This document shows positions 1 to 64,000 of a DNA stretch of 64,000 nucleotides, one piece after another. Position numbers and translations under genes: made by a program. The notes under the pieces are model-generated. The model was not told the origin of the DNA. It worked only from the letters and a program-made list of their open reading frames with translations, and did no database searches. The DNA is from Psammoneis japonica (Eukaryota): NCBI GenBank assembly GCA_008632985.1, contig QPGO01000174.1:62001-126000 (forward strand), given 5' to 3'. Positions within the stretch are counted from its first letter, which is position 1, and each line of letters starts with the position of its first letter.

Positions 1-1460
1 TCATCAACTTTGGACCCTTTTTCACTGTTCCATTGGCATGGGTGACTCACGCACTTGCATCAGTTGATGCCATGGAGGAAATGTGCATGGAGGTGGGAAA
101 AAAATGGTCCTTGGAGGCAGATTGTGAGTGAGCTGAGGCTCAATTGTTGGCGCTGACAGTTTTGGTCTTCTTGTGCCATGCCGCAGCCTGCATCAAGCAT
201 TTTCATCATTGTGGCAGATGCCACAGACTGCATCAAATGCTGCGGTTGGTTGAAAAAAGTGGGCCATCATGGTTGCTAAAAGTCACAGCCATTTTGGCAG
301 TCAGTTGGCTCAAATTTAGTGACTGATGGATGGGATCTTCAGGTTGAATGGAAGGATGGCATGTCCAACTGGCACAAATGAGATTGCTGGTGAGCCAGCT
401 TTCAACTGATTGGTGTGGGACATCTTGCATGTCAGTGTGCCAGGATGGTTGTGAAGGTCAAGTCTAGCAGGTGCCAGGAGTGCACACTCCCAAAGACCAT
501 GGTGCAAGCCCTGGCTGTGGACCAGAAGACAGGGTTGGACCTTTGGAAGAAGGCAATCAAGAAAGAGATGAAAAACGTCATGCCTGCACTCGAATTCTCA
601 GATGACAACTCCATGCCAGTTGGACACAAACATGTTGAGTGCCACACAGCATTTGATGTTAAGACTGATTTGACCCAGAAAGTCTGATTTGTTGTGGGAG
701 GTCACAAAATGGAGCCACCCAAAGAGTCAACCTGCTCTGGCACAGTCTCGCATGACAGTGGTGTCAGGATGGCTTTTGCCGCTGCTGCGTCAAACAATCT
801 TGACATTGTGTGTGCGGACATTCAGAATGCCTGTCTGAATGCAAAGACTGAGAAATGCTGCCACACCACTGCTGGTCTGGAATTTGGAAAGCAGAATGAA
901 AAACAACTGCTTGCACATGTTGATGACTTGCTGGTTGTCTCTCATGAGCCTCAGATGTTTGTGGGTCATGTGGCATCTTGTTGCATGCTCAAAAAAGGCA
1001 GCATCAAGGAACCAGAAGAGCACCTTGGTGCCCAGATCTGCAAGCACCAACCATTTGGCTTGGATGGCAAGGCATGTTGGGCATTGTCCTCTGACTTGCA
1101 TGTCAAAAGGGGGCAATTGCCAATGTTGAATTCAAGCTTGGCCAGGTTGGCCAGAGCTTCAGATCCAAGGCTTCAACTCCATTGAGCTTGGGATGCAGAC
1201 CAGAACTCAACAGTTCTCCTGAATTGGATGCCCGGATTGCAAGTTGCCATCAGGGGCTCATTGGCATGCTGTTTTAGATGGCAGAGCTGGGCCAGATTGA
1301 TGTCACAGTGCCAGCGCCCCTTGTGTCCTTACACTTGGCAGCGCCAAGGGTTGGTTGCCTGGACGAGGTGCTTTGCACATTCCCACAAGTGTGGCTGCAG
1401 ACAGAACATTGTCCCAGGGTGGCTGAAGCCATCCCAAGGGACATCCCTGAGGCATGGAGC
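1..1460 (+). mobile_element. Degenerate Ty1/Copia (CoDi-like) pol fragment, reverse transcriptase region
   Basis: ORF pieces 415-687 and 694-1185 show RVT_2-type motifs: LWKKAIKKEM, FDVK, FVVGGHK, ADIQNACL (from ADIxNAYL), AGLEFG, AHVDDLL (from YVDD). Stops and frameshifts present; boundaries approximate. Confidence 0.85.
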
Positions 1461-3788
1461 AATGTCAATTTTGCTTCATTGCACACTGAGTTGTGTGCAT
1501 GTTGAATCCTGCATGAACCACTCGACTCAACATTTTTGGTGGAATTGGCTAGACTTTGACCCCTGCCAGAGCCACAACATGCACAAGATGTGAGCATTGT
1601 TGGTCTCAAACTCTTTAAACTGATGTCTTGCAAGAATGCAACAGGTGTGCATGTCAATGGCATCTGTCACTTCAAAATGGAGCTGACTTTTTTGTGGAGC
1701 ACCTTTGTTGCATGGACAAGTGCGAGAGTCAATGTTCAGTGATTGGCAACTGACTGACTTTCACCCCCATTCCAGGCCCCAAAAGTGTGCTGAACTGCAC
1801 ATTTGTGTGCTGTCAGTCAATCAAGGGGCATTTGGATAAAAACAGAAGGGTCAATTTTTGCACGTGGCATCATGGAGCTGAGGCGGAAAGTTGTTGGGAA
1901 GATGTGAAAAAAAATGCACACCATGACAAGCGCCGCTGATGCATTGTCTTGCAGCTCCACCAAAATAACACCAACGGCTCTCACAAACAACACACACAAT
2001 CTAAGAGTGTTCAAGTGACCATTGGACTCTCAAGATTGTTGAGAGATGGCCCCATCATCAAATGACACACATTTGAATGGGGTCACCCGATTCAACACAC
2101 ACAAAAAATGCTGTTTCATTGCACAATTGGACCAAGGAGAGGCAAACAATGCTGATTGATGCTGTGGACAGCTCATTGATCATTGCAGTGCCAAAGTTGG
2201 ACTGTGGTAGAGGTGCAACACCAGCCACTTGGCTGGTCATAACACAAGAGGTCAAAGAGCAGTTGGCAAGAACCCATCAAAGGCACTTGATGCTGGATGA
2301 TCATGGGAAGGTGCAGTTCAGCAAATGTGGCACCCTGTCAAGTCTTTGTGATCACATTTGTCATGTCACTGTTGTGAAGCTGTCATTGTTGGAGCAGGCA
2401 GTGGTTTCTTCATCACCAAAACTTCTGAGTGACTCCACTCTTTGTCACACAAAGTTCAGTGTTCTTGGGTTTGCATCCTTGCGATTTGATGCCAAAAGCA
2501 AAATTGTCATTTTTCTGTCTGTGGTGTGACAGGTCTTCTGATGGGCTGTGCAGCCTTTGCACTGGCACACTCTTGGCAAGCTCCCATTCTTTCAAAACAG
2601 AAATGAAAATGTGCCAGTCAGTGAATTGTCATGGCTGCATGTGCCTTCATTTGTGAGCGATGGGTCAGAGCATTCTTCAAAGAAATCAGATTGCAATTTA
2701 GGTGGAAGACGATGAAAGCACTGTCGTGCATTCTTGCTGTGGCAAAAAGGAGGGTCTGGATGCCCCAACAATCAAAATGGAAATGGTGTCTGTGTGTCCA
2801 AGATCTAAAAACAGGGGAAACTGGTTTGTGGCATTTTGCTGGGACAAGGCACTGGACACCAAAGATTGCAGAGTGTTGAAGCTGCTTTGCAATTGTTGCA
2901 AATCTTTGTGCTGACGGTCTGTCAATGGCCAAGAAATTTTTTTGCTGTGCAAACATCTTGACACTGAAAGCACTTGTCAAAAATTGGCTTTCATCACTTG
3001 CTGGAAAACACCCAGTTCCAGCAAGTGACAAAAGCCTTTTTTCAATTGTGTCAGTTGCAGGAGCTGCAGAGCAAGAGCAAAGTCCTGAAACATTGGGTCC
3101 TCCAAGTAATTTGCATGATGTTCATGGAAGGACCTCTCAACAGAAAATTGAGAATCACTCAAAAGCTTTTCCCATGCTTTTTGGTGGTGGATCCCCAAGC
3201 AAAGTAGAAGATGAAAATGTCAAATCATTGGAGTGACATTGATTTCCATCTCCATCCAAACCCCACTCAGAACACAAAACAAAAATCAAACCGTGTGCTC
3301 TGCCGGCACACTGGCAGCTGTTGCAATGGTGAACCACAAACAAATTCTGAACAAAAGGAAGCAATCCAAGCTTTTTAAGAAACCCATTGAGTCTCGCAAG
3401 AAGTGCAAGCAACCTCCTGAAGGGATCTTGGTTGAGTCTGGGGTGCCAACTGAATCCAAAAACAACATGCAAGTGCTGCAAAGCACAGCTGGCCCAATGA
3501 TGACCGTCCACAAGAAAATAAAATCAAGATTGTGGAAGATGAAATCTTGATTGAACAAGCAAAGGTGTCATCAATGTGTGCAAAGCTTGGTGACATGCCA
3601 CAGCTTGTCTGTTTGTTGAGCTTCTTGAGGTGCCTCCTGAGGAGGAATGAGGTGGTCAGAATGGAGCAACACCGCCTGCAATCAAGAACAACCTTGGCAT
3701 CCCCCCACTGCAAACATCAAAGATGTCTCACACAACATTGTGCACCACCATGAAAATCGCCCAAGGGTGGTGCAATCAAGACAGGTGC

Positions 3789-4630
3789 AAGGGTTGGCTG
3801 CCTGGACGAGGTGCTTTGCACATTTCCAGAAGTGTTGCTGCGTGCAGAACATTGTCCCAGGGTGGCTGAAGCCATCCCAAGGGACATCCCCAAGGCACAG
3901 AGCAGTGAACATGTGCAATGGTGTCACTGCCATGTTTTTTGTTGATGCAGATCATGTTGGTTGCCGCGGGACACAAGGAGATCCCATGCTGGGATCATTG
4001 TCTTTGTGCAATGTGCGCCAATCTTCTGGTGCTCTAAATGGCAGAATGCTCCAGAGTCCTTGACTTTTGGGTCAGAATTTTTTGCAATGAAGACTGCAGC
4101 AGAGCAGATTGAGGCCTTCCACACCACAAGCTTTGGATGCTTTGAATCCCCGCAGAGTGACCAACCAACGTCTTCTGTGACAACAAGGCTGTGCTCAAGA
4201 ACTCGATGTGGCTGGAGCAAACATTGATGAAGAAGCACAGCGCCATTTCTTGTTGCTGAACCTGCAAGGCACAAGCTGCAGGTGTTGTGCAGATTGCTTG
4301 GGAGGATGGATGCACAAATCTGGTGGATGTGCCCACTGAGCTTGTGCCCTGACCGAAGCTCTGGGAATTGATTCGCCACATGCTGTGGTGAATTGGCCTG
4401 TCCAAAATGGACAGGCCAGGATTGTTCCTCTCCAAAATGGAAAGGTTTTGCCCATCCCAAGCAAAGTTGTGTTTTGCCTGGAACAGGGTGGCAATGCGGA
4501 AGGTGCAGGTTGTGTCGAACTGACCTGACTGGGACAAGTGTCAGCTGGAGGGAACTGAGTGTTTCCAGCCATGTTGTCGCCAAAACGAGTGTTGGGACCA
4601 TTTGGTGAAGACCACCACTGTCGCTCAAGC
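3789..4630 (+). mobile_element. Degenerate Copia RNase H fragment plus 3' non-coding sequence
   Basis: FVDADHVG, RSHAGIIVFVQCAPIFWCSKWQN, FGSEFFAMK and FCDNKAV motifs. Homologous to the inverted copy at about 45900-46850. Confidence 0.85.
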
Positions 4631-5032
4631 ATTGGGTGGCACAGAGTAACCCTGACAATTTCCAGTCCTGTTGATTGCCGTAACATCACCTTTCCATCAG
4701 ATCTTGTCAATTTCTTAGCGACTGCGGCATGATTTACTCACCTTTTCTACAGAAATTTTGTGCAGAACGAAATTACATTTATTTTACTGTATGGCAGGGT
4801 GGGAATGGGCCTGAGTCAAACAAATCTGACCAATTGATGGCCCGAGCTAGCTACCAGTGTGTGTGACCAGACTAAAAAGACAGAGAATGAGCATTTTACA
4901 GACTACAATGCGTTTCTCTTTAGAGAGACACAGCGACACCAACAATGATGGTGCACAGACAGAGCTGGCGCACTGTCGCCCATCACCATCATGAACTGCC
5001 ACAAACATGAAGGTGTGCAAAATGACATTCCA

Positions 5033-5980
5033 TCAGCAGTAAAGCCGCACCAAAGTCAGTTCTGAACAATGAGGGCATGCTTGATTATCATCACGTTTCG
5101 CCACAACATAGCCGAGATCGAACAAACTCTTGGCAGTGTCGACAAAATCAACTTCGAACTTGAAGTCCTCAATGTCAGAAGGATGTAATTCTTCGAACTG
5201 AGTCTGGTAGTGGACTTCTACGAGAATCTGCATTGGCAAAGCGTGGCTGCGAGTTTCATGAAAGGAGTCAAAAACCCCAAATTCAAACCCTTCAATGTCC
5301 ATTTTTAGCAAATCAATTTGGGTATGATTGTTTCTCTGTGTGAGTTCATCAAGGGTAAAGAAGAGAGGACTCGGCTTGGTTCCGTTTCCACCATGTAGGC
5401 ACTCATAGTGAAACGTAAGCCGGCTATTCTCGGGTACGCTGAATCGCGACTCTGGCCCAGTACAGTCAAATGTGTGGATCTGGCATTTCGTCTTTTGAAG
5501 GAGATCTAATTCAAATTCCCACTGGTTGTTACCGCCAATCGAGTAGATGACACAGTCCTCACTCTGCAAGTTGGCAATTCCACAAGCAATTTTACTCGTG
5601 TCGGCGCGACACGGTCCTCCTATGCACGCAAGTTCGGTGCAATTCGCTAGCTCCTTGAATATTCGAAAGCGCTCGTGATCGTGTTGGCTTCCGGGAGCTT
5701 CTATAGCTTTCCGACGAGCATCGGAAAATCCTTCTTTGTATGATTGGATTTCACTTTCCTTGAATTGGAGAAAAGGAAGCGTCGGATTTAACTTACACAT
5801 TGATCTGCCATCAGATTTTCCTTTCGAAGTAAGGGGCCTAGGACGACCGTCTTGGTGCGGATGAGCGACAAGAAGATACCACAACTCATAGACCGCCACT
5901 ATAATAAAGATGTTCCGAACACTACAAACGTGGTTCAACGGTTGGTTTGCTCTCGTTGGGCGTGGGCTGACGTTCACCAT
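5033..5980 (-). CDS. Methyltransferase-domain protein (Methyltransf_22/METTL24-like) with N-terminal membrane anchor, 315 aa
   Basis: Intact ATG-to-stop ORF with normal TpA and Tyr content. Motifs CVIYSIGGNNQWEFE, CQIHTFDCT, IDLLKMDIEGFEF, QILVEVH, CPHCSELT. Hydrophobic segment IFIIVAVYELWYLLV. Confidence 0.85.
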   Translation of the reverse strand: MVNVSPRPTRANQPLNHVCSVRNIFIIVAVYELWYLLVAHPHQDGRPRPLTSKGKSDGRSMCKLNPTLPFLQFKESEIQSYKEGFSDARRKAIEAPGSQHDHERFRIFKELANCTELACIGGPCRADTSKIACGIANLQSEDCVIYSIGGNNQWEFELDLLQKTKCQIHTFDCTGPESRFSVPENSRLTFHYECLHGGNGTKPSPLFFTLDELTQRNNHTQIDLLKMDIEGFEFGVFDSFHETRSHALPMQILVEVHYQTQFEELHPSDIEDFKFEVDFVDTAKSLFDLGYVVAKRDDNQACPHCSELTLVRLYC

Positions 5981-6387
5981 GGTAGAAAAAGGTGTGTGTT
6001 GAAGGTTTCGCTGACGCCGTGCACAGCAGGACAGGACGACTGTGCACCGGTCATTTCGCCTGGGGCTCCATTGCGTTTTCCGGTCATTAACCCCACAACG
6101 TGTCCCATTCCTGAACGCTGGTGTTTTCAGCCAATCACATCATGTCATGAGTGAATTATTGTGACTCAGCAATCCCCCCATTATGACGCATCAACACTTA
6201 CACACAACGAAAATTTCAGCTTTCTGATCATTCCACCTCAGCCCACTCCCGGCTTGGGAGGTCTGCAGTTGACCTCAGCCACTCAAAATCTCCGTGTTGT
6301 GGGATCTTGGTGTTCGCGGCTCGCTCTTGCTTTCTCTCGTGTGCGCACACACGCGTGTTGCTCCAGCTCGCTCATGCTGTTCATGCC

Positions 6388-7200
6388 GGTGGCTCACACC
6401 ACCCTTCTTGTTTCTTCTTCTGTGACTCTCTGGCTGGAGCCAGAGACTCTGGGCTGACGGCGATGGACTGGAATGGCTTTGCTGCTGAGCGCGCAAGCAC
6501 GTCGCTCCCAAACCCCCAGCGCTGGAGCAGCGGGGCCAGAGGGCGGAAGAGGTGGGAGTGACGAAATTGTCTGAGGCAGCTGTTGCTCTTGGCTGCTCTT
6601 TGGAAGAATGAGAGGAGAGAGCAGCCAAGAGAAAATGACCACTGCTCTTGTTGCTCATGCAAGCATGCTCAAATTCAAATTTTTGACAGCCGCAAATGAC
6701 CAATGGCCAAGTGGGTCATTTTGCCTTGTCGAACAACACGAGGTGGGCGGCTCGCACCGCCCTTCTCACTCCTTCTCCTGTGACTCTCCAGCTGGAGCCA
6801 GAGACTCTGGGCCAATGGTGGCGGGCTGGAGCGGCTTTGCTGGTGGATGCACAAGCACCTTGGCTCACTCCCAAGCCCAAAGCTGGAGCAGCACAGGGCC
6901 AGAGGTTGGGGGAGAGGCAGGAGGAGCGACGAAACTGTCTGAGATGGCTGTTGCTCTTGGCTGCTCTCTCCTGCTCAAATTTAAATTTTTAATGGCTGCA
7001 AATGATTGGCAGCCAAGTGGATCATTTTGCCTCATCAAACGATGTGAGGTGGGTGGCTCACACCGCCCTTCTCACTCCTTCTTCTGCGACCCTCCAGCTG
7101 GAGCCAGAGGCTCCAGGCTGACAGACTGGAGTGGCTTTGCCAGTGAATGTGCAAGCCTCCTTCCCAAACCCAAAGCTGGAGTGGTGGGGCCTTCCACCAC
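6388..7200. repeat. Three diverged tandem units of about 310-360 bp
   Basis: The block ggYggctcRcaccRcccttct...ctggagccagag restarts at about 6388, 6746 and 7052. The block ctcaaattYaaatttttRaYRgcYgcaaatga occurs in units 1 and 2. Confidence 0.85.
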
Positions 7201-7299
7201 CAGCGCCGCCACAGTGCAAAGCACTTTCAAGGCATGCGCCATTGCAAGGGTGGGTGGGGAGAGGCTGGAAGGCTGGCGGCAGTGTTGTTCCTGATTGGG

Positions 7300-8480
7300 A
7301 TCTTGGGGATTCATGGGGACTTTGGCATTGGGATGAAGGACAACGTTGCTGCTTGCGAGCATGTCATGGGCAAAGTTGTGCATGATGGGCTCTGCTTGCA
7401 AGTGCAGACAGCACAGCATTTCATCAGACTGTCAGCAGCCCAAGAGCCAAATGAGATTGGCATCAATTCTGGCGCACAGGAGTGCCATGGCACCAGAGGC
7501 CCAAAGGCACCAAGCAGCAACATCTCAAGCAGTGAAACCTGGGGATTTAGGGCTGAGAGCAATGACAGTGTTCCAGAGGATGCTTGTGATGTCAGCTGGC
7601 AACACACGACACCAGGCAGTGTTTTGAAAATGGATGCCCAGTGGAGTGTCAGGGAGCACGCCATGGGCGCAGAGGTGTCTGATGCGGCAGACAAGGGCTT
7701 GAGTCAGGCACAAATTGGGATGTCCTGAAAGGCCTGATCCAAGCACTTTGCCAGGTGACCCATTTTTCTGCACAGTGAAGGTGAGGGTGGCAAAGGTTGC
7801 AGCATCAAGTTGGGCATGCATGGCTTGGAAGGTGTCCAAATGTGGGCCCCGTCAGAGGTCAGAGGCCAAGTGCATGTCTGCCAGTTGGAAAGGTGTGGTG
7901 TCCAACGGTGTTGCAGTGCACTTGCCAGGATGCAACAAGAAAAAGAAAGCAACTGCAATCATGTCAGCAATGGCTTTGGTGTCTGGATCATCGCTGTTGG
8001 CGGCAGCGCGCATGATCCAGGTGAGAACTGCTGCTGGGACTGGGGGGATCCTCTTTCTTGCAGAAACGAACTTGGCAGGCAAGGCGGAAATCCATGCCAC
8101 CTTGGGGTGTGTGTGGCATGGATCCAGGGCCCCCATCACAGTGAACGTTTGGCCAATTGACTGCGCGGCATCCTCAGCGGCATGTCCTTGGACGGGATTT
8201 TTTTTGTGTGCATCCTGTGCAGACCCTTCACACAAGGTGAGTCAGTTGCACAATGGCCAGTCGTGCCAGCCTCAGTCACATGGATCTCCTTCAGCCTGCC
8301 ACAGGTCTTGCACTGGGAGTTGCATTTTCCAGTGCATGCTTCTGCATGATCAGCGTCACTGCGGAAAGCCTGCAGATGCAGGAAAGTGGAAATCATTGGC
8401 ATCTGCAGCAGGGATGCCTGCTGCAGTGCACCACACAGCTGTGGAGAACACTGTTTCTGCAAACATGGCCTCATGCATGG
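7300..8480 (-). pseudogene. Tyrosine recombinase remnant, probably from a YR element (DIRS/Ngaro or Crypton type)
   Basis: AIADMIAVAFFFLLHPGKC (from FFFLLRPGEY), LTFTVQKNG, ASGAMALLCA and LLGC*QSDEMLCCLHLQA (from GRWxSDEMLRYLH) across ORF pieces 7852-8235, 7525-7839 and 7072-7419. Confidence 0.8.
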
Positions 8481-10579
8481 AAAGACCCACAGACTGAAAA
8501 AAAGGGAGAAAAAGGCATGTGTGGAGAGAAGACCCTTGTGCACAACAAGAAAGCAACAAAGACATTCAACTGCAGCAAAGATTGCCATGGGGAAATCTGG
8601 CAAAGCAGTTTGCAAAGGTGCTTGTTGGATTGTGATCACCTGGGGCAAATTGGGAACAGGCAGGCGTTGCAACACATGATGGGCAATTGGCAAAAACACA
8701 ACTTCCTTTGCTTGTTGACAAAACAAAAGCTCACGTGCAACTGTCTTTTTGCCCTCCAACCAGGGGCAGGCCATCATCAGCCCCATCAGCATCACTCTCA
8801 ATGGGTTCTGACATGAGAAACAAATGTGCATCAGTGCACAATGCCAAAGCTTGCTCTCATCTCTTTTGCCCCCTTCTGAAACTCAAAGCACAACCCACAG
8901 CTGGAATGTCTCAAGCACTTGTGAATTCAGTCCAATTGCTGCTGCTGCAGAAAAAGCAGCAACGTCAGAAAGCATCACAAATGGACTGAGGATGGAGGTG
9001 TGACAAGCAACCACACAATGAGTGATGCCATCAGGGCCCATCCTGGAAGTGCCAGTTCCACCAAGCACATTGACACAGCCATGACACAGCATTTCAATGA
9101 TTTTCAAAAGATTCAAAATGAACCCAGCCTTGACAAACTAACAACTGGGTGTGTGTGGAGGGAGAAAACAAGAGGATGTTGTTGTTAAAGTGCAACAACC
9201 ACTTGCTTTGCACAAGATTCCCAAAATTGACAGGAGCTTGATGCAATGTGTCAGACTTGAAGGTTGCACATGTGGGAAAGGTGCAACAAGCACTCAAGGA
9301 CAAGTTTTCTCAGCACTGCTTCTTCAGTCAAGAAGAGAGTTGGAAGGAAATGAGGGAACAGTTAAAAAAGGGGATGAAGCACCTCAACATGCACCATCCT
9401 GACAAAGATGCTGACACCCAATGCACTCTTCCTCTGCACCCAGACCTTGGCAAATGTGGAGAGCTGGTGCGATTCAAAGATCTGGGAATGAATGTTGCAG
9501 ATGTCAAGACAATTGCAGCCCGGCGAGTTTGCTTTGAAGTGTTTGCAGTTTTTGTCATGCTTCTGCACACAGCTCACCAGTTGCTCCATTTTTTTTTGCC
9601 GGCATGAAGAGCTGTTGATGCACCAGCCCAAATGCCATGGCAGAAATGGTGTGGGCAGATGCTGGAGCTTCTCTTGGTTTCTCATGCTGTTGCCTTCAGT
9701 GGTGAGCACTGTCTGTTGCACTGCTGGGATGAGGCTTTTTGGGATTCTAGATTCAGAGTCCCAGATTTTGAATGGCCTTTGCTCAAACAGCTTGATGAAC
9801 AATGCATGGTTTTTGTCATGATGCCATTTTCAGAGGATGCGCACCTGCTTGGTGCATTTGGGGCATTCAGGGCCTGCATGTTGGTGGAGTCAGGAGCTCT
9901 GAAACATGGCCATCACATTGCAAAACAGAAGTTTGCATTCCCAAAGCTGCATGAGTCACAATCTGAGGATGAGCAAAAGAAGCATCAAAAACATCATGAG
10001 ACAAAAGGCCATTCATGAGATGCAACAAATGGCAAACACCAAAATTCCAACCATGTTGTCGCATTGAGTGCAGTCTCATTGACCCATTTCACCATTCTTG
10101 TCTTCTTTGTCATTGTGGATGTTGGTGTGAGGATGGTTGAGTTCATGGCGGCAGCATGGTGCCATTTTTGGCATGTGCGATTTGTGGATGAGACATGAAA
10201 AAAAGACAACATCATGTGGGAGCTCAAAAATTGCATGCAACTGTGGTGCAAAAAGTGCGTGTCACACAGAAATGTGTAGAAAACCTTGTGCATTGTCCCT
10301 GAGTGACCCACCTGGGTTGAAAACACATCAACAAAGCATGGTGGGTGATTTCAGATGCTCTCAAAGATGATTGGCAAAGAAATCAGTTTTGGAGAGGCAG
10401 CTGCAGCACCCCAGTTCTGAAAAAGTTGCAAGGAAAGCTCAAGCAATGTGTTGCAGCCTTGTCACCCAAACAACCCACAACATGCACAAGGCAGAAGCAA
10501 ACTGAGCACAAGAAATCAAGACCAAGCGCAGTTGCGTTGTGTTGATTTTTGTGGTGATGAGGCCCCCTGCATTGCAGCT

Positions 10580-10750
10580 GTTGGCACTGCAAGACTTTTT
10601 GGCAATGAGTTGCAACACTTGCCCATCATCATCCTCAAAAAAACATTTGACAAAGCATCTGACATGAACTTGCACAGATTGTCAATGTCAGCTGTGTTTT
10701 CAACCAACCCTGTCTCAGGAGGTGGGAGCCGACACAGTGTCTTGATCTGC
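10580..10750 (-). pseudogene. RusA-like Holliday-junction resolvase remnant (frameshifted)
   Basis: Joining ORFs 10516-10752 and 10439-10675 across a T-run frameshift gives ADIDNLCKFMSDALSNVFFEDDDGQVLQLIAKK, which matches the RusA pattern DxDNxxKxxxDAL...DDxQV. Confidence 0.6.
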
Positions 10751-11249
10751 AATGACTCTCAAAGGGCCCTTGCAACCTTGGCAAATTTCTTCTGCTTCCC
10801 TTTTGAAGGATTGCACCAGGTTCCATTCCCATCATGTGCATCATGACACTGAGACTGGGGCTTGCCACATGTCAAAAATTCAAGATTTTCCCTCTTGAAA
10901 GTGCGCTTCATTGTCATTGTGAGAGAAGAACAACAGCTTGCTGCACTTCTTCTTCTTCCTGCTCTCACCAACACAAGCAGACCTTGAAATGCAGTTCTGG
11001 GACTCCGCGTGCCTCTGTTGTTCTTTTTTGCCCGTTGTTCTTTCACAGGAAGGGAAATTGTGCCACAAACAATTGGAGCAAATGCCAGTGCAAGGAGAGT
11101 GGGTGGCCATGAGGAGGCTGTCAGCAAGGCCATCATCAAGAACGCAACATCACAGAACTCTCACACCCAAAATTCCATGCCGAGGTTTGCTCCCGGGAGT
11201 GTGGAGTGTGAGACCTGTGCTTGCTGGACACCCAACAATGGGGGTCATT

Positions 11250-11900
11250 GTGGCTCTCAGAGTCATTGCACAGAAATTGTGCAGAAGAGTGCCAGAAGCA
11301 ATTGTTGCTGGCAATGGGAATCATCGCAGCTCTCAGAGTCATTGCACAGAAAGTGTGCAGAAGAGCACCAGAAACAGTCGTTGTCAGTCTCTCTGCCCTT
11401 CTGAACTTGAGTGTCAACTGCTTCTCAAAAAATCAATTGAAATGTCATCTGACCAAAGGTGTTGCTCTTCACCATGCAAATCAAAACACCTTTGGTCAGA
11501 TGACATTTCAACTGAGTTCCTGAAAAGTCACCAGCTCAAGTCACCCTCTCACATGACACTGTGTGCATTTCTGCATGACCCGGCATTTTTCCTCATGCAA
11601 AATGCCAATTGTGTGACTTTTGTGACATTTTTGAACAACTCCTGTTGCTGTCTGCTCTTCCGTGCTCAAATGTCAACTTCTTGGGAAATCAATTGAAGCG
11701 TCATCTGACCAAAGGTGTCGCGCTTTGCCATGTAAATCAAAACACCTTTGGTCAGACAACATTTCAACTCAGTTCCCAAAAAGTCACTGCTGCAGCTTGA
11801 GCCACCCTCTTGCATGACATTGTGCACAATTCTGCACGATTTGGTGTTTTTCCTTGTGCAAATGCCAGTTGTGACTCTTGCAACATTTTCGAATGATCCA
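11250..11900. repeat. Internally duplicated repeat carrying long hairpins
   Basis: Perfect 27-bp inverted repeat ttgaaatgtcatctgaccaaaggtgtt (11437-11463 / 11485-11511). Diverged second copy at 11693-11767. The block ctctcagagtcattgcacagaaa occurs at about 11255 and 11330. Confidence 0.85.
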
Positions 11901-12417
11901 AATTGTCTCACACAAGGGGAGTCCTCCGACAAAAACAGCGAGGGCCCAGTTTTTAGAAAAAGTCATCATGCGAGCCATTGGACCATCCTTGCACAATCTG
12001 TTTTCTCATGTGTTGAGCTGCTTTGAGCATGCAAGAAAGAGAGAGAGAGCATGATCTTGTCTGAGAGAACTCTTGATTCTCATTGAACAAACTCCTCAGC
12101 AGAGAAAAGACTCTGCCCGGTTTCACCAGAAGACAGCTGAGCCAAGGCAAGAGGCACGCAGCCCCTCAAACCAGGGGTGGTCACTTGTCACTGGAAGAAT
12201 CATCTGCAGCAGGTGCATCATCCTCCACGTGGCATCTTCTTTCAACAGCTTGCGGTTTTCGGTGTGCTGTCATGGCCCGTGCTGTGTGGCACTTGCTGCT
12301 GCTGGCAGCAGCAGCCAGTGCATGGCACGCATGTGCTGGCATTGGCTCATGACAACCCATCTCACCAGACAAAACAAACTGGGGAGCCCCAGCTCCCCCC
12401 CCCCCCCCCCCCCCCCC

Positions 12418-12461
12418 NNNNNNNNNNNNNNNNNNNNNNNNNNNNNNNNNNNNNNNNNNNN
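12418..12461. other. Assembly gap (44 N) after a poly-C run
   Basis: Run of N preceded by about 23 C. Confidence 0.99.
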
Positions 12462-12935
12462 TGGCTCGTGTTTTGCATCATTTTTCCTGAATTTCACCGT
12501 GCTTCACCGTGGGCGCGTTCCAGCCCTGGGTGGGACTCCGTGTGACACAAAGGTCTAACACACTCACATGTGTTTGGGGGTGCTCAGAGGCATCGCAAAA
12601 TAACACGGGCGAAGTGCGGGGAAATTCGAAAATCACGAGCTATTTAAAAAAATAGTGCAAAACAACGATCCAGCCAATTTTTGTATTCAAAAAAAAAACA
12701 ATAAACATCCTTCTTCAAACGCCACAGTAATTTTAGGACACGCGGGGATGACCCCCTAAAAAAGGCAAAAACAAGGTGGTTTCCACGCTTGAACAACACC
12801 GTACTACAGTACAGAATCATAACACGCGAACGAGTCAGTAGAGGATTTTGCACAATATCGATTCCCAAGTCGCCGCCAGCAACCACAACCGCTTCACGTG
12901 TCAGGGCAACAAGCGGACCATCGACGAGTCTACCA

Positions 12936-14250
12936 CTAGGGCCAAAAATGAGCGGCAATGCCTCTTTCACGCATGCCCCGAAAAAGCAGCATGCTGTCCT
13001 TAATGGTACCTTCCATGAAACCGGTCCAGGGCCTCGCCAATTCAAGGAGATGAACGTGATGTTCAAAGTAGAAATGATCAATCTTTTCATTGAGTTCTCT
13101 ACATACAACAAGGCAAAATGACAAGAAAGGAATCAAGGCAAATGAGTCAGTGTGAGGATGAAGTCAGCATAAACACCCATCCATCTCTATAGTGTGGACG
13201 GACTCACGTGTTGTTTAAGACTTGGTAGGCGAGTGGCACTTCTATCGACGCATTATCGATATCCAGCTTGACAACAATGAAATCGTCCTTGTCAAACATG
13301 GACAAAATGTTATACAAGGGATTGTCCGGAGAATTTGGGTCTGCATTGACTCCAATGTTCATCCAATGATACGACGCCCTCAGATTGGGTGGAACTTTGT
13401 TAAAGACTTCCGTCGGTACCTTTGGTTTAATCTCAAAGGCATAGATGTGGTCAAAGTGGAACCCAAACTTGGTGTACACTTTGTTTATGTACATTGCTGG
13501 GCTTTCCATGCTGTGAAAGTCAAGCGCGGCTCCCATGTCAACAAAGACAGTGCGGGCATGAGTTTTTAATTTCCGGCACATGTGAGAAAAGTCGTGAATC
13601 CTAAAAGAGGAAAAAACAATTTTTAAGAGAGAAAGCACAATAGCGACACAGGGCACATCGGTTCTTAAAAAAAGAGCACAATCTTACATATAATTCATGT
13701 TGAAAGCATTTCCGTTTCTTTTGCCTTGTAAGCAGATAGCGTGATGGCGCATCGGAGGCGTTAATGGCTCCACCCATCCTGCCCGGGTATGCGATATTTG
13801 CCTTGACGGAAACAGGCCCATCATACCGTCCTTATGAAATTCGAGACTATTGCAAATCTTTTCCTTTTGCTTTGGATTTTCCTTGAACATGGCGCGCAAG
13901 TCTTTCGGAACACCGGGGTGTTCTTTCAAAATTCTACTGTAGTTTGCTAATTCGGCAGCATATGCGTGCAAGTCGTCGTAGTGAGGCGTCTCCTCGTGCG
14001 ATTTCCAAATTGTACATCCAGACGGGTTGTCCAGGCTGTCAAAGCCGAGAGCGTCCAGGTTATCGATCAGATAATTCTCAACCTTGGCACCAACATAGCC
14101 GTCATACGAAGGAATTTCGACCTTGCCTTCAATTTCAGAATTGTCCAAAAACGAAGTCGAGTATATTTTCCACAGAATCAAGATCCCGTTGATTTGAAGT
14201 AGCCCCAGGAGGAACGCCATCGCGACAATGGCATTTTTCAAAGTCGCCAT
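12936..14250 (-). CDS. 3-exon gene, FkbM/methyltransferase-like protein with N-terminal anchor, 372 aa (exons 14250-13688, 13600-13208, 13098-12936)
   Basis: GT-AG introns 13687-13601 (GTAAGA...TTTTAG) and 13207-13099 (GTGAGT...ATGTAG) join three ORFs in phase (1119 nt). Motifs VFVDMGA, HIYAFE, DFIVVKLDID, FYFEHH. The structure is well supported; the function is inferred. Confidence 0.85.
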
Positions 14251-14512
14251 GGTGTGTGGGTCTTCTCAACTTCAACTACTCTCTAGAGAGCTAGCTGCTG
14301 TGATTCTGTACGGTAGGGCCCTAATGCTCTCTACTAGGGCCCTACTAGCTCTAGCTAGCTCTCTATACTACAGCAGTAGAGAGCACTGCATCATAGAGAG
14401 GGCCCTACTTACTCAGGAGGGCCCTGTGCCCCATCTAACATCCATGCTTGGTTGCATCTTATCCAATTTTTCGAACACTTGTGAGAAATGACCAAAATGA
14501 CCGCTGCATTGT

Positions 14513-14689
14513 TGAATGAGATAGGCACGTGTACTTTATGACCGAGTGTGCCCTCTCTGACATGTGCACATTAAAACTAACGCATTAGACATGCCGCGAA
14601 CCGTTGGGTTTGTCCCACATCAGCGATGATGGGGTCTCTCCTCGGTTTTCGCACAATTTTTATCAAGTCATCTCAAGCTAGATCTTGCA
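14513..14689 (+). repeat. 5' LTR of Gypsy A
   Basis: 177-bp direct repeat of 19633-19807, running tgaatgag...gatcttgca. Confidence 0.95.
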
Positions 14690-17600
14690 CTGTAATTGCA
14701 GTTGTTGTCACAGCTTGTCCACTGCATTGTCAACTTTGTGACAATGCAAAGAGTGTTGTCGAGAAGAGAGAAAATTTGTTTGCGAGCTCATGCAGAAAGT
14801 TTCACTCGAAGTCGATCAGAATCGCAGTGTAATTACACTCGTGAAATTGGCGATTCGGAGCAGTGTTTGTTTGAACTCGAAGCTTGTGTTGCCACCATTG
14901 AGTTCGTCATTGTTTGGTCATTGATTGTTCTCGTTGTGTGGATCAGCTGGGAACGCCTCATTTCGTTTGTCTTGTGGATTGTCGATTGTTTGATCGCTGA
15001 AATTGTTCATCGCCATGCATCAAGAAGCCTTGGAGAAAGAGAGCATGGAATTGAATCATTGTTGCACGTGGAGGACAGGTTCCGGAAGGTGGCAAGACAG
15101 CCAGATTATGATGCAGGAACAGAGTTGTTTGATGCTTGCGAGGATTGTCTCCAAGGTGCTGCGGAGGCGAAATGGCAGAATGTTGCCGCAGATGTCCAAC
15201 AGAATCAACGGACAGTGGCTTGATTTGATCAGGCTGTCTCGGCCCATCATCCATGCTGCGTGAAACCGACAGCTCGCGACACGATGAAGATGCATTTGCC
15301 TGCTTGCAAAAAGCCTTGCTCAGCGGAATCTGAAACTCACATTGATCGCATGGAAATGTTGTTCCGTCATGCTAACCGTTTGCCTGGAACCGTTCCTGAA
15401 CTTACAGAGCAGGAGCAGAAAAATGTCATCTTTCATGCCTTCCCTTTGACCTGGCAACAGCCCTGCATTCGTGCGGGCAAGAACCTTGTTGCAGGTTCCA
15501 TGGTGGACATCCAAGCCTGCATGAGTGACGAGAAGGTGTTCGCCGATGGTCAAGATGACAAGAAACGCAAGTCCAACAATGGCAATGGAGGGAACTCCAG
15601 CAACAAAAAGGGCAACCGTGACAAGAAGGACAACAAGGGCCAACCGAAAGCAAATGATCCATGTCCGGTCCTGTGGCACCATGGAAGGCACACATGGGGC
15701 CAGTGTTGTGATGATCCAAACAACCCTGACTGTCCTGGGCCTCAGAACCATGGTGGTCGAGGAGGAGGCCGCAGCAGTGGAGGTCAAGGCAGAGGTCATT
15801 TCCAAGGAGGCCGTGGAGGCGGTGGATGCTTTGGTGGTCGTGGCAACCAGAACCAAGGAGGTCGTGGCACCCACTGTAACAACAACAATGGACATCAGAG
15901 CAACAATGGCAACCAAGGTGGTGGTCAACATTGTCACAATGAAAACAACAACCGTGGAGGCCGAGGACAGGCCGACAGATGTGCTGCTCAAGCAGACAAT
16001 GTGAACAATGACAACCAGGCTCAAGAAGCTCCTCGTGGTGATGTGCACCATTTCGACATGATCTGACAAGGCCCTCCACGATGCAGAGGTGTGGTGAGGT
16101 TTCAGCCAGATGGGCAGTTTCCTCGGCAGTTCTGAGAAGAAGGAGCTGAATGCTCTGGAGCTGAATGCTCCCAACTGCCTTTGAGAGAAGCATTTGTTGA
16201 TGAAAATGATTGTGTTTTACCTGAATGAAATCATGAAGGTTTTGCTTTTGATTGTTTTGAAAATCCTGACAAATTGTTGCCTGTTGAATTTGAAAATGCT
16301 GCAGAAAATTACATGAATGGAGAGGGGGATGCATTTGATCAAGACGCACTTGAATGTGACACTCCTCTCCCCAAAATGAACTCGCAAGTCTCGCGCACCG
16401 CGTTGGTCCCATCTGCACCACTTGTTGCAAAATCGATCCAATGGCATGAGTTGAATCGAGTGATGCGTGTTTTGTTCGATTCGGGTGGTTCTCACACTGT
16501 GATTTTGTCTCAAGTTTTGCCTCAAGGAGCCGCGCCATCTGTTGACGAACATGGAGTCCGAGCTTTTCAAACCACTGCAGGTCCTTTCCAATCGGGTCGT
16601 TGGGCAGCCTTGAGCAATGTCGTGTCACCAGAATTCGACAAGACTGGGAGGATTGACAGCTGTGTGGCTCACGTGTTCGATGCTCCGTGTGCACATGACA
16701 TCATTTTGGGTTGAGATTTCTTGGACAAGATTGGTCTCAACCTGAACTGTGACACAAGGACGCTGTGATGGCCAGACCATGTGATCCCAATGAAGGAACC
16801 TCGTCATTTGTCCAAGTCCTGCAATTGGCACATGGCTTTAGACCGAATGGATGAATTTGATGAAGATTGTGAAGACGAGTTGGACTGCGGATGCGATGAT
16901 GGACATGACACCCACATGCTCAATGCCAAGTGTGAAGCGACGAGTCTGGCGGAAGTGGTTCGGAACTTAGACCATCTCACGGAAGAACAAAAGAAGAAGC
17001 CATCAGCAGTGTTGGAAAAACATTCAACTTTGTTTGATGGAACGTTGGGGCACTGTCCTCATGAAAAGGTGAACCTTGAAGTGGACGAAAATGCTGTTCC
17101 ATGTCACTCAAAACCGTTTCCTGTCGCTCGAGTCAATGAAGAAGCATTCAAAAAGGAATTGAAGCATTCAGTGAATCTCGCTGCACTTCGACCATGTGGA
17201 CCTACGGAATGGGTAGCCGGCACCTTCATTGCTCTGAAGAAGGATGGCCGAGTGCGATGAGCATCCAATTTTTGGGAGCTCAACAAGGTCCTCAAGCGGA
17301 AAGTGTGTCCTTTGCCAGTCATTCAAGATGTGCTGCAATGGAGAGCGGGTTACAAATTCTTCACAAAACTGGATCTCACTGTGTTCTGCTGCAATTTGGA
17401 ATTGGACGATGAAAGCAAGGAGCTTGCTGCGATCACAACTCTGTGCGGGAAATTCCAGTGCTGTCGTGTGGCCATGGGATTAAAGCCAGCTCCAGACATT
17501 GCTCAGTCCATTGTTAAAAAGATTCTGCATGGTTTGGATGTTGAAACTTACATTGATGACATTGGCGCGTTTGATGCTGACTTTGATTGCCATCTCTCTC

Positions 17601-19632
17601 GTCTTGACAAGGTGCTGCATCGTCTTGAGGAGAATGGTTTGAAAGTCAATCCGTTAAAATGCGAGAGGTGTGTTCAAGAAACCAATTTTCCAGGGCATTG
17701 GCTTGCTCCAACTGGCATTAAACCGTGGAAAAAGAAGGTCGAGGCGATCCTACAAATGCAGCCTCCACAGAGTGCTGCACAGCTCTGATCGTTTCTCGGT
17801 GCAGTGACCTGCTGTCGCAATGTGTGGCCTCGCCGTTCTCACCCACTTGCACACCACTGACTGAATTGACAGGCAAGAGTCAGTTCCAATGGACAGAATC
17901 ATGTCAGAAAGCATTCAAGGAGATGAAAGCAGCAATCGCGGCGGAAGCGTTGATGGCCTGCCCTGACCACAACCTGCCTTTCCATGTCCACACCGATGCA
18001 CCAGACTGCCAGATGGGCGCCGCTGTCATTCAAGATGGCATTCCTTGAAGATTTTGCGCCTGCATTTGCCAATTGTTTTTCTCGTCTGCCACGCATGGAT
18101 CCGCCTTCGGAGGGGAAGAGCCTTGGGCCAAGTGGCAAACGCAAAGGAAAAATTGTTCATTTTGAAAAGTTGGATTCCAGGGAACTGAGCAGAGCCGAGG
18201 AAGAGGAAGATTTGGAGTTGGGCGCTTGCAGGTTCAAGTGTTGCCGTGCTCCTGTTGATCCTTCTGATGAGTCTCACACCGCCTTTTCCTCTCTGCTTGA
18301 CAAGCCCAAATTGTTTGAATGCTTTTTGAATTGCCCAATGCTGGACAAAATGCCGAATCCCACTGAGATGCTGAGGATGCAACAGTTCCAGTTCAAAGAC
18401 CTCCAACTGAACCAGCAAAGACAACAAAATCCGCAGCAGTTCGTGGTCAAGATTGTGAACCATCGTCCCCTGATTTGTTGTCGTTTGCATCTGAATGATC
18501 CACCTGGAGCCTGGAAAATTTGCGTTCCTGCTGCGTTGTTGTCGGATGTCATTGCATGGCATCATTGCGCATTGGGCCATTGTGGAGTCGTGCAATTGCA
18601 TGAAAGTGTTTGGACTCACATGTGTCATCCTGCATTGCGTCAACGTTGCAATGAATTTGTTTGTGACATGTGTCAACGATATAAACAACTGGGTCCTGGA
18701 CATGGAGAGTTGCCTCAACGTCAAGCGCCTTTAGCTCCGTGGACGGAAGCAGTGGTTGATCTCATTGGACCATAGAAAATGCCGATTCAAGACCAAGAGA
18801 TTGAATTCAGTGCTCTCACTTGTGTTGACACTGTCGCTGGATTGACTGAACTTGTGCGCACTGACAACAAAACTTCTCAGCATGTGACCAACAAGTTTCG
18901 CAATCTTTGGTTGGCTCGTTGTCCCAGACCGAATCGATGTGTCCATGACAATGGTGGAGAATTCATTGGTTGGGAATTTCAAATGCTGCTAAATCAAGCA
19001 GGTGTTGCTGATGCGCTGACAATGTCTCGAAATCCTGCAGCCAACTCCATTTGTGAACGAATGCACCAGACGGCAGCTAACATCTTGTGCACTGTGGTTG
19101 TCGCTGACCCACCTTTGAATGTTCAACAGGCCAAGCAGATTGTGGATGATGCCCTTGCTGCAGCCTCTTGTGCTTTGCGATGCTCCCACTCAAGGTCCAT
19201 GGGTGTTTCAAGTGGAGCTCCAGTGTTTCAACGTGATGTGATTTTGGACCCACCCATTGTCTCCCACCTTGCTGTGATGCAAGCCAACTGACAAGTGTTG
19301 ATCGACAAGAACCTGCGACAACAGAATGCAAAGCGCCATTCCTGCGATTGTCTGGTTGGTCAAGATGTGTCAATCAAGTTGGTGGATCCTTCAAAGTTGG
19401 AAGAACGAGCCTGTGGTCCATTTCGAATTGTGCAAGTCCACACCAACGGGACTGTTTCGGCACTGCAAGCACCGCACATCATTGAGCGAATTGACATTCG
19501 CCGCGTGGTGCCACATCAGAGTTGAGGGTTTCTTCCCAACGTCTGGGTTCCCTTCTCCGTGTGCATTGGGTTTGAATTTTAGTCAAGTGGTTCCAATGGT
19601 GTGCATGTTCCTTGCACCATGGAGGGGAAGAG

Positions 19633-19807
19633 TGAATGAGACAGGTGCGTGCACTTCATGACCGAGTGTGCCCTCTCTGATGCATGTGTGTTAACTGGCA
19701 CATTGGACATGCCGCGAACCGTCAGGTTTGTCCCGCATCAGCGATGATGGGGTCTCTCCTTGGTTTTTGCACAATTTTTGTCAAGTCATCTCAAGCTAGA
19801 TCTTGCA
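19633..19807 (+). repeat. 3' LTR of Gypsy A
   Basis: Follows the PPT and is followed by TSD ATTGT. Confidence 0.95.
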
Positions 19808-19880
19808 ATTGTGAACTCATGACTGAGTGAGACAGGCACATGTGCTCTGTGACCAAGTGTGCCCTCTCTCTCTGATGTGT

Positions 19881-20291
19881 TGCAGCATGCATGCAGACAA
19901 AAGGTTGTTTTTGTCATGACCTTTGTGACTTTTAAACTGCAACACATCACCGTGATGCATTGGCTCTTACAAGCAGCTGGATGTTGCACTCCTCCCCATG
20001 TGTCACGTGACCTTGCAGCTCTTGCCAACGCGACACGAGACACTGAACATGTTTGGCAGAACAGTGTGGGTGCGTTCGACAGTGATGAACGTTGCTGCAG
20101 ACAACTCCCACTCAGGGTTTCAAACCCCTGGCCTTCTGGTGCCCAATGGTTGTGTGATGAGCCACTCCACTGCAAATTCATGGTGCAGCATGCATGCAGA
20201 CAAAATGTCATTTTTGTCACAACCTTTGTGACTTTTAAACTGTGACACATCGCCGTGATGCATTGGCTCTTGTGAGTGGCTGGACATTGCA
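19881..20291 (-). mobile_element. TRIM-like non-autonomous mini LTR element inside the 5' LTR of Gypsy B
   Basis: 108-bp TG...CA direct repeats at 19881-19988 and 20184-20291, 4-bp TSD GTGT. PPT-like ggggaggag on the minus strand abuts the left repeat. Absent from the sister LTR at 30484-30667. Confidence 0.8.
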
Positions 20292-23200
20292 GTGTGCACA
20301 TCAACTGATGCATTGGATGTTCAAGGGACCATTGGAAGTCCACTCTGATTAGTGATTGCACTGATGGATCCCTTCTCGGGTTCCCTCACAACCTTCCTCA
20401 TCAAGTCATCTCAAAAGCTGGATCTTGCACTGCAATTGCAGTCATTGTCACAGCTTGTTCGTTGTGCTGTCAGTTTCATGACAATGTGTGGAGCACTGCC
20501 AAAAAAAGAGAAAGCCTGTTTGCATGCTCGTGCAGAAAATTTCATTAAAAATCAGTCAGAATCTCAGCGCAATCATGCTCGTAAAATTGGCAATTCAGAG
20601 CATTGTTTGTTTGAACTCAAAGCTCGTGTTGCTGCACTTGAATTTGTTGTTGTTTGGCCATTGATTGTTCTCGTTGTGTGGGTCAATTGGGGTTGCATTG
20701 TTTCCTCAGTTTTGTGGATTGTTGGCTCTTTGATTGCTGAAATTGTTCATCGTCATGCATCAAGAAGCCTTGGAGAAAGTGTGCATTGAGAATTTGTGGA
20801 CTCTGAATTGCAAGAAGTGAAGCTCACTCAAACTTTTGATGATGGAGCCAAACTTTCAAAAATGTGCCCTGTTTTCACAGGAGAGCATGGAATTGAATCA
20901 CTGTCACATGTGGAGGACCAACTTTGCAAGGTGGCAAGACAGTTGGATTGTGACACCGGAACAGAACTCTTTGATGCTTTTGAGGATTGCCCACAAGGTG
21001 CTGCAGAGGCGAAATGACAGAACATCATGGTGGGTGTTCCTCAAAATCAAAGGACGTCAGCTCATTTCAATCAAGCTGTCATGACCCACTGTTTGCGCTG
21101 CATGAAGCCGACAGCTCGTGACACAATGAAGATGCACTTGCCTGCTCAGCAGGAGTGCAGAAGAATGTTGTTTTCCACACTTTTCCTCTGACATGGCAAC
21201 AGTCCTGCATTTGTGCAGGCAAGAACCTTGTTGCGGACTTGATGGTGAACATTCAAACCCACATGAGCAATGAGAAAGTGTTTGCCGATGGTCAAGACAG
21301 CAGGAGGTGCAAGTCCAACAATGGCAATGGAGGGAACTCCAGCATCAAGAAGGGCAACCAACCATGACAAGAAGGAAAACAAGGGTCAACCAAAGGCAGG
21401 TGATCTGTGTCCGGTCCCGTGGCATCATGGAAGACATGCATGGGGCCAGTGTTGTGACAATCCAAACATTCCCAACTGTCATGGACATCAAAGCCACAGC
21501 GGTTGAGGTGGAGGTCGTGGCAGCAGAGGTCAAGGCAGAGGTCATCACCAAGGAGACTGTGGTCCTGGTCGTGGTGGCGGTGGATGCTTCGGTGGTCGTG
21601 GCAACCAAAGCCAAGGAGGTCGTGGCACCTGTTGTGACAATTGCAACAACAACCACAGTGGAAATCAAAATGACAATGGCAACAAGGGCGGTGGCCAGCA
21701 TTGCTGCAATGACAACAACAATCATGGTGGCCAAGGTCAGGCCGATGGTCACGCTGCTCAAGCAGACAACATGAACAACAACCAGGGGCAAGAAGCTCCT
21801 CGTGGTGATGTGCGCCATTTCAATGTGATCAGACGAGGCCCTCCACATCATGGAGGAGTGGTGAGGTTCAGCCAGATGGGCAGTTTCCTTGGCAGTTCTG
21901 AGAAGAAGGAGCTGAATGCTCTGGAGCTGAGTGCTCCCAGTTGCCCACATGTGAAATGTTTGTTGATGAAAATGATTGTGTTGCACCTGAAAATGTGCCT
22001 GAAAATTTTGCCTTTGATTGATTTGAAAATCCCAATGAATTGTCACCTGTTGAGTTTGAAGATGCCACAGAAAATTGCGCGAATGAAGAGGGGGGCATGT
22101 TCAATCAAGATGCATTTGAACAACACACTCCTCTCCCCAAATGGGTTTGCAAGTTTTGCACACTGCACTGGTTCCATCTGCTCTGCTTGTTGCCAAATTG
22201 ATCCAATGTCATGAATCAAATCGTGTGATGCGTGTTTTGTTTGACTCTGGTGGCTCTCACACTGTGGCTTTGTCTCAAGTTTTACCTCGTGGAGCCATGC
22301 CATCCATTGATGAACACAGGGTTCAAGCTTTTCAAACCACGGCAGGTCCTTTCCAGTCGGGTCATTGGGTGGCTCTGAGTGACATTGTGCTGCCAGAATT
22401 TGACAAGACGAGGAGGATTGACAGTTGTGTTGCTCATGTGTTTGATGCTCTGTGTGTGCATGATGTCATTTTGGGTCAAGATTTCTTGGACAAGATTGCA
22501 CTCCATTTGAGCTGCGATGCCAGAACTCTGCATTGGATGGACCATGCAATCCCAATGAAAGAACCTCATCATTGGCCCAAATCCTGCAATTGGCACATTG
22601 CTCTGGATTGAATGGACAAGTTTGATGAAGACTGCAAGAACAAATCGAGTCATGGCTGTGATGATGGATGTGACAGCCATGTGCTGGATGCCAAGCATGA
22701 AGCAGTGGATCCTTTGGAAGCAGCTCAAAACCTGGATCATCTGACAGAAGAACAAAAGACAAAGCTGCCAGTGGTGTTGAAAAATGCTCATTGTTGTTTG
22801 ACCGAACTTTGGGCCACTGTCCTCATGAAAAGGCACACTTGGAAGTGGATGAAAATGCTGCACCCTGTCACTCAAAACTTTTTCCTGTTCCTCGAGTCAA
22901 TGAAGAAGCATTCAAAAAGGAACTGAAACATGCATTTGGTGGACCCAGGAGTTTTACGACCATGTGGACCCACGGAATGGGCAGCCAGTGCTTTCATCAC
23001 TCTGAAAAAGGATGCCGAGTGATTTTCGTGAACCAAACAAGGTGCTCAAATGGAAGGTCTGTCCTTCACCAGTTATCCAAGATGCACTGCAATGGAGAGC
23101 AGGCTGCAAATTCTTCACGAAGCTTGACCTCACTGTGTTCTGCTGCAACTTAGAATTGGACAATGAAAGCAAGGAGCTGGCAACAATTGCAACTCCCTGC

Positions 23201-24226
23201 AGGATGTTTCAAAGCTGCCACATGGCTGTGGGATTGAAGCCAGCTCCAGATGTTGCTCAGTGTGTCATTGAAAAGATTTTGCATGGTTTGGACATTGAAA
23301 ATTGTGTTGATGACATTGGTGCCTTTGACACTGACTTTGATTGTCATCTCTCTCATCTTGATGAGGTGTTGCATTGTCTCAAAGAGGATGGATTGAAAGT
23401 CAACTCATTGAAGTGCGAATGGTGTGTCCAAGAAACAGACTTCCTGGGACATTGGCTCAGTTCGACTGGTGTCAAACCATGGAAGAAAAGGTCGAAGCTG
23501 TTCCTCCACAGAATGCTGTGCAACTTCATTCGTTTCTGGGTGCTGCAACCCACTGTCATGTCATGTGGCCTCATTGTTCTCACCTGCTTGCACCTTTGAC
23601 GGAGTTGACAGGCAAAAGCCAGGTTCCATTGGTTGGGTGCATGTCAGAAAGCATTCAAGGAGATGAAAGCAGTGATTGTGGCAGACGCTTTGATGGCCCA
23701 TCCCAACCATGACCTTCCGTTCCATGTTTGCACCAATGCATCTGACTGCCAGATGGGTGCAGTCATTGTCCAAGATGGCAAACCGGTGGCTCACTGGTCC
23801 AAGAAGCTTTTGGCAGCACAACACAACCACTCAACAATGGAGAAAGAACTCCTGGCCATCATGATGTGCTTCAAAGAATTTTGCACCATGTTTCTTGGTG
23901 CCAACATTGCTGTTCATGCTGATCACAAAAATCTCACCTTTCACACTTTGAGTGCACAGTGCATCCTTTGCTGGCATCTGTTCCTCGAAGATTTTGCACC
24001 CAACTTTAAACATGCAGAAGGCAAGGACAACATGCTTGCCACTTGTTTTTCTCATCTTCCACACATGGATCTGCCTTCGGAGGGGAAGAACCTTGGGCCA
24101 AGTGGCAAGCGCAAGGGAAAAATTGTTCATTTTGAAAAGTTGGACAGCAGCAAATTGAGCAAGGCCAAGGAAGAGGAAGACTTGGAATTGGGCGCTTGCA
24201 GGTTCAAGTGTTACCATGCTCCTGTT

Positions 24227-27200
24227 TGACAGGATTTGAGCAGGATTTAGGTGCGCGCGAAATGTCGCGCGCCATTTAGTTTGCCGCACACAGTTTTGTG
24301 TGCTCTTCAGTTCCGCGCGCACGCACGCGATGTGGTTTGCTTTCGAGCCACACGGCTCACAAGAACAATGACAGCAGCCCGATTGTGCCGACTTGCACGT
24401 CTTTCGGCTCCTGTGACGGTCTCTGAGTGGAGACTCATCTGCCATTTAGACAGCAGTGAGGAGTTGTTGTTTGAACTCTTGCCATTTGCCTTCAATTTCT
24501 GTCAGATTGACAGTCTTGCTCATTGTCAACCCATTGAGCAACCGCCATCATCGTCGTTGATTTACTGACGACGCCATTTCAATTCTGCGCGGACCTCCGT
24601 GTGTGTTCTACGTGCACATCGGCAAGTCTGAGCGCATTCAATGCCAGGCATCGACAGGAATTTAACGTCACCGTCAAGTCTCCTTGCCGCTGGAAATCTG
24701 GGTTGATTGTGCTGCCTTTTGTCGCTGAAGACATGCATTCAACGGTTGTCAACAGGAATCATTCGTCTCTCAGAGTCATTGCGTAGAAGTTGTGTAGAAG
24801 AGCACCAGAAATGTTTGTTGTCAGTCTGTCCACCTGTCCACATTCGAATGTCAACTCCTTGGGAAATCAATTGAAATGTCATCTGATCAAGGGCATTGCT
24901 CTTCACCATCTAAATCAAAACACCCTTGGTCAGACAACATTTCAATTGAGTTCCCGAAAAGTTGGCAGCCCTGATCACCCTCTCGTGTGACATTGTGCAC
25001 ATTTCCACACGATTTGGTGTTTTTCCTCATGTGAAATGCCAGTTGTGACTCTTGCGACATTTTTGAATGATTCCTGTTGTCCAAGTCCATCCTTGATCCT
25101 CATCCCTTGACACACCCATTCAACGGTTGATGGTCAAGAACCCCACACATTCAAAGATCTTCGTTGCTGAAGACACATGTGCACATCTTCACGGCCAAGA
25201 AGTTGATCCCACTCTTTGGGCTGCGGCTTTGCCACCACTCCACAAGCACACCGAGTCTGTTGCACCTGATCTGCCCTGGACTGCTGGTGCTCTGCAGTTC
25301 CGCTGGGTCCATGAGGATGACTGTGAGAGCAAGCAGCCGTGATTGCAGCCTGCGTTGGGGCGAGGGTGTTTTCCCGCATTTGTTCGTTCGTCCACAGCAC
25401 CTGGCACCTGCGTCAACTGGCCAGCCTGATCGGGAAATCCAACAGACATAAAATGAGAACGGTTTGGGGGTCTTGTCCACCTCTGGTCAGCTTGCCTGCA
25501 GGGGTTTGCAACCCGCTACTCTGCTTGCAAGCAACCCAAAGCGCCGCTGGCTGCGGGCTCGGATGTGCCGGCACAACTCTACGGACTGGACAGGAAGTTT
25601 AGCACTTGACAACAAACGGGATGGCACAGCCCGGTGACTTCTGATTTTAAGATAGTTCAAGATTTCAAGTCAAGTCCATTTCAAGTCAAGTCCATTCCCA
25701 CTCAAGTTTCAAGTCCACCTCCGCGTCCTGACAAGAATCGCTTGCCCTGACACCGCTTTTGTCCACCATGGTTCTTGCTCGTCAGCAACAAACCGATGGT
25801 TTCGAGCATGTTGTTGGAACCGTGCTTGCCCAAGGTGCTGGAAGCCCTCTTTGTTTGGCTTTGACCCATGACAGCACGGACTCGCACCAAGAACTGTTCA
25901 CGTTCACATGCCTTCCCAAATCAACTCGCTTGAGTGCGACAACGGCACTGATGTGATCCCATTGCCCCAAGGTTATAAGAACATGTTGGCAGCTCCAGTC
26001 AGTCTGCGCATTGTCAAAGCACACAAAGACCTTGATGTTGCCAATGACTCCTTGTTGTTTGCGCATGATGAGTTCCTTGCCTGCCGCCTCAGTCCCGACT
26101 GCATGTCTTCTGTGTCCGTTGGCAGCTCACCTCTTGCACCTCCGCACGTCACCATCCCGACCAAGGCACGCGACCCAGTGCGAGACTTCAAGTGAGGCAT
26201 CAAGCGTGACCCCACTGCTTTCACGGCTCTCAAATCCGACAAGCATCAGTGGCACACTTGGCACACCTCACTTGTGGCACAAGCCCGTGCCCAAGACGTC
26301 GAGTGCATTCTAGACTCGTCGTGCAAACCGACCAGCCCCAAAGACAAACTGCTCTTTGCTGAACAGCAAAAGTGCATGTTCGCCATCTTCGAATGCATCC
26401 TTCTCACCGACAAGGGCAAAGCTCTCATTCGCGAAAATGTGGGGTCTTCTGACGCCCAGACCATCTGCCGCGCCTTGTCCGAGCATGTGCTTGCCTCCAC
26501 CAGTGCATCCATCGAGTCCTCCACCTTGCTCATGCACCTCACCACCGCACGCCTTGGTGATGGCACTTGGAAAGGTCCGACCCACGGGTTCATCCTTCAT
26601 TGGCAGGATCAGTTGTGCAAGTGTGCGGCACTCATCCCGGCCAGCGACCACTTCTCTGAAGGACAGAAGCGCGTCATGCTCGAGGATGCCGCACATCCTG
26701 TCGAGGAACTCCGCGCCATCAAGAACCAAGCTGATCAACATCACACGCAGAGTGGCAAGAGCCTCACATGTGATCAATGTTGTGGCTTGCTCCTCTCCGC
26801 GGCGGCTCAATGCGACAGCACGTTTCAACCCAAGACAACACCTCGAGCTCCCCGCCATGCCATGTGCGCACACAACGTCTGCTCCGAGGAACCATCCGAT
26901 GATGTGTTCCATGACATTGACAGCGACATTGACGCCCTTCAGGCTGACACTGCCCACACCCGCGGTCCCAGCCTCGCCGGCGACCAATGGAAACGTCTCC
27001 CTCCCGACCACCAACGGATTTGGGATTCGTTGCCCAATTCCTCCAAAGCAACCATCCTTGAGCATTCTCGTCCGCCTCCTCACAACCCACGAGCCGGCAA
27101 CCGCCATGAGTCCGTTGCAGTCAACCTTCACTGCCAACAACTTGGGAGCGATGGTGATGTCAACTTGTCCACCACGACTCTTGCTGACTCTGGTGATCCT

Positions 27201-29111
27201 GCTCCAAATGTGGGCGCCACTTCAGCCCATCCCATTCTGGCGCATCTCACCAAGCGCAAGCCACTGCCACCCGGTGATCTGCAACGCCTGTTGTCTCCCA
27301 ACCAAGCCCCCAAAGCCAGTCGACCGGGCCCATCCGCCGCTCCCTCTACCTCGCCTGCTCCTCCAGATGACATGGAACTCAACGGCCGCACTTGCCGCCC
27401 CGTTGACAACCACAATGTCATTTGCTCTGCCTCCGCTCATCGCTCCACACGCACTGGTGCTCTAGTTGATCGTGGAGCCAATGGCGGCATTGCTGGCGAT
27501 GACGTTCGCGTCATTGTGCGCACCTCTCGCCAAGTTGACGTTCAGGGCATTGACGACCATCAATTGGTGGACATCAGTGTGCGACCCGCTGCCACCGATC
27601 CTTCCGTTCGAAACCCATGTCTTGATCCTCCTGATGGGGAGCCACCTGAACCCATCATCAAATCTTGCCATGACGACAACCCCATCGATTCACCTGATGG
27701 GGAGATCAGGACACCCAAGATGCCAGTTTTTGATCCACAAGACATCATCGGACGCACCTTCCTCATGCAGCCACAAGAGGATGGACAATGCCACAGAGCT
27801 CGCATCGTCAAGGCCGTTGAAGATCACAACTGGAAAGTGAACGGCAACCCCAAGCTCACTGAGTTAGTCTGCTCTGTCAACAACGATGAATGCGAGGAAG
27901 TCCTGGCCTGCAACGACATCATGAATCACATTGAGCAAGAAGATGAAGACACTGCTGTTTGAAAATTTCGACGCATTGTGTCACATGAAGGACCTCTGAA
28001 GCCTCATGACCCAACCTGGAAAGGCTCAAGCTGCAACATCATGCTTGAATGGGAAAGTGGGGAGATCACGTCCGAGCCTCTTGCCATCATCGCCAAGGAC
28101 GACCCTGTCACCTGCGCCATCCATGCACGAGAGAATGGACTTCTTGACACTGATGGCTGGAAGCAGTTCCGCACCATCGCGAGGCGCCAGAAGAAGCTGT
28201 TCCACATGGCCAACCAAGCCAAGCTTCGCTCCTTCCACACTGCACCTCGCCACAAGTGTGGATGCGGAGTTCCCCGGAACTGCAAACACGCCATGTTCCT
28301 AGACGAATGCAATGGCAACCGCAAATGGGGAGACACAACCAATCTCGAGATGGACCAACTCGATGAACACGAAGTCTTTCATGACTGCGGGCCCTCTGAG
28401 TCTTCCACTCCTCCTGCAGGACACAAGAAGATCCGAGTGCACCCAGTGCACGACGTGAAACACGATGGCCGCCACAAGGCACGACTCGAGCAGATTGTCG
28501 ACCTGCGCATTACCCTGCGTTGCCTCAGCATCCCGATCCGTGACATCAGTTGCCTGTTCGGTGACAACAAGTCGGTTGTGGACAGTGCCACCATCCCGCA
28601 CTCCAAGTTACACAAGCAACACACCGCTCTCTCATTCCATTGTGTGCATGAGGCGATTGCCTCTGGTCACCTTGAGCTCCACTTCATCGAAGGCCCCCGC
28701 AACCCTGCTGACATTCTTGGCAAGCATTGGGGTTGCTCCCAAATCTGGGACCTTCTCTGTCCCCTCATGTTTTGGAACTTCATTCCATTCGAAGTCGAAT
28801 CTGTTTCTGTGACTCCTCAAGCAAACTGGGGAGTGACAGGATTTGAACAGGATTCAGGTGCGAGCGAAATGTCGCGCGCCATTTAGTTTGCCGCGCACAG
28901 TTTTGTGTGCTCTTTAGTTCCGCGCGTGCGTGCGCGATGCAGTTTGCTTTCGAGCCACACGGCTCACAAGAACAACAACAGTGGCCCGATTGTGCTGACT
29001 TGCACGTCTTTCGGCTCCTGCAACGGTCTCTGAGCGGAGACTCATCTGCCATTTAGACAGCAGCAAGGAGTCATTGTTTGAATTCTTGCCATTTGCCTTC
29101 AATTTCTGTCA
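24227..29111 (+). mobile_element. Copia (CoDi-like) element A, internally deleted, nested in Gypsy B pol
   Basis: 278-bp LTRs at 24227-24504 and 28834-29111, perfect TSD CTGTT, PPT ctggggag. Gag and protease (LVDRGANGG) present; integrase core and most of RT deleted relative to 56342-63226; RNase H tail FGDNKSVV...NPADIL. The Gypsy sequence resumes exactly after the TSD. Confidence 0.97.
24757..25085. repeat. Third copy of the hairpin-bearing repeat, in the Copia A 5' untranslated region
   Basis: Collinear with 11316-11900; hairpin at 24871-24945. Confidence 0.8.
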
Positions 29112-32100
29112 CTGTTGATCCCTCTGCTGAGTCTCACACCTTTTTTTCTCTTCTTGATGAGCCCAAATTGCTTGAATGCTTTTTGAACCACCCGACATTG
29201 GATGAGATGCCAAATCCCACCAAGACTTTGCAGGTGCAACAGCACCAATTTGAAGACCACCAACTGAATCAGCAGTGACAACAGAACCCTCAGAAACTCG
29301 TGGTCAAGATTGTGAGTCAGAGTCCTGTCCTCACATGTTGTCATTTACATTTGAATGATCCACCTGAAGCATGGAAAATTTGCATTTCTGCTGCAATGTT
29401 GCCTGACATCCTCACGTGGCATCACCGTGTGTTGGGTCATTGTGGAGTTGTGCATTTGCATGAAAGCATTTGCACTCACCTGCATCATCCTGCATTGCAT
29501 CAATGTTGTGATGAATTTGCATGCAACATGTGTCAATGCTTCAAACAACTTGGTCCTGGATGTGAAGAGTTGCCCCAACGCCAAGCACCATCAGCTCCAT
29601 GGTCAAAAGCAGCGGTTGATCTCATTGGGCCATGGAAAATGATGATTCAAGATCAAATGATTGAATTCAGTGCTCTCACTTGCATTGACACTGTTGCTGG
29701 ACTGACTGAACTTGTGCGCATTGATGACAAAACTTCTCAACACATTGCTGACAAGTTCCGCAACCTTTGGTTGGCTCATTGTCCCAGACCAAATCGATGC
29801 ATCCATGACAATGGTGATGAGTTCATTGGTTGGGAGTTTCAAATGTCATTGAATCAAGCTGGTGTTGCTGATGCTCCAATGATGTTGCACAATCCTGCAG
29901 CCAATTCCATCTGTGAACAAATGCACCAAACAGTGGCTGACATTTTGTGAACTGTGGTTGTGGCTGACCCACCTTTGAATGTTCAACAGGCCAAGCAGAT
30001 TGTGAACGATGCCCTTGCTGCAGCCTCTTGTGCTTTGCAATGCTCCCATTCAAGGCCTGTGGGTGTTTCAAGTGGAGCTCCAGTGTTTCAACGTGATGTG
30101 ATTTTGGACCCACCCATTTTCTCCGACCTTGCTGCGATGCAAGCCAACCGACAAGTGCCCACAAACAAAAGCCCATGATGACAAAATGCAAAGCATCATT
30201 CCCATGATTGTCCAGTGGGACAAGATGCATTGATCAAGTCCGTGGATCTGTCAAAGCCAGAAGCCATTTTGAACTGTGCAAGTCCATGCCAACAGGACAG
30301 TTTTGGTGCTGCAAACACCACACTTCATTGAACAAATTAATTGGCATTTGTTGCATGGTGCTGTGTTGGAGTTGAGGGTTTCTTCCCAACATCTGGGTTC
30401 CCTTCTCCGTGCATGTTTCAGTTTAAATTTGAGCCAAGTGGTTCCAATGGTGCACGCATTTCTTGCACCATGGAGGGGAAGAGTGAACGAGACAGGCACA
30501 TGTGCTCTATGACTGAGTGTGCCCTCTCTGATGTGCGCACATTAACTGACACATTGGACATTCAAGGGACCATTGGAAGTCCACTCCAATCAGCGATTGA
30601 ACTGATGGATCCCTTCTTGGTTCCCTCACAACCTTCTTTGTCAAGTCATCTCAAGCCAGATCTTGCAGTGACCCAGTGCTCTGCACCCCACCATGTGAAA
30701 GGCCTTGCGTGGAGGGACCATGGCTCAAACACTTCCACTCAAATGTTCTGCCCAGTGTTTGTCCACCCTTCCAACACTCCTGTGCTTTTTGCATGGCAAA
30801 ACACACTGTCCCACCATGATGAGTGTGTTGATTGCGGTGGCATCAACATTGACACGGGAAGTGGAATCGGGACATGAGTGTCTTTCTCACACCCACAAGA
30901 AGGTTCCTGCATGGCGGCTCTGCTTTCCAAACTCCATTTGAGTCATGTTTGTGCATTTGAGTGACTCACCCTCATTTCTGTGCCATTTGCTGCCTCCAAC
31001 AGAGTGCGAGTGACAAGCTGAAGACCCCATCGCAAGAGGTTCTCCCATTGTTGATGCATGCATTGAACAGTTTAAAGAAAAACAATGGTGGCTTCAAATT
31101 AATCATGACTCCTTTTGCTGGATTCGCAGCAGCAGCCTGCCAGCATGCCAGCAGACTGGAAGTGTTGGAGCCAATGGCATCATCATTTGCACTGGATGTT
31201 CACATTGTTGTGGTTGTCATGCCTTGAGAATTGACAGATTAAGTCTTTTCCTTTTTGCAAACAAGCACATCTTGACTGTGTTTGTCCAATGCCAAGAAGT
31301 CTTCAATCATGTCATTTTGGAAATGTGTCACATCTAGACTGCCGTGTGTGACATCAACAATCTTCTTGGTGGTGATGCAAATGACACAATCTCATGTTTG
31401 GCAATGGTGTCTAAGCTGATCCATGTGCCAGGCCTGTGGCTGGCCACAATGTCCCACCATTCACATGGTGGTCCTTTGGCATGACTGCCCAATTTTTTTA
31501 GCTTGTCTGCACTGCTTGGTCCACGCCATTTTGTTTGCAGTGTGAGGGATTGTTTTGACCCACAGCATTTTGACTTCAGGGTGCGGCCAGACACCTCAGT
31601 TTGTTTTTGCCAAGGGCTCGTCCCCAAAACTCCCCCTGTGAGATCTTTGCCTTTTGACTGGCTCTTCTGCAGGGAGCATGAGCTCCTGGAGAGTCACCGT
31701 GAATGACACCTTGTCATTTGCATGCTTGGTGCATGAACGAACAAAAAGTTGTGCAATGGGAATTCCCCATGCTTCCCCTGTGTGATTTGATGCACACTCT
31801 GCATGCACTGCAGCTGTCAGCTTTGTTTAGACACCACACACCAGCCACCTTCTACATGTTGCCACTTCAACAGCTCGGAGTGACGCCCATTGAAAATGGC
31901 AGCTGGCGTGGCTTCTCTGTGGCTGCTGCATCTTCCGTTGCCAAGTTCATGCCACCTGATTTTTTTCTGATGCCATGTGCAGCTGGTGCTGCATGTTTCT
32001 CATTGTGGCACACATGTTCTTTCCATTCAGGCGACACCCAACATGTCAATTGACCCTTGCAGCACTGCCTCTTCAACAGCTGCTCCATTTGTTGCCACAT

Positions 32101-32299
32101 TGATGCAGCATCTTTTCTTTGCCACACTGATTTTGCAATTTTCTTTTTTTGATGCCATGCATCAAGCATGTTTTTCTTTGAGATCTGTGGCTGCATGTTT
32201 TCGTTTGTGCACTCACCTGCATCTTTTTCACCCAGTTTCACACACCCTCGTCTTTGTTGTTCACACTTCAGGGTTTCACTTTTTCTCACAAAATGCTTG

Positions 32300-35200
32300 T
32301 TGGCACATGAGTGACAAAGAGCAGCAGGATGATGCTTGCACAATTGTCAGCTGCAGCGTTGCCACTGTTGCCAAGGATGAGGAGCTCCCAGTGATCACAA
32401 GCATCTGGAATGATGAGTTTGCATCCAAGGAAGCAGCCAGCTGGACATGCAGCTGGTGCAAGCAGTTGCACAAATGGCTTGGTGCAATGAAAGGTGTTGC
32501 CCATCTCTGCAAGATCAAGAGTGTGCATGTCAAGACCTGCAATGGCAAGATCTCCAAGAACTGTGCCAAGGTGGTGTCACAGAGACTGAGCAATTCTTCG
32601 CAAGAATGAATGGCAGCCAAGAGATGAGCAACAGCTGCCACCAAAGATGCTGTGGCTGAGGCCAACAAAGCACCAATGGCTGCTTTGTTGGCCAAGTGGC
32701 AGCGCAGCAGCAGTGCCATGGGATGCATCCATCCACAGATCCAAACATCCACAATGGCCTCCTGCTTGGCTGGCTCTTGTGGAGGTGGAGCCACTTCCAG
32801 CTCCAACCAGCAGTCAGGAGTGGCGCAAATCAAGCCATGCTTGCTGCAGCAATTGCTGACCTTTGTCACTCCCATGGGCTGCCATTTGCCTTGGCCACAA
32901 CTGCCCATTTTAAGTGAGTGGTGATGCTGGCTGGCAAGGACAGTTTGCAGTGGCACCTGTGCAGACTTCCTGACAACAAGAAAGTTGGAGGTGCCCTGAA
33001 TTTCCAATGCACCCAGAGCAACAAGAGGGCAATGCTTGCTGAATCCAAGATGTTTGGTGTCTCTTTTTTGGGCAACAGAGCCACCATTAAAAAACCACCC
33101 CTTTTCAATGCATTGGGAAGATTCGCTGCCAACATCCCACCAACGGCACTGGAGACACACAATTGCAAGGAGAACATGGTGGGAGGAGGTAAAAAGGATG
33201 CACCTTGCATTGGGAGCTTGATCCGCAGAAGCATCTGTTTGATGTGCTCTTTTTTGATGGGGCCTTCAACATTCAGAAAGTGGGGCAGATGCCAGAAGTT
33301 GAGTGCCCCTGAGCTTCCTGTCTGCATGGAGCCAAGCACTGCATTGTGCTGTTTGTTCATGACATGTCCAAGATGAAGCCCATGCAGGTGAGTGTGATTG
33401 TGTGTTTTAACTCTTTGTTTGCCACAGTGACACGTGCGCCATTTTTTATTTTGCGTGCTGCAAAACATGGCCACCATCAACAACACAACCAAATGGCACT
33501 TTGCTGTTCAGAGTTGTTGCAATGGACAGTGCCCCCATGCCATGCAGTGTGATTGTCAATGTGGCAAAATGTGATGTGACAGCTTTGTTTGTGGTTTGTT
33601 GTTGTGTTGGCATTGTTTTTTCACGTCTTCACTCACCTGCTCTGGTGTCAGCATTTCTTGCATCACAGCAGGTGTGACTGACTGTCACCAACAGAATCAG
33701 TGTTGTTGTTTTCATTGTCAGCAGGACGGAATCTGGTGGAATGTCAAACAAACAGGTGAGCACACATCACAGCATCATTGCTCTGTTGTGTCAGATTGTC
33801 CTTTCTTGCACCTCACATTCCCTCAGCTGACGACCCTTGCTTTTTGTGCCACTGTTTCTTGCTTTTCACAAAGACAACAGAAAGACATGTTGCCATTCGT
33901 GATTGTTGACATGGCAAGGCACATTGTGACAGCTTGGACTGGGTTGTTGTTGTGTTTTTGATGCGTTTTCAATTTGTGGTTTCTCGCCAGCTCTTGTCAG
34001 CATTTCTTGCATCACAACAAGTGCAGCCAACGAAGGCTGACAGAGTTGGCAATGCTGTTTTTGTCACCCTGCTGACAGAATCAGGTGGAACATCAAACAA
34101 ATGGGCAAGCATGCAACACAATGTTGTTGTTCTTCAGATTGTGAAACCCAAGAAGGAAACACCAGTTGTTGCAGTTGAGGGTTCGAAAAACCTTTGACTT
34201 CAGAGACTCAAGTCCTGGAGCCAGATTGAAAGAAGAATGCTCACACATGATTGTGAAATGACAACTCCATGCAGCTAAAAATTGTGGACCCATTGCACTG
34301 CATGCCATTTGTTGTTGTTGACAAACCTGCTTCAGCGTGCAGTGCTGAGAAACAAAAAATGTGCATTGTCAGCACATGATGCCAAGGTGCTGCATGAAAT
34401 GCACTGAGCAACAAACAACAATGCAAGAGACAGCAACACAAACATGTTTTGGACAACAAACAAACAAAAGCTTGCCTGCATCTGTCTCTTTTGCCCTCCA
34501 CCCACATTTCAAATCCAACAGCATTGAACATGACAACCGTTTCCAAAAATGTTCTTCCCAAAGGAAGGACAACTTCTTAAAAAGTGGTGGGTGTCCTTGC
34601 CATTCCTGCAGCATCAGCACTGACAGCTGAATCCACTGCCATGCCATCAATGGTGTGCTCTCTGTTGATTCTGATGCAACATGGGAGTGCAGCCAGAAAA
34701 CCTGTGTCCAGCATGTGATGCCAAGGCATTGCATGAAATGTGTTGAGCAACAAATGACAACACAAGAGACAACAATGTTGCTCACATTGATGACAAAACA
34801 AAAAGCTTGCCTGCATCTCTTTTGCCTCCTTCTGCAACTCAAAGCATGGTTCACAGCTGCAGTGTCTCAAACAGCAGCAACAACAGTGGCCTCATGAACA
34901 CAGTCAAATTGCTGCAGCAGAACAAGCGGCAATGATGGCAAGCACATGAATGAAATCAAAATGCAATTGGACAATGGAGGACATCACCTGTCATGGTGGT
35001 TTTGCCTCAATGGCAAAGACAATGTCATTGTCACAGCTCTTGGCACAGCCAACCTGTGCGGTGTGTCCAATCCATTCTGGCAAACAAAGAGTTGACCGTT
35101 TCTTCACAAAGGCATTGCTCTCATTCATCTGCTGTCTCTTTTGACCTGGATTTTGCCAGACCATGACACTGTGAGTAAAGTGCCTTTGTCATGTGTTTGG

Positions 35201-36528
35201 CTCCAGTTCAAGTCATGATGATCATGCTGTTTTTATGAACAAGTCAAAGCCAGTCAATGATGGAAGAGTCGCGTGTCTCCTCAAAGTTGCAGACACTGGA
35301 ATGACAACCTTTTTCCTTCCATGCACCAAGCCTTGCACCTCCAAAACATTCTCTGGTCTAAGAAAAAAAGAGATTGATTGCAGGGCCACCTGCAACATTG
35401 CAGATGAAAATTGCTGGCAGTCTGCATGCTGCTTGCTGTGCAGTGTGTTCCCCACTCTCTTGGTCTTGTGTCTTGCTGCTGATTCAAATCATCCTGGCAG
35501 GGACAAACACTGCTCTGCCACACCAAAAGGACCGCTGGGGCCAGCCTCAATGATGAGACTCATTTCCCTCTCCAAGCTGCCATCAGTGCAGCTGACATCA
35601 AAGATGCAACTTGTGACAACTCACATGATGATGATGCAAAAAATGACTCTAATGATGATTGCAGTGCTGACAACAATGACAACAACACCAAGTCAGGTGA
35701 CAATGGGCCTTGTGCAGTCAACCTGGCAACAATGTTCAGGAGGCAGGCATGGAACAAGTGGCAAGAAAAGTTGCAGAGCAAGTTTGCCAAAGTTGCTTGG
35801 CTTTTTGTGTGTGTGTCCAGAGGTTGGAGAAGATGCAGGTGCTGGGTCAACTTGGGAGGATCAAAATGACATCAGGGAAGTTGCAGCAAAGCTTTTCTTG
35901 TGAGATGAAGAGCCAACATTGCCACCAACCTGGATGCATTTTGGATGGAGTGCAAGCACTTTGCCAGCAAGACTGGGCCATTCAGTTTCACGAGCAGGTG
36001 GAATGTTCCTGATGTTGCCAATGATGGCATGAAAAATGCTCCCTCCCACAAACCAAGGTTCTTGGGTTTGTTGCTTGCTGGTCCATGTCCAAGTTATTTG
36101 GCAAGAGGTCATGGGGGGCATGAAGCAGCTCAAGACTGACAAGCACTCTCATCTGAGTGGAGACAAGACAGCAGGCCATCACATGCACCATGGCATGGCT
36201 TGAGGAAGCCAGGTGCAAGAGAGTCAAGAAGGAGAAACTGGACTCCGGCAAAGGGGGCATGTGGGGAGATGATGACATTGAGTTTGACCTGCTGGTTTTG
36301 AAAAGTTTGGGGTGGATGCAGAGAATTTGAGAGAGCCTCCAAAAAATTCAGGTGCCAGTTGGAGGGCTGGGAGAAGCTGCTGCTCAAGAAGAGTGATCCA
36401 GTTGCATGGGCCAAGCTGCTGGAGAAGTTCAGGGCTTAAAATTTTGTGTGTTGGATGAGGACTTCACTTGCACCATTTTGAGCTGCAACCTTGACTTCCA
36501 GAAGGGCCAAAGTGGCGGGTGGTGTGTC
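32300..36528 (+). mobile_element. Degenerate hAT-family DNA transposase, interrupted; continues at about 41671-41880
   Basis: BED-like WTCSWC...KGVAHL...KTC, IADLCHSHGLPF, FGVSFLGNRATIKK, GGKKDA, FFDGAFNIQK, CLHGAKH and LLKVADTGM motifs. The reading continues across the Gypsy C insertion (GGWCV|LTMPPDC). Confidence 0.75.
33600..34980. repeat. Dispersed non-coding repeat interrupting the hAT transposase
   Basis: 33640-33930 is similar to 44930-45200. 34340-34520 is similar to 34700-34840. 34800-34980 is similar to 8845-9000. Confidence 0.65.
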
Positions 36529-39500
36529 TGCAATGTGCATTGTCATGCACGTTACACACACACATTAATCGTGGGTTCGTGCGAAGGACAGATCAATCAC
36601 ACAGAGTTGATCGGTTGTCGAAAAATGCAAACACGATCGTACGATGATGTTGACATCTCATGTGTCAACATCAATCGCATCCGGACAATCTGTTGTCACG
36701 ATCTTATTCTCCGAAAGGCCTCTTGTCTGCAGGGACAGCACAAATGCTTTAGGCCATTGAGAACTTGTTCGGAGAAACCCAAAATGATTGCACAGAAATA
36801 ATTCTCACAATTTTCACTTTTCATGCTTGATTCTGCTTTTGTTTGTGCTCGTTCTGCGAGCACAGTGCATTGTGCATGCACACCACAGAAGGCAACAAGT
36901 CGAAAAATGAAGCTTTCACCTCAAGTTGCCAACGCCAAGACTTCGCCAAGGCAAGAGAAAATCGTTCCATAGCCGTTGGAATCGAATTCCGAGCCAAAGA
37001 CGCTCAAACCGAGTCAGTGTCTCAAGATGGAGCAGTGTTTTCATCCCAAGAAGAAGGACAGTCGCACCTGCACGGTCAATGTCGAGTGCAACAAGAAGCA
37101 GGGCGTTCCCAAGCACATCGAATTTTTAAAGAGCTGCGATCAACTTCTGGTGGGCCAGAACATCAAGAAGCAGTCTGATGAGTTCCGTCTCACGTGCATG
37201 TTGTTACAAGGAGACGCTCTGCGTGCTTTCGAAAATGGGGCGACGAATGTTGAAAACGAATCTGCCAAAGGAAGCTTCGAGAAATGCCTGCAACACCTCA
37301 CTCAGCATGTGTTTCCCAAGAACGCACTTCAGATTCAGAAATGTTACTTGCGCTGCAATCTCAAGAACCAGAGTCCATGAAAGTGTGCGAAATCGCTGCT
37401 TGGGTCCAAGAAGTCAACGAAGACCTCAAGTTCCATCCTCCCTTTGAAGAGGATCAGAAGATGGAGGAGGACAAACTCAAGGATGTCCTCTTCAATCTTG
37501 CACCTCGAAAGTGTCAGTGTCAGTCGACCATCCAAGGTTTCGAATTTTTGAAACATGCTTGCGACGAGTTGGTTGAGTTTCTGGAGCGCCCAGAGGTCGC
37601 TGAGGACACATTCGATGGCATTCATGCCAAGGCTGATGCCAGTGGCAGTGCTGGATCGAAAGCCAAGAATGACTCCAAACGTGGTTCCAAAAATGGTCAC
37701 CAACATGGCACCGAAAAATCCCAGTCCAACAAGTGGTGCATTCCATGCAAAAAATCCACTCACAATGCGGACAGATGCTGGTCGATCAAGAAACTGGCAA
37801 AAGAACGTCGTGGAAACACTGAACGTGATCCAAAACAATGCCGTTCAAATGGCAACTGCACATGGTCGCATCGTGACAATGACAACGCCGCTCGCAAAGA
37901 AGAGTTGAACACCATGGCAGTCCAGGCAGTTCAGAAAACACTCAAGGCGAGTTCTTCGAACAAAGACAGAAAGCGCAAGAGCAATGATTCTGATTCTGAC
38001 ACCCTTGACGAGGAAAATTGTCAGTTTGAAAAATTGACGCACAGTGATTCTGAGGAATGACTCGCACCGCAAGAGGAGTCTTGCGCGTTGCTGGACATTG
38101 GGAAGCCTGGAAAAAGGGCCAAAATGACCCATGCTAGTCCAGTGGTCGTCGCTTGCATGAATGCCTCATTGGGCAAAGCGAAAAATGAGCCTCTGTGCGT
38201 TCTCCTCGACAGCAGAACATTGTCAACCACAATTTTGCGCAAATTCACGCGGAAACTCAGAACAAAAACATCCGCCACCAAAATCTGGGAAACCAAAGGA
38301 GGGCACTTTATGACTGACAGTCAGTGCAAAATCCAATTCTCCTCACCCAAATTTGACAAACATGAGATGATTGAAACAACGGCACACATGTTGACAAGAC
38401 CCCTTCTTCTTCGAGTCATCACGACATGATCATGGGACGCGACTTGATGTCAAGTCTTGGGGTGGCATTAGACTTCTCAAATGAAGAGATCAAATGGGAG
38501 GACGCAACTGTGCCTGTGAAGAATGTTGATGCACTCTTCGATGCCGCCGATGTTTTCAAGTTGATTGCCGATCACATTGAGGAATCTCATGCCGTGATTG
38601 GTCTTGATGACAGGGTCAATCGGATCCTTGACTCAGATTGTCACGCTGCTGACCTTGATGACGTTACAGCAGCAGCAACTCATCTAACTCCAGAAGAGCA
38701 GAAGCAGTTGAACTTCCTCTTAAAGAGGTTTGAAAACCTTTTTGATGGTTCTCCAGGCAAATGGACCGGGAAGCCAGTGGATTTAAAGTTGAAATCGGGT
38801 GCGAGGCCGCATCACGCCAAACCATTTCCCATGCCACAAGCCTTGGAGGTGACTGCTCGAAAGGAGGTTGAAAGACCATGCAAATTAAAAGTCTCAAGAA
38901 AAATGAATTGCTCTGAATGGGCAGCTCCAACCTTTGTCCAACCCAAGAAAAATGGTCGAGTTTGGTTTTCACCTGACTTTCGTGAGCTGAATGAGAGGTT
39001 GACACGCACACCGTTTTCTCTGCCCAATGTTCAGGATGTGCTGCAGAAACTCGAAGGTTTCATGCATGCGACATCCCTTGATTTAAATTTGGGATGCTGT
39101 CATGTCAAATTGATGCCGCACGCACGTCGTTTGTGCATGATTGTCATGTCTTGGGGCAAATGTGAGTGCTGCAGACTCCCTGCGAGAATCTGTGGAGCTC
39201 CAGACATTTTTCAAGAGCACGTGAGTGAGCTCATGGCAGGTCTGGAGTTTGTCAGAACTTGTGTTGACGATGTGTTGCGCCTTGCAAAAGGTGACTTTCA
39301 AGACCACCTCAAGAAGCTTGAGATGGTGTTTTTGCGCCTTGAACAAGCCAGATTGAAAGTCAATGCTGAAAAGTCTTTTTTTGCTAAACCCAAAGTGGAC
39401 CATCTGGGCTTTCACATCACCCGCAATGGCATCAGTCCCATGCCAAAAAAAATGGAAGCAATTCACGCGATTGCAACACCTGAAACTCGCAAGGAATTGC

Positions 39501-41670
39501 AGCGCTTTGTCAGTGTGATCAACCACTGTTGAGACATGTGGCCTCAACGATCTCATGTTCTAGCTCCCTTGGCCAAACTCACCTCAACCCAAGTGAAGTG
39601 GCAATGGACCAAAACAGAACAAAAAGCCTTCAAAAATGTGAAGCGCATCATCTCTAAAGATGTGCTGTTGTCATGTCCGAATTTCAACACACCCTTTGAG
39701 ACATGTGCCGATGCGAGCAAGTGTCAATTGGGGGCGGTTGTCACGCAGAACAACCGACCAATTGCCTTCTGCAGCCGCAAGCTGAATGGAGTGCAGACGC
39801 ATCACACTGCAACAGAAAAAGAGCTGTTGTCCACAGTGGAGATGTCAAAAGAGTTCTGAAACATGCTGTTTGGCCAACAGACAAACATGCACACAGATCA
39901 CAAAAATCTCACACACAAAAACTTCACAACGGACAGAGTCACGTGCTAGCGTCTAACAACAGAAGAGCACAATCCTGAAATGATGTGTCTCAAGGGCAAG
40001 GCGAATGTTGTCGCAGATGCGATCAGCCAACTTGCTGTGAAAAAAATGGAACCTGTGGAAAACTTCAGCACAGAAGAGTTGGCTGAAAAAATCCCACCAA
40101 AATCCTGCGACAATGTCTTTCTCTTAAATTGCAAAGTTCTCAACACTGAACAAAAACAGGACAAAGACATTCTCTCCAAATTGTCCAACAAGACCTTTCA
40201 TGCAAAGACTTTTCGTGGAGGCGAGTGAGACCGGTTGCTCACATGTCACAAGGGTAAAATCATCGTTCCAAAGACGTTGCAAAAGGCGGTGATGGACTGG
40301 CATCATGCATGCCTTCTTCACCCTGGCACAAATCGAACAGAAGAAAAAATCTCACAACACTTGTGGTGGTCCACCTTGCGTGAAGACATGCAAAAACACG
40401 TGTCGAAATGTGAGACGTGCCAGAAATTCAAAAAGAAACACAAAAAATGTGGACATTTGCCTCCCAAGTGCGCAGAATCAGTGCCATGGGAACGACTGTG
40501 TGTGGATCTTGTTGGACCATGCAAAATGCATCGTAAAGGGGAGAAGGAACCCCCAGTCCTGAAGTGTTTGACAATGACTGATCCGGCAACCGGGTGGTTT
40601 GAAGTTGTGGAAATTCCAAATGAGGAGTCCACAACTGCAGCTGGACTGTTGGAACGAACATGGTCAAGCAGACATCTTTGGCCATTGTCAGTTGCTTGTG
40701 ACAATGGAAGTGAGTTCATCGGACACCAATTTAAAGACATGGTGCAAGAGGATTGTGGCATCAAAGTCAAGCCTGCAACTGCATGAAATCCACAAGCAAA
40801 CGCAATCATTGAATGCGTGCATCAAGTGCTCGGAAATGTGATCCGCACACTTGATTTGCAACACACACCTCTGGACACTGAGGATCCTTTCACTGGAATG
40901 TTGTCAGCAGCGGCATTTGCAGCACATTTTGCGCATCATGCTGCCACGCAAGCTGCACCTGGACAATCAGTCTTTGACAGAGACATGACATTTGACGTCC
41001 AACATGTCGCAGACAGGAAATCAACTCAGCAGCGAAAACAAGAAATCATAAAAAAAATGACGCTCAAGAGAATGCTCGGAGTGCTCCTCACACGTGCAGA
41101 GTGGGAGAGAAGATGCTGCTCGAAAAAGACTCACAGAAATTAGAACAGCCCCATGTTGGACCGCATGTGACAACAACGGTGCACACTGATGGCACAGCAC
41201 AGATCAAACGCAGTGACGTCATTGACGCTGTCAATGTCCGTCGGATGATGCCGTTTAACGACTGACTCTAATGTGCAATTGGGGAGGCGAATGCAACATG
41301 CGTTGTCATGTGCGTCACACATGTGTGCATGTGTGTGTTAAATGAGTTTACATTTCAATCGCACGTCAATCGTGGGTTCGTACGAAGGACAGATCAATCA
41401 CACAGAGTTGATCGGATGTCGAAAAATGCAAATACAATCGTGCGATGATGTTGACATCTCATGTGTCAATGTCAATCGTATCCGGACAATCTGTTGTCAC
41501 GATCTTATTCTCCGAAAGGCCTCTTGTCTGCAGGGACAGCACAAATGCTTTAGGCCATTGAGAACTCGTTCGGAGAAACCCAAAATGATTGCACAGAAAC
41601 AATTCTCATGATTTTCACTTTTCATGCTTGATTCTACTTTCGTTTGTGCTCGTTCTTCGAGCACAGTGCA
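36529..41670 (+). mobile_element. Gypsy LTR retrotransposon C, near full length, inactivated
   Basis: LTRs at 36529-36869 and 41292-41670, TSD TGTC, PPT ggggaggcgaa. Gag with CxxC-x4-H-x4-C knuckle (WCIPCKKSTHNADRC), protease LLDS, RT RTCVDD, RNase H ADASKCQLG...TEKELL, integrase VDLVGP and DNGSEF. Confidence 0.97.
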
Positions 41671-43403
41671 TGTCCTCACAATGCCTCCAGATTGTGGTGG
41701 CACTCATGATGAGAGAGCCATGGATGATCAATGAATGTTTGGCCAATGTTCAATGTGAACCAACAAACCATGGCCTGCAGCCAGCCACTGTCAATGTGTG
41801 GCTTTTAGAGAACAGCAGCAGTGGTGTCAGTGGCAGCAGTGGCAAAGAAGATCAATCTGTGGCACAACAGCAACAGTGGTGACCTCCAAATGCAGAGTGT
41901 TCTTGCATGGTTGTTCCTCTCCCCAGAGCCCTTTCAGGCATTCTTTCCTGCCAAATTGACCTCATTTCCCAAAATTTCCCCAAAAGAGCAAGGCAGCTCC
42001 CCCTTGCTTTGGCCATTTTGGGGAATCCCCAAATGGGTGAAACCAAGTGTTTCCCTCCCAAACAACACATCCCTTTCTTTGTTGTTTTGTGGCACAATTT
42101 TTGGACAGTCCACTCAACAACTTCCAGCATTTTCTCAAGAATGATGTGGAGCACAGGCAAGGTTTTCAAAACCTTGGGCTGGCAGTGCAAACCATTTTCT
42201 TTTGCCAAGCTTCTTCCCTGTCAAGCACTGCACTTCCAGCTGGCTTGCTCTCTTGTTCAACACTTTCAGCATCTTTTCCAAGCAGGTGGCTGGGCAGGAT
42301 CCACCTTTGCAGTGCTTCTCTGGCACAGAGTTGCATGGGAAAGTCACCACAGTCATCCAAATGTCTCCATGGAGCCAATGCCAAGAGCAAGGAAAATGTT
42401 GGCATCTGCCATGGCAAACAAATGTGGGCCCAAGAAATCAAGAAAGGACACAGCCAGAAGTTGGGGCCAAAGACAACTGGGCATCTGCAAGGGCTCCTTG
42501 GAGGTCAGAAAAGTTGGGCGCCAAAGGATTGCCAACAATCTTGTTGTGCACAAAGTCATGAAGCCCTTGAGATTGGCTGGGCTCTTCTGTGGTCCCTTCA
42601 TCCTGAGCCCGCTCTTGTCTTTGAATGCTTTGGTTGAGCTGCTGCTGACGTTGTCTGGCTTCAGCACTGCTGTGGTTGGGCTGGGTGGTTGCCCATCACT
42701 GTTCTCTCCCACAGCTGCAGTGGCTCCAAACAATTGTGTTGGAACAACTGACTCTGTCTCTGGGGTTTGGACACACAAAATCACAAATCGTGGTGGGTGT
42801 GAAAGTTGACGATCACTCTCCAGAGTGGCTGAGCCAACCCCACTCAGTTTTTTTGGCTTCTTCTTTCTGTCATTCTGTTGTTTTGCCTGTCATCAAAAAC
42901 CTTCTTGCTCTCATTCTTTGCATTTTTATTCCCAATTGCAGCTCCACTTGTTGCGCCATCTTCAGCACCGTTTCCACTCATGTCTGTTTGATCTGATCAT
43001 TGGGTCATGAGTTCTTCATTTGATCAGCCACCTGCCATTGCTGTTTTCTCACCGTCTGGGTGTGTGTGCTCTTCGTGCTCCAACTGCATCTCTCACAATG
43101 CCGCTTGACGAGTTCTGTGAGTGGCCTTGCCAGTTGTCGGCTCGGTGAAGAATGGCACCAACAACACTGAGAGCACCCGAAAAGCCAACGACACCGCTTT
43201 GAAAGCCAACAGCTCTGCTTCCCCTCTGCAGATGAATGTCCAACTCTTCGAGTGACTAGAGGCAACTCCAAACCGCGGAGAGGACGTACATCTACACATT
43301 AAAGACTCTCGAATGTCTTTTTAACGAATCCGGAAGCGGCAACAAAGTTTCCTGCTATTAACAATTCCAGGTCCACTATCAACGCCTCTGCTGGCTCTGA
43401 CGT

Positions 43404-44420
43404 TTATGGGCATAACTCGGTATCAAACACGAAAGGGTAATCAACTGGCGGGTTCAGCGTTTCCCTCCTTTTGGTATAACTTCTTTGTAATAACATTCTG
43501 GCTGTTCTACGAAGACGACGACGTCGATGGGCGGATATACCACTGGCAAAAGTTTGTCGATCTTGAAAGAATGTTCCATAGTGACCAAATTCTTGGGGAC
43601 TCATACGGTCATAGTTTGACACAGGGAAGCCACCTTCACAAAGGCAAAAAATTTCATTAACCGCATCTTGATAGACGGGCGAATCGTCTTTGGTTCCGTA
43701 GTTGTTATATTGCATCATACGGGGAATGGGACTGTTTTCCACATCGTATGCATCATCCATTCTCCGTAACGCACGTATTCCCGCCTTGGATATCCCATAC
43801 GCATGTGCACATCGGCCACAATATAAATCTGGCTTCTTGTTGTTGTTGTTGTCGTTGTCCGATGGCTGTGTCAATACCTGGCGTGGACCACAAACACCTA
43901 AATAGCTAAAGTATGGATGTTGAAGTTCCAGATCATCCACCAAATCTTTCTTGACATTAAACAAGGTGGACCAATGTTCTTCTTGTTGTTGTTTATCACC
44001 ACCGACTAACATGATATCATCTTCAAAGAGGTATCCCCAATCGCGTACGGGGTCGGCCAAGATACGGTCGAAGGCAATGTGTTGGGCCTGCTTATTCGAT
44101 AAGACTTTTATATGTTCTTCGGTGCCCAAACGGGGTGGGTCCACAACGTTGACAATAAATCCAAGACTTTCCAGTATCCGTTTCGTTCGCGCCGCTCGGG
44201 GAGAGGTAATGTTCATGGAAATCAAATAAGCAATACGAGTGTCGCGATCCACGGTTCTTTCTCCAGCCGTGCCATTCGTCAGCATGGATTGTAAGCGAAA
44301 GGCACCTTCATATGCCAAAACCACCGCCACCCAGAAGAAACGTCGCACCCGCACCGATGTCCCCACCCTAGCCGTTTTACGATTATTCTCCTGCCGGTCG
44401 GGCATCGTCGTCGTTGTCAT
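43404..44420 (-). CDS. Glycosyltransferase family 25-like type II membrane protein
   Basis: Intact ORF (first ATG at 44420) with normal TpA. TM segment FFWVAVVLAY. Motifs AYLISMN...R, YLFEDD, YLGVC, AHAYGISKAG, QDRQTFASGI. Confidence 0.75.
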   Translation of the reverse strand: MTTTTMPDRQENNRKTARVGTSVRVRRFFWVAVVLAYEGAFRLQSMLTNGTAGERTVDRDTRIAYLISMNITSPRAARTKRILESLGFIVNVVDPPRLGTEEHIKVLSNKQAQHIAFDRILADPVRDWGYLFEDDIMLVGGDKQQQEEHWSTLFNVKKDLVDDLELQHPYFSYLGVCGPRQVLTQPSDNDNNNNKKPDLYCGRCAHAYGISKAGIRALRRMDDAYDVENSPIPRMMQYNNYGTKDDSPVYQDAVNEIFCLCEGGFPVSNYDRMSPQEFGHYGTFFQDRQTFASGISAHRRRRLRRTARMLLQRSYTKRRETLNPPVDYPFVFDTELCP

Positions 44421-44639
44421 AGCGCTGTGGTTCAAGCTCCCTTGGTCCGATGATCGATGATGGCTGCCGCGGTCCCGCTGGGCCGCTCATGCTTATCATT
44501 TACATATATACTTCTGCGTTACTTCTACATTAAAAATACTGTACAGTAGCGGTTACCGGGCCTGCATCATGATGTTGATCCTACAAAAATGTATGCAGCA
44601 TTAAAATTCCAAAAAATTCACAGCATACGGACTTGAGGA

Positions 44640-45330
44640 AGCATTAATTTAGAGATTTTGATGGCCATTTTGACTGCCACAATGACTGACCGCCACAATG
44701 ACTGTGACTGCCGCAAAAATGACTGATGCTTTGACTCGCGCGGTTTTTTTGTGCGGAGCCACGCACGCACACCAACAAAAAGACAACCAACATGGCACGT
44801 AGCCGTTCGGAGTCATTACGACCGACAGCACCCCGATGCCATGCGGAGTGATTGGCAATACGGCAAGGCACATTGTGATGGCTCAGATTAGTTTGTTGTT
44901 GTTTTGCAATCTTGTTTTGACTTCGTGACTCACCAGCTGTTTTGCATCGGCATTTTTTGCATTGTGTCATGTGCGACAGACCCACACCAACAGAATTTGT
45001 GTTGTTGTTTTCGTCGTCTGCAGGACAGAATCTGGTGGAATTTCAAAAAAAATGGGTCAGCATGCACCACAATGCTGTTTTTCTGTTGTGTGTCAGATTG
45101 TCCTTTTTTCGCGTTTCATGTTCCCTCAGCTGGCCCTTGCTTTTTGCGCCGCTGTTTCTTGCTTTTCACAAAGATGACAGAAAGGCACCTCGCCATTCCA
45201 AGTCATTGCAGTCAACTGCACCCCAACACCATGTGGGTGATTGTCAACATGTTTTTAAAAATTGTCTCGCGGGTGCAGACAAAGTTGAGGCAATTGCAGA
45301 ACAAAGAGGCAAAGGCGCGGCAATTTGATT
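44640..45330. repeat. Dispersed repeat related to 33600-33930, with short subterminal-like repeats (gccacaatgactg twice)
   Basis: Shared block cagaatYWgtgttgttgttttc...gaatctggtggaat...tcagattgtcc. Less mutated at the gene-proximal end. Confidence 0.6.
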
Positions 45331-45899
45331 TTTCAGGATTTTCTGCAGTGCAAGAAACGTGCCACGTGCCTCATCAACAAAAGGTGGTGACATGAATGTG
45401 GTGTCTTGTTGCAATGTTTGCCACATCAGCAACATGCCAGAGTCTTTCATCCTTGCAGACATTTGGCTTGTCAAGTTTGTGAGCACACCCAGCCATGAAA
45501 GTCCCCACGAGCAACCTCCCCTTGACAGCAAAACATTGTGCCAATGCCAAGCTCTGTTTTGAGAGTTCATCCAGGGGATTTTCTTCACATGTCCATGTTC
45601 ACAACAGCGCAGCTGATTGATGTGTTGAGCAGCCACTGCAAAGTCATCCTCTGGCAGCATCTGAAAAGTGCCGTCATCGTCGCTGGCATCAAACGGCAAT
45701 TTGTTGTGCAAACTGCAATCAATTGCATGGCTCTCATCTGTCAAACATTGTGCTGCTCTGCACAACTTCTGCACACACCTCAAGGGGTGTCATTTGCTTG
45801 CACTTTTCCTGAGCAAATCATGCTGCAGTTGCTGAGAAATCGACAAGATGCAACAGAAAAGTGTTGTTGTGGCAATCAACAGGATTCTAAAAACTGTGA

Positions 45900-46850
45900 G
45901 GGTTGCTCTGCACCACCAGCCATTTGGGTGACAGTGGTGGTCTTTGCCAACCAGCTCTGATGCTCATTTTGATGACAGCCTGGCTGGAATTGCTCAGTCC
46001 CCTCAAGCTGACATTAGCCCCATCCGGGTCAGTTCAACACAACCTGCACCTTCCACATCACTGCCCTGTTCTGACTTCCTGCCAATGTTTGGGATGGGCA
46101 AAACCCTTCCATTTTGCAGGAGAAAATCCTGGCTCATCCATTTTGGACTGGCCTGTTCACTGTTCACCACAGCATGTGGCAAACCAACTCCCGGAGCTTT
46201 GGTCCAGGCATGACCTTTGTCAACGTGTCCACTGAATTCATGCGTCCATCTTCCCAAGCAATCTGCACAACACCTGCGGCTTGTGCCTCAAACATCCGGT
46301 GACAAGTGGTGGCATTGTGCTTCTTCTTTTTCAAGCATTGACTCCAACTGTGTTGAGTTCTTGAACACAGCCTTGTTGTCACAGAAGACATTGGTTGGTT
46401 GTCTTTTAACCAGGATTTTGAGCATCTGAAGCTCACAATGCAAGGCTTCAATCTGCTTGGCTGCAGCCTTCATTGCAACAAATTCTGACCCAAAGGTTGA
46501 AGACTGTGCTGCGGCATTCTGCCATTTAGAGTGCCACAAGATTGGCGCCCATTGCACAAAGATGATGATCCCAGTGTGAGGTCTTTGTGTCACACAACAA
46601 CCAGCATGATCTGTGTCAACAAAACATGTGGCAGTGACGCTGTTGCCCCGTGCCTTGGGGACATCCCTTGGGACAGCTTCAGCTGCCCTGGGGTGGCATT
46701 CTGTCCAGCCACACTTCTGGAAGCATGGTTGGTTGAATGTTGGCTCAGTGTTGTTGAACACCATTGCTGACCCAGCGTGCACCTTCAGATGTGCAAACAT
46801 GTGAAGCACTTCATCCAAGTGCCCAACTCTTGGGAAGCTCTGCTCTGAAC
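45900..46850 (-). mobile_element. Degenerate Copia RNase H fragment and 3' region (inverted homologue of 3789-4630)
   Basis: ORF 46288-46977 has FVDTDHAG, HTGIIIFVQWAPILWHSKWQN, STFGSEFVAMK and VFCDNKAV. Confidence 0.85.
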
Positions 46851-48848
46851 TTTTGTGCGCATGTTCCAAGCAATGCAACAATGGCAAAACCTCACTCTGT
46901 TGTGTCCTTCTCAACAACAAGGCATCAGCAGCTTGACAAATTGTCCAAAACACAAGATGTGTGCTGAGACATGTCAAAAGGTGTTGATTTGTTGAGCTGC
47001 CAAAATGAGTTGAAGAGGAAATGACAAATTTGCGGCAATGTGTTTGAAGCCTTCATCAACTCATCAAACAATGCGGCTGCACAAGATTGATGGAAGGCAG
47101 ACAAATGTGGGACCTGAGGCATTCTCTGGCTCACATGTGACTTGGCAACTCTCTGTCCTCATGTGAAGTGGGAACATGCTGTGGTGCACCATCATGAAAA
47201 ATGAGCTTTGCTGTGTGCACTCATTCAATGTGCACAGATTGAGTGAAAGCAAATTGACTTTTCGGTTGATGATCCCTGTGCTGGAGAAGGGTTCTCCTGA
47301 ACATGTCACCAAGAAGTGCACCGCCACTTCTGGGACAGCTGATGGAGGTGAAGATGAGAAGCAAGTGCTGAATTTTTGCCATTTGCTGTTTGCAACTGCA
47401 AAATGAGCTTTGTCAATGGAGTGTTGATCTTGATGAGTCATTTTGAAACATCACAAATCTCAAATCTCAAATTTGTTGAGTCAAGAGTGAAACAAAGCCA
47501 AGGCTCCCAAGGGGTTTGATGGCACACAGCTGGCAGCACAGATGTGGGCTGGCAGTTTTGAGAGCATGGCAGATCCTGTGCAGCAGCCTGCTGTTGGGTT
47601 GTTTGCATTTGCTGCTGGTGAGCCAACTTGCAAGATTGCATCAAAAGCTTTTAAAAGCAAGCTGTGCACCACTTGCCCCAGAAAGCAACTGGAGATTTGG
47701 CACAGAAGAACCTGAGTGCCACACATGTGCGCTGCCGCTGATGGCAGAGATCTTCCAAGCCCATGGAAGTCTCAAGAATGCAGTTGAAATGACAACAAAC
47801 CTTGGTCAAAAGAGAAAGCCAATGTGCAGATGCCAGTCATTGATGATGACTCTGCAACAGCAACCAGCCAACATCAAACCTCCCCTCAAGGCCAAGATTG
47901 TTGATCCGCTGGCTTCATTCACAAGAAAGGCTGGCTGAAGTGCCAAACACCAAAAACGGCACAATGAAAAAGAAGCTAAGCTGCAGCATGCTTCCATTGT
48001 TGTCCAAAGAGGCAGAGCATGCTGTGAAGGAAAAAACTCATCATTCTCAGCAAAAAAAGATCAGCGCTGCCTGCTGGTGTGACGACAGAGGGCGTTGATT
48101 GTTTCAAAGAAAGCTTTGGATGCTGGCACAAACAGAGCTCTCTTCTGAGAGTTTTGAAAATTCAAGCAAGCAGCACTGCTGTTGCAGACCACCATTTTCA
48201 CAACCACAGTGCATGCAACAAGTCATGCAGCCATTGAAAGGTGGGGCAAAACCTTTCAAAAGAAGAAGACAAGCAAAGCCATGGAAAAAACAGTGGAGAG
48301 AAGGGTGGGGAGAAGATGTGGAAGGCAACGAAGGCTCTTGCTTCTTGCCATTTCCAACAATTCAGTGACAAGATTGGAGCCAAAAACCAGGTGTTGCTCT
48401 GCCACAATTTTTGTGCAGTCTGAAGTCAACAGGGTGACGACGCTGTGCAGAGAGGACTTCTCAGCGAGCTTGCAGCTTGCACAGTTTGTGTGAGCTTCTT
48501 TCATGGACGACCAGCAAGCAACTGAAATGAAAAGAGCCCACAATGCAAGGAAGCCCATCACATTTGCAGAACAAACATCATGAGAAATGAAACAAGAAAA
48601 GCAAGAGAACAGGATTTCCAGCTAGAATTGGGAGCAGTGAATGACTGCCACTGTTTCAGAGATGGTGATGACCGTCGCCGAACTGCCGTTTGGAGGCACA
48701 ACGGTTGGATTTATTCACAAATGACTGCATGTCGAACTGTCCTACAGCATACATTGTACTTGCTGTAGATGCACTGACTTGTACGGGTTTGTCGCCGGTG
48801 ACTTTTCGTCGCAGCAACAATAACAGTGCTTCACTCCATCCAGTCACC

Positions 48849-50009
48849 ATGACGGCGTTCATCCACAAGAGCACGATTGTTTTTTCAGTTTCTCTCTTGC
48901 TTGCACTTCAGTTTTTTGGATTTCATCTAAAGTGCAATTTTCACAATCCGGGACAAGCGCTGTTCCTACGCCAAGCAGTTTCTACTTCCCAACAACAGTC
49001 ATGTCCCCCACAAGTTGAACCACATGTGAGGCACAAGCGAGTCTTGGTGACGGGCGGTGCGGGCTTTATTGGAAGTCATGTTGCTGAATTTCTGTTGGAA
49101 AGAGGCAACACTGTAATTGTTGTGGATGAAATGAATTCGTACTATAATGTGAGCATCAAAGAGGCGAATCTAGAAATCCTCAGAAGAAAAGCAAAAGACA
49201 ACAAAAAATTGAGTATCTACAAGGGCGATGTGGCAGACGAGATTTTCATGAAGGACGTGTTTGAAAAGGAAAGACCTGAATGGATCTGTCACATGGCAGC
49301 AAGAGCCGGGGTTCGACCCAGCATCGATGAACCGTTTGTATACATTCATTCCAACGTGGAGGGCACCGCGCGGCTGCTTGACTTGTCTCGTCAATACAAG
49401 GTCAAGAATTTTGTCTTTGCATCTTCGTCCTCTGTTTATGGCGAATCAAGTTCTAGAGTCTTTGATGAAGCAACGTCGGTAGATGATCGTCCCATTAGTC
49501 CGTATGCAGCAACAAAGAAGGCAACCGAATTGCTTTCATATACCTTTCATCATTTGTATGACTTGAATGTCACGGGCCTTCGATTCTTCACCGTGTACGG
49601 ACCCCGCGGTCGTCCTGACATGGCACCCTTTAAGTTTATCGACCGCATTAGTCGGGGACTGCAAATAGAGCAATACGGGCACGGCGATTCGATGCGGGAT
49701 TACACGTACATTTCCGACATTGTACAGGGCATTGTACGCGCCATTGATCGGCCGCAACCTACCTTTGAGGTTTTGAATCTGGGCAAGGGCGTGCCGAATT
49801 CGTTGCGAGACTTTATTCGAACGGTTGAAAACGCCATGGGCAAGCAAGCCAATATTGTCGTAAAGGAAGAACAACCCGGAGATGTGCCATACACCTGCTC
49901 TAACGTTACCAAGGCGTACTGTCTCCTTGGATACAACCCAACCGTGTCATTGAAACAGGGAATTCATCAAACCGTGGAGTGGTACAATGCAACCTATCAC
50001 AGCAATTAG
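48849..50009 (+). CDS. UDP-glucuronate 4-epimerase-like NAD-dependent epimerase (GAE family) with N-terminal membrane anchor, 386 aa
   Basis: TGGAGFIG, HMAARAGVRPS, FASSSSVYG, catalytic YAATKK, RFFTVYGPRGRPDMA, RDYTYISDIV, QPGDV. First plausible ATG at 48849; the ORF track starts upstream at a TTG. Confidence 0.93.
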   Translation: MTAFIHKSTIVFSVSLLLALQFFGFHLKCNFHNPGQALFLRQAVSTSQQQSCPPQVEPHVRHKRVLVTGGAGFIGSHVAEFLLERGNTVIVVDEMNSYYNVSIKEANLEILRRKAKDNKKLSIYKGDVADEIFMKDVFEKERPEWICHMAARAGVRPSIDEPFVYIHSNVEGTARLLDLSRQYKVKNFVFASSSSVYGESSSRVFDEATSVDDRPISPYAATKKATELLSYTFHHLYDLNVTGLRFFTVYGPRGRPDMAPFKFIDRISRGLQIEQYGHGDSMRDYTYISDIVQGIVRAIDRPQPTFEVLNLGKGVPNSLRDFIRTVENAMGKQANIVVKEEQPGDVPYTCSNVTKAYCLLGYNPTVSLKQGIHQTVEWYNATYHSN

Positions 50010-53000
50010 GAGAAGCTGTGGACGCACTTGATGATTCGGGTGCAAGTTTTAAGAAGTGCACTCCAATAGAAAACAAAGTCTAATAAAATATTGTAACAAT
50101 TGCATATTGAAAATGACTTGGGACACAATAATCAAATGGAACATCCCCGATGACTAACTGTGTTCCTCGTATTTTTCTGGTTGAATAATGCGGAAACTCT
50201 GCCTTTTCTTTTCGGTGATCAAGGCCTTTTCATGAATGATTTGTAATTCAGAAAACAACGTTAAAACTGGATTTGCATTTCAGCAGTGTCTCTGCCTGTG
50301 GTGCTGTTGGTGGTGGAGGTTTAAACTAATAGCACTAACTGTCTTACTCTAGCTACTGTAGTCTCCTAGAGACAGAGTAGCTAGCTACAGATTTTAACAC
50401 GACCGTTGTCTTTGTAGACCGTTGTCTTTGTAGACGACTTTATAATGCTGTCTGAGTCGTTCATCATGGTTTCCGTTGCAATTTTGATGTGACGTCTGTC
50501 ATCCCACCTGTCTTCCAATCGGTGCAACAACTGGTCGTCTGAAAAGGGCAACACACCAGTGCACAAGAGAGCGGGGGTGCGGACATTGAAGAAGTGGTTG
50601 TCCAGGTGCAACAGCATTTTGGAGAATGCATTGGAGTGATCCAAGCAGAGTCTGCCAGCATGCTGAAGGTGCAGAGAATGAGGTTTTAAGCACACAAGGC
50701 AAAACATTGCCCAAAAGTCCAAACAAAGTTTCCAGTTCAACCAAGAAGTGCAAAAGTGTTGCCACTCAAAAAACAGATGTCATGGCCACAGCAACCTCAA
50801 TCCAAACTGCTCAACAGACATGTCTGGCTGGGACACACTTCATTGCCATCATTCCATCAACCTTGCGGTTGCCAAAACACCAAGGCACAACTTCGCTCTC
50901 ACGCAACAAAAGCAAACTTTTCCACCCCAAGCAACAAGTTCTTCTTTTGCCTTTCAAGCATCCCTCACCCATGTCATCATCACAAGGGACAAACATTCTT
51001 TGACTGACCTGACCATTTGAAAGCAGCGGCGTGCAGCTTTCATGGGTGCTGTGTTCCATGGCAACACAAAACCCTGCACTCGCAGTTGGGCACTGTGTCT
51101 GCAAAACAAAAGAGACGCCTCAACTCTCAACCCATGTCCACATCATGCCTGAGGAATGGCTGCTTCCTGGACACTTGCACTGTGATTCAGTCAATGAGAT
51201 TGCCATGTGCGCACGTCACATCTGCTTCCAGTTCACAGCAACAGCGCTCTCCCTCACATTTGCCGTTTGCTTTTTGAAGGAAACACATGCAAATGCCATG
51301 CAAATCCTGTCTCCATTGCCAGTCAGCTCATGATGTGCACGCAACATGTGTGAATCTGCCCCACCATAAACAAAACCCATTGTCTGTCAATGGCTTCAGC
51401 TTCCTGGTGCTTGACACCCTTCTGTCGCACAGATCTCCAGCGCTGTGCTTGTCACACTCTGCTTGGTCATTTGAGAATCATCGCCTTTTGCGACATTTTT
51501 GCTGTCAGCTTCATCTGTTGACTCAGAAATGCCAGGGCTTCCTTGTTGTTTTTCTTGCAACATGCCAACCTCGCCAGCTTCAACTTTCAATTTGGACATG
51601 CCAGAGGGACTCCCCACAGTTTTTCTCTCATTGGTGTCCAGCACCCAACCCACATGGAGTTTGTCGGTGCGCCACAGATCATGTTTGTCGGAAGAACACA
51701 GAGACTCTCCAACAATGGAACTGTGACTTGCTTGTTTTTGGATGCATGTTGCAGCTCTGACACCCGCAGCTTGGATGCATGCAGTTGCATGCAGCATGAC
51801 ATGGAGGCGCATGTGGCGATTCACAAAGGACTTCAGCGGCTCTTCCTCTTGTTGTGTTTCATCTGATTTCTGATTGGCCCAGTCTCATTGCATCCAGATC
51901 AATCACTCTGGACTTGAGTTTGTCAGATTTGCTGCTGGTGGACACAGAGAAAAGGCAAGTCATTCCAGTGGTGGCACCTTTGTTGGTGAGCGTTGATTTC
52001 AGACTTTGGCTGCAGTTTTTGCAAAGGAAAGACAGGAGGGCAGAGCACCGGCAGCACAAAATCCACACAATGGAAGAAGGTGTTCGTGGCCATCAATGGT
52101 GGTTGCGCGCAACTGAAATTTTTGGAAAGACAGACCCTTTGATTTGTGTGCATTCTTTGCACCCAGAGGAGAGATGTGAAATGACCTGTGCTGCACCGGC
52201 ATTTCAACGAACCTGCTTCAACAACAAATTTCTTCTTGGCATCAACATCTCTGTTTCAAATTTCCTTTCTTCACTCTGAAACTTCTTGAACAATGAACAC
52301 CACTTTCAGCAGGAAAGAGAAATGAGTTGAGCTGAATTGAATGTCAACGCCGCCGCATTTTGCAAAACAAGTTGCTTGTTTCAGCTTGTGCCATGCTCAT
52401 GGTCTTTTTGCTCCCATTGCCTCTTTCTTCCCTTTGTGCCTTCACTGCCTTCAGTGGGAGTTTTCTTTTGAAGCAACGGACAATGACGCCTGAACAGAAA
52501 CTGTGCAATTGCACTGACTGCGCCCAAGATGTTGATTGCGGTGGGCTCTGGTGCAGAGACACGGTGGGAGGGGATCCCCGCTTCTTTGAGAAGGTCGCCA
52601 TTGTTGTGTCACACTGTCTCAATTCACTTGAATGGCTTGACTGTTTCGCCCAGGGTTTTCCCATCTCCATGACATCACGGTCATTTCGAAATGCTGCAAA
52701 CCCATGCTGGGTGTGCCGGAGGGGTCAAGAATTGTTCGATTGCCCAACAGGGGCTGTTGTGATCACAGTCATGTGCGCTGGATGTCCGAATGAATGTCGC
52801 GTCCCGTTTCTTCTGAAGAGAAAAAAGAATTGGTGGCATTTCTCAAAGATGATCGGAGCAACAGGAGCCTCCATCAGGCAGGGTTTTGGAGATCCTTGCA
52901 TGGCATGTCTGGGATTGCGTCCAAAAATGGATTTGCCTGTGGAGTCCACCCGACCGAAGGGGAAATGATGGGAAAGATGTGTTCCCTCTCTCCTCATCAT

Positions 53001-54129
53001 GAAGTGAAGGAACTCATGAGATTCAAAACCAAAAACTGTGCATTCAAAGCTGGAAAGTGCAACAGCATCGAATCTGGTGGAGTGCCATTTTTGTCCAAGC
53101 ACCAAAATTTTGGAGGTTGGGCAACTGCCCTTGGACTGGATCTTGAGAGCAGAGAGCTGGCTGGTGTTTGCCATGGTGGAACTTTTTGCAATTACAGCAA
53201 ACCAGATGCAGCAGCAAAAACCCGGAGTGTGGTCGGTGCTAGAAAAGAGTTTGTTGAGAGGTGACAACATTGAAGAGGGCAGCATGCTGAGCGCATGTGG
53301 GTGCATCTATTTTCCCAATCGCTGAGTCATCATCAAGTGTCGGCATTGAGGCTGGATTGATGTTTAGCGGCATTTTTTTAAACAGCTCGTGATTCCACAA
53401 TTTGCTCGCACTTCGCCCGCATCATTTTGCGATGCATCTGAGCACCCCCAAACACTTGTGTGTGTGTGTCCAGCCCCCATCAGGGCTGTTGGACTTTGAT
53501 GTGAACCACACTTGTCAACCTTCAAACGCCAATTCTTGCATTGGGTGTGGTTGTCACATTCGACAAACCGCTGTTTTTTGCCAAAATTGGGCTGTTTGTG
53601 GTGGACAATCCACAACTTTCCAGGAAAGGCCGACAATTGGCATTTGACTGGCTGTGGACACATCTGCGGTTGTTGTTCTAGAGATCCCAAACCTTCACAC
53701 TTCATGTTCATTGTGCATGCATTCCATGACATCTTGCGAACGGACAAAGTTTGACCTGTCGCTGAGCACATTTTTGGCGAAAGCACGCATTGTCAGTGCA
53801 AAGAATCCGGGTTGTTTTGAACATTTACGAGCTCTAAATGAAATCAACCGCCGGGCATCGATCCATCCTTAAGAGAATGTGCAAGTGAAGCAAGGGTGGG
53901 AACGGTGCCATCAGATGCAGGAGTGCTTCTACATGACATTACCTTGATGGAATTTTGGACATGAATTGAAGGGAAAAGTGCAAGGTTGTTGGATCAGGAA
54001 CAGCAGCAGTCTGATCAAGATTCACTTTTTGTGTGGCACTCTCTCGGCTTAAATGGACAGAGAGCTTGTTCCTCACTTGAAAGGTCCTCCCAACCACGGG
54101 CCTCCATTCACGTTTCAGATTCTAGTCTC

Positions 54130-54740
54130 TTGATCAAAACCATGAAAGAACAGTTTTGTCAGTGTCAGCAATGCCATCTGTCAAATTCGCCCACTCATCT
54201 TCAGCAGCATCAGTGCGCACCTCTTCAAAATTGTCAAACAACCAATTTAACAGCAATTTTGTGAAAACGATCTTCAACAAAAAACAGTGCTTCAATGCCA
54301 TGAGTTCCATCAAAACATGGACACTTCTTAGTGCGAGCACTGCCATCATCACATGACTGAGTCAATTTCACACTTTCCAAATCAGAGTGCTCAAACTTCG
54401 CCTCACAATCAATGCATGGCTCCTTCAATGATTTGCTTGTCATGGAGGACAGAATGTGATTGTGCGACAGTCCTCTCCAGGGACTCTGCCTTTGATTCCA
54501 AGTGATGCACTCGACTCGCCATGTTCTGTTCATGATGTTTGCACTGTTGCACTTGCTTCTGATGGTCAACAGCCCAAGCTGCTGCTCCAGCTCATGGTTC
54601 TCTTTTCTCACACTTGGTTTTTCTGCACACGGCTCAGTCTCCATCCAGTTCTTTCGGTTGACTGTAATTGCAGTGCAAGGTCAAATGAGGTGAAGACTTC
54701 AATGACAACAAAGTTGTGAGAAGAGACCGAGGGAGGTGCA
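54130..54740 (-). mobile_element. Truncated Gypsy fragment (LTR end, leader, start of gag) related to A/B
   Basis: SDLESVKLTQSCDDGSARTKKCPCFDGTHGIEALFFVEDRF aligns with Gypsy B SELQEVKLTQTFDDGAKLSKMCPVFTGEHGIESLSHVEDQL. Junction ccttgca|ctgcaattacag matches A/B. Confidence 0.8.
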
Positions 54741-56341
54741 CGACACTGCAGTGATTTCATGTGGAATGATTGAGGACCATCACACCAAGATTTCTGGGCT
54801 GATGAGAAGTCATTGATGCTGTTGAACACAAGCAGTTCCCAACAATGCTGATTTTTGCAAAGTTGAAATGATGTGATGCTCCACAAGCTTTCTGCAATGT
54901 TGTTCATCAGGCACAGTCTTGGTTGAACAAACAGACACATGTCATTCCCCCGTGCGACACCACCCCCCCCAGGTGTGCCACTGATTCCACAACACTGCTG
55001 TTCATGGGCAACATGATGAAGCCAGACAGATGGCATTTTGATGTGATGCAAAAGCAGAAGTGAAATCCATGTGTGACCGTTGTCCTGATTGTCTCACTTG
55101 GGATCAGGCTCCCTTGTTTGACCAGGCTGAACAACATCTTCAACACCCCACTCATCAATTGTGCAATTGGCTGGCTGTGGACAGAACCATGTTCATGGGT
55201 GGCATCCAAGAGGCTTGGAAACATGCACTGTGCAGTGCAAAAGAACAGCTTCCAGCTGCTTTGGCTGGGTGCTGCAATCTGTTGGCTGGTGCCAACTTGG
55301 GCCAGTTGCATTGACTCCTGCCACACTCAGTTTGCTGAGAGTTTGGGCCAAGCAGTTGCTGGCATTGCAGGGTGAACATGCAGCGGCACTTGAAACACAT
55401 GGGTTGTTCTTTCTTTCTTTGTCTCATCTTGCCACGGAGGGGAGGTGTGTCATGACTCACAAAGACAAGAGCGGGCAGATGCACTCTCCACCATGAGCCT
55501 CTGCACAACAATCCTGTGCACTTTGCACATGCTCTCTGTCTGCAAAGGCTCTCATGGATGAAATGCAGATGATGTGTCAGGGCTGCATGTGTGAGCTGTT
55601 GGGCGAAAGCAAGCACAGTGGGCGTGGTTTGTAGAGTGACATGGGCCAAAGTCATGATGTCATTTTCCAATTCCAGAGTGCCAAGCATGGCTTCAAAAGT
55701 GTCACAGGATGAGACATGATCAGCAAGCAACAAGCAAAACAGATCAATTGGTGTCAGTGCTTCAAGCTCCTTGCTGCACTTTCTTTTTAAAATCAAGGAC
55801 ACTTGCAGTTTTCTGGAGGTCATTTTCATGTTGGCATGCACCGGCCAACTCTGTGGGTGCTTGCCCAGTCATTTGAGTCAAGGTGGCAATCAGCCCACAT
55901 TCCAGTGGGGCGTTTCTTCTGAGCATGGCTTGCTTTTGCATTTCTCTGGATTGCTTTGGACATTCCCAACAAGTCATTTTTGACCAGAGCCCTTTTCCCA
56001 TTCAAGTCATCTTTGCCACAAGCACTGTCATTTTGTCTGCAAATTCAAGCTGCAGAGCCTGCAAAAAGAACAACTCCATTGGGTGAGTGGCTGAACCAAC
56101 AACCACCAGCACAGTTTGTTTGCCAAGCAGGAAGAAATCCACACCAGCGCACACACAGGAAGTGTTGAAAAAATGCGAAAAAAGTGACAGAAAACAAGAT
56201 CACAGGCCACGCTCTCTCCAAATTTTCCAGCTGTGGTCCAACCACATCTGGTGCAGAGGTGCCAATGAACAATGACAGAAGGCATTTCCTGCACTGAAAA
56301 CCTGCAAAAGTTGTTTTGTGAGTGCTGTGTGTCAGAAGGCT

Positions 56342-59300
56342 TGACAGAAAATGAAGATGACTGGGTGGAAGAAAACAACAACTCCTTGCTGCTGTCTAAA
56401 TGGCGGATGAGTCTCCATGCAGAGACCGTTGCAGGAGCCGAAAGACTGGTGTCGTGATGTCGGTGCCACTGTCATCACTCTTGTGAGCCGAGTGGCTTGA
56501 AAGCAAACTGCATCGCGCGACGTGCACGGAACCAAGAGCACACATGATCATGTGTGACAAACCAAAATCTTGCTCAAATCCTGTCACTCCCCAGTTTGCT
56601 TGAGGGGTCAACAGCGATGGATTCAAAGTCAGATTGGTTGAAAGCCTCGGGATCGAAGTTCCAAAACATTAGAGGACGAAGGAGGTTCCAGATTTGGGAG
56701 CAACCCCAATGCTTGCTGAGGATGTCAGCCGGGTTGCAGGAGCCTTTGACAAAATGAAACTTGAGGAAACCGGAGGCAATCACATCACGCACATGATGGA
56801 ATGAGAGGGCGGTGTGTCGCTTGTGTGACATGGAGTGCGGGATGGCAGCACTGTCCACAACCAACTTGTTGTCCCCAAACATGTAACATGTTTCATGAAT
56901 GGGAATGCCAAGGCAACGCAAAGTGATGTGCAGATCAATGATCTGCTCAACGCACATCCTTGCGGCAACAAACTCGGATCCATGTGCAGCGGTCTCAACT
57001 GTTGCTTGTTTCTCAGAGAACCAATCAGCCGGAAACTTGTTGAGGAAATGGAGGATGCCGGTGACAGAGCGTCCAGTGAGCATGCAATGGAACAAGTTTG
57101 CATCAACGCAGTGTGTGGTGGTGACGAACTTGCCAAGTGGCTCGGGTGCATCTTGCAGGAGCAGCTCTTCTACCTCCCCATGCACAGATTGAGCCCAGTC
57201 ACACACGGGCTCAGGGAGGTCCGAACAGTCGGGCTCCTCGGTGCGCACTCAGAGGGCGCCATGACGCATCTTGGAGAGGAATCCGCTGATGCATTTGGCA
57301 CGGTCTGGGTGGCCTTGACGGGGTGCTGCACGGAAGCTAGACAGGGACATGACAGCCGCAGCAGTGTCAATGTGACCCAGAGATGCGGCCCATTGCAGGG
57401 ATCCAATCAAGGGTTGGAATTGGTGGATGCCCTCCGGTTTGAGCAATTCGGAGGTGTCAAGCTCAGGGTGGTCACTCTTGTCAAGGGGTGAAAGCACATC
57501 AGTGCAGGGCTTCTCCCCAAAGAGGCGTGCACAGTTGTCAACCATGCGCTCGATGCACTTGCGGGGAGCAAGGCACAGGGCACCGTCTGGGTCACGGGTG
57601 AAGTCGCAGCCAAGATGGAACTCCAATGGTCCAGTGCCCTTGAGCTTGAACTTGTGCTTCTCCATGAGGGTGTCTGCAAAAGCCTGGGGGTCCTTCATGG
57701 CAAAGGCCAGGTCATCCACATGCACTGCCACGCATTCGCAGTGGTCACCATTCCTGCACAGCCAGATGTCGGGTTTGGCTTTGCATGGAAAGAAGCCTTC
57801 GGCATGCAAGCAATCGGCAAAGCATTCATGCCATCTGAGACCAGAGCTGCAGAGTCCATACAAGGCCTTGTGGATGACAAGGATGTGTCCTTCCAGGTCG
57901 CCGAACTCGGGGCCTGCTGTGATGCACAGTTTCTCTTTGGTCGCAGCTTCAAGGCAGGCATTCCCAATGTCAGTGGCCCAGGTCTCTAGTTCATTGAGTT
58001 CGGCCAGGAAGATTGTCATTCGCAGGCCACAGAGGGACACCACTCCAGAACAGACACTGTCGATGGGCACGTCTGTGAGGTGTCCATCGGCAACAAGCCT
58101 TGCTTTGTGCCGTCCATCATGTTTGATGTCATGGACGAGATGCGCCTGGATCTTCTTGTGTCCTGATGGTGCACTGGAATCCTTGTGGTGTCCGCAGTCA
58201 TGGAAGACCTTGCACTCATCAAGCTGAGTCATCTCGAGGTCCGTTGCGTCTCCCTGCTTGCGGTTGCCGTTGCACTCATCAAGGGCCATGGCATGCTTGT
58301 AGTCCTGTGGCACTTCACACCCGCACTTGTGTCGTGGCGCAGTGCGAAAGGAGCATAACTTGGCTTGGTTGGCCATGCGGAATGGCTTCTTCTGGTGAAG
58401 GGCCATCTTGCAAAAATGTCTCCATCCTTCAGTTTCTAAAAGGCCGTGCTCACGCGCGCAGACAGCACAGGTTACGGGGTCATCCTTGGCAATGATGGCA
58501 AGGGGTTTGGACATGATCTCCCCATTCTCCCATTCAAGCATGATGTTGCAGCTTGAGCCTTTCCAAGAGGGATCATGGGGTTGCAATGGTCCTTCGTGCG
58601 ATGCAATGCATCGGAACTTCCAGAGGGTGGTGTCCTCGTCTTCTTGCTCAATGTGGTGCATGATGTTGTTTGCAGGCTGGGACTTCCTTGTGTTTGTCAT
58701 TGTTGATGGAGCAAATGAACTTGACCAGTTCAGGATTGTCTCCAATTTTCCAGTCGTGGTCCTCAATGGCTTTGACGATGCGGGCTCTGTGGCGTTGTCC
58801 ATCCTCTTGTGGCTTCATGAGGAAGGTGCGTCCGATGATGTCCTCGGGGTCAAAGACCGGCATTTTGGGCATCCTGATTGCCTCCCCATCTGGTGAATCT
58901 GGGGGAATCCTTTGAGTCGTGGCGGGATTTAATGACAGGGTCAGCAGATTTCTCATCAGGAGGATCAAGACGCAGGTTTGGAGCAGATGGATCATGAGCA
59001 GAGTGCATGTTGGAACGGCAGAGAATCTTCTGAGTGTCATCAGAAAGAATCTTGAACGTCATTTGGTGACCAACGTGCTCGGCGATGCCAATGAAGTGAC
59101 CACGTAATTCACGGGATTCGGGTGGCCAGTCAGAATCATCCTGTTGGCAGCACACAGGTTCCCACCATTGAAAGCGGAGGAGCCGGCTGATGTCGGGAGT
59201 GGAGCCAGATGGCACCTCAGTGGGGGTGCACCAGTGGAGCTTGGCTGACACTGTGTGGTTGAGCACAAAGCACATGCACATCAGGGCGAGCAGCCAGGTG

Positions 59301-62300
59301 CAAGCCAGGGACCCAAAGTGATCCATGACAGTGTTGGCCATGGTCTTCACAATTTGGCAGCGGCGTTCAGCAAAATTCTGATGCTGGTGGTGAGGCTTGC
59401 TTTGCCAACTAGAGATGAAGAGGGCACGAAGGATGCCAAGAACCTTGTTGCTGATTTCAACCTGAGCACGGTTGCTGATGAGCTTGGACGGGGCACCACA
59501 ATTGCGAATGTTGTCTTCGAGGGTGTTGACAAATTCTTTGTCAGTTGTGGTGCCACACACGTCAGTGACAAGAGATTCCGTGCCGACAAAGAGCTGGGCA
59601 CTGGTGCAACCAGTGTCAACAGCAGGGGTGTCGGAGCAGACCGTGTTGGCAGCAACGGGTTCATTGTGTCAGTGGACATTGAGAGCCGGGTTGGGCAATT
59701 TGTGCACCTTTTTCAGGTGCGTGCTGGCTGGCATGCAGGCGCACTGCATTGTGCAATCAAAAGTGCAGCGGACAGTGTCCTTCGGGAGAAAGCCAAAGCA
59801 GGGGCAGAGGGACTCAAAGTTGGGATCCTTGGGATTGAGTTCACACTCATGGCACTCGTAGAAGAAATCAGATGTCGGGAGCAGGTGATCATCAAGGATG
59901 GAGTCTGCAAGCATGGCGTTGTTGATGACATGGCGGTGATGACAGTTGCCAAACTCATCAAAGAGGTTGGCAGTCGGGTCGTCTTGGAGGTCAGACACGG
60001 CATCATGCCACGTCTCATCGTCCATGAACTGGTGGTCAAGGACAGATGGATCCCATGTGTCATCACCAGTGAGAATGACATGCGGCAGAGTGTCCCATTT
60101 GGCGTCGGTGTGCAGGCATGTGGTGATGCATGGGAGGCTGGCTTTAATGTCGATGGGAATGACGCATCCATCAACAGTGGTGACACGCTGCAGACCATTG
60201 GGGACCTTGATGGACCAATCGTTGACATCGTGTTTGCACCACTTGAGCTGGCCGCAAGAGTGTGTCATCTTCCCCTTTCCAGTGCAGGTGCACTGGTGAA
60301 GGATGGCAATGGCAGGGCCGCGTTGCGCGTGGATGACACCACTGGCAGCAACAATGGGGATGTCGACTGGTTGATGATCGTCGACACCTTGGACGTCAAC
60401 CTGGTGACCAGTGCGGGCAATGACACAAACATCATCACCGGCGATGCCACTGTTTGCACCACGATCCACGAGAGCACCTTTGCGAGTTGACTTGTGGGTC
60501 GAGGCAGAGCAGACGACATTGTGGTTGTTGACGCGATGGCATTTGTGGCCGTTGATCTCAATGTCAGTGTCATTGGGCTTCGCGTCGGAGCGGGCAGAAG
60601 GTGCAGATCCAGGGGGTTTCTTGCCTGAACAAGCGGAAGGAGGCCGTTCAGGTGCCAGGAGATGTTGCAAGTCGCCGGGTGGCAGGGGCTTGCGCCTGGT
60701 GAGATGAGCCAGAATGGGGTCAGCATCGGCTGCAGCATCGGATGGTGCGAGTTCCGATGCAACATCATGGGTGTTGGCGGACAAGTTGACGTCGCCGTCG
60801 CTGCCAAGACGGAGGTCATGGAGGTTGACCATCATCGAGTCATGGCAGTTGCCGGTGTGGGCATTGCACGAGCAAAGAATGATGGCCTTGGTGGACTGGG
60901 GCAAGGTGTCCCAAATGCACTGATGGTCCAGCAGAATGCAACGCCATTGTTCCCTGCACCTGGTGAGGGAGTTGCCGTGGGTCTGTGAAGCATGGGCTTG
61001 GATGACATCAACATCACTGTCGATGTCGAAGAATGCATCATTGTCAGGGTCGTCGGGAACCAGGTCATGTTCGTAGACGGCACGGCATGGAGCGTGAGGA
61101 GCGGTCTTGGGGGTGAACGTGCTGTTGCACTGTGCTGCAGCAGAAAGCAGAAGTCCACAGCACTCTTGGCTAGAGAGACCCTTTCCATTCTGCGTGCGGA
61201 ACTGATCAGCTTGATTCTTTGCCAAGCGGAGTTCTTCAACAGGATGAACGGCGTTCTCAAGCATGACATGTTTCTGGCCAGCAGAGAAATGGTCCGCACC
61301 CGGGATGAGAGCTCCACACTTGCGGAGCTGGTCCTGCCAGTGAAGTGTGAAGGCATGGGTGGATCCCTTCCAGGTGCCATCACCGAGGCAAGCAGTGGTG
61401 AGGTGCGCAAGAAGGGTCGAGGACTCCAGGGATGCGTGAGCAGAAGTGAGGGCGCACTTGGAAAGGTCGCGACACACCACTTGAGCATCAGAGGAGCTGA
61501 AATGTTGACGAACAAGCACCTTGCCTTTGTCATTCTGCAAGATCCATTCGAATGCGGCAAACATGTGCTTCTGTTGTTCATCAAACAGGGCCTTGTCCTC
61601 AGCTGTGGAGGGCTTGCACTTCGGATCAAGAATGAGTTCGACGTCCTGGGAGCGGGCCTGTGCAATGATGGAGGTGTGCCACGTGCACCACTGTTTGTCT
61701 GACTTGAGAGTCACGAAGGTGAGTGGGTCACGTTTGATGCCTCGTTTAAAGTCACGCACAGGGTCACGTGGTTTGGGTGGCAAAGAGCCAGGGGTGGGAG
61801 CAGATGGCACTGCACCCATGGAGAGGGATGCCACACACTCAGGACTAAGATGACAGTCAGTGAGCTCCTTGTGAGTGAACAATTGAGGGTTGTTGCTGAC
61901 ATCCGCGCCGCCGCGCGCTTTTGCCATGTGCAGGCTAATCAGCGCAGCTGTCTGTGCTTTGCAACCACATGGCAAGGGCATCTGATTGGTGCCATTGTTG
62001 CACACAAGGGCATCCAGTTGCGTCGGAGTAAAAGCAAAAAGGTCCTGATGCAAATCGGTTCCATCAATGTTGAGAGTGGAGCGCAATGGACTGTTCGCGG
62101 CTTGGTTCAGAACAGTGCCTAGAATGTGCTCGAGGCCATCAATTTGTTGTTGCCTGGTGAGAACCTTGTTGCAACCAGGTGGATGTCGGAACTGGCTGGA
62201 GTCGGAGGGTGAGCTTGAAACAACTTGAAACTTGACTTGAATCTTGACTTGATGTCTTGAGCTGTCTTGAGAGTCAGAAGCCGCCGGGCTGTGATGCCCC

Positions 62301-63226
62301 ATTTGCAGTTGAGTGCCAAGCTTCCCATCTGGTCCGCAGAGTTGTGCCAGCACGTCTGAACCCACAGCTGGCGACACTTTGGGTTGCCTGAGAGCGGAGC
62401 AATGGGTTAAAAACCCCTGCTGACAAGCCAGCCAGAGGTGGACAAGACCTCCAAACCGTTCTTGTTTTATGTCGGTTGGACAACCCGATCAGGCCGGCCA
62501 AATTTGGCGCTGTGGAGGGATGAACAAACGTGGGAAATGCACCCTCACCCCAACACAGGCTGCGGTCATGAACTGCTTCCTCTCACAGTTGTCCTGGCAG
62601 ACCTTGTGGGACTGCAGAAGACCAGCAATCCAGTGCAGACACAAGGCGGCAGACTTGGCATGTGCAGAGCAGGGCCAGAGTCAAGGGTTTGCATCGTGTG
62701 CACGTGGACGCGAGCGGATGGACTGGCAGGATCCGCCACAAGGAATCCGGAATCTCAGACGTCTGAGAATTTGGGAATTCCTGGCCAAACAAATGTCCGT
62801 TGAACAAACATGTCCAACGATGGGAGGTGTTGGACAAATCCAAACGTGTGGATTTGACCCAGCACCCAGCAGCGAAGAAGGTGGGCACGTGTGCTCCCAC
62901 CACCAACGGCGCACATCGTCAAAAATTTCTTGATGATGACAATGAACGCTCAATGGACAACAAAGAGCAAGACTGTCAATCTGACAGAAAATGAAGATGA
63001 CTGGGTGGAAAAAAACAATGGCTCCTTGCTGCTGTCCAAATGGCAGATGAGTCTCCGTGCAGAGACCGCGGCAGGAACCGAAAGACTGGCGCCGTGATGC
63101 CTGCACTGCTGTTGTCATTTTTGTGAGCCGAGTGGCTCAAAAGCAAACTGCATCACGTGACGCGCGCGGAACTGAGAGCACGCACAACCGTGTGTGACAA
63201 ACCAAAATCTTGCTCAAATCCTGCCA
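56342..63226 (-). mobile_element. Copia (CoDi-like) element B, full length, inactivated
   Basis: 245-bp LTRs at 62982-63226 (5') and 56342-56586 (3'), perfect TSD AGGCT, PPT ctggggag. Gag-protease ORF 59669-62377, integrase (QNFAERR), RT (KARLVADGH, DIGNACL, AVHVDD), RNase H (DANLFH, GSEFVA, NPADIL). Confidence 0.97.
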
Positions 63227-64000
63227 AGGCTTGGCACTTGATGCCTCGCCCTTGCGCTTGACCACGCTCATGCTCCCGGCGCCTGAGCGAGCGTGCGACC
63301 ACTGTCGCTGCTTTTGCACATTCTTCCATTCAACCCAACCGAAAAACAACAGCTGCAGCTCTTTGTGCACCCATGTCTTGATGGTCACAACACGCGAGCA
63401 AAATCTGCTGGCGCTTGTGGGTGTCCGGCCCGCGTGTGAAATTTTCAAAAAAATTCAGTCATCGGTCATCTTGGTTGTCCCTGCTTGCACCCAACCGAAA
63501 AATGACAGCTGCAGCTCTTTAACATGCATGTGTCTTCATGATCATAACACATGTGATTAAAACTTGCTGGCATGTGGATGTTGGCATGAAATTTTCAAAA
63601 AAATCCAGTCATCCTTTCGGTCATCTTGGTTGTCCCAGCTAGTTTTTCACGACCTCGCAAATGACTCTGGATGAATGAATGGCCCGACAGCTCTTTCGTA
63701 GCGCGAATCCGGGATGTGGACTTGCACAACTGTATCAACTGTGAAAGAGGACAGAGGATTCGCCGCTGTTAATACAAGCGAACAAACAGAAGAACAAAAG
63801 CACAGGGTCACACTGAAAGAATACACACGAACACGAAGTGATCAGAACAACCCATCAGGGAACAAAAGAACTGGATTCGTGAAAGCACCTGATGACAGGA
63901 CGAGTAATTCGGAAGGCATTCGTGCCGTTGCTCTTCTTGGTGTACCTCTTCAGGACTTTGCATTCAGGGTTAAAGGATGTGTCTATCACCTCGCTGACAC

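What the first reader, a model, noticed from the sequence alone, without database searches (positions are those of the whole stretch)
1..63226. Repeat-restricted TpA to TpG/CpA hypermutation, a candidate genome-defence system opposite in direction to RIP
Seen: transposon-derived segments are almost free of TpA. I count 4 TA in the 1.69-kb Copia ORF 26274-27962. Tyr counts are 0 in that 562-aa ORF, 0 in the 368-aa RT ORF 38426-39532 and 2 in the 902-aa ORF 59669-62377, against about 18 in the 386-aa epimerase. Homologous copies carry Cys in one and His in the other where Tyr is expected (ACPDHN/AHPNHD, AKCE/AKHE, KCMFA/KHMFA), which is TAY to TGY or CAY, i.e. A to G on either strand. Leu to Pro/Ser (ERPCKLKVSRK) and Ile to Val changes fit the same rule. 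Established: fungal RIP and 5mC deamination are C to T processes, and RIP creates TpA, so neither removes TpA. Inference: a process targets repetitive DNA and converts A:T to G:C at TpA. Candidate mechanisms are a DNA adenine deaminase (TadA/ADAT-like) or Pol-eta-type error-prone repair in heterochromatin. No effector gene is visible in this window.
Basis: partly seen in the sequence, partly recalled or inferred. Interest (0 to 1): 0.96.

Follow-up and report, generated by a model that had tools for sequence, protein, structure and literature searches.

The report
TpA-erasing hypermutation of silenced transposons
In the transposon-rich 88% of this diatom-like DNA stretch almost every TA dinucleotide was turned into TG or CA after the elements inserted, an A-to-G process running opposite to fungal RIP that I found reported only once before, in an unrelated alga.

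Summary
Five blocks totalling 56,374 bp hold 217 TpA where 3,619 are expected (O/E 0.06). Five gene-bearing islands (7,626 bp) keep O/E 0.59, and the borders are sharp to within tens of bases.

The direction is TA to TG/CA. Conserved Tyr becomes Cys or His in 46 of 68 columns and stays Tyr in 4. In three repeat pairs the copy next to a gene island keeps TA at 12 of 12 discordant sites.

The change happens in the DNA after insertion. The LTR pairs of four elements differ almost only by transitions inside YR dinucleotides, often TG in one and CA in the other.

New detail: the preferred site is 5'-T[A]Y-3', T[A]AA is refractory, and neighbouring events show no strand coordination. CpG decays in the same domains, but more slowly and without context preference.

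It is not unprecedented. A 2026 preprint reports TpA-only A:T>G:C hypermutation of integrated viruses in Bigelowiella natans. This window is a new, far more saturated case in a stramenopile, aimed at LTR retrotransposons. The enzyme is unknown; adenine deamination is the leading guess but is untested.

The parts
1..4646 (.). TpA-purged block D1 (TA O/E 0.06, CG 0.19); no Pfam domain; 3824-4740 is repeated at 45810-46722
4647..6199 (-). Island I1 with normal TpA (O/E 0.48): FkbM-type methyltransferase gene (ORF 5033-5980)
6200..12555 (.). TpA-purged block D2 (10 TA against 387 expected; CG 0.28); holds the N run 12418-12461
12556..14693 (.). Island I2 (TA O/E 0.62); ORFs without a Pfam family; includes the spared 5' LTR of gypsy A
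14694..43256 (.). TpA-purged block D3 (135 TA against 1,880 expected), made of nested LTR retrotransposons plus unclassified DNA
14513..19807 (+). Ty3/gypsy element A. The 5' LTR 14513-14689 beside the island keeps 8 TA. The 3' LTR 19633-19807 keeps 2. Internal TA O/E 0.08, CG 0.63
20400..30670 (+). Ty3/gypsy element B (older: TA O/E 0.03-0.04, CG 0.24-0.28), split by the copia 1 insertion
24227..29111 (+). Copia element 1. LTRs 24227-24504 and 28834-29111 are 91.4% identical, with 21 of 24 differences inside YR columns. Internal TA O/E 0.09, CG 0.73
36561..41671 (+). Ty3/gypsy element C, the youngest. LTRs 36561-36870 and 41362-41671 are 94.5% identical, with 2 differences outside YR columns. 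Internal TA O/E 0.09, CG 0.69
43257..44889 (-). Island I3 (TA O/E 0.73): gene 43404-44435 with no Pfam family
44890..48622 (.). TpA-purged block D4 (7 TA against 261 expected; CG 0.25)
48623..50443 (+). Island I4 (TA O/E 0.59): UDP-glucuronate 4-epimerase-like gene (ORF 48690-50009) and its flanks
50444..63519 (.). TpA-purged block D5 (45 TA against 778 expected)
56342..63226 (-). Copia element 2. LTRs 56342-56586 and 62982-63226 are 85.3% identical. The RT box reads HVDD where relatives have YVDD. Internal TA O/E 0.07, CG 0.58
63520..64000 (.). Island I5: TpA returns (13 TA in 481 bp) up to the window's end

Best explanation
This is nuclear DNA of a diatom-like stramenopile. Silent, transposon-filled domains have undergone a DNA-level, post-insertion hypermutation that converts TpA to TpG or CpA (A>G on either strand), while the transcription units embedded among them are spared. 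The process hits each strand independently. It strongly prefers 5'-T[A]Y-3' and is weakest at T[A]AA. It runs roughly two orders of magnitude faster than background substitution, so elements lose about 90% of their TpA, and with it nearly all Tyr codons, while their LTRs are still about 98-99% identical outside YR sites. Ordinary CpG-to-TpG/CpA decay, as expected for 5mC, proceeds more slowly in the same domains. It is the same kind of process as the TpA-only hypermutation of integrated viral DNA measured in Bigelowiella natans. Shown here: direction, DNA level, timing, context and domain restriction. Inferred: the chemistry is most likely enzymatic adenine deamination (A to inosine, read as G) by a deaminase that reads about three bases on one strand and is recruited to silenced or foreign chromatin. 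The effect is a genome defence that destroys transposon coding capacity. My confidence is about 0.9 for the phenomenon and about 0.45 for the deaminase chemistry.
For: Depletion and borders.

Direction (outgroups): against 60 homologues, the copia 2 RT keeps 197 of 217 conserved non-Tyr, non-Arg columns but only 2 of 17 conserved Tyr (Cys 10, His 1). Copia 1: Cys 4, His 2, Trp 1 of 7. Gypsy ORFs: His 15, Cys 14, Phe 9, Tyr 2, other 4 of 44.

Direction (border copies): the island-adjacent copy keeps TA at 12 of 12 discordant sites.

Post-insertion and DNA-level: the four LTR pairs have 15, 21, 22 and 24 differences inside YR/YR columns against 2/154, 3/132, 1/83 and 12/123 outside them. TG-versus-CA double differences number 2, 8, 6 and 7. 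Eight paralogue alignments hold 281 TG/CA columns.

Mass balance against 78 intact relatives: TA falls 50.9 to 4.0 per kb and CG 46.3 to 25.8 per kb, a loss of 67.4. TG+CA gain 65.7 per kb.

Context: TA per kb falls 16.6 to 0.11 at RTAY, 12.65 to 0.78 at YTAY/RTAR, and 8.99 to 2.3 at YTAR. YTGY gains 13.6 against 4.0 for YCAY. Survivors carry A at +1 (51% against 21%) and at +2 (50% against 24%). CpG loss shows no context preference.

Independence of events: runs tests give z between -1.7 and +1.5.

Seen elsewhere: locus L076 has 3 TA in 2,766 bp, Tyr 1 of 469 and a CVDD box; L075 is partly purged. 4 of 150 cluster representatives are Tyr-free.

Precedent: 230 of 231 de novo mutations in two viral regions of B. 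natans were A>G or T>C, and the authors state that all of these fall on TpA.
Against: No effector is in the window and no genome is held, so the chemistry is untested. A-centred deamination at T[A]Y cannot be told from a T-centred process at R[T]A from sequence alone.

The one eukaryotic ADAT2 shown to deaminate DNA adenine prefers GAA, not TAY (passages of PMC10354150).

The Cys:His ratio is 14:3 in the copia ORFs but 14:15 in the gypsy ORFs. L076 shows His 7, Cys 3. The context rule therefore explains only part of the strand choice, or it differs between organisms.

Among the 28 listed allelic differences in purged DNA, 19 are CpG-type and only 1 is TpA-type. This may simply reflect the lack of remaining targets, but it gives no sign of current activity.

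Only one sample, probably the source, holds the sequence. Domain dependence rests on three border copies. About half of the purged DNA could not be shown to be transposon-derived.
Confidence: 0.55

Rival explanations
1. Thymine-centred chemistry. A TET/JBP-type dioxygenase marks T in 5'-R[T]A-3' of silenced DNA as 5hmU or 5fU. The oxidised base mispairs with G and yields T>C, which is the same TA>CA/TG outcome.
For: The signature is symmetric and cannot distinguish A>G at T[A]Y from T>C at R[T]A. A thymine dioxygenase that makes 5hmU and silences transposons is reported for dinoflagellates (PMC11572971, seen in the search listing only). That 5-formyluracil pairs with G, and that dinoflagellate 5hmU favours TpA, are recalled and not tested here.
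Against: No such enzyme or base is shown for diatoms in any call. 5hmU itself mostly pairs with A (recalled). No data here address base modification.
Confidence: 0.12
2. Repair bias rather than a mutator. A G.T-mismatch-specific repair activity that is hyperactive in 5mC-methylated chromatin resolves G.T mispairs at TpA towards G.C. This would resemble the way very-short-patch repair depletes CTAG in enterobacteria.
For: TpA loss and CpG decay share exactly the same domains and borders. Events are independent single hits with no strand runs. The VSP/CTAG precedent, and TpA as the second-best context of thymine DNA glycosylase, are recalled and not tested.
Against: Overcorrection by a CpG-directed G.T repair should turn TpG into CpG, yet CpG falls here. 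A rate roughly 200-300 times background needs a large supply of mismatches. In B. natans the process switches on only in some lines, which looks regulated.
Confidence: 0.1
3. Error-prone patch repair by a Pol-eta-type polymerase in heterochromatin, triggered by T:G mismatches from 5mC deamination. This was one of the reader's two candidates.
For: It would link the CpG and TpA changes in the same domains. That Pol eta makes A>G errors at WA motifs is recalled.
Against: WA includes ApA, but ApA is not depleted: O/E 1.21 in purged DNA against 1.17 in islands. About 99% loss at RTAY with a 3' pyrimidine rule and a T[A]AA refractory site looks like enzyme specificity, not polymerase error.
Confidence: 0.04
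4. RNA-level editing (ADAR- or ADAT-like) of retrotransposon transcripts before reverse transcription, so that copies arrive already mutated.
For: The recognisable targets are retrotransposons. In the copia ORFs, sense-strand A>G (Tyr>Cys) dominates 14:3.
Against: The two LTRs of an element are identical at integration, yet they differ mostly at YR sites, with TG in one and CA in the other. Both strands are hit. The 5' LTR beside an island kept 8 TA while its twin kept 2. T[A]G is disfavoured, whereas ADAR prefers UAG (recalled). ADARs being confined to animals is also recalled.
Confidence: 0.02
5. Artefact of sequencing or assembly (for example a modified base misread), or transposon families that were always TpA-poor.
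For: Only one sample, probably the source, holds the sequence. Its sequencing platform is not on record.
Against: Contigs rebuilt from reads at word depth about 58 reproduce the purged sequence across two borders. An unrelated metagenome contig (L076, about 66% nucleotide identity) shows the same purge. 78 of 80 related loci have TA O/E 0.49-1.00. HVDD/CVDD in place of the catalytic YVDD box and Tyr-free polymerases cannot be functional ancestors. The islands sit on the same contigs and read normally.
Confidence: 0.03

Closest known systems
   Same: Almost only A>G/T>C at TpA, giving TpG/CpA. [quoted passage not shown] It runs GC-ward, against the usual bias. TpA-poor coding sequences are enriched for reverse transcriptase and DDE domains. 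It is proposed as a genome defence through adenine deamination.
   Different: The host here is diatom-like (stramenopile), not a chlorarachniophyte (Rhizaria). The recognisable targets here are LTR retrotransposons. The purge here is near saturation (O/E 0.06 over 56 kb), against Rho 0.45 in the B. natans NCLDV region. This window adds the 3' rule (T[A]Y favoured, T[A]AA refractory), the co-located CpG decay and the sparing of border copies. No de novo mutation was measured here.
Repeat-induced point mutation (RIP) of ascomycete fungi
   Same: In-place, DNA-level transition hypermutation that ruins transposon copies and leaves neighbouring genes intact, with sharp compositional borders.
   Different: Here TpA is destroyed and TpG/CpA are made. 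RIP depends on sequence duplication, whereas here repeat copies next to genes escape, and the B. natans target is single copy.
5-methylcytosine deamination at CpG in methylated transposons
   Same: It is present in the same domains: CG O/E 0.43 against 0.93, with no context preference. 19 of the 28 listed allelic differences in purged DNA are of this type.
   Different: It cannot remove TpA. It accounts for about 30% of the TG+CA gain (20.5 of 67.4 per kb). It is slower: young elements have CG O/E 0.58-0.73 while TA is already 0.07-0.09.
APOBEC3 or ADAR editing of retroelements in animals
   Same: Deaminase-driven hypermutation that inactivates retroelements.
   Different: Those act before or during reverse transcription and mark one strand (recalled). 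Here the changes arose after integration, on both strands, without strand-coordinated runs.
TadA/ADAT2-ADAT3 tRNA adenosine deaminases and derived adenine base editors
   Same: The natural substrate has U before the edited A34, and for bacterial TadA a C after it (UAC; recalled). That resembles T[A]Y.
   Different: No such gene could be examined here. The amphioxus ADAT2 that edits DNA prefers GAA for adenine and TCG for cytosine (passages of PMC10354150).

Membership tests
TpA-directed A:T>G:C hypermutation of foreign or silent DNA (Bigelowiella natans type) | Changes are almost only A>G/T>C at TpA, giving TpG/CpA | tested here: met
   Polarised by homologues: 46 of 68 conserved Tyr columns are now Cys or His and 4 are still Tyr. 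Border copies keep TA at 12 of 12 discordant sites. Mass balance holds.
TpA-directed A:T>G:C hypermutation of foreign or silent DNA (Bigelowiella natans type) | Confined to particular regions; host genes keep a normal spectrum | tested here: met
   TA O/E is 0.06 in 56,374 bp against 0.59 in five gene islands, with abrupt borders.
TpA-directed A:T>G:C hypermutation of foreign or silent DNA (Bigelowiella natans type) | Targets are of foreign origin (viruses, transposons) | tested here: inconclusive
   Five LTR retrotransposons are purged. The remaining roughly half of the purged DNA has no recognisable domain: 7 of 137 ORFs scanned had a family, all transposon-type.
TpA-directed A:T>G:C hypermutation of foreign or silent DNA (Bigelowiella natans type) | Arises in chromosomal DNA at a rate orders of magnitude above background | tested here: met
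   This is indirect. LTR pairs differ at YR sites (15-24 differences) but hardly elsewhere (1-3 in three pairs), while internal TA O/E is 0.07-0.09 against about 0.7 in relatives. My arithmetic gives roughly 200-300 times background. No de novo mutations were measured.
TpA-directed A:T>G:C hypermutation of foreign or silent DNA (Bigelowiella natans type) | Intermittent activity (only some lines) | not testable with these tools
   This needs mutation-accumulation lines.
Fungal RIP | C>T at CpA, creating TpA and depleting CpA/TpG | tested here: not met
   The opposite is seen: TA O/E 0.06, TG and CA 1.7.
Fungal RIP | Triggered by sequence duplication, so all copies of a repeat are hit | tested here: not met
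   The 5' LTR of gypsy A has 8 TA and its twin has 2. Two other repeats keep TA only in the island-adjacent copy. This rests on three cases.
ADAR-type RNA editing followed by retrotransposition | Edits precede integration (both LTRs alike) and mark the sense strand only | tested here: not met
   LTR pairs carry TG in one and CA in the other at 2-8 sites each. Both TG and CA are enriched.
Pol-eta-type A:T mutagenesis (WA motif) | A>G at both TpA and ApA | tested here: not met
   ApA O/E is 1.21 in purged DNA against 1.17 in islands.
TadA/ADAT-like DNA adenine deaminase system | A CDA-fold deaminase gene (HxE...PCxxC) that acts on DNA in this organism | not testable with these tools
   No genome is held, and the window's islands encode none.

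The most novel reading that the evidence does not exclude
TpA hypermutation is an old, enzyme-based genome defence shared across the SAR supergroup (Rhizaria and stramenopiles). In this reading, a natural DNA adenine deaminase with 5'-TAY-3' specificity is recruited to silenced or foreign chromatin. It acts on both strands and sterilises new transposon insertions before 1-2% of ordinary divergence has accrued. It would be a mirror image of fungal RIP, a major and so far overlooked shaper of algal genome composition, and a possible source of natural adenine base editors.
Probability: 0.35. Interest if true: 0.92.

Novelty: new member of a known kind. Interest (0 to 1): 0.74.

Why it matters
Until 2026 every known genome-defence hypermutation (RIP, RIP-like TCG mutation, APOBEC) was a cytosine-to-thymine process. 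An A:T>G:C process aimed at TpA has now been measured once, in a chlorarachniophyte.

This window shows the same signature in a distantly related, ecologically dominant algal lineage, and at saturation. It covers 88% of a 64-kb stretch and has erased nearly all Tyr codons and TAA/TAG stops of five retrotransposons.

It adds facts that constrain the mechanism:
- action after integration;
- both strands hit independently;
- a T[A]Y preference with T[A]AA refractory;
- precise sparing of transcription units and of repeat copies that touch them;
- coexistence with slower CpG decay.

It also has practical consequences. Purged DNA is full of long spurious ORFs, because only TGA stops remain. Transposon dating from LTR divergence will be badly inflated unless YR sites are masked. 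Finding the enzyme would be of direct interest for base editing.

Tried and rejected
- Whole genome: none is held for this window, so there was no genome-wide TpA map, no family consensuses and no effector search.
- Earlier notes of this scan: nothing by place, words or sequence.
- Sequencing runs: one sample and one study only, with no RNA holder listed. Laid contigs show presence only. Run X2 covers just the two genes, and run X3 laid nothing.
I wanted it only for taxonomy of the gene at 43404-44435.
- Cluster look-up for the Tyr-free representatives: the database was switched off, so their sources remain unknown.
- Pfam on 137 ORFs of at least 110 aa: 7 had a family, all transposon-type. 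The CpG-poorest purged DNA stays unclassified.
- Tandem repeats (score 80 or more) and tRNAs: none.
- Strand-coordinated clustering of conversions: none found, so I dropped the idea of processive single-strand bursts.
- Replication- or transcription-strand bias as the cause of Tyr>Cys over Tyr>His in the copia ORFs: rejected in favour of sequence context. The two copias lie on opposite strands yet share the bias, and gypsy ORFs show 14:15.
- GC-biased gene conversion: rejected, because ApT (0.91) and ApA (1.21) are not depleted.
- Literature: searches with diatom/TpA, TpA depletion, RIP-like, A-to-G, TpA+TpG+CpA+hypermutation, ADAT2 and diatom+retrotransposon+hypermutat found no report of this signature in diatoms. 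They found one report in any organism, the B. natans preprint.
- The preprint's supplementary mutation table could not be opened, so its 3' context could not be compared.

Full report
OBSERVATION

The window has TA O/E 0.13, CG 0.48, TG 1.67 and CA 1.65. In 500-bp bins the TpA count is either 11-31 or 0-9, against about 33 expected, with almost nothing in between.

Listing single TpA positions gave refined borders with five purged blocks: 1-4646, 6200-12555, 14694-43256, 44890-48622 and 50444-63519. Together they span 56,374 bp and hold 217 TpA against 3,619 expected (O/E 0.06), with CG 0.43, TG 1.73 and CA 1.70. The five islands span 7,626 bp and hold 330 TpA against 558 expected (0.59), with CG 0.93.

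- 4 TpA in 26274-27962, against 79.5 expected;
- Tyr 0 of 562 aa, 0 of 368 aa and 2 of 902 aa;
- 18 Tyr in the 388-aa epimerase.

The quoted peptide pairs lie at homologous places of paralogous elements.

WHAT THE DNA IS

The islands carry ordinary genes:
- an FkbM-type methyltransferase (5033-5980, minus strand);
- a UDP-glucuronate 4-epimerase-like gene (48690-50009);
- a gene without a Pfam family (43404-44435).

The epimerase's best matches are 63-70% identical. The hits in that list that carry an organism name that can be read are all diatoms: Stephanopyxis turris, Chaetoceros dichaeta, C. debilis and C. tenuissimus. I therefore call the host diatom-like. No genome is held.

Self-comparison and Pfam resolve five LTR retrotransposons:
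- gypsy A, 14513-19807;
- gypsy B, about 20400-30670, split by copia 1;
- copia 1, 24227-29111;
- gypsy C, 36561-41671;
- copia 2, 56342-63226 (minus strand).

The rest of the purged DNA has the lowest CpG (O/E 0.05-0.3). It gave no Pfam family: 7 of 137 ORFs scanned had one, all transposon-type. Parts of it are repeated within the window. Because TAA and TAG are gone, purged DNA is full of long overlapping ORFs on both strands. These are by-products of the missing stops, not genes.

DIRECTION

Against 60 homologues (55-65% identical), the copia 2 RT keeps 197 of 217 conserved columns that are neither Tyr nor Arg. It keeps only 2 of 17 conserved Tyr (Cys 10, His 1, Phe 2, Ala 1, Trp 1) and 10 of 19 conserved Arg (Cys 5, His 3, Gln 1).

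Copia 1 gives Cys 4, His 2 and Trp 1 of 7 conserved Tyr columns. Six gypsy ORFs, against 40 homologues, give His 15, Cys 14, Phe 9, Tyr 2 and other 4 of 44. That alignment is looser: only 394 of 667 other conserved columns are unchanged.

The catalytic YVDD box reads HVDD in copia 2 (against the consensus). So TAY became TGY or CAY. Separately, CGN became TGN or CAN.

Of the 80 related copia loci kept from metagenomes (the best 80 of 382 confirmed), 78 have TA O/E 0.49-1.00. The family is therefore not TpA-poor by nature.

With these 78 loci as a stand-in for the ancestor, the books balance (my arithmetic). TA falls from 50.9 to 4.0 per kb and CG from 46.3 to 25.8 per kb, a loss of 67.4. TG+CA rise by 65.7 per kb. 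About 70% of the TG/CA excess thus comes from TpA.

LEVEL AND TIMING

The two LTRs of an element are identical when it integrates. Here they differ almost only by transitions; copia 1, for example, has 23 transitions and 1 transversion. Most differences fall inside YR dinucleotides: 15, 21, 22 and 24 differences inside YR/YR columns, against 2 of 154, 3 of 132, 1 of 83 and 12 of 123 sites outside them.

Many are double differences, with TG in one LTR and CA in the other (2, 8, 6 and 7 sites). This is the mark of two independent single hits on one ancestral TA or CG. In the youngest pair (gypsy C) seven differences still show TA against TG or CA. Eight paralogue alignments add 281 TG/CA columns.

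The changes therefore arose in chromosomal DNA after insertion. That excludes RNA editing before reverse transcription as the main cause.

Elements whose LTRs are 98-99% identical outside YR sites already have internal TA O/E 0.08-0.09, while CG is still 0.63-0.73. Gypsy B is older, being interrupted by copia 1, and has TA 0.03-0.04 and CG 0.24-0.28. TpA loss therefore comes first and CpG decay follows.

Taking about 0.7 as the starting TA O/E, my rough arithmetic gives about 2 events per TpA site against 0.006-0.011 per ordinary site. That is about 200-300 times background, and about 25-45 times for CpG. These ratios are inference, not measurement.

SPECIFICITY

Survival of TpA depends strongly on its neighbours. 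Against the intact relatives, TA per kb falls:
- from 16.6 to 0.11 at RTAY;
- from 12.65 to 0.78 at YTAY/RTAR;
- from 8.99 to 2.3 at YTAR.

The islands as baseline give the same order.

In mixed sites the gain goes to the product expected from the strand whose A is followed by a pyrimidine: YTGY gains 13.6 per kb against 4.0 for YCAY. After subtracting the CpG-derived share this is about 7:1 (my arithmetic).

Surviving TpA carry A at +1 (51% against 21% in relatives) and A at +2 (50% against 24%). They sit in TTTAAA-like contexts. So the half-site is 5'-T[A]Y-3', read on each strand separately, and T[A]AA is refractory.

This accounts for Tyr>Cys exceeding Tyr>His when the preceding base is a pyrimidine (12:3), against 7:6 when it is a purine (small numbers). 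The pooled Cys:His ratio is 14:3 for the copia ORFs but 14:15 for the gypsy ORFs, so context is not the whole story.

CpG loss shows no such context dependence. ApA and ApT are not depleted. That argues against Pol-eta-type WA mutagenesis and against GC-biased gene conversion. The order of TG and CA outcomes along a copy is random (five runs tests, z from -1.7 to +1.5), so events are single and independent, not strand-coordinated bursts.

WHAT IS TARGETED

Borders coincide with transcription units plus a few hundred bases, not with coding sequence. The 434 bases after the epimerase stop keep dense TpA up to 50443.

Three repeats have one copy touching an island and one deep in a purged block. 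At all 12 TA-discordant sites, the island-side copy keeps TA. The clearest case is gypsy A: its 5' LTR has 8 TpA (O/E 0.63) and its twin has 2 (0.19).

Position therefore matters more than homology. That fits a chromatin-domain or foreign-DNA rule better than a RIP-like duplication rule. With one window I cannot tell 'repeats' from 'all silent non-genic DNA'.

REALITY CHECK

Only one sample (three runs, one study) holds the sequence, and it is probably the assembly's own source. Contigs built from run X1 at word depth about 58 cover the purged DNA and span two borders (42017-45839 and 49970-53375), with 11 and 15 differing letters.

Of the 40 listed differences (53 more were not shown), 28 lie in purged DNA: 19 are CpG-type, 1 is TpA-type and 8 are other. 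CpG decay is therefore ongoing, while TpA targets are nearly exhausted.

Independent data show the same thing elsewhere:
- Metagenome locus L076 (about 66% nucleotide identity to copia 2) has 3 TpA in 2,766 bp, Tyr 1 of 469 and a CVDD box. L075 is partly purged, with O/E 0.33.
- Among the best 150 cluster representatives matching the copia 2 RT, 4 are Tyr-free and 9 have under 2% Tyr, against a median of 4.18%. They carry HVDD, CVDD, KALCG or KALHG motifs.

Their sources could not be looked up.

COMPARISON WITH WHAT IS KNOWN

Seven of my eight full-text searches asked for this signature, and they found one report of it. One search covered only for 5hmU in dinoflagellates.

In that report, Mettrop et al. 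(bioRxiv 10.64898/2026.01.13.699255) followed mutation-accumulation lines of Bigelowiella natans. I read the abstract, the Results and the Discussion. They placed 231 of 302 nuclear mutations in two integrated viral regions, at about 6e-7 per site per generation, roughly 1000 times the rest of the genome. 230 of the 231 were A>G or T>C, and the authors state that all of these fall on TpA. The mutations appeared only in some lines. TpA-poor coding sequences there are enriched in reverse transcriptase and DDE domains, and the NCLDV target is single copy. They propose an ADAT2-like adenine deaminase. The preprint does not mention diatoms or a trinucleotide context.

The present window is thus a second, phylogenetically distant and far more saturated instance of that kind. 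It adds mechanistic constraints.

It is not RIP, because the direction is opposite and copies are not hit equally. It is not 5mC decay, which is present but separate. It is not ADAR/APOBEC-type pre-integration editing. It does not fit the Pol-eta pattern.

MECHANISM

Shown: DNA-level, post-insertion, strand-independent A:T>G:C at T[A]Y within silent domains.

Inferred: enzymatic adenine deamination by a short-motif, single-strand-reading deaminase recruited by chromatin state or small RNAs.

The motif resembles the U-A-C context of bacterial TadA (recalled). The only eukaryotic ADAT2 shown to edit DNA prefers GAA (PMC10354150, passages only).

Two alternatives remain open:
- thymine oxidation at R[T]A. 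Dinoflagellates use a 5hmU-forming dioxygenase to silence transposons (PMC11572971, search listing only);
- biased G.T mismatch repair.

No effector could be sought, because no genome is held.

VERDICT

'Repeat-restricted' is unproven. The kind has a recent precedent. I rate it a new member of a very recently described kind, of high but not top interest.

Noticed in passing
L076:1-2766 and L075:1-2561 (metagenome loci): L076 is a copia fragment from an environmental metagenome with 3 TpA in 2,766 bp, Tyr 1 of 469 and CVDD in place of YVDD. Here Tyr>His (7) exceeds Tyr>Cys (3), the reverse of the window's copias. L075 looks half-way purged (TA O/E 0.33, 13 Tyr left).
   Followed up: partly
window 43351-44379 and 48833-49997: Run X2, from the same sample, yields long contigs (1,029 and 1,165 bases) only over the two island genes; elsewhere only 21-43-base pieces near 47.3 and 53.5 kb were laid. 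Run X1 covers everything. X2 looks like a transcriptome, which would mean the islands are expressed, but its kind is not on record.
   Followed up: no
window 1-64000, e.g. 15260-16694 and 59255-62377: With TAA and TAG nearly absent, purged DNA carries many long overlapping ORFs in several frames and on both strands (185 stop-to-stop ORFs of at least 110 aa). Gene finders would over-call here.
   Followed up: partly
window 12556-14265: Island I2 has normal TpA and three consecutive minus-strand ORFs (12647-13132, 13207-13683, 13687-14265) without any Pfam family. It may be a multi-exon or lineage-specific gene.
   Followed up: no
window 12418-12461: A run of 44 N (an assembly gap) lies inside purged block D2, about 100 bp before the border of island I2.
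   Followed up: no
window 5033-5980 (minus strand): An FkbM-type methyltransferase (Methyltransf_21/22) gene is embedded between purged blocks. Nothing links it to the hypermutation.
   Followed up: no
window 36561-36870, 41362-41671, 24227-24504, 28834-29111: The LTRs of the two youngest elements keep CpG at O/E 1.04-1.18 and TpA at 0.19-0.24, while their internal parts have CG 0.69-0.73 and TA 0.09. The LTRs are less affected than the coding interior.
   Followed up: partly
proteins P0387, P0430, P0504, P0505: These are Tyr-free copia RT fragments (Cys 4-8%, His 4-9%), only 50-54% identical to the window's copy, found among public cluster representatives. Their sources could not be looked up.
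   Followed up: partly

Follow-up and report, generated by a model that had tools for sequence, protein, structure and literature searches.

Position-dependent loss of TpA after integration, recorded in the sister LTRs of a Ty3/Gypsy element in a diatom-like genome

Introduction

Differences between the two LTRs of a retrotransposon can record what happened to it after insertion. In the window analysed here, a 64,000-bp stretch of a contig from Psammoneis japonica, the LTRs of one element, which we call Gypsy A, differ markedly in their content of TA dinucleotides, and the LTR richer in TA is the one that lies next to a host gene. The question raised by this locus is which mutational process made the two copies diverge, in which direction and when it acted, and whether its strength depends on chromosomal position, as had been claimed in a preliminary description of this DNA.

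Results

Gypsy A and the other elements of the window

The element at 14513-19807, Gypsy A, belongs to the Ty3/Gypsy group and is intact. Its LTRs have the termini TGAATG...CTTGCA and form direct repeats with ATTGT on either side, as in LTR elements, and a reverse transcriptase (RT) domain (RVT_1, Pfam E = 9.7e-14) lies upstream of Integrase_H2C2 and rve matches, both below the Pfam cut-off, which is the RT-then-integrase order of Ty3/Gypsy elements. Its homologues have RVT_1, RNase H, H2C2, and rve domains, and the best solved-structure match of its RT is Ty3 RT 4ol8 (E = 8.5e-17). The element and the adjoining host gene are organized as follows:

12710..14250, minus strand: host gene of no Pfam family, exons 14248-13687, 13599-13208, and 13098-12710; TA 4.1 per 100 bp
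14251..14512, unstranded: spacer rich in TA and CTAG that separates Gypsy A from the host start codon, with two AGCTAGCT copies
14508..14512 (left) and 19808-19812 (right), unstranded: perfect 5-bp target-site duplication ATTGT of Gypsy A
14513..14691, plus strand: 5′ LTR of Gypsy A, with TG..CA ends, 262 bp from the host start codon; 8 TA, 9 CG
14692..19632, plus strand: interior of Gypsy A, with RVT_1 at about 17321-17701, integrase H2C2 at about 18524-18685, and rve at about 18785-19033
19633..19807, plus strand: 3′ LTR of Gypsy A; 2 TA, 7 CG; a purine-rich tract (ggaggggaagag) lies immediately upstream

The three exons of the host gene are joined in a contig of run X2, from which two GT..AG introns have been removed. 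The position of its start codon, 14250 (minus strand), agrees with the distance of about 260 bp from the 5′ LTR given in the preliminary description.

Four further LTR elements were mapped:

19824..30670, plus strand: Gypsy A′, older and of the same family as Gypsy A, interrupted by Copia C; 5′ LTR at 19824-19879 and 20292-20432, divided by a 410-bp insert, 3′ LTR at 30484-30670; TA observed/expected (o/e) 0.04, CG o/e 0.29
24227..29111, plus strand: Copia C, nested in Gypsy A′; LTRs 24227-24504 and 28834-29111; target duplication CTGTT
36561..41671, plus strand: Gypsy D, the youngest element; LTRs about 36561-36870 and about 41362-41671 (outer edges uncertain), 94.5% identical
56342..63226, minus strand: Copia E, with RVT_2 in the ORF 57252-58814; LTRs 56342-56586 and 62982-63226; target duplication AGGCT

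Thus 5-bp target duplications are present for Gypsy A, Copia C, and Copia E.

Substitution spectrum of the LTR pairs

All the example differences quoted in the preliminary description are present in the alignment of the two Gypsy A LTRs, and its counts of 8 and 2 TA were reproduced. It had placed nearly all differences at TA, CA, TG, and CG sites, which is true of most of them but overstated: 12 of the 16 substitution events are TA/CA, TA/TG, CG/CA, CG/TG, or CA/TG, and the remaining four are three transversions and one other transition. At the single differences between TA and CA or TG, it is always the 5′ LTR that keeps TA (6/6, two-sided binomial p = 0.031), an asymmetry that concerns one locus and six sites. 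In a four-LTR alignment including Gypsy A′, one site reads TA in the 5′ LTR of Gypsy A, CA in its 3′ LTR, and TG in Gypsy A′.

The non-random contexts were also found when all five LTR pairs of the window were aligned and classified. The pooled mismatched bases comprise 107 transitions and 11 transversions, and 67 of the 93 substitution events fall at TA/CG/CA/TG (Y-R) steps, namely 25 CA/TG doublets (CA in one LTR and TG in its sister), 12 TA/CA, 7 TA/TG, 12 CG/TG, and 11 CG/CA; the rest are 15 other transitions and 11 transversions, besides 18 indel columns. For comparison, events were placed at random 2000 times, with the numbers of transitions and transversions held as observed. Doublets then averaged 2.1 (largest 7, none of the 2000 placements reaching 25) and Y-R events 51.3 (largest 66), whereas other transitions averaged 52, against the 15 observed. 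The four single-change classes alone showed no excess over chance in these placements, because CA/TG is so abundant.

Copia C has 8 doublets between its LTRs, and the Gypsy D pair has 7 single TA/YR differences, 2 doublets, and only 2 substitutions outside the Y-R class; TA stands at about 1.8 per 100 bp in the Gypsy D LTRs versus about 0.6 in its interior, a contrast that the process proposed below does not account for. Sister LTRs of elements with intact target duplications differ from each other, often as CA against TG, so that mutation took place after integration, as had been proposed. It acted on both strands, again in line with the preliminary description, since TA>CA and TA>TG are found together inside single LTRs.

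Direction of the change

The direction of change is set by the conserved tyrosine codons of the elements, many of which now read TGY or CAY: TA is lost, opposite to what happens in fungal RIP. In the RT of Copia E, the 13 columns with Tyr in at least 60% of 34 homologues are occupied by 7 Cys (TGY), 3 His (CAY), 2 Phe, and 1 Tyr, whereas other conserved residues are retained (Leu 21/22, Gly 22/23, Ala 13/13, Pro 12/12). The 10 Tyr columns of the Gypsy A RT (89 homologues) hold 6 Cys (TGY), 2 Phe, and 2 Tyr. Tyrosine accounts for 0.4% of the Copia E RT stretch, compared with 4.0-6.4% in 33 of the 34 Copia homologues, and for 0.6% of that of Gypsy A, compared with a median of 4.1% in the 89 homologues. 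Counted per kb and strand, TAA has fallen from 9.9 to 2.0 and TAG from 9.3 to 1.1 (about five- to eight-fold depletion), while TGA shows no decrease.

The loss is specific to TA and close to saturation. Across the 55,556 bp outside gene islands TA o/e is 0.061, against 0.55 in the 8,400 bp of islands; outside islands CA reaches 1.70, TG 1.73, and AT 0.90, CG is at 0.42 (0.89 inside), and the other dinucleotides are near 1. GC content is 0.49 outside islands and 0.46 in genes, and RIP-type indices outside islands are 0.067 for TpA/ApT and 1.87 for (CpA+TpG)/(ApC+GpT). In the interior of Gypsy A, TA o/e is 0.084 and CG o/e about 0.63-0.64, and some of this interior TA loss could have been inherited from source copies already mutated.

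The TA that survives is found mainly in TtaA, CtaA, and CtaG, with AtaT, GtaC, and AtaC nearly absent. This ranking of contexts is identical under two normalizations and also predicts the 13 Cys to 3 His seen at the Tyr codons of Copia E and Gypsy A together, although residual TA may have been newly made from CA/TG rather than having survived, which weakens the inference from context.

Gene islands and their margins

Besides the host gene next to Gypsy A, the window has three gene islands with normal TA:

4501..6200, minus strand: FkbM-type methyltransferase ORF 5036-6139
43001..45000, minus strand: ORF 43407-44486, no Pfam family
48501..50460, plus strand: UDP-glucuronate 4-epimerase-like ORF 48672-50006

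Among the best 120 hits of the epimerase-like ORF all named organisms are diatoms, with 64-70% identity in 119 of the 120. The depleted DNA includes the five LTR retrotransposons and, depleted to the same degree, DNA without a recognizable retroelement domain; tests of 43 long ORFs (140 aa or more) from depleted DNA outside the five mapped elements gave no match above a Pfam cut-off, so that the target may be repeats or simply all DNA outside genes.

The Gypsy A pair alone is asymmetric in TA (8 vs 2; the other four pairs have 1/2, 3/3, 5/6, and 1/0), and it alone, among the five, has an LTR less than 450 bp from a gene. When candidate ancestral-TA sites, which include CA/TG doublets, some perhaps of CpG origin, are sorted by distance to the host CDS, TA is retained at 7 of 9 sites at 1-300 bp, 12 of 20 at 301-450 bp, 2 of 16 at 451-600 bp, 1 of 22 at 601-1000 bp, 8 of 83 at 1-2 kb, and 49 of 434 beyond. 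Retention thus drops from about 60-78% inside 450 bp to about 5-12% outside (pooled, 19/29 vs 60/555); for sites up to 600 bp versus farther away the odds ratio is 7.3 (p = 1.3e-8), in a pooled test that covers four gene flanks of one window and sites that are not independent. At each of the eight CDS ends, TA counted per 100 bp dwindles to almost none over a distance of 100-600 bp, and three further repeat edges adjoining genes likewise keep TA. The dependence of strength on position, which the preliminary description had read from Gypsy A, is thus upheld within this one window.

Decay of CpG

Differences between CG and TG or CA make up 23 of the 93 events, the pattern expected from decay of methylated CpG, read here from the sequence; methylation of CpG in diatom transposons is known. 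CG o/e in the elements is 0.29-0.76 overall, compared with 0.89 in islands, and falls with element age (0.73 in Gypsy D, about 0.63-0.64 in Gypsy A, 0.29 in Gypsy A′). Of the 39 sites with the best support, 14 carry CG in the majority of family copies but TG or CA in the copy in the window, and Arg-to-Cys and Arg-to-His changes are seen in Copia E. In the Gypsy D pair, survival is 0.88 for CpG and 0.36 for TA, and per site the TA process is roughly ten times as fast as CpG decay. This slower decay had not been separated out in the preliminary description, which named no mechanism.

Discussion

Proposed mechanism

In our view these observations are probably best explained by TpA-specific A:T-to-G:C transitions, acting after integration on Gypsy A and on nearly all non-genic DNA in the window, with genes and about 450 bp around them spared. 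The LTRs of Gypsy A would have been identical at integration, and the host would have applied the process afterwards. A hit on the top-strand A would turn TA into TG and one on the bottom-strand A would turn it into CA, with each LTR resolving each ancestral TA independently, which would give rise to TA/CA and TA/TG differences and, after both had been hit, to CA/TG doublets. The slower CpG-to-TpG/CpA decay, as expected from cytosine methylation, would supply the CG/TG and CG/CA differences and, as both processes end in CA/TG, these dinucleotides would accumulate to 1.7 times expectation. If host genes and roughly 450 bp on each side are spared, the 5′ LTR of Gypsy A, at 262-441 bp from the start codon, would lie within the margin and so keep most of its TA, and the 3′ LTR, 5.4 kb away, would lie outside and lose it. 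For the chemistry we favour an enzyme that would deaminate adenine in DNA to inosine at 5′-T-A-3′, with a preference for a pyrimidine after the A, bearing in mind that TA is its own reverse complement and that A>G and T>C are indistinguishable in these counts. The targeting would track a silent chromatin state that ends short of active genes.

Alternative explanations

Fungal-type RIP, or another C-to-T process, would make CA/TG ancestral and TA the product, and the gene-proximal 5′ LTR the more mutated one. The TA/CA and TA/TG differences are by themselves directionless, and at gaTAgg the three other family LTRs all have CA. However, the repeats are nearly without TA instead of being enriched in it, their RIP indices are inverted, Tyr codons have become Cys or His, TAA/TAG stops have been lost and not gained, AT enrichment is absent, and C-to-T at CpA cannot yield CA/TG doublets, so that we give this reading almost no credence. 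Methylated-CpG decay alone, in which each doublet would derive from an ancestral CG turned into TG in one LTR and CA in the other, is very unlikely, even though the CG/TG and CG/CA differences, the low CG outside islands, the family comparison, and the Arg changes of Copia E all speak for such decay. Most CpG have survived in both sister LTRs (pair C shares 18 and pair D 14), and a homogeneous model of such decay accordingly predicts few doublets, 0.06-1.45 per pair and about 2 in the four pairs fitted (pair B, with 6 doublets, could not be fitted), against 19 observed. Moreover, two doublet sites of the A/A′ LTR family show TA, not CG, in the outgroup copy, and neither TA at 0.06 of expectation nor the loss of Tyr codons would be accounted for. 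Animal retroelements are well-known targets of deaminase editing, and changes made before integration, by ADAR-like A-to-I editing of RNA, APOBEC-like editing of cDNA, or RT errors, would be inherited by the new copy, as part of the interior TA loss may have been. Yet both LTRs derive from one template and would share earlier changes, and the sister LTRs differ at TA sites; in addition, both strands are hit equally, DNA without any recognizable retroelement domain is equally depleted, and chromosomal position matters, in place of the shared, strand-specific, and site-independent edits expected of such deaminases. We regard this origin as extremely improbable. It is also highly unlikely that CA and TG are sequencing artefacts, called consistently in place of a modified TA in silent DNA. 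Some long-read assemblies do contain context-specific errors caused by base modifications, but CA in one LTR and TG in its sister, in the same local context, is unlike a systematic miscall. In run X1, which may be the source data and hence not independent, 61% of the 31-letter words sampled from 12500-20000 are present, and 572 of 3008 pieces match the window at 99% or more; its differences from the window show no excess toward TA (3 of the 39 best-supported places), the changes overall being A>G 90, G>A 83, T>C 81, and C>T 72.

Purifying selection could have kept TA in the 5′ LTR as part of the promoter of the neighbouring gene, with mutation not excluded from there, and the LTR does lie just upstream of a gene present as a spliced contig in run X2, promoters often requiring TA-containing motifs. 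Against this, TA is retained on the 5′ and 3′ sides of four genes over similar widths, unrelated repeat fragments are covered too, and selection would have to act on most TA over several hundred bases of a recent insertion; furthermore, Gypsy A′ occupied the same position before Gypsy A inserted, and its 5′ LTR now has 1 TA. We therefore consider selection quite unlikely. Also unlikely, though less so, is thymine chemistry, i.e., the same post-integration TA process without an adenine deaminase, in which oxidation or hypermodification of T at TpA leads to T-to-C through mis-repair or mispairing. Given the palindromic TA, every count fits T>C equally well and the context rule also reads purine-T-A, and in dinoflagellates thymine hypermodification is concentrated at TpA. 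On the other hand, we know of no pathway that efficiently and specifically converts modified T to C, and the T-A-pyrimidine context is similar to U33-A34-C35, on which TadA/ADAT enzymes act. Adenine deamination, the chemistry that we prefer, is also favoured by the authors of the Bigelowiella natans preprint discussed below.

Comparison with known systems

Like ascomycete RIP, the process described here produces post-integration transitions in mobile DNA, in a dinucleotide context and on both strands, within sharply bounded compartments in which elements are inactivated. However, RIP makes TpA from CpA, whereas TpA is destroyed here, stops are removed and not created, and the excess of TpA, AT enrichment, and new stops that mark RIP are replaced by their opposites or absent. 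The premeiotic, duplication-sensing machinery of RIP is, to our knowledge, not known outside fungi. The decay of methylated CpG in silenced vertebrate and plant transposons is matched by the CG>TG and CG>CA changes that separate sister LTRs and that set the window copy apart from its family, but it accounts for just 23 of the 93 events and does not explain any of the TA loss. With the APOBEC3 and ADAR systems of animals there is a likeness in the hypermutation of retroelements by nucleic-acid deaminases with a preferred neighbour context; those enzymes act on cDNA or RNA before integration, on one strand, and both LTRs inherit the change, in contrast to the differing sister LTRs, two-stranded action, and positional effect seen here. 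ADAR is, as far as we know, found in animals only. There is an enzymatic parallel in context with TadA, ADAT2-ADAT3, and the TadA-derived adenine base editors, which convert A to I with U/T before the A and a pyrimidine after it, matching the preference for TA followed by C or T suggested here. The natural enzymes act on tRNA, and an activity on chromosomal DNA is purely our inference.

In the mutation-accumulation lines of B. natans reported by Mettrop et al. (bioRxiv 2026, 10.64898/2026.01.13.699255), 230 of 231 mutations in two viral inserts are A>G or T>C, all of these at TpA, the mutation rate rises roughly 1000-fold in some lines and not in others, and an ADAT2-like candidate is proposed. 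Both systems share A>G/T>C changes at TpA, yielding TpG or CpA on either strand, local action that spares ordinary genes and affects, among other DNA here, mobile elements, and TpA depletion with CpA+TpG enrichment. The thresholds given there (rho of at most 0.43 for TpA and at least 1.52 for CpA+TpG; 10.64898/2026.01.13.699255) are passed by most of the window outside gene islands. For Gypsy D a rough rate of about 300 times background per site, calculated with no more than 2 background substitutions, is comparable in order of magnitude to the increase in B. natans. The systems differ in that the host here is diatom-like (a stramenopile, by protein similarity) and there a chlorarachniophyte; in that LTR retrotransposons and almost all intergenic DNA are targeted here, and two viral inserts there; in the much deeper depletion here (TA o/e 0.06 vs 0.45 for the giant-virus region there), with CpG decay running alongside; and in that the changes confined to TpA are fixed differences here and de novo mutations there. 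The words "LTR", "trinucleotide", "flanking", and "diatom" do not occur in the available text of the preprint, and relative to that text the margin spared around genes, the preference for particular bases 3′ of TA, and the record in LTR pairs appear to be new. The window thus presents the TpA-to-CpA/TpG signature in a diatom-like genome, near saturation, in retrotransposons and nearly all intergenic DNA.

A TA-poor window with host-gene islands

TA steps reach 0.13 of expectation over the whole window, and in 500-bp bins the division is sharp: five islands hold 11-31 TA per bin, and the bins outside them 0-9, mostly 0-5, against 21-42 expected.

TA-rich islands
4501-6200
12462-14700
43001-45000
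48501-50460
from 63500

Outside the islands (55,556 bp) the observed/expected (o/e) ratios are 0.061 for TA, 0.42 for CG, 1.70 for CA and 1.73 for TG; inside them (8,400 bp) they are 0.55 for TA and 0.89 for CG. The islands are host genes, encoding an FkbM-type methyltransferase, a UDP-glucuronate 4-epimerase-like protein and two ORFs of no known family. The epimerase-like protein has no public match above 70% identity, its best 120 matches lying at 64-70% (one at 54%), and all named organisms among them are diatoms. For the gene at 12710-14250 (minus strand), which is the neighbour of the retrotransposon Gypsy A, a contig of sequencing run X2 joins three exons with two GT..AG introns removed, as a spliced transcript would give; the in-frame stop of this gene lies inside an intron. 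At the left edge of the same island there are 44 N (12418-12461), adjoining sequence that one frame translates as poly-proline, and just inside the island lies a 118-bp dispersed repeat (12558-12675, copy at 53350-53467) where many contigs of run X1 end.

The stop codons TAA and TAG occur 9.9 and 9.3 times per kb per strand in the islands and 2.0 and 1.1 times elsewhere, with no fall in TGA, and their loss leaves many long ORFs on both strands. Relative to the retrotransposon genes, frames of up to 424 aa lie on the opposite strand or in a different phase, for example at 15426-16700 (minus), 15320-16216 (minus) and 59249-60487 (plus). A Pfam scan covered 45 ORFs, two of which (the host-gene ORF without a family and the epimerase) are not from depleted DNA; none of the other 43, all of at least 140 aa and outside mapped elements, reached a curated cut-off, the sole listing being MAR_sialic_bdg (E = 0.0048), below it. 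Two tandem arrays are also fully TA-depleted, a degenerate one with units of about 300-360 bp (6388-7191) and duplicated fragments related to the leader of the retrotransposon Copia C (11254-11897; leader at 24747-25079).

LTR retrotransposons and their sister LTRs

Self-comparison of the window recovers the direct repeats 14513-14691 and 19633-19807, which are 86.6% identical by BLAST and 89.6% over ungapped columns. They start with TG and end with CA. A perfect target duplication of 5 bp (ATTGT) bounds the element on both sides, and directly before the 3' copy lies a tract rich in purines. The interior encodes a reverse transcriptase (RVT_1) and, downstream, an integrase zinc-binding domain and integrase core; the former can be aligned to the solved structure of the Ty3 enzyme (4ol8, E = 8.5e-17), and the public relatives are full Gypsy polyproteins, the two named ones coming from the diatoms Chaetoceros tenuissimus and Epithemia. 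From the TG..CA repeats, the duplication and the coding content it follows that this element, Gypsy A, is a single intact insertion and that its LTRs are true sisters. The four further LTR pairs of the preliminary description belong to real elements, with coordinates that needed small corrections.

LTR retrotransposons of the window
14513-19807, Gypsy A, Ty3/Gypsy element
19824-30670, A', older element of the Gypsy A family, LTRs at 19824-19879 plus 20292-20432 and at 30484-30670
24227-29111, Copia C, nested in A', target duplication CTGTT
about 36561-41671, Gypsy D
56342-63226, minus strand, Copia E, with RVT_2, target duplication AGGCT

The insertion site of Gypsy A is just 11 bp ahead of the 5' LTR of the older A' (19808-20432 region), an LTR that is itself split by a 410-bp insert carrying a 111-bp tandem duplication (19878-19988 and 20181-20291, 85.6% identical). 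Over 12500-20000, the summed contig depth of run X1 is 54 on the host gene versus 1,650-4,140 on the Gypsy A interior, and its contig pieces (n = 3008) differ mostly by transitions (326 places versus 36 transversion places). This depth and divergence indicate that the family is present as many diverged copies in the organism. Run X2 has no cover over 14257-19527, which we do not take as a sign of element silence.

Every LTR difference quoted for Gypsy A in the preliminary description is present in the alignment, as are the 8 TA of the 5' LTR and the 2 of the 3' LTR. The five pairs together show 107 mismatches that are transitions and 11 that are transversions. By event, these comprise 25 doublets (CA in one LTR, TG in its sister), 12 TA/CA, 7 TA/TG, 12 CG/TG and 11 CG/CA events, with 15 other transitions and 11 transversions remaining. 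The same numbers of transitions and transversions were then placed at random 2000 times. Doublets averaged 2.1 in these placements and never exceeded 7, and other transitions averaged 52; all events among TA, CG, CA and TG steps (the Y-R classes) averaged 51.3 with a maximum of 66, against 67 observed. The single-change classes taken alone show no excess over chance in these placements, because CA and TG are so common in the window, and the signal consists of the doublets and of a shortage of transitions elsewhere.

If every ancestral TA is hit in the end, with each LTR resolving it independently, half of such sites would become CA/TG differences. CpG decay alone cannot account for the doublets. 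Most CpG steps persist in both sisters (pairs C and D share 18 and 14), and a homogeneous decay model gives 0.06-1.45 doublets per pair, about 2 in total in the four pairs to which it could be fitted, versus 19 observed; the remaining 6 are in pair B, for which no fit was possible. CpG decay in the window is nevertheless real: the window has TG or CA where the X1 family majority has CG at 14 of the 39 best-supported differing places, and CG o/e falls with apparent age (Gypsy D 0.73, Gypsy A 0.64, A' 0.29).

The youngest pair, D, fits a simple TA model: the 310 bp would have started with about 15 TA, as dense as in the islands, and survival is 0.36 per copy. This model expects 3.1 doublets, versus 2 observed, and only 2 substitutions of the pair lie outside the Y-R classes. 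The per-site rates relative to background are very roughly 300-fold for TA loss and 40-fold for CpG loss (survival 0.88), ratios that rest on two background events and are uncertain by an order of magnitude; per site, the TA process outpaces CpG decay about tenfold. With 5 and 6 TA in 310 bp, the Gypsy D LTRs have about three times the density of the interior (about 0.6 per 100 bp), so that either LTRs are hit less than interiors, or the interior depletion was partly inherited from a mutated source copy. The balance of CA and TG on the sense strand is inconsistent between families, TG exceeding CA in Gypsy A and the reverse holding in Copia C and Gypsy D, and we treat it as uninformative.

TA is the state being lost

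That TA is the state being lost, as had been proposed, is borne out by protein comparison, by the loss of stop codons and by a comparison of four LTRs. In the RT-RNase H stretch of Copia E, Tyr makes up 0.4% of residues versus 4.0-6.4% in 33 of 34 long homologues, His 6.5% versus about 2-4%, and Cys 5.9% versus 0.2-2.8%. At the 13 columns with Tyr in at least 60% of the homologues (one Tyr-poor homologue omitted from the counts), Copia E has Cys (TGY) at 7, His (CAY) at 3, Phe at 2 and Tyr at 1, while it retains Leu at 21/22, Gly at 22/23, Ala at 13/13 and Pro at 12/12 conserved columns. Gypsy A has 0.6% Tyr versus a median of 4.1% in 89 homologues, and at ten Tyr columns it has Cys (TGY) six times, Phe twice and Tyr twice, the tyrosine of YIDD being among those retained. 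Comparison of all four A/A' LTRs shows two sites with TA in the 5' LTR of A, CA in the 3' LTR of A and TG in A', for which an ancestral TA is the sole single-step explanation. Taken together, the tyrosine codons, the stop codons and the four LTRs show that TA turns into CA or TG, an A:T to G:C change.

The same Tyr-poor, His/Cys-rich composition (Tyr < 1.5%, His+Cys > 8%) is found in 7 of 150 Copia RT homologues among public cluster representatives (P0148, P0161, P0191, P0233, P0242, P0265 and P0266), versus none of the 89 Gypsy A homologues. A metagenome scan with the Copia E RT gave one locus, L001, a 1257-bp contig carrying an environmental Copia relative with 63% protein identity. The locus is short and its TA loss mild, and we base no conclusion on it; with CG o/e at 0.19, CA/TG at about 1.6 and TA o/e at 0.59, it has strong CpG decay without extreme TA loss.

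A spared margin beside genes

The intensity of TA loss was also claimed to depend on position, and within the window this holds both for the asymmetry of pair A and for retention by distance from genes. Pair A stands alone both in having an LTR at most 450 bp from a gene and in being asymmetric, its TA/YR singles splitting 6:0 (p = 0.031); the TA counts per LTR in the other four pairs are 1/2, 3/3, 5/6 and 1/0. TA density per 100 bp is 8-10 in the spacer at the start codon and 4.5 in the 5' LTR of Gypsy A, drops to about 1 in the 400 bp that follow and is about 0.3 after that. Three unrelated repeat fragments abutting genes hold more TA than their distant copies: 4 versus 1 (4624-4740), 3 versus 0 (12558-12675) and 3 versus 0 (44770-44970). 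In the repeat 3824-4740, the gene-proximal 117 bp behave differently from the remainder (Fisher p = 0.004).

All paralogue-informative sites pooled: fraction still TA at each distance from the closest host CDS
1-300 bp: 7/9
301-450 bp: 12/20
451-600 bp: 2/16
601-1000 bp: 1/22
1001-2000 bp: 8/83
beyond 2000 bp: 49/434

Retention up to 600 bp exceeds that beyond it with an odds ratio of 7.3 (p = 1.3e-8, over four flanks with non-independent sites), and the margin occurs on the 5' as well as the 3' sides of genes. Since Gypsy A inserted just upstream of it, A' was once in the position closest to the gene; today the distance is 5.6 kb, with 1 TA in the 5' LTR of A', a history that fits protection going with position and not with sequence.

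The palindrome AGCTAGCT has four copies, at 4845, 14289, 14353 and 50379, against an expectation of 0.11, and none of 100 shuffles attains that number. Each copy sits in the TA-rich flank of a host gene, close to where the spared zone ends and within low-complexity sequence rich in CTAG. The palindrome may act as a promoter, a terminator or a boundary element, or these flanks may simply be the sole regions in which a word containing TA can persist. Aligning the gene-island edges for a common motif gave the AGCTAGCT core alone and no longer conserved element.

Sequence context of the target

The TA steps present in depleted DNA are mostly TtaA, CtaA and CtaG, with AtaT, GtaC and AtaC nearly absent. 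In a model that fits the ten contexts to within about two- to three-fold, survival per strand depends on the base that follows the A, at about 0.52 when this is A, 0.37 when it is G, 0.11 when it is C and 0.08 when it is T, and the ranking is the same after normalising to CA/TG sites able to yield new TA. The preferred target thus looks like T-A-pyrimidine, with the caveat that the remaining TA may have arisen anew instead of having survived. Such a preference predicts that Tyr codons (TAY) turn to Cys more than to His, and the pooled outcome in Copia E and Gypsy A is 13 Cys versus 3 His.

Proposed mechanism and alternative explanations

The preliminary description read these differences as mutation after integration, on both strands and dependent on position, and our analysis supports this reading: within the window, the changes postdate integration, affect both strands alike, run in one direction, are specific to TA, approach saturation and vary with position. 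In the mechanism that we consider most likely, an element, like other non-genic DNA, would enter a silent state after integration, in which the A of T-A(-pyrimidine) would be converted on either strand and read as G at the next replication. Methylated CpG would decay more slowly, both processes draining into CA and TG, and active genes with a margin of a few hundred bases would be excluded. We infer adenine chemistry, an enzyme and chromatin as the targeting cue. In its full form, the proposal is that a DNA adenine deaminase, directed by chromatin, turns T-A-pyrimidine into T-G-pyrimidine in all DNA outside active genes, whichever strand carries it, an 'inverse RIP' held back about 450 bp outside each gene and either ancient in the SAR supergroup or repeatedly evolved from tRNA deaminases; we offer it tentatively, as a possibility that is somewhat more likely to fail than to hold as a whole.

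The same process may act through thymine instead of adenine chemistry, which would give the same A:T to G:C direction. RIP of the fungal type, a C-to-T process, is contradicted by the direction of change, with TA lost, not gained, and the RIP indices inverted (TpA/ApT 0.067). Editing before integration is very unlikely, since both LTRs would share its changes and the sister LTRs differ from each other at TA sites. Selection on a promoter is a less probable reason for the TA kept in the 5' LTR of Gypsy A; the spared margin is also found at gene-abutting repeat fragments and on the 3' sides of genes. Miscalling of modified bases is very unlikely too, as sister LTRs read CA in one and TG in the other at sites of identical local context, which a systematic miscall would not give.

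Consequences for mobile DNA and its annotation

If this reading is true, mobile DNA loses its tyrosine codons, its signals of the TATA and AATAAA types and the stop codons TAA and TAG with GC content unchanged, and an enzyme, if responsible, would be a candidate natural, TA-specific DNA adenine base editor. The process has a testable anatomy, acting after integration and on both strands, preferring a pyrimidine after A and stopping about 450 bp from genes. LTR divergence falls from 5.5% to 0.6% (Gypsy D), 8.6% to 1.1% (Copia C) and 10.4% to 2.3% (Gypsy A) when only differences outside the Y-R classes are counted, so dating by raw LTR divergence is badly inflated and unreliable in this genome. 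The long false ORFs on both strands mislead gene finders and make ORF-based calls unreliable, and homology searches for transposon proteins lose sensitivity.

Comparison with known systems

Compared with fungal RIP, the direction here is the reverse, TA being erased. In the literature, we found no report of TA-erasing hypermutation in diatoms or in general except a 2026 preprint on one rhizarian alga, the chlorarachniophyte Bigelowiella natans (10.64898/2026.01.13.699255). According to its main text, 231 of 302 nuclear mutations in mutation-accumulation lines fell in an integrated giant virus and virophage, at about 1000 times the background rate; 230 of the 231 were A>G or T>C, all 230 at TpA, and the authors propose an ADAT2-like DNA adenine deaminase. 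The mutational signature described there is the same as in our window, which differs in that its host proteins and Gypsy relatives point to diatoms, and in depth: the most depleted viral region reported in that text has a rho of 0.45, with only the lowest 5% of windows at or below 0.43, whereas most of the 64 kb here is at about 0.06. The words 'LTR', 'trinucleotide', 'flanking' and 'diatom' are absent from the main text of the preprint.

The signature thus has a precedent and is not categorically new. If our reading is true, its presence in a chlorarachniophyte as well implies a system that is ancient within SAR or that evolved repeatedly from tRNA deaminases, and near-saturated action on retrotransposons speaks for genome defence or silencing of a general kind and not for something peculiar to two viral inserts. 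What the window adds to the precedent is a second major eukaryotic lineage, retrotransposons as targets and a far greater depth, together with an internal clock in the sister LTRs, a spared margin beside genes and a flanking-base preference.
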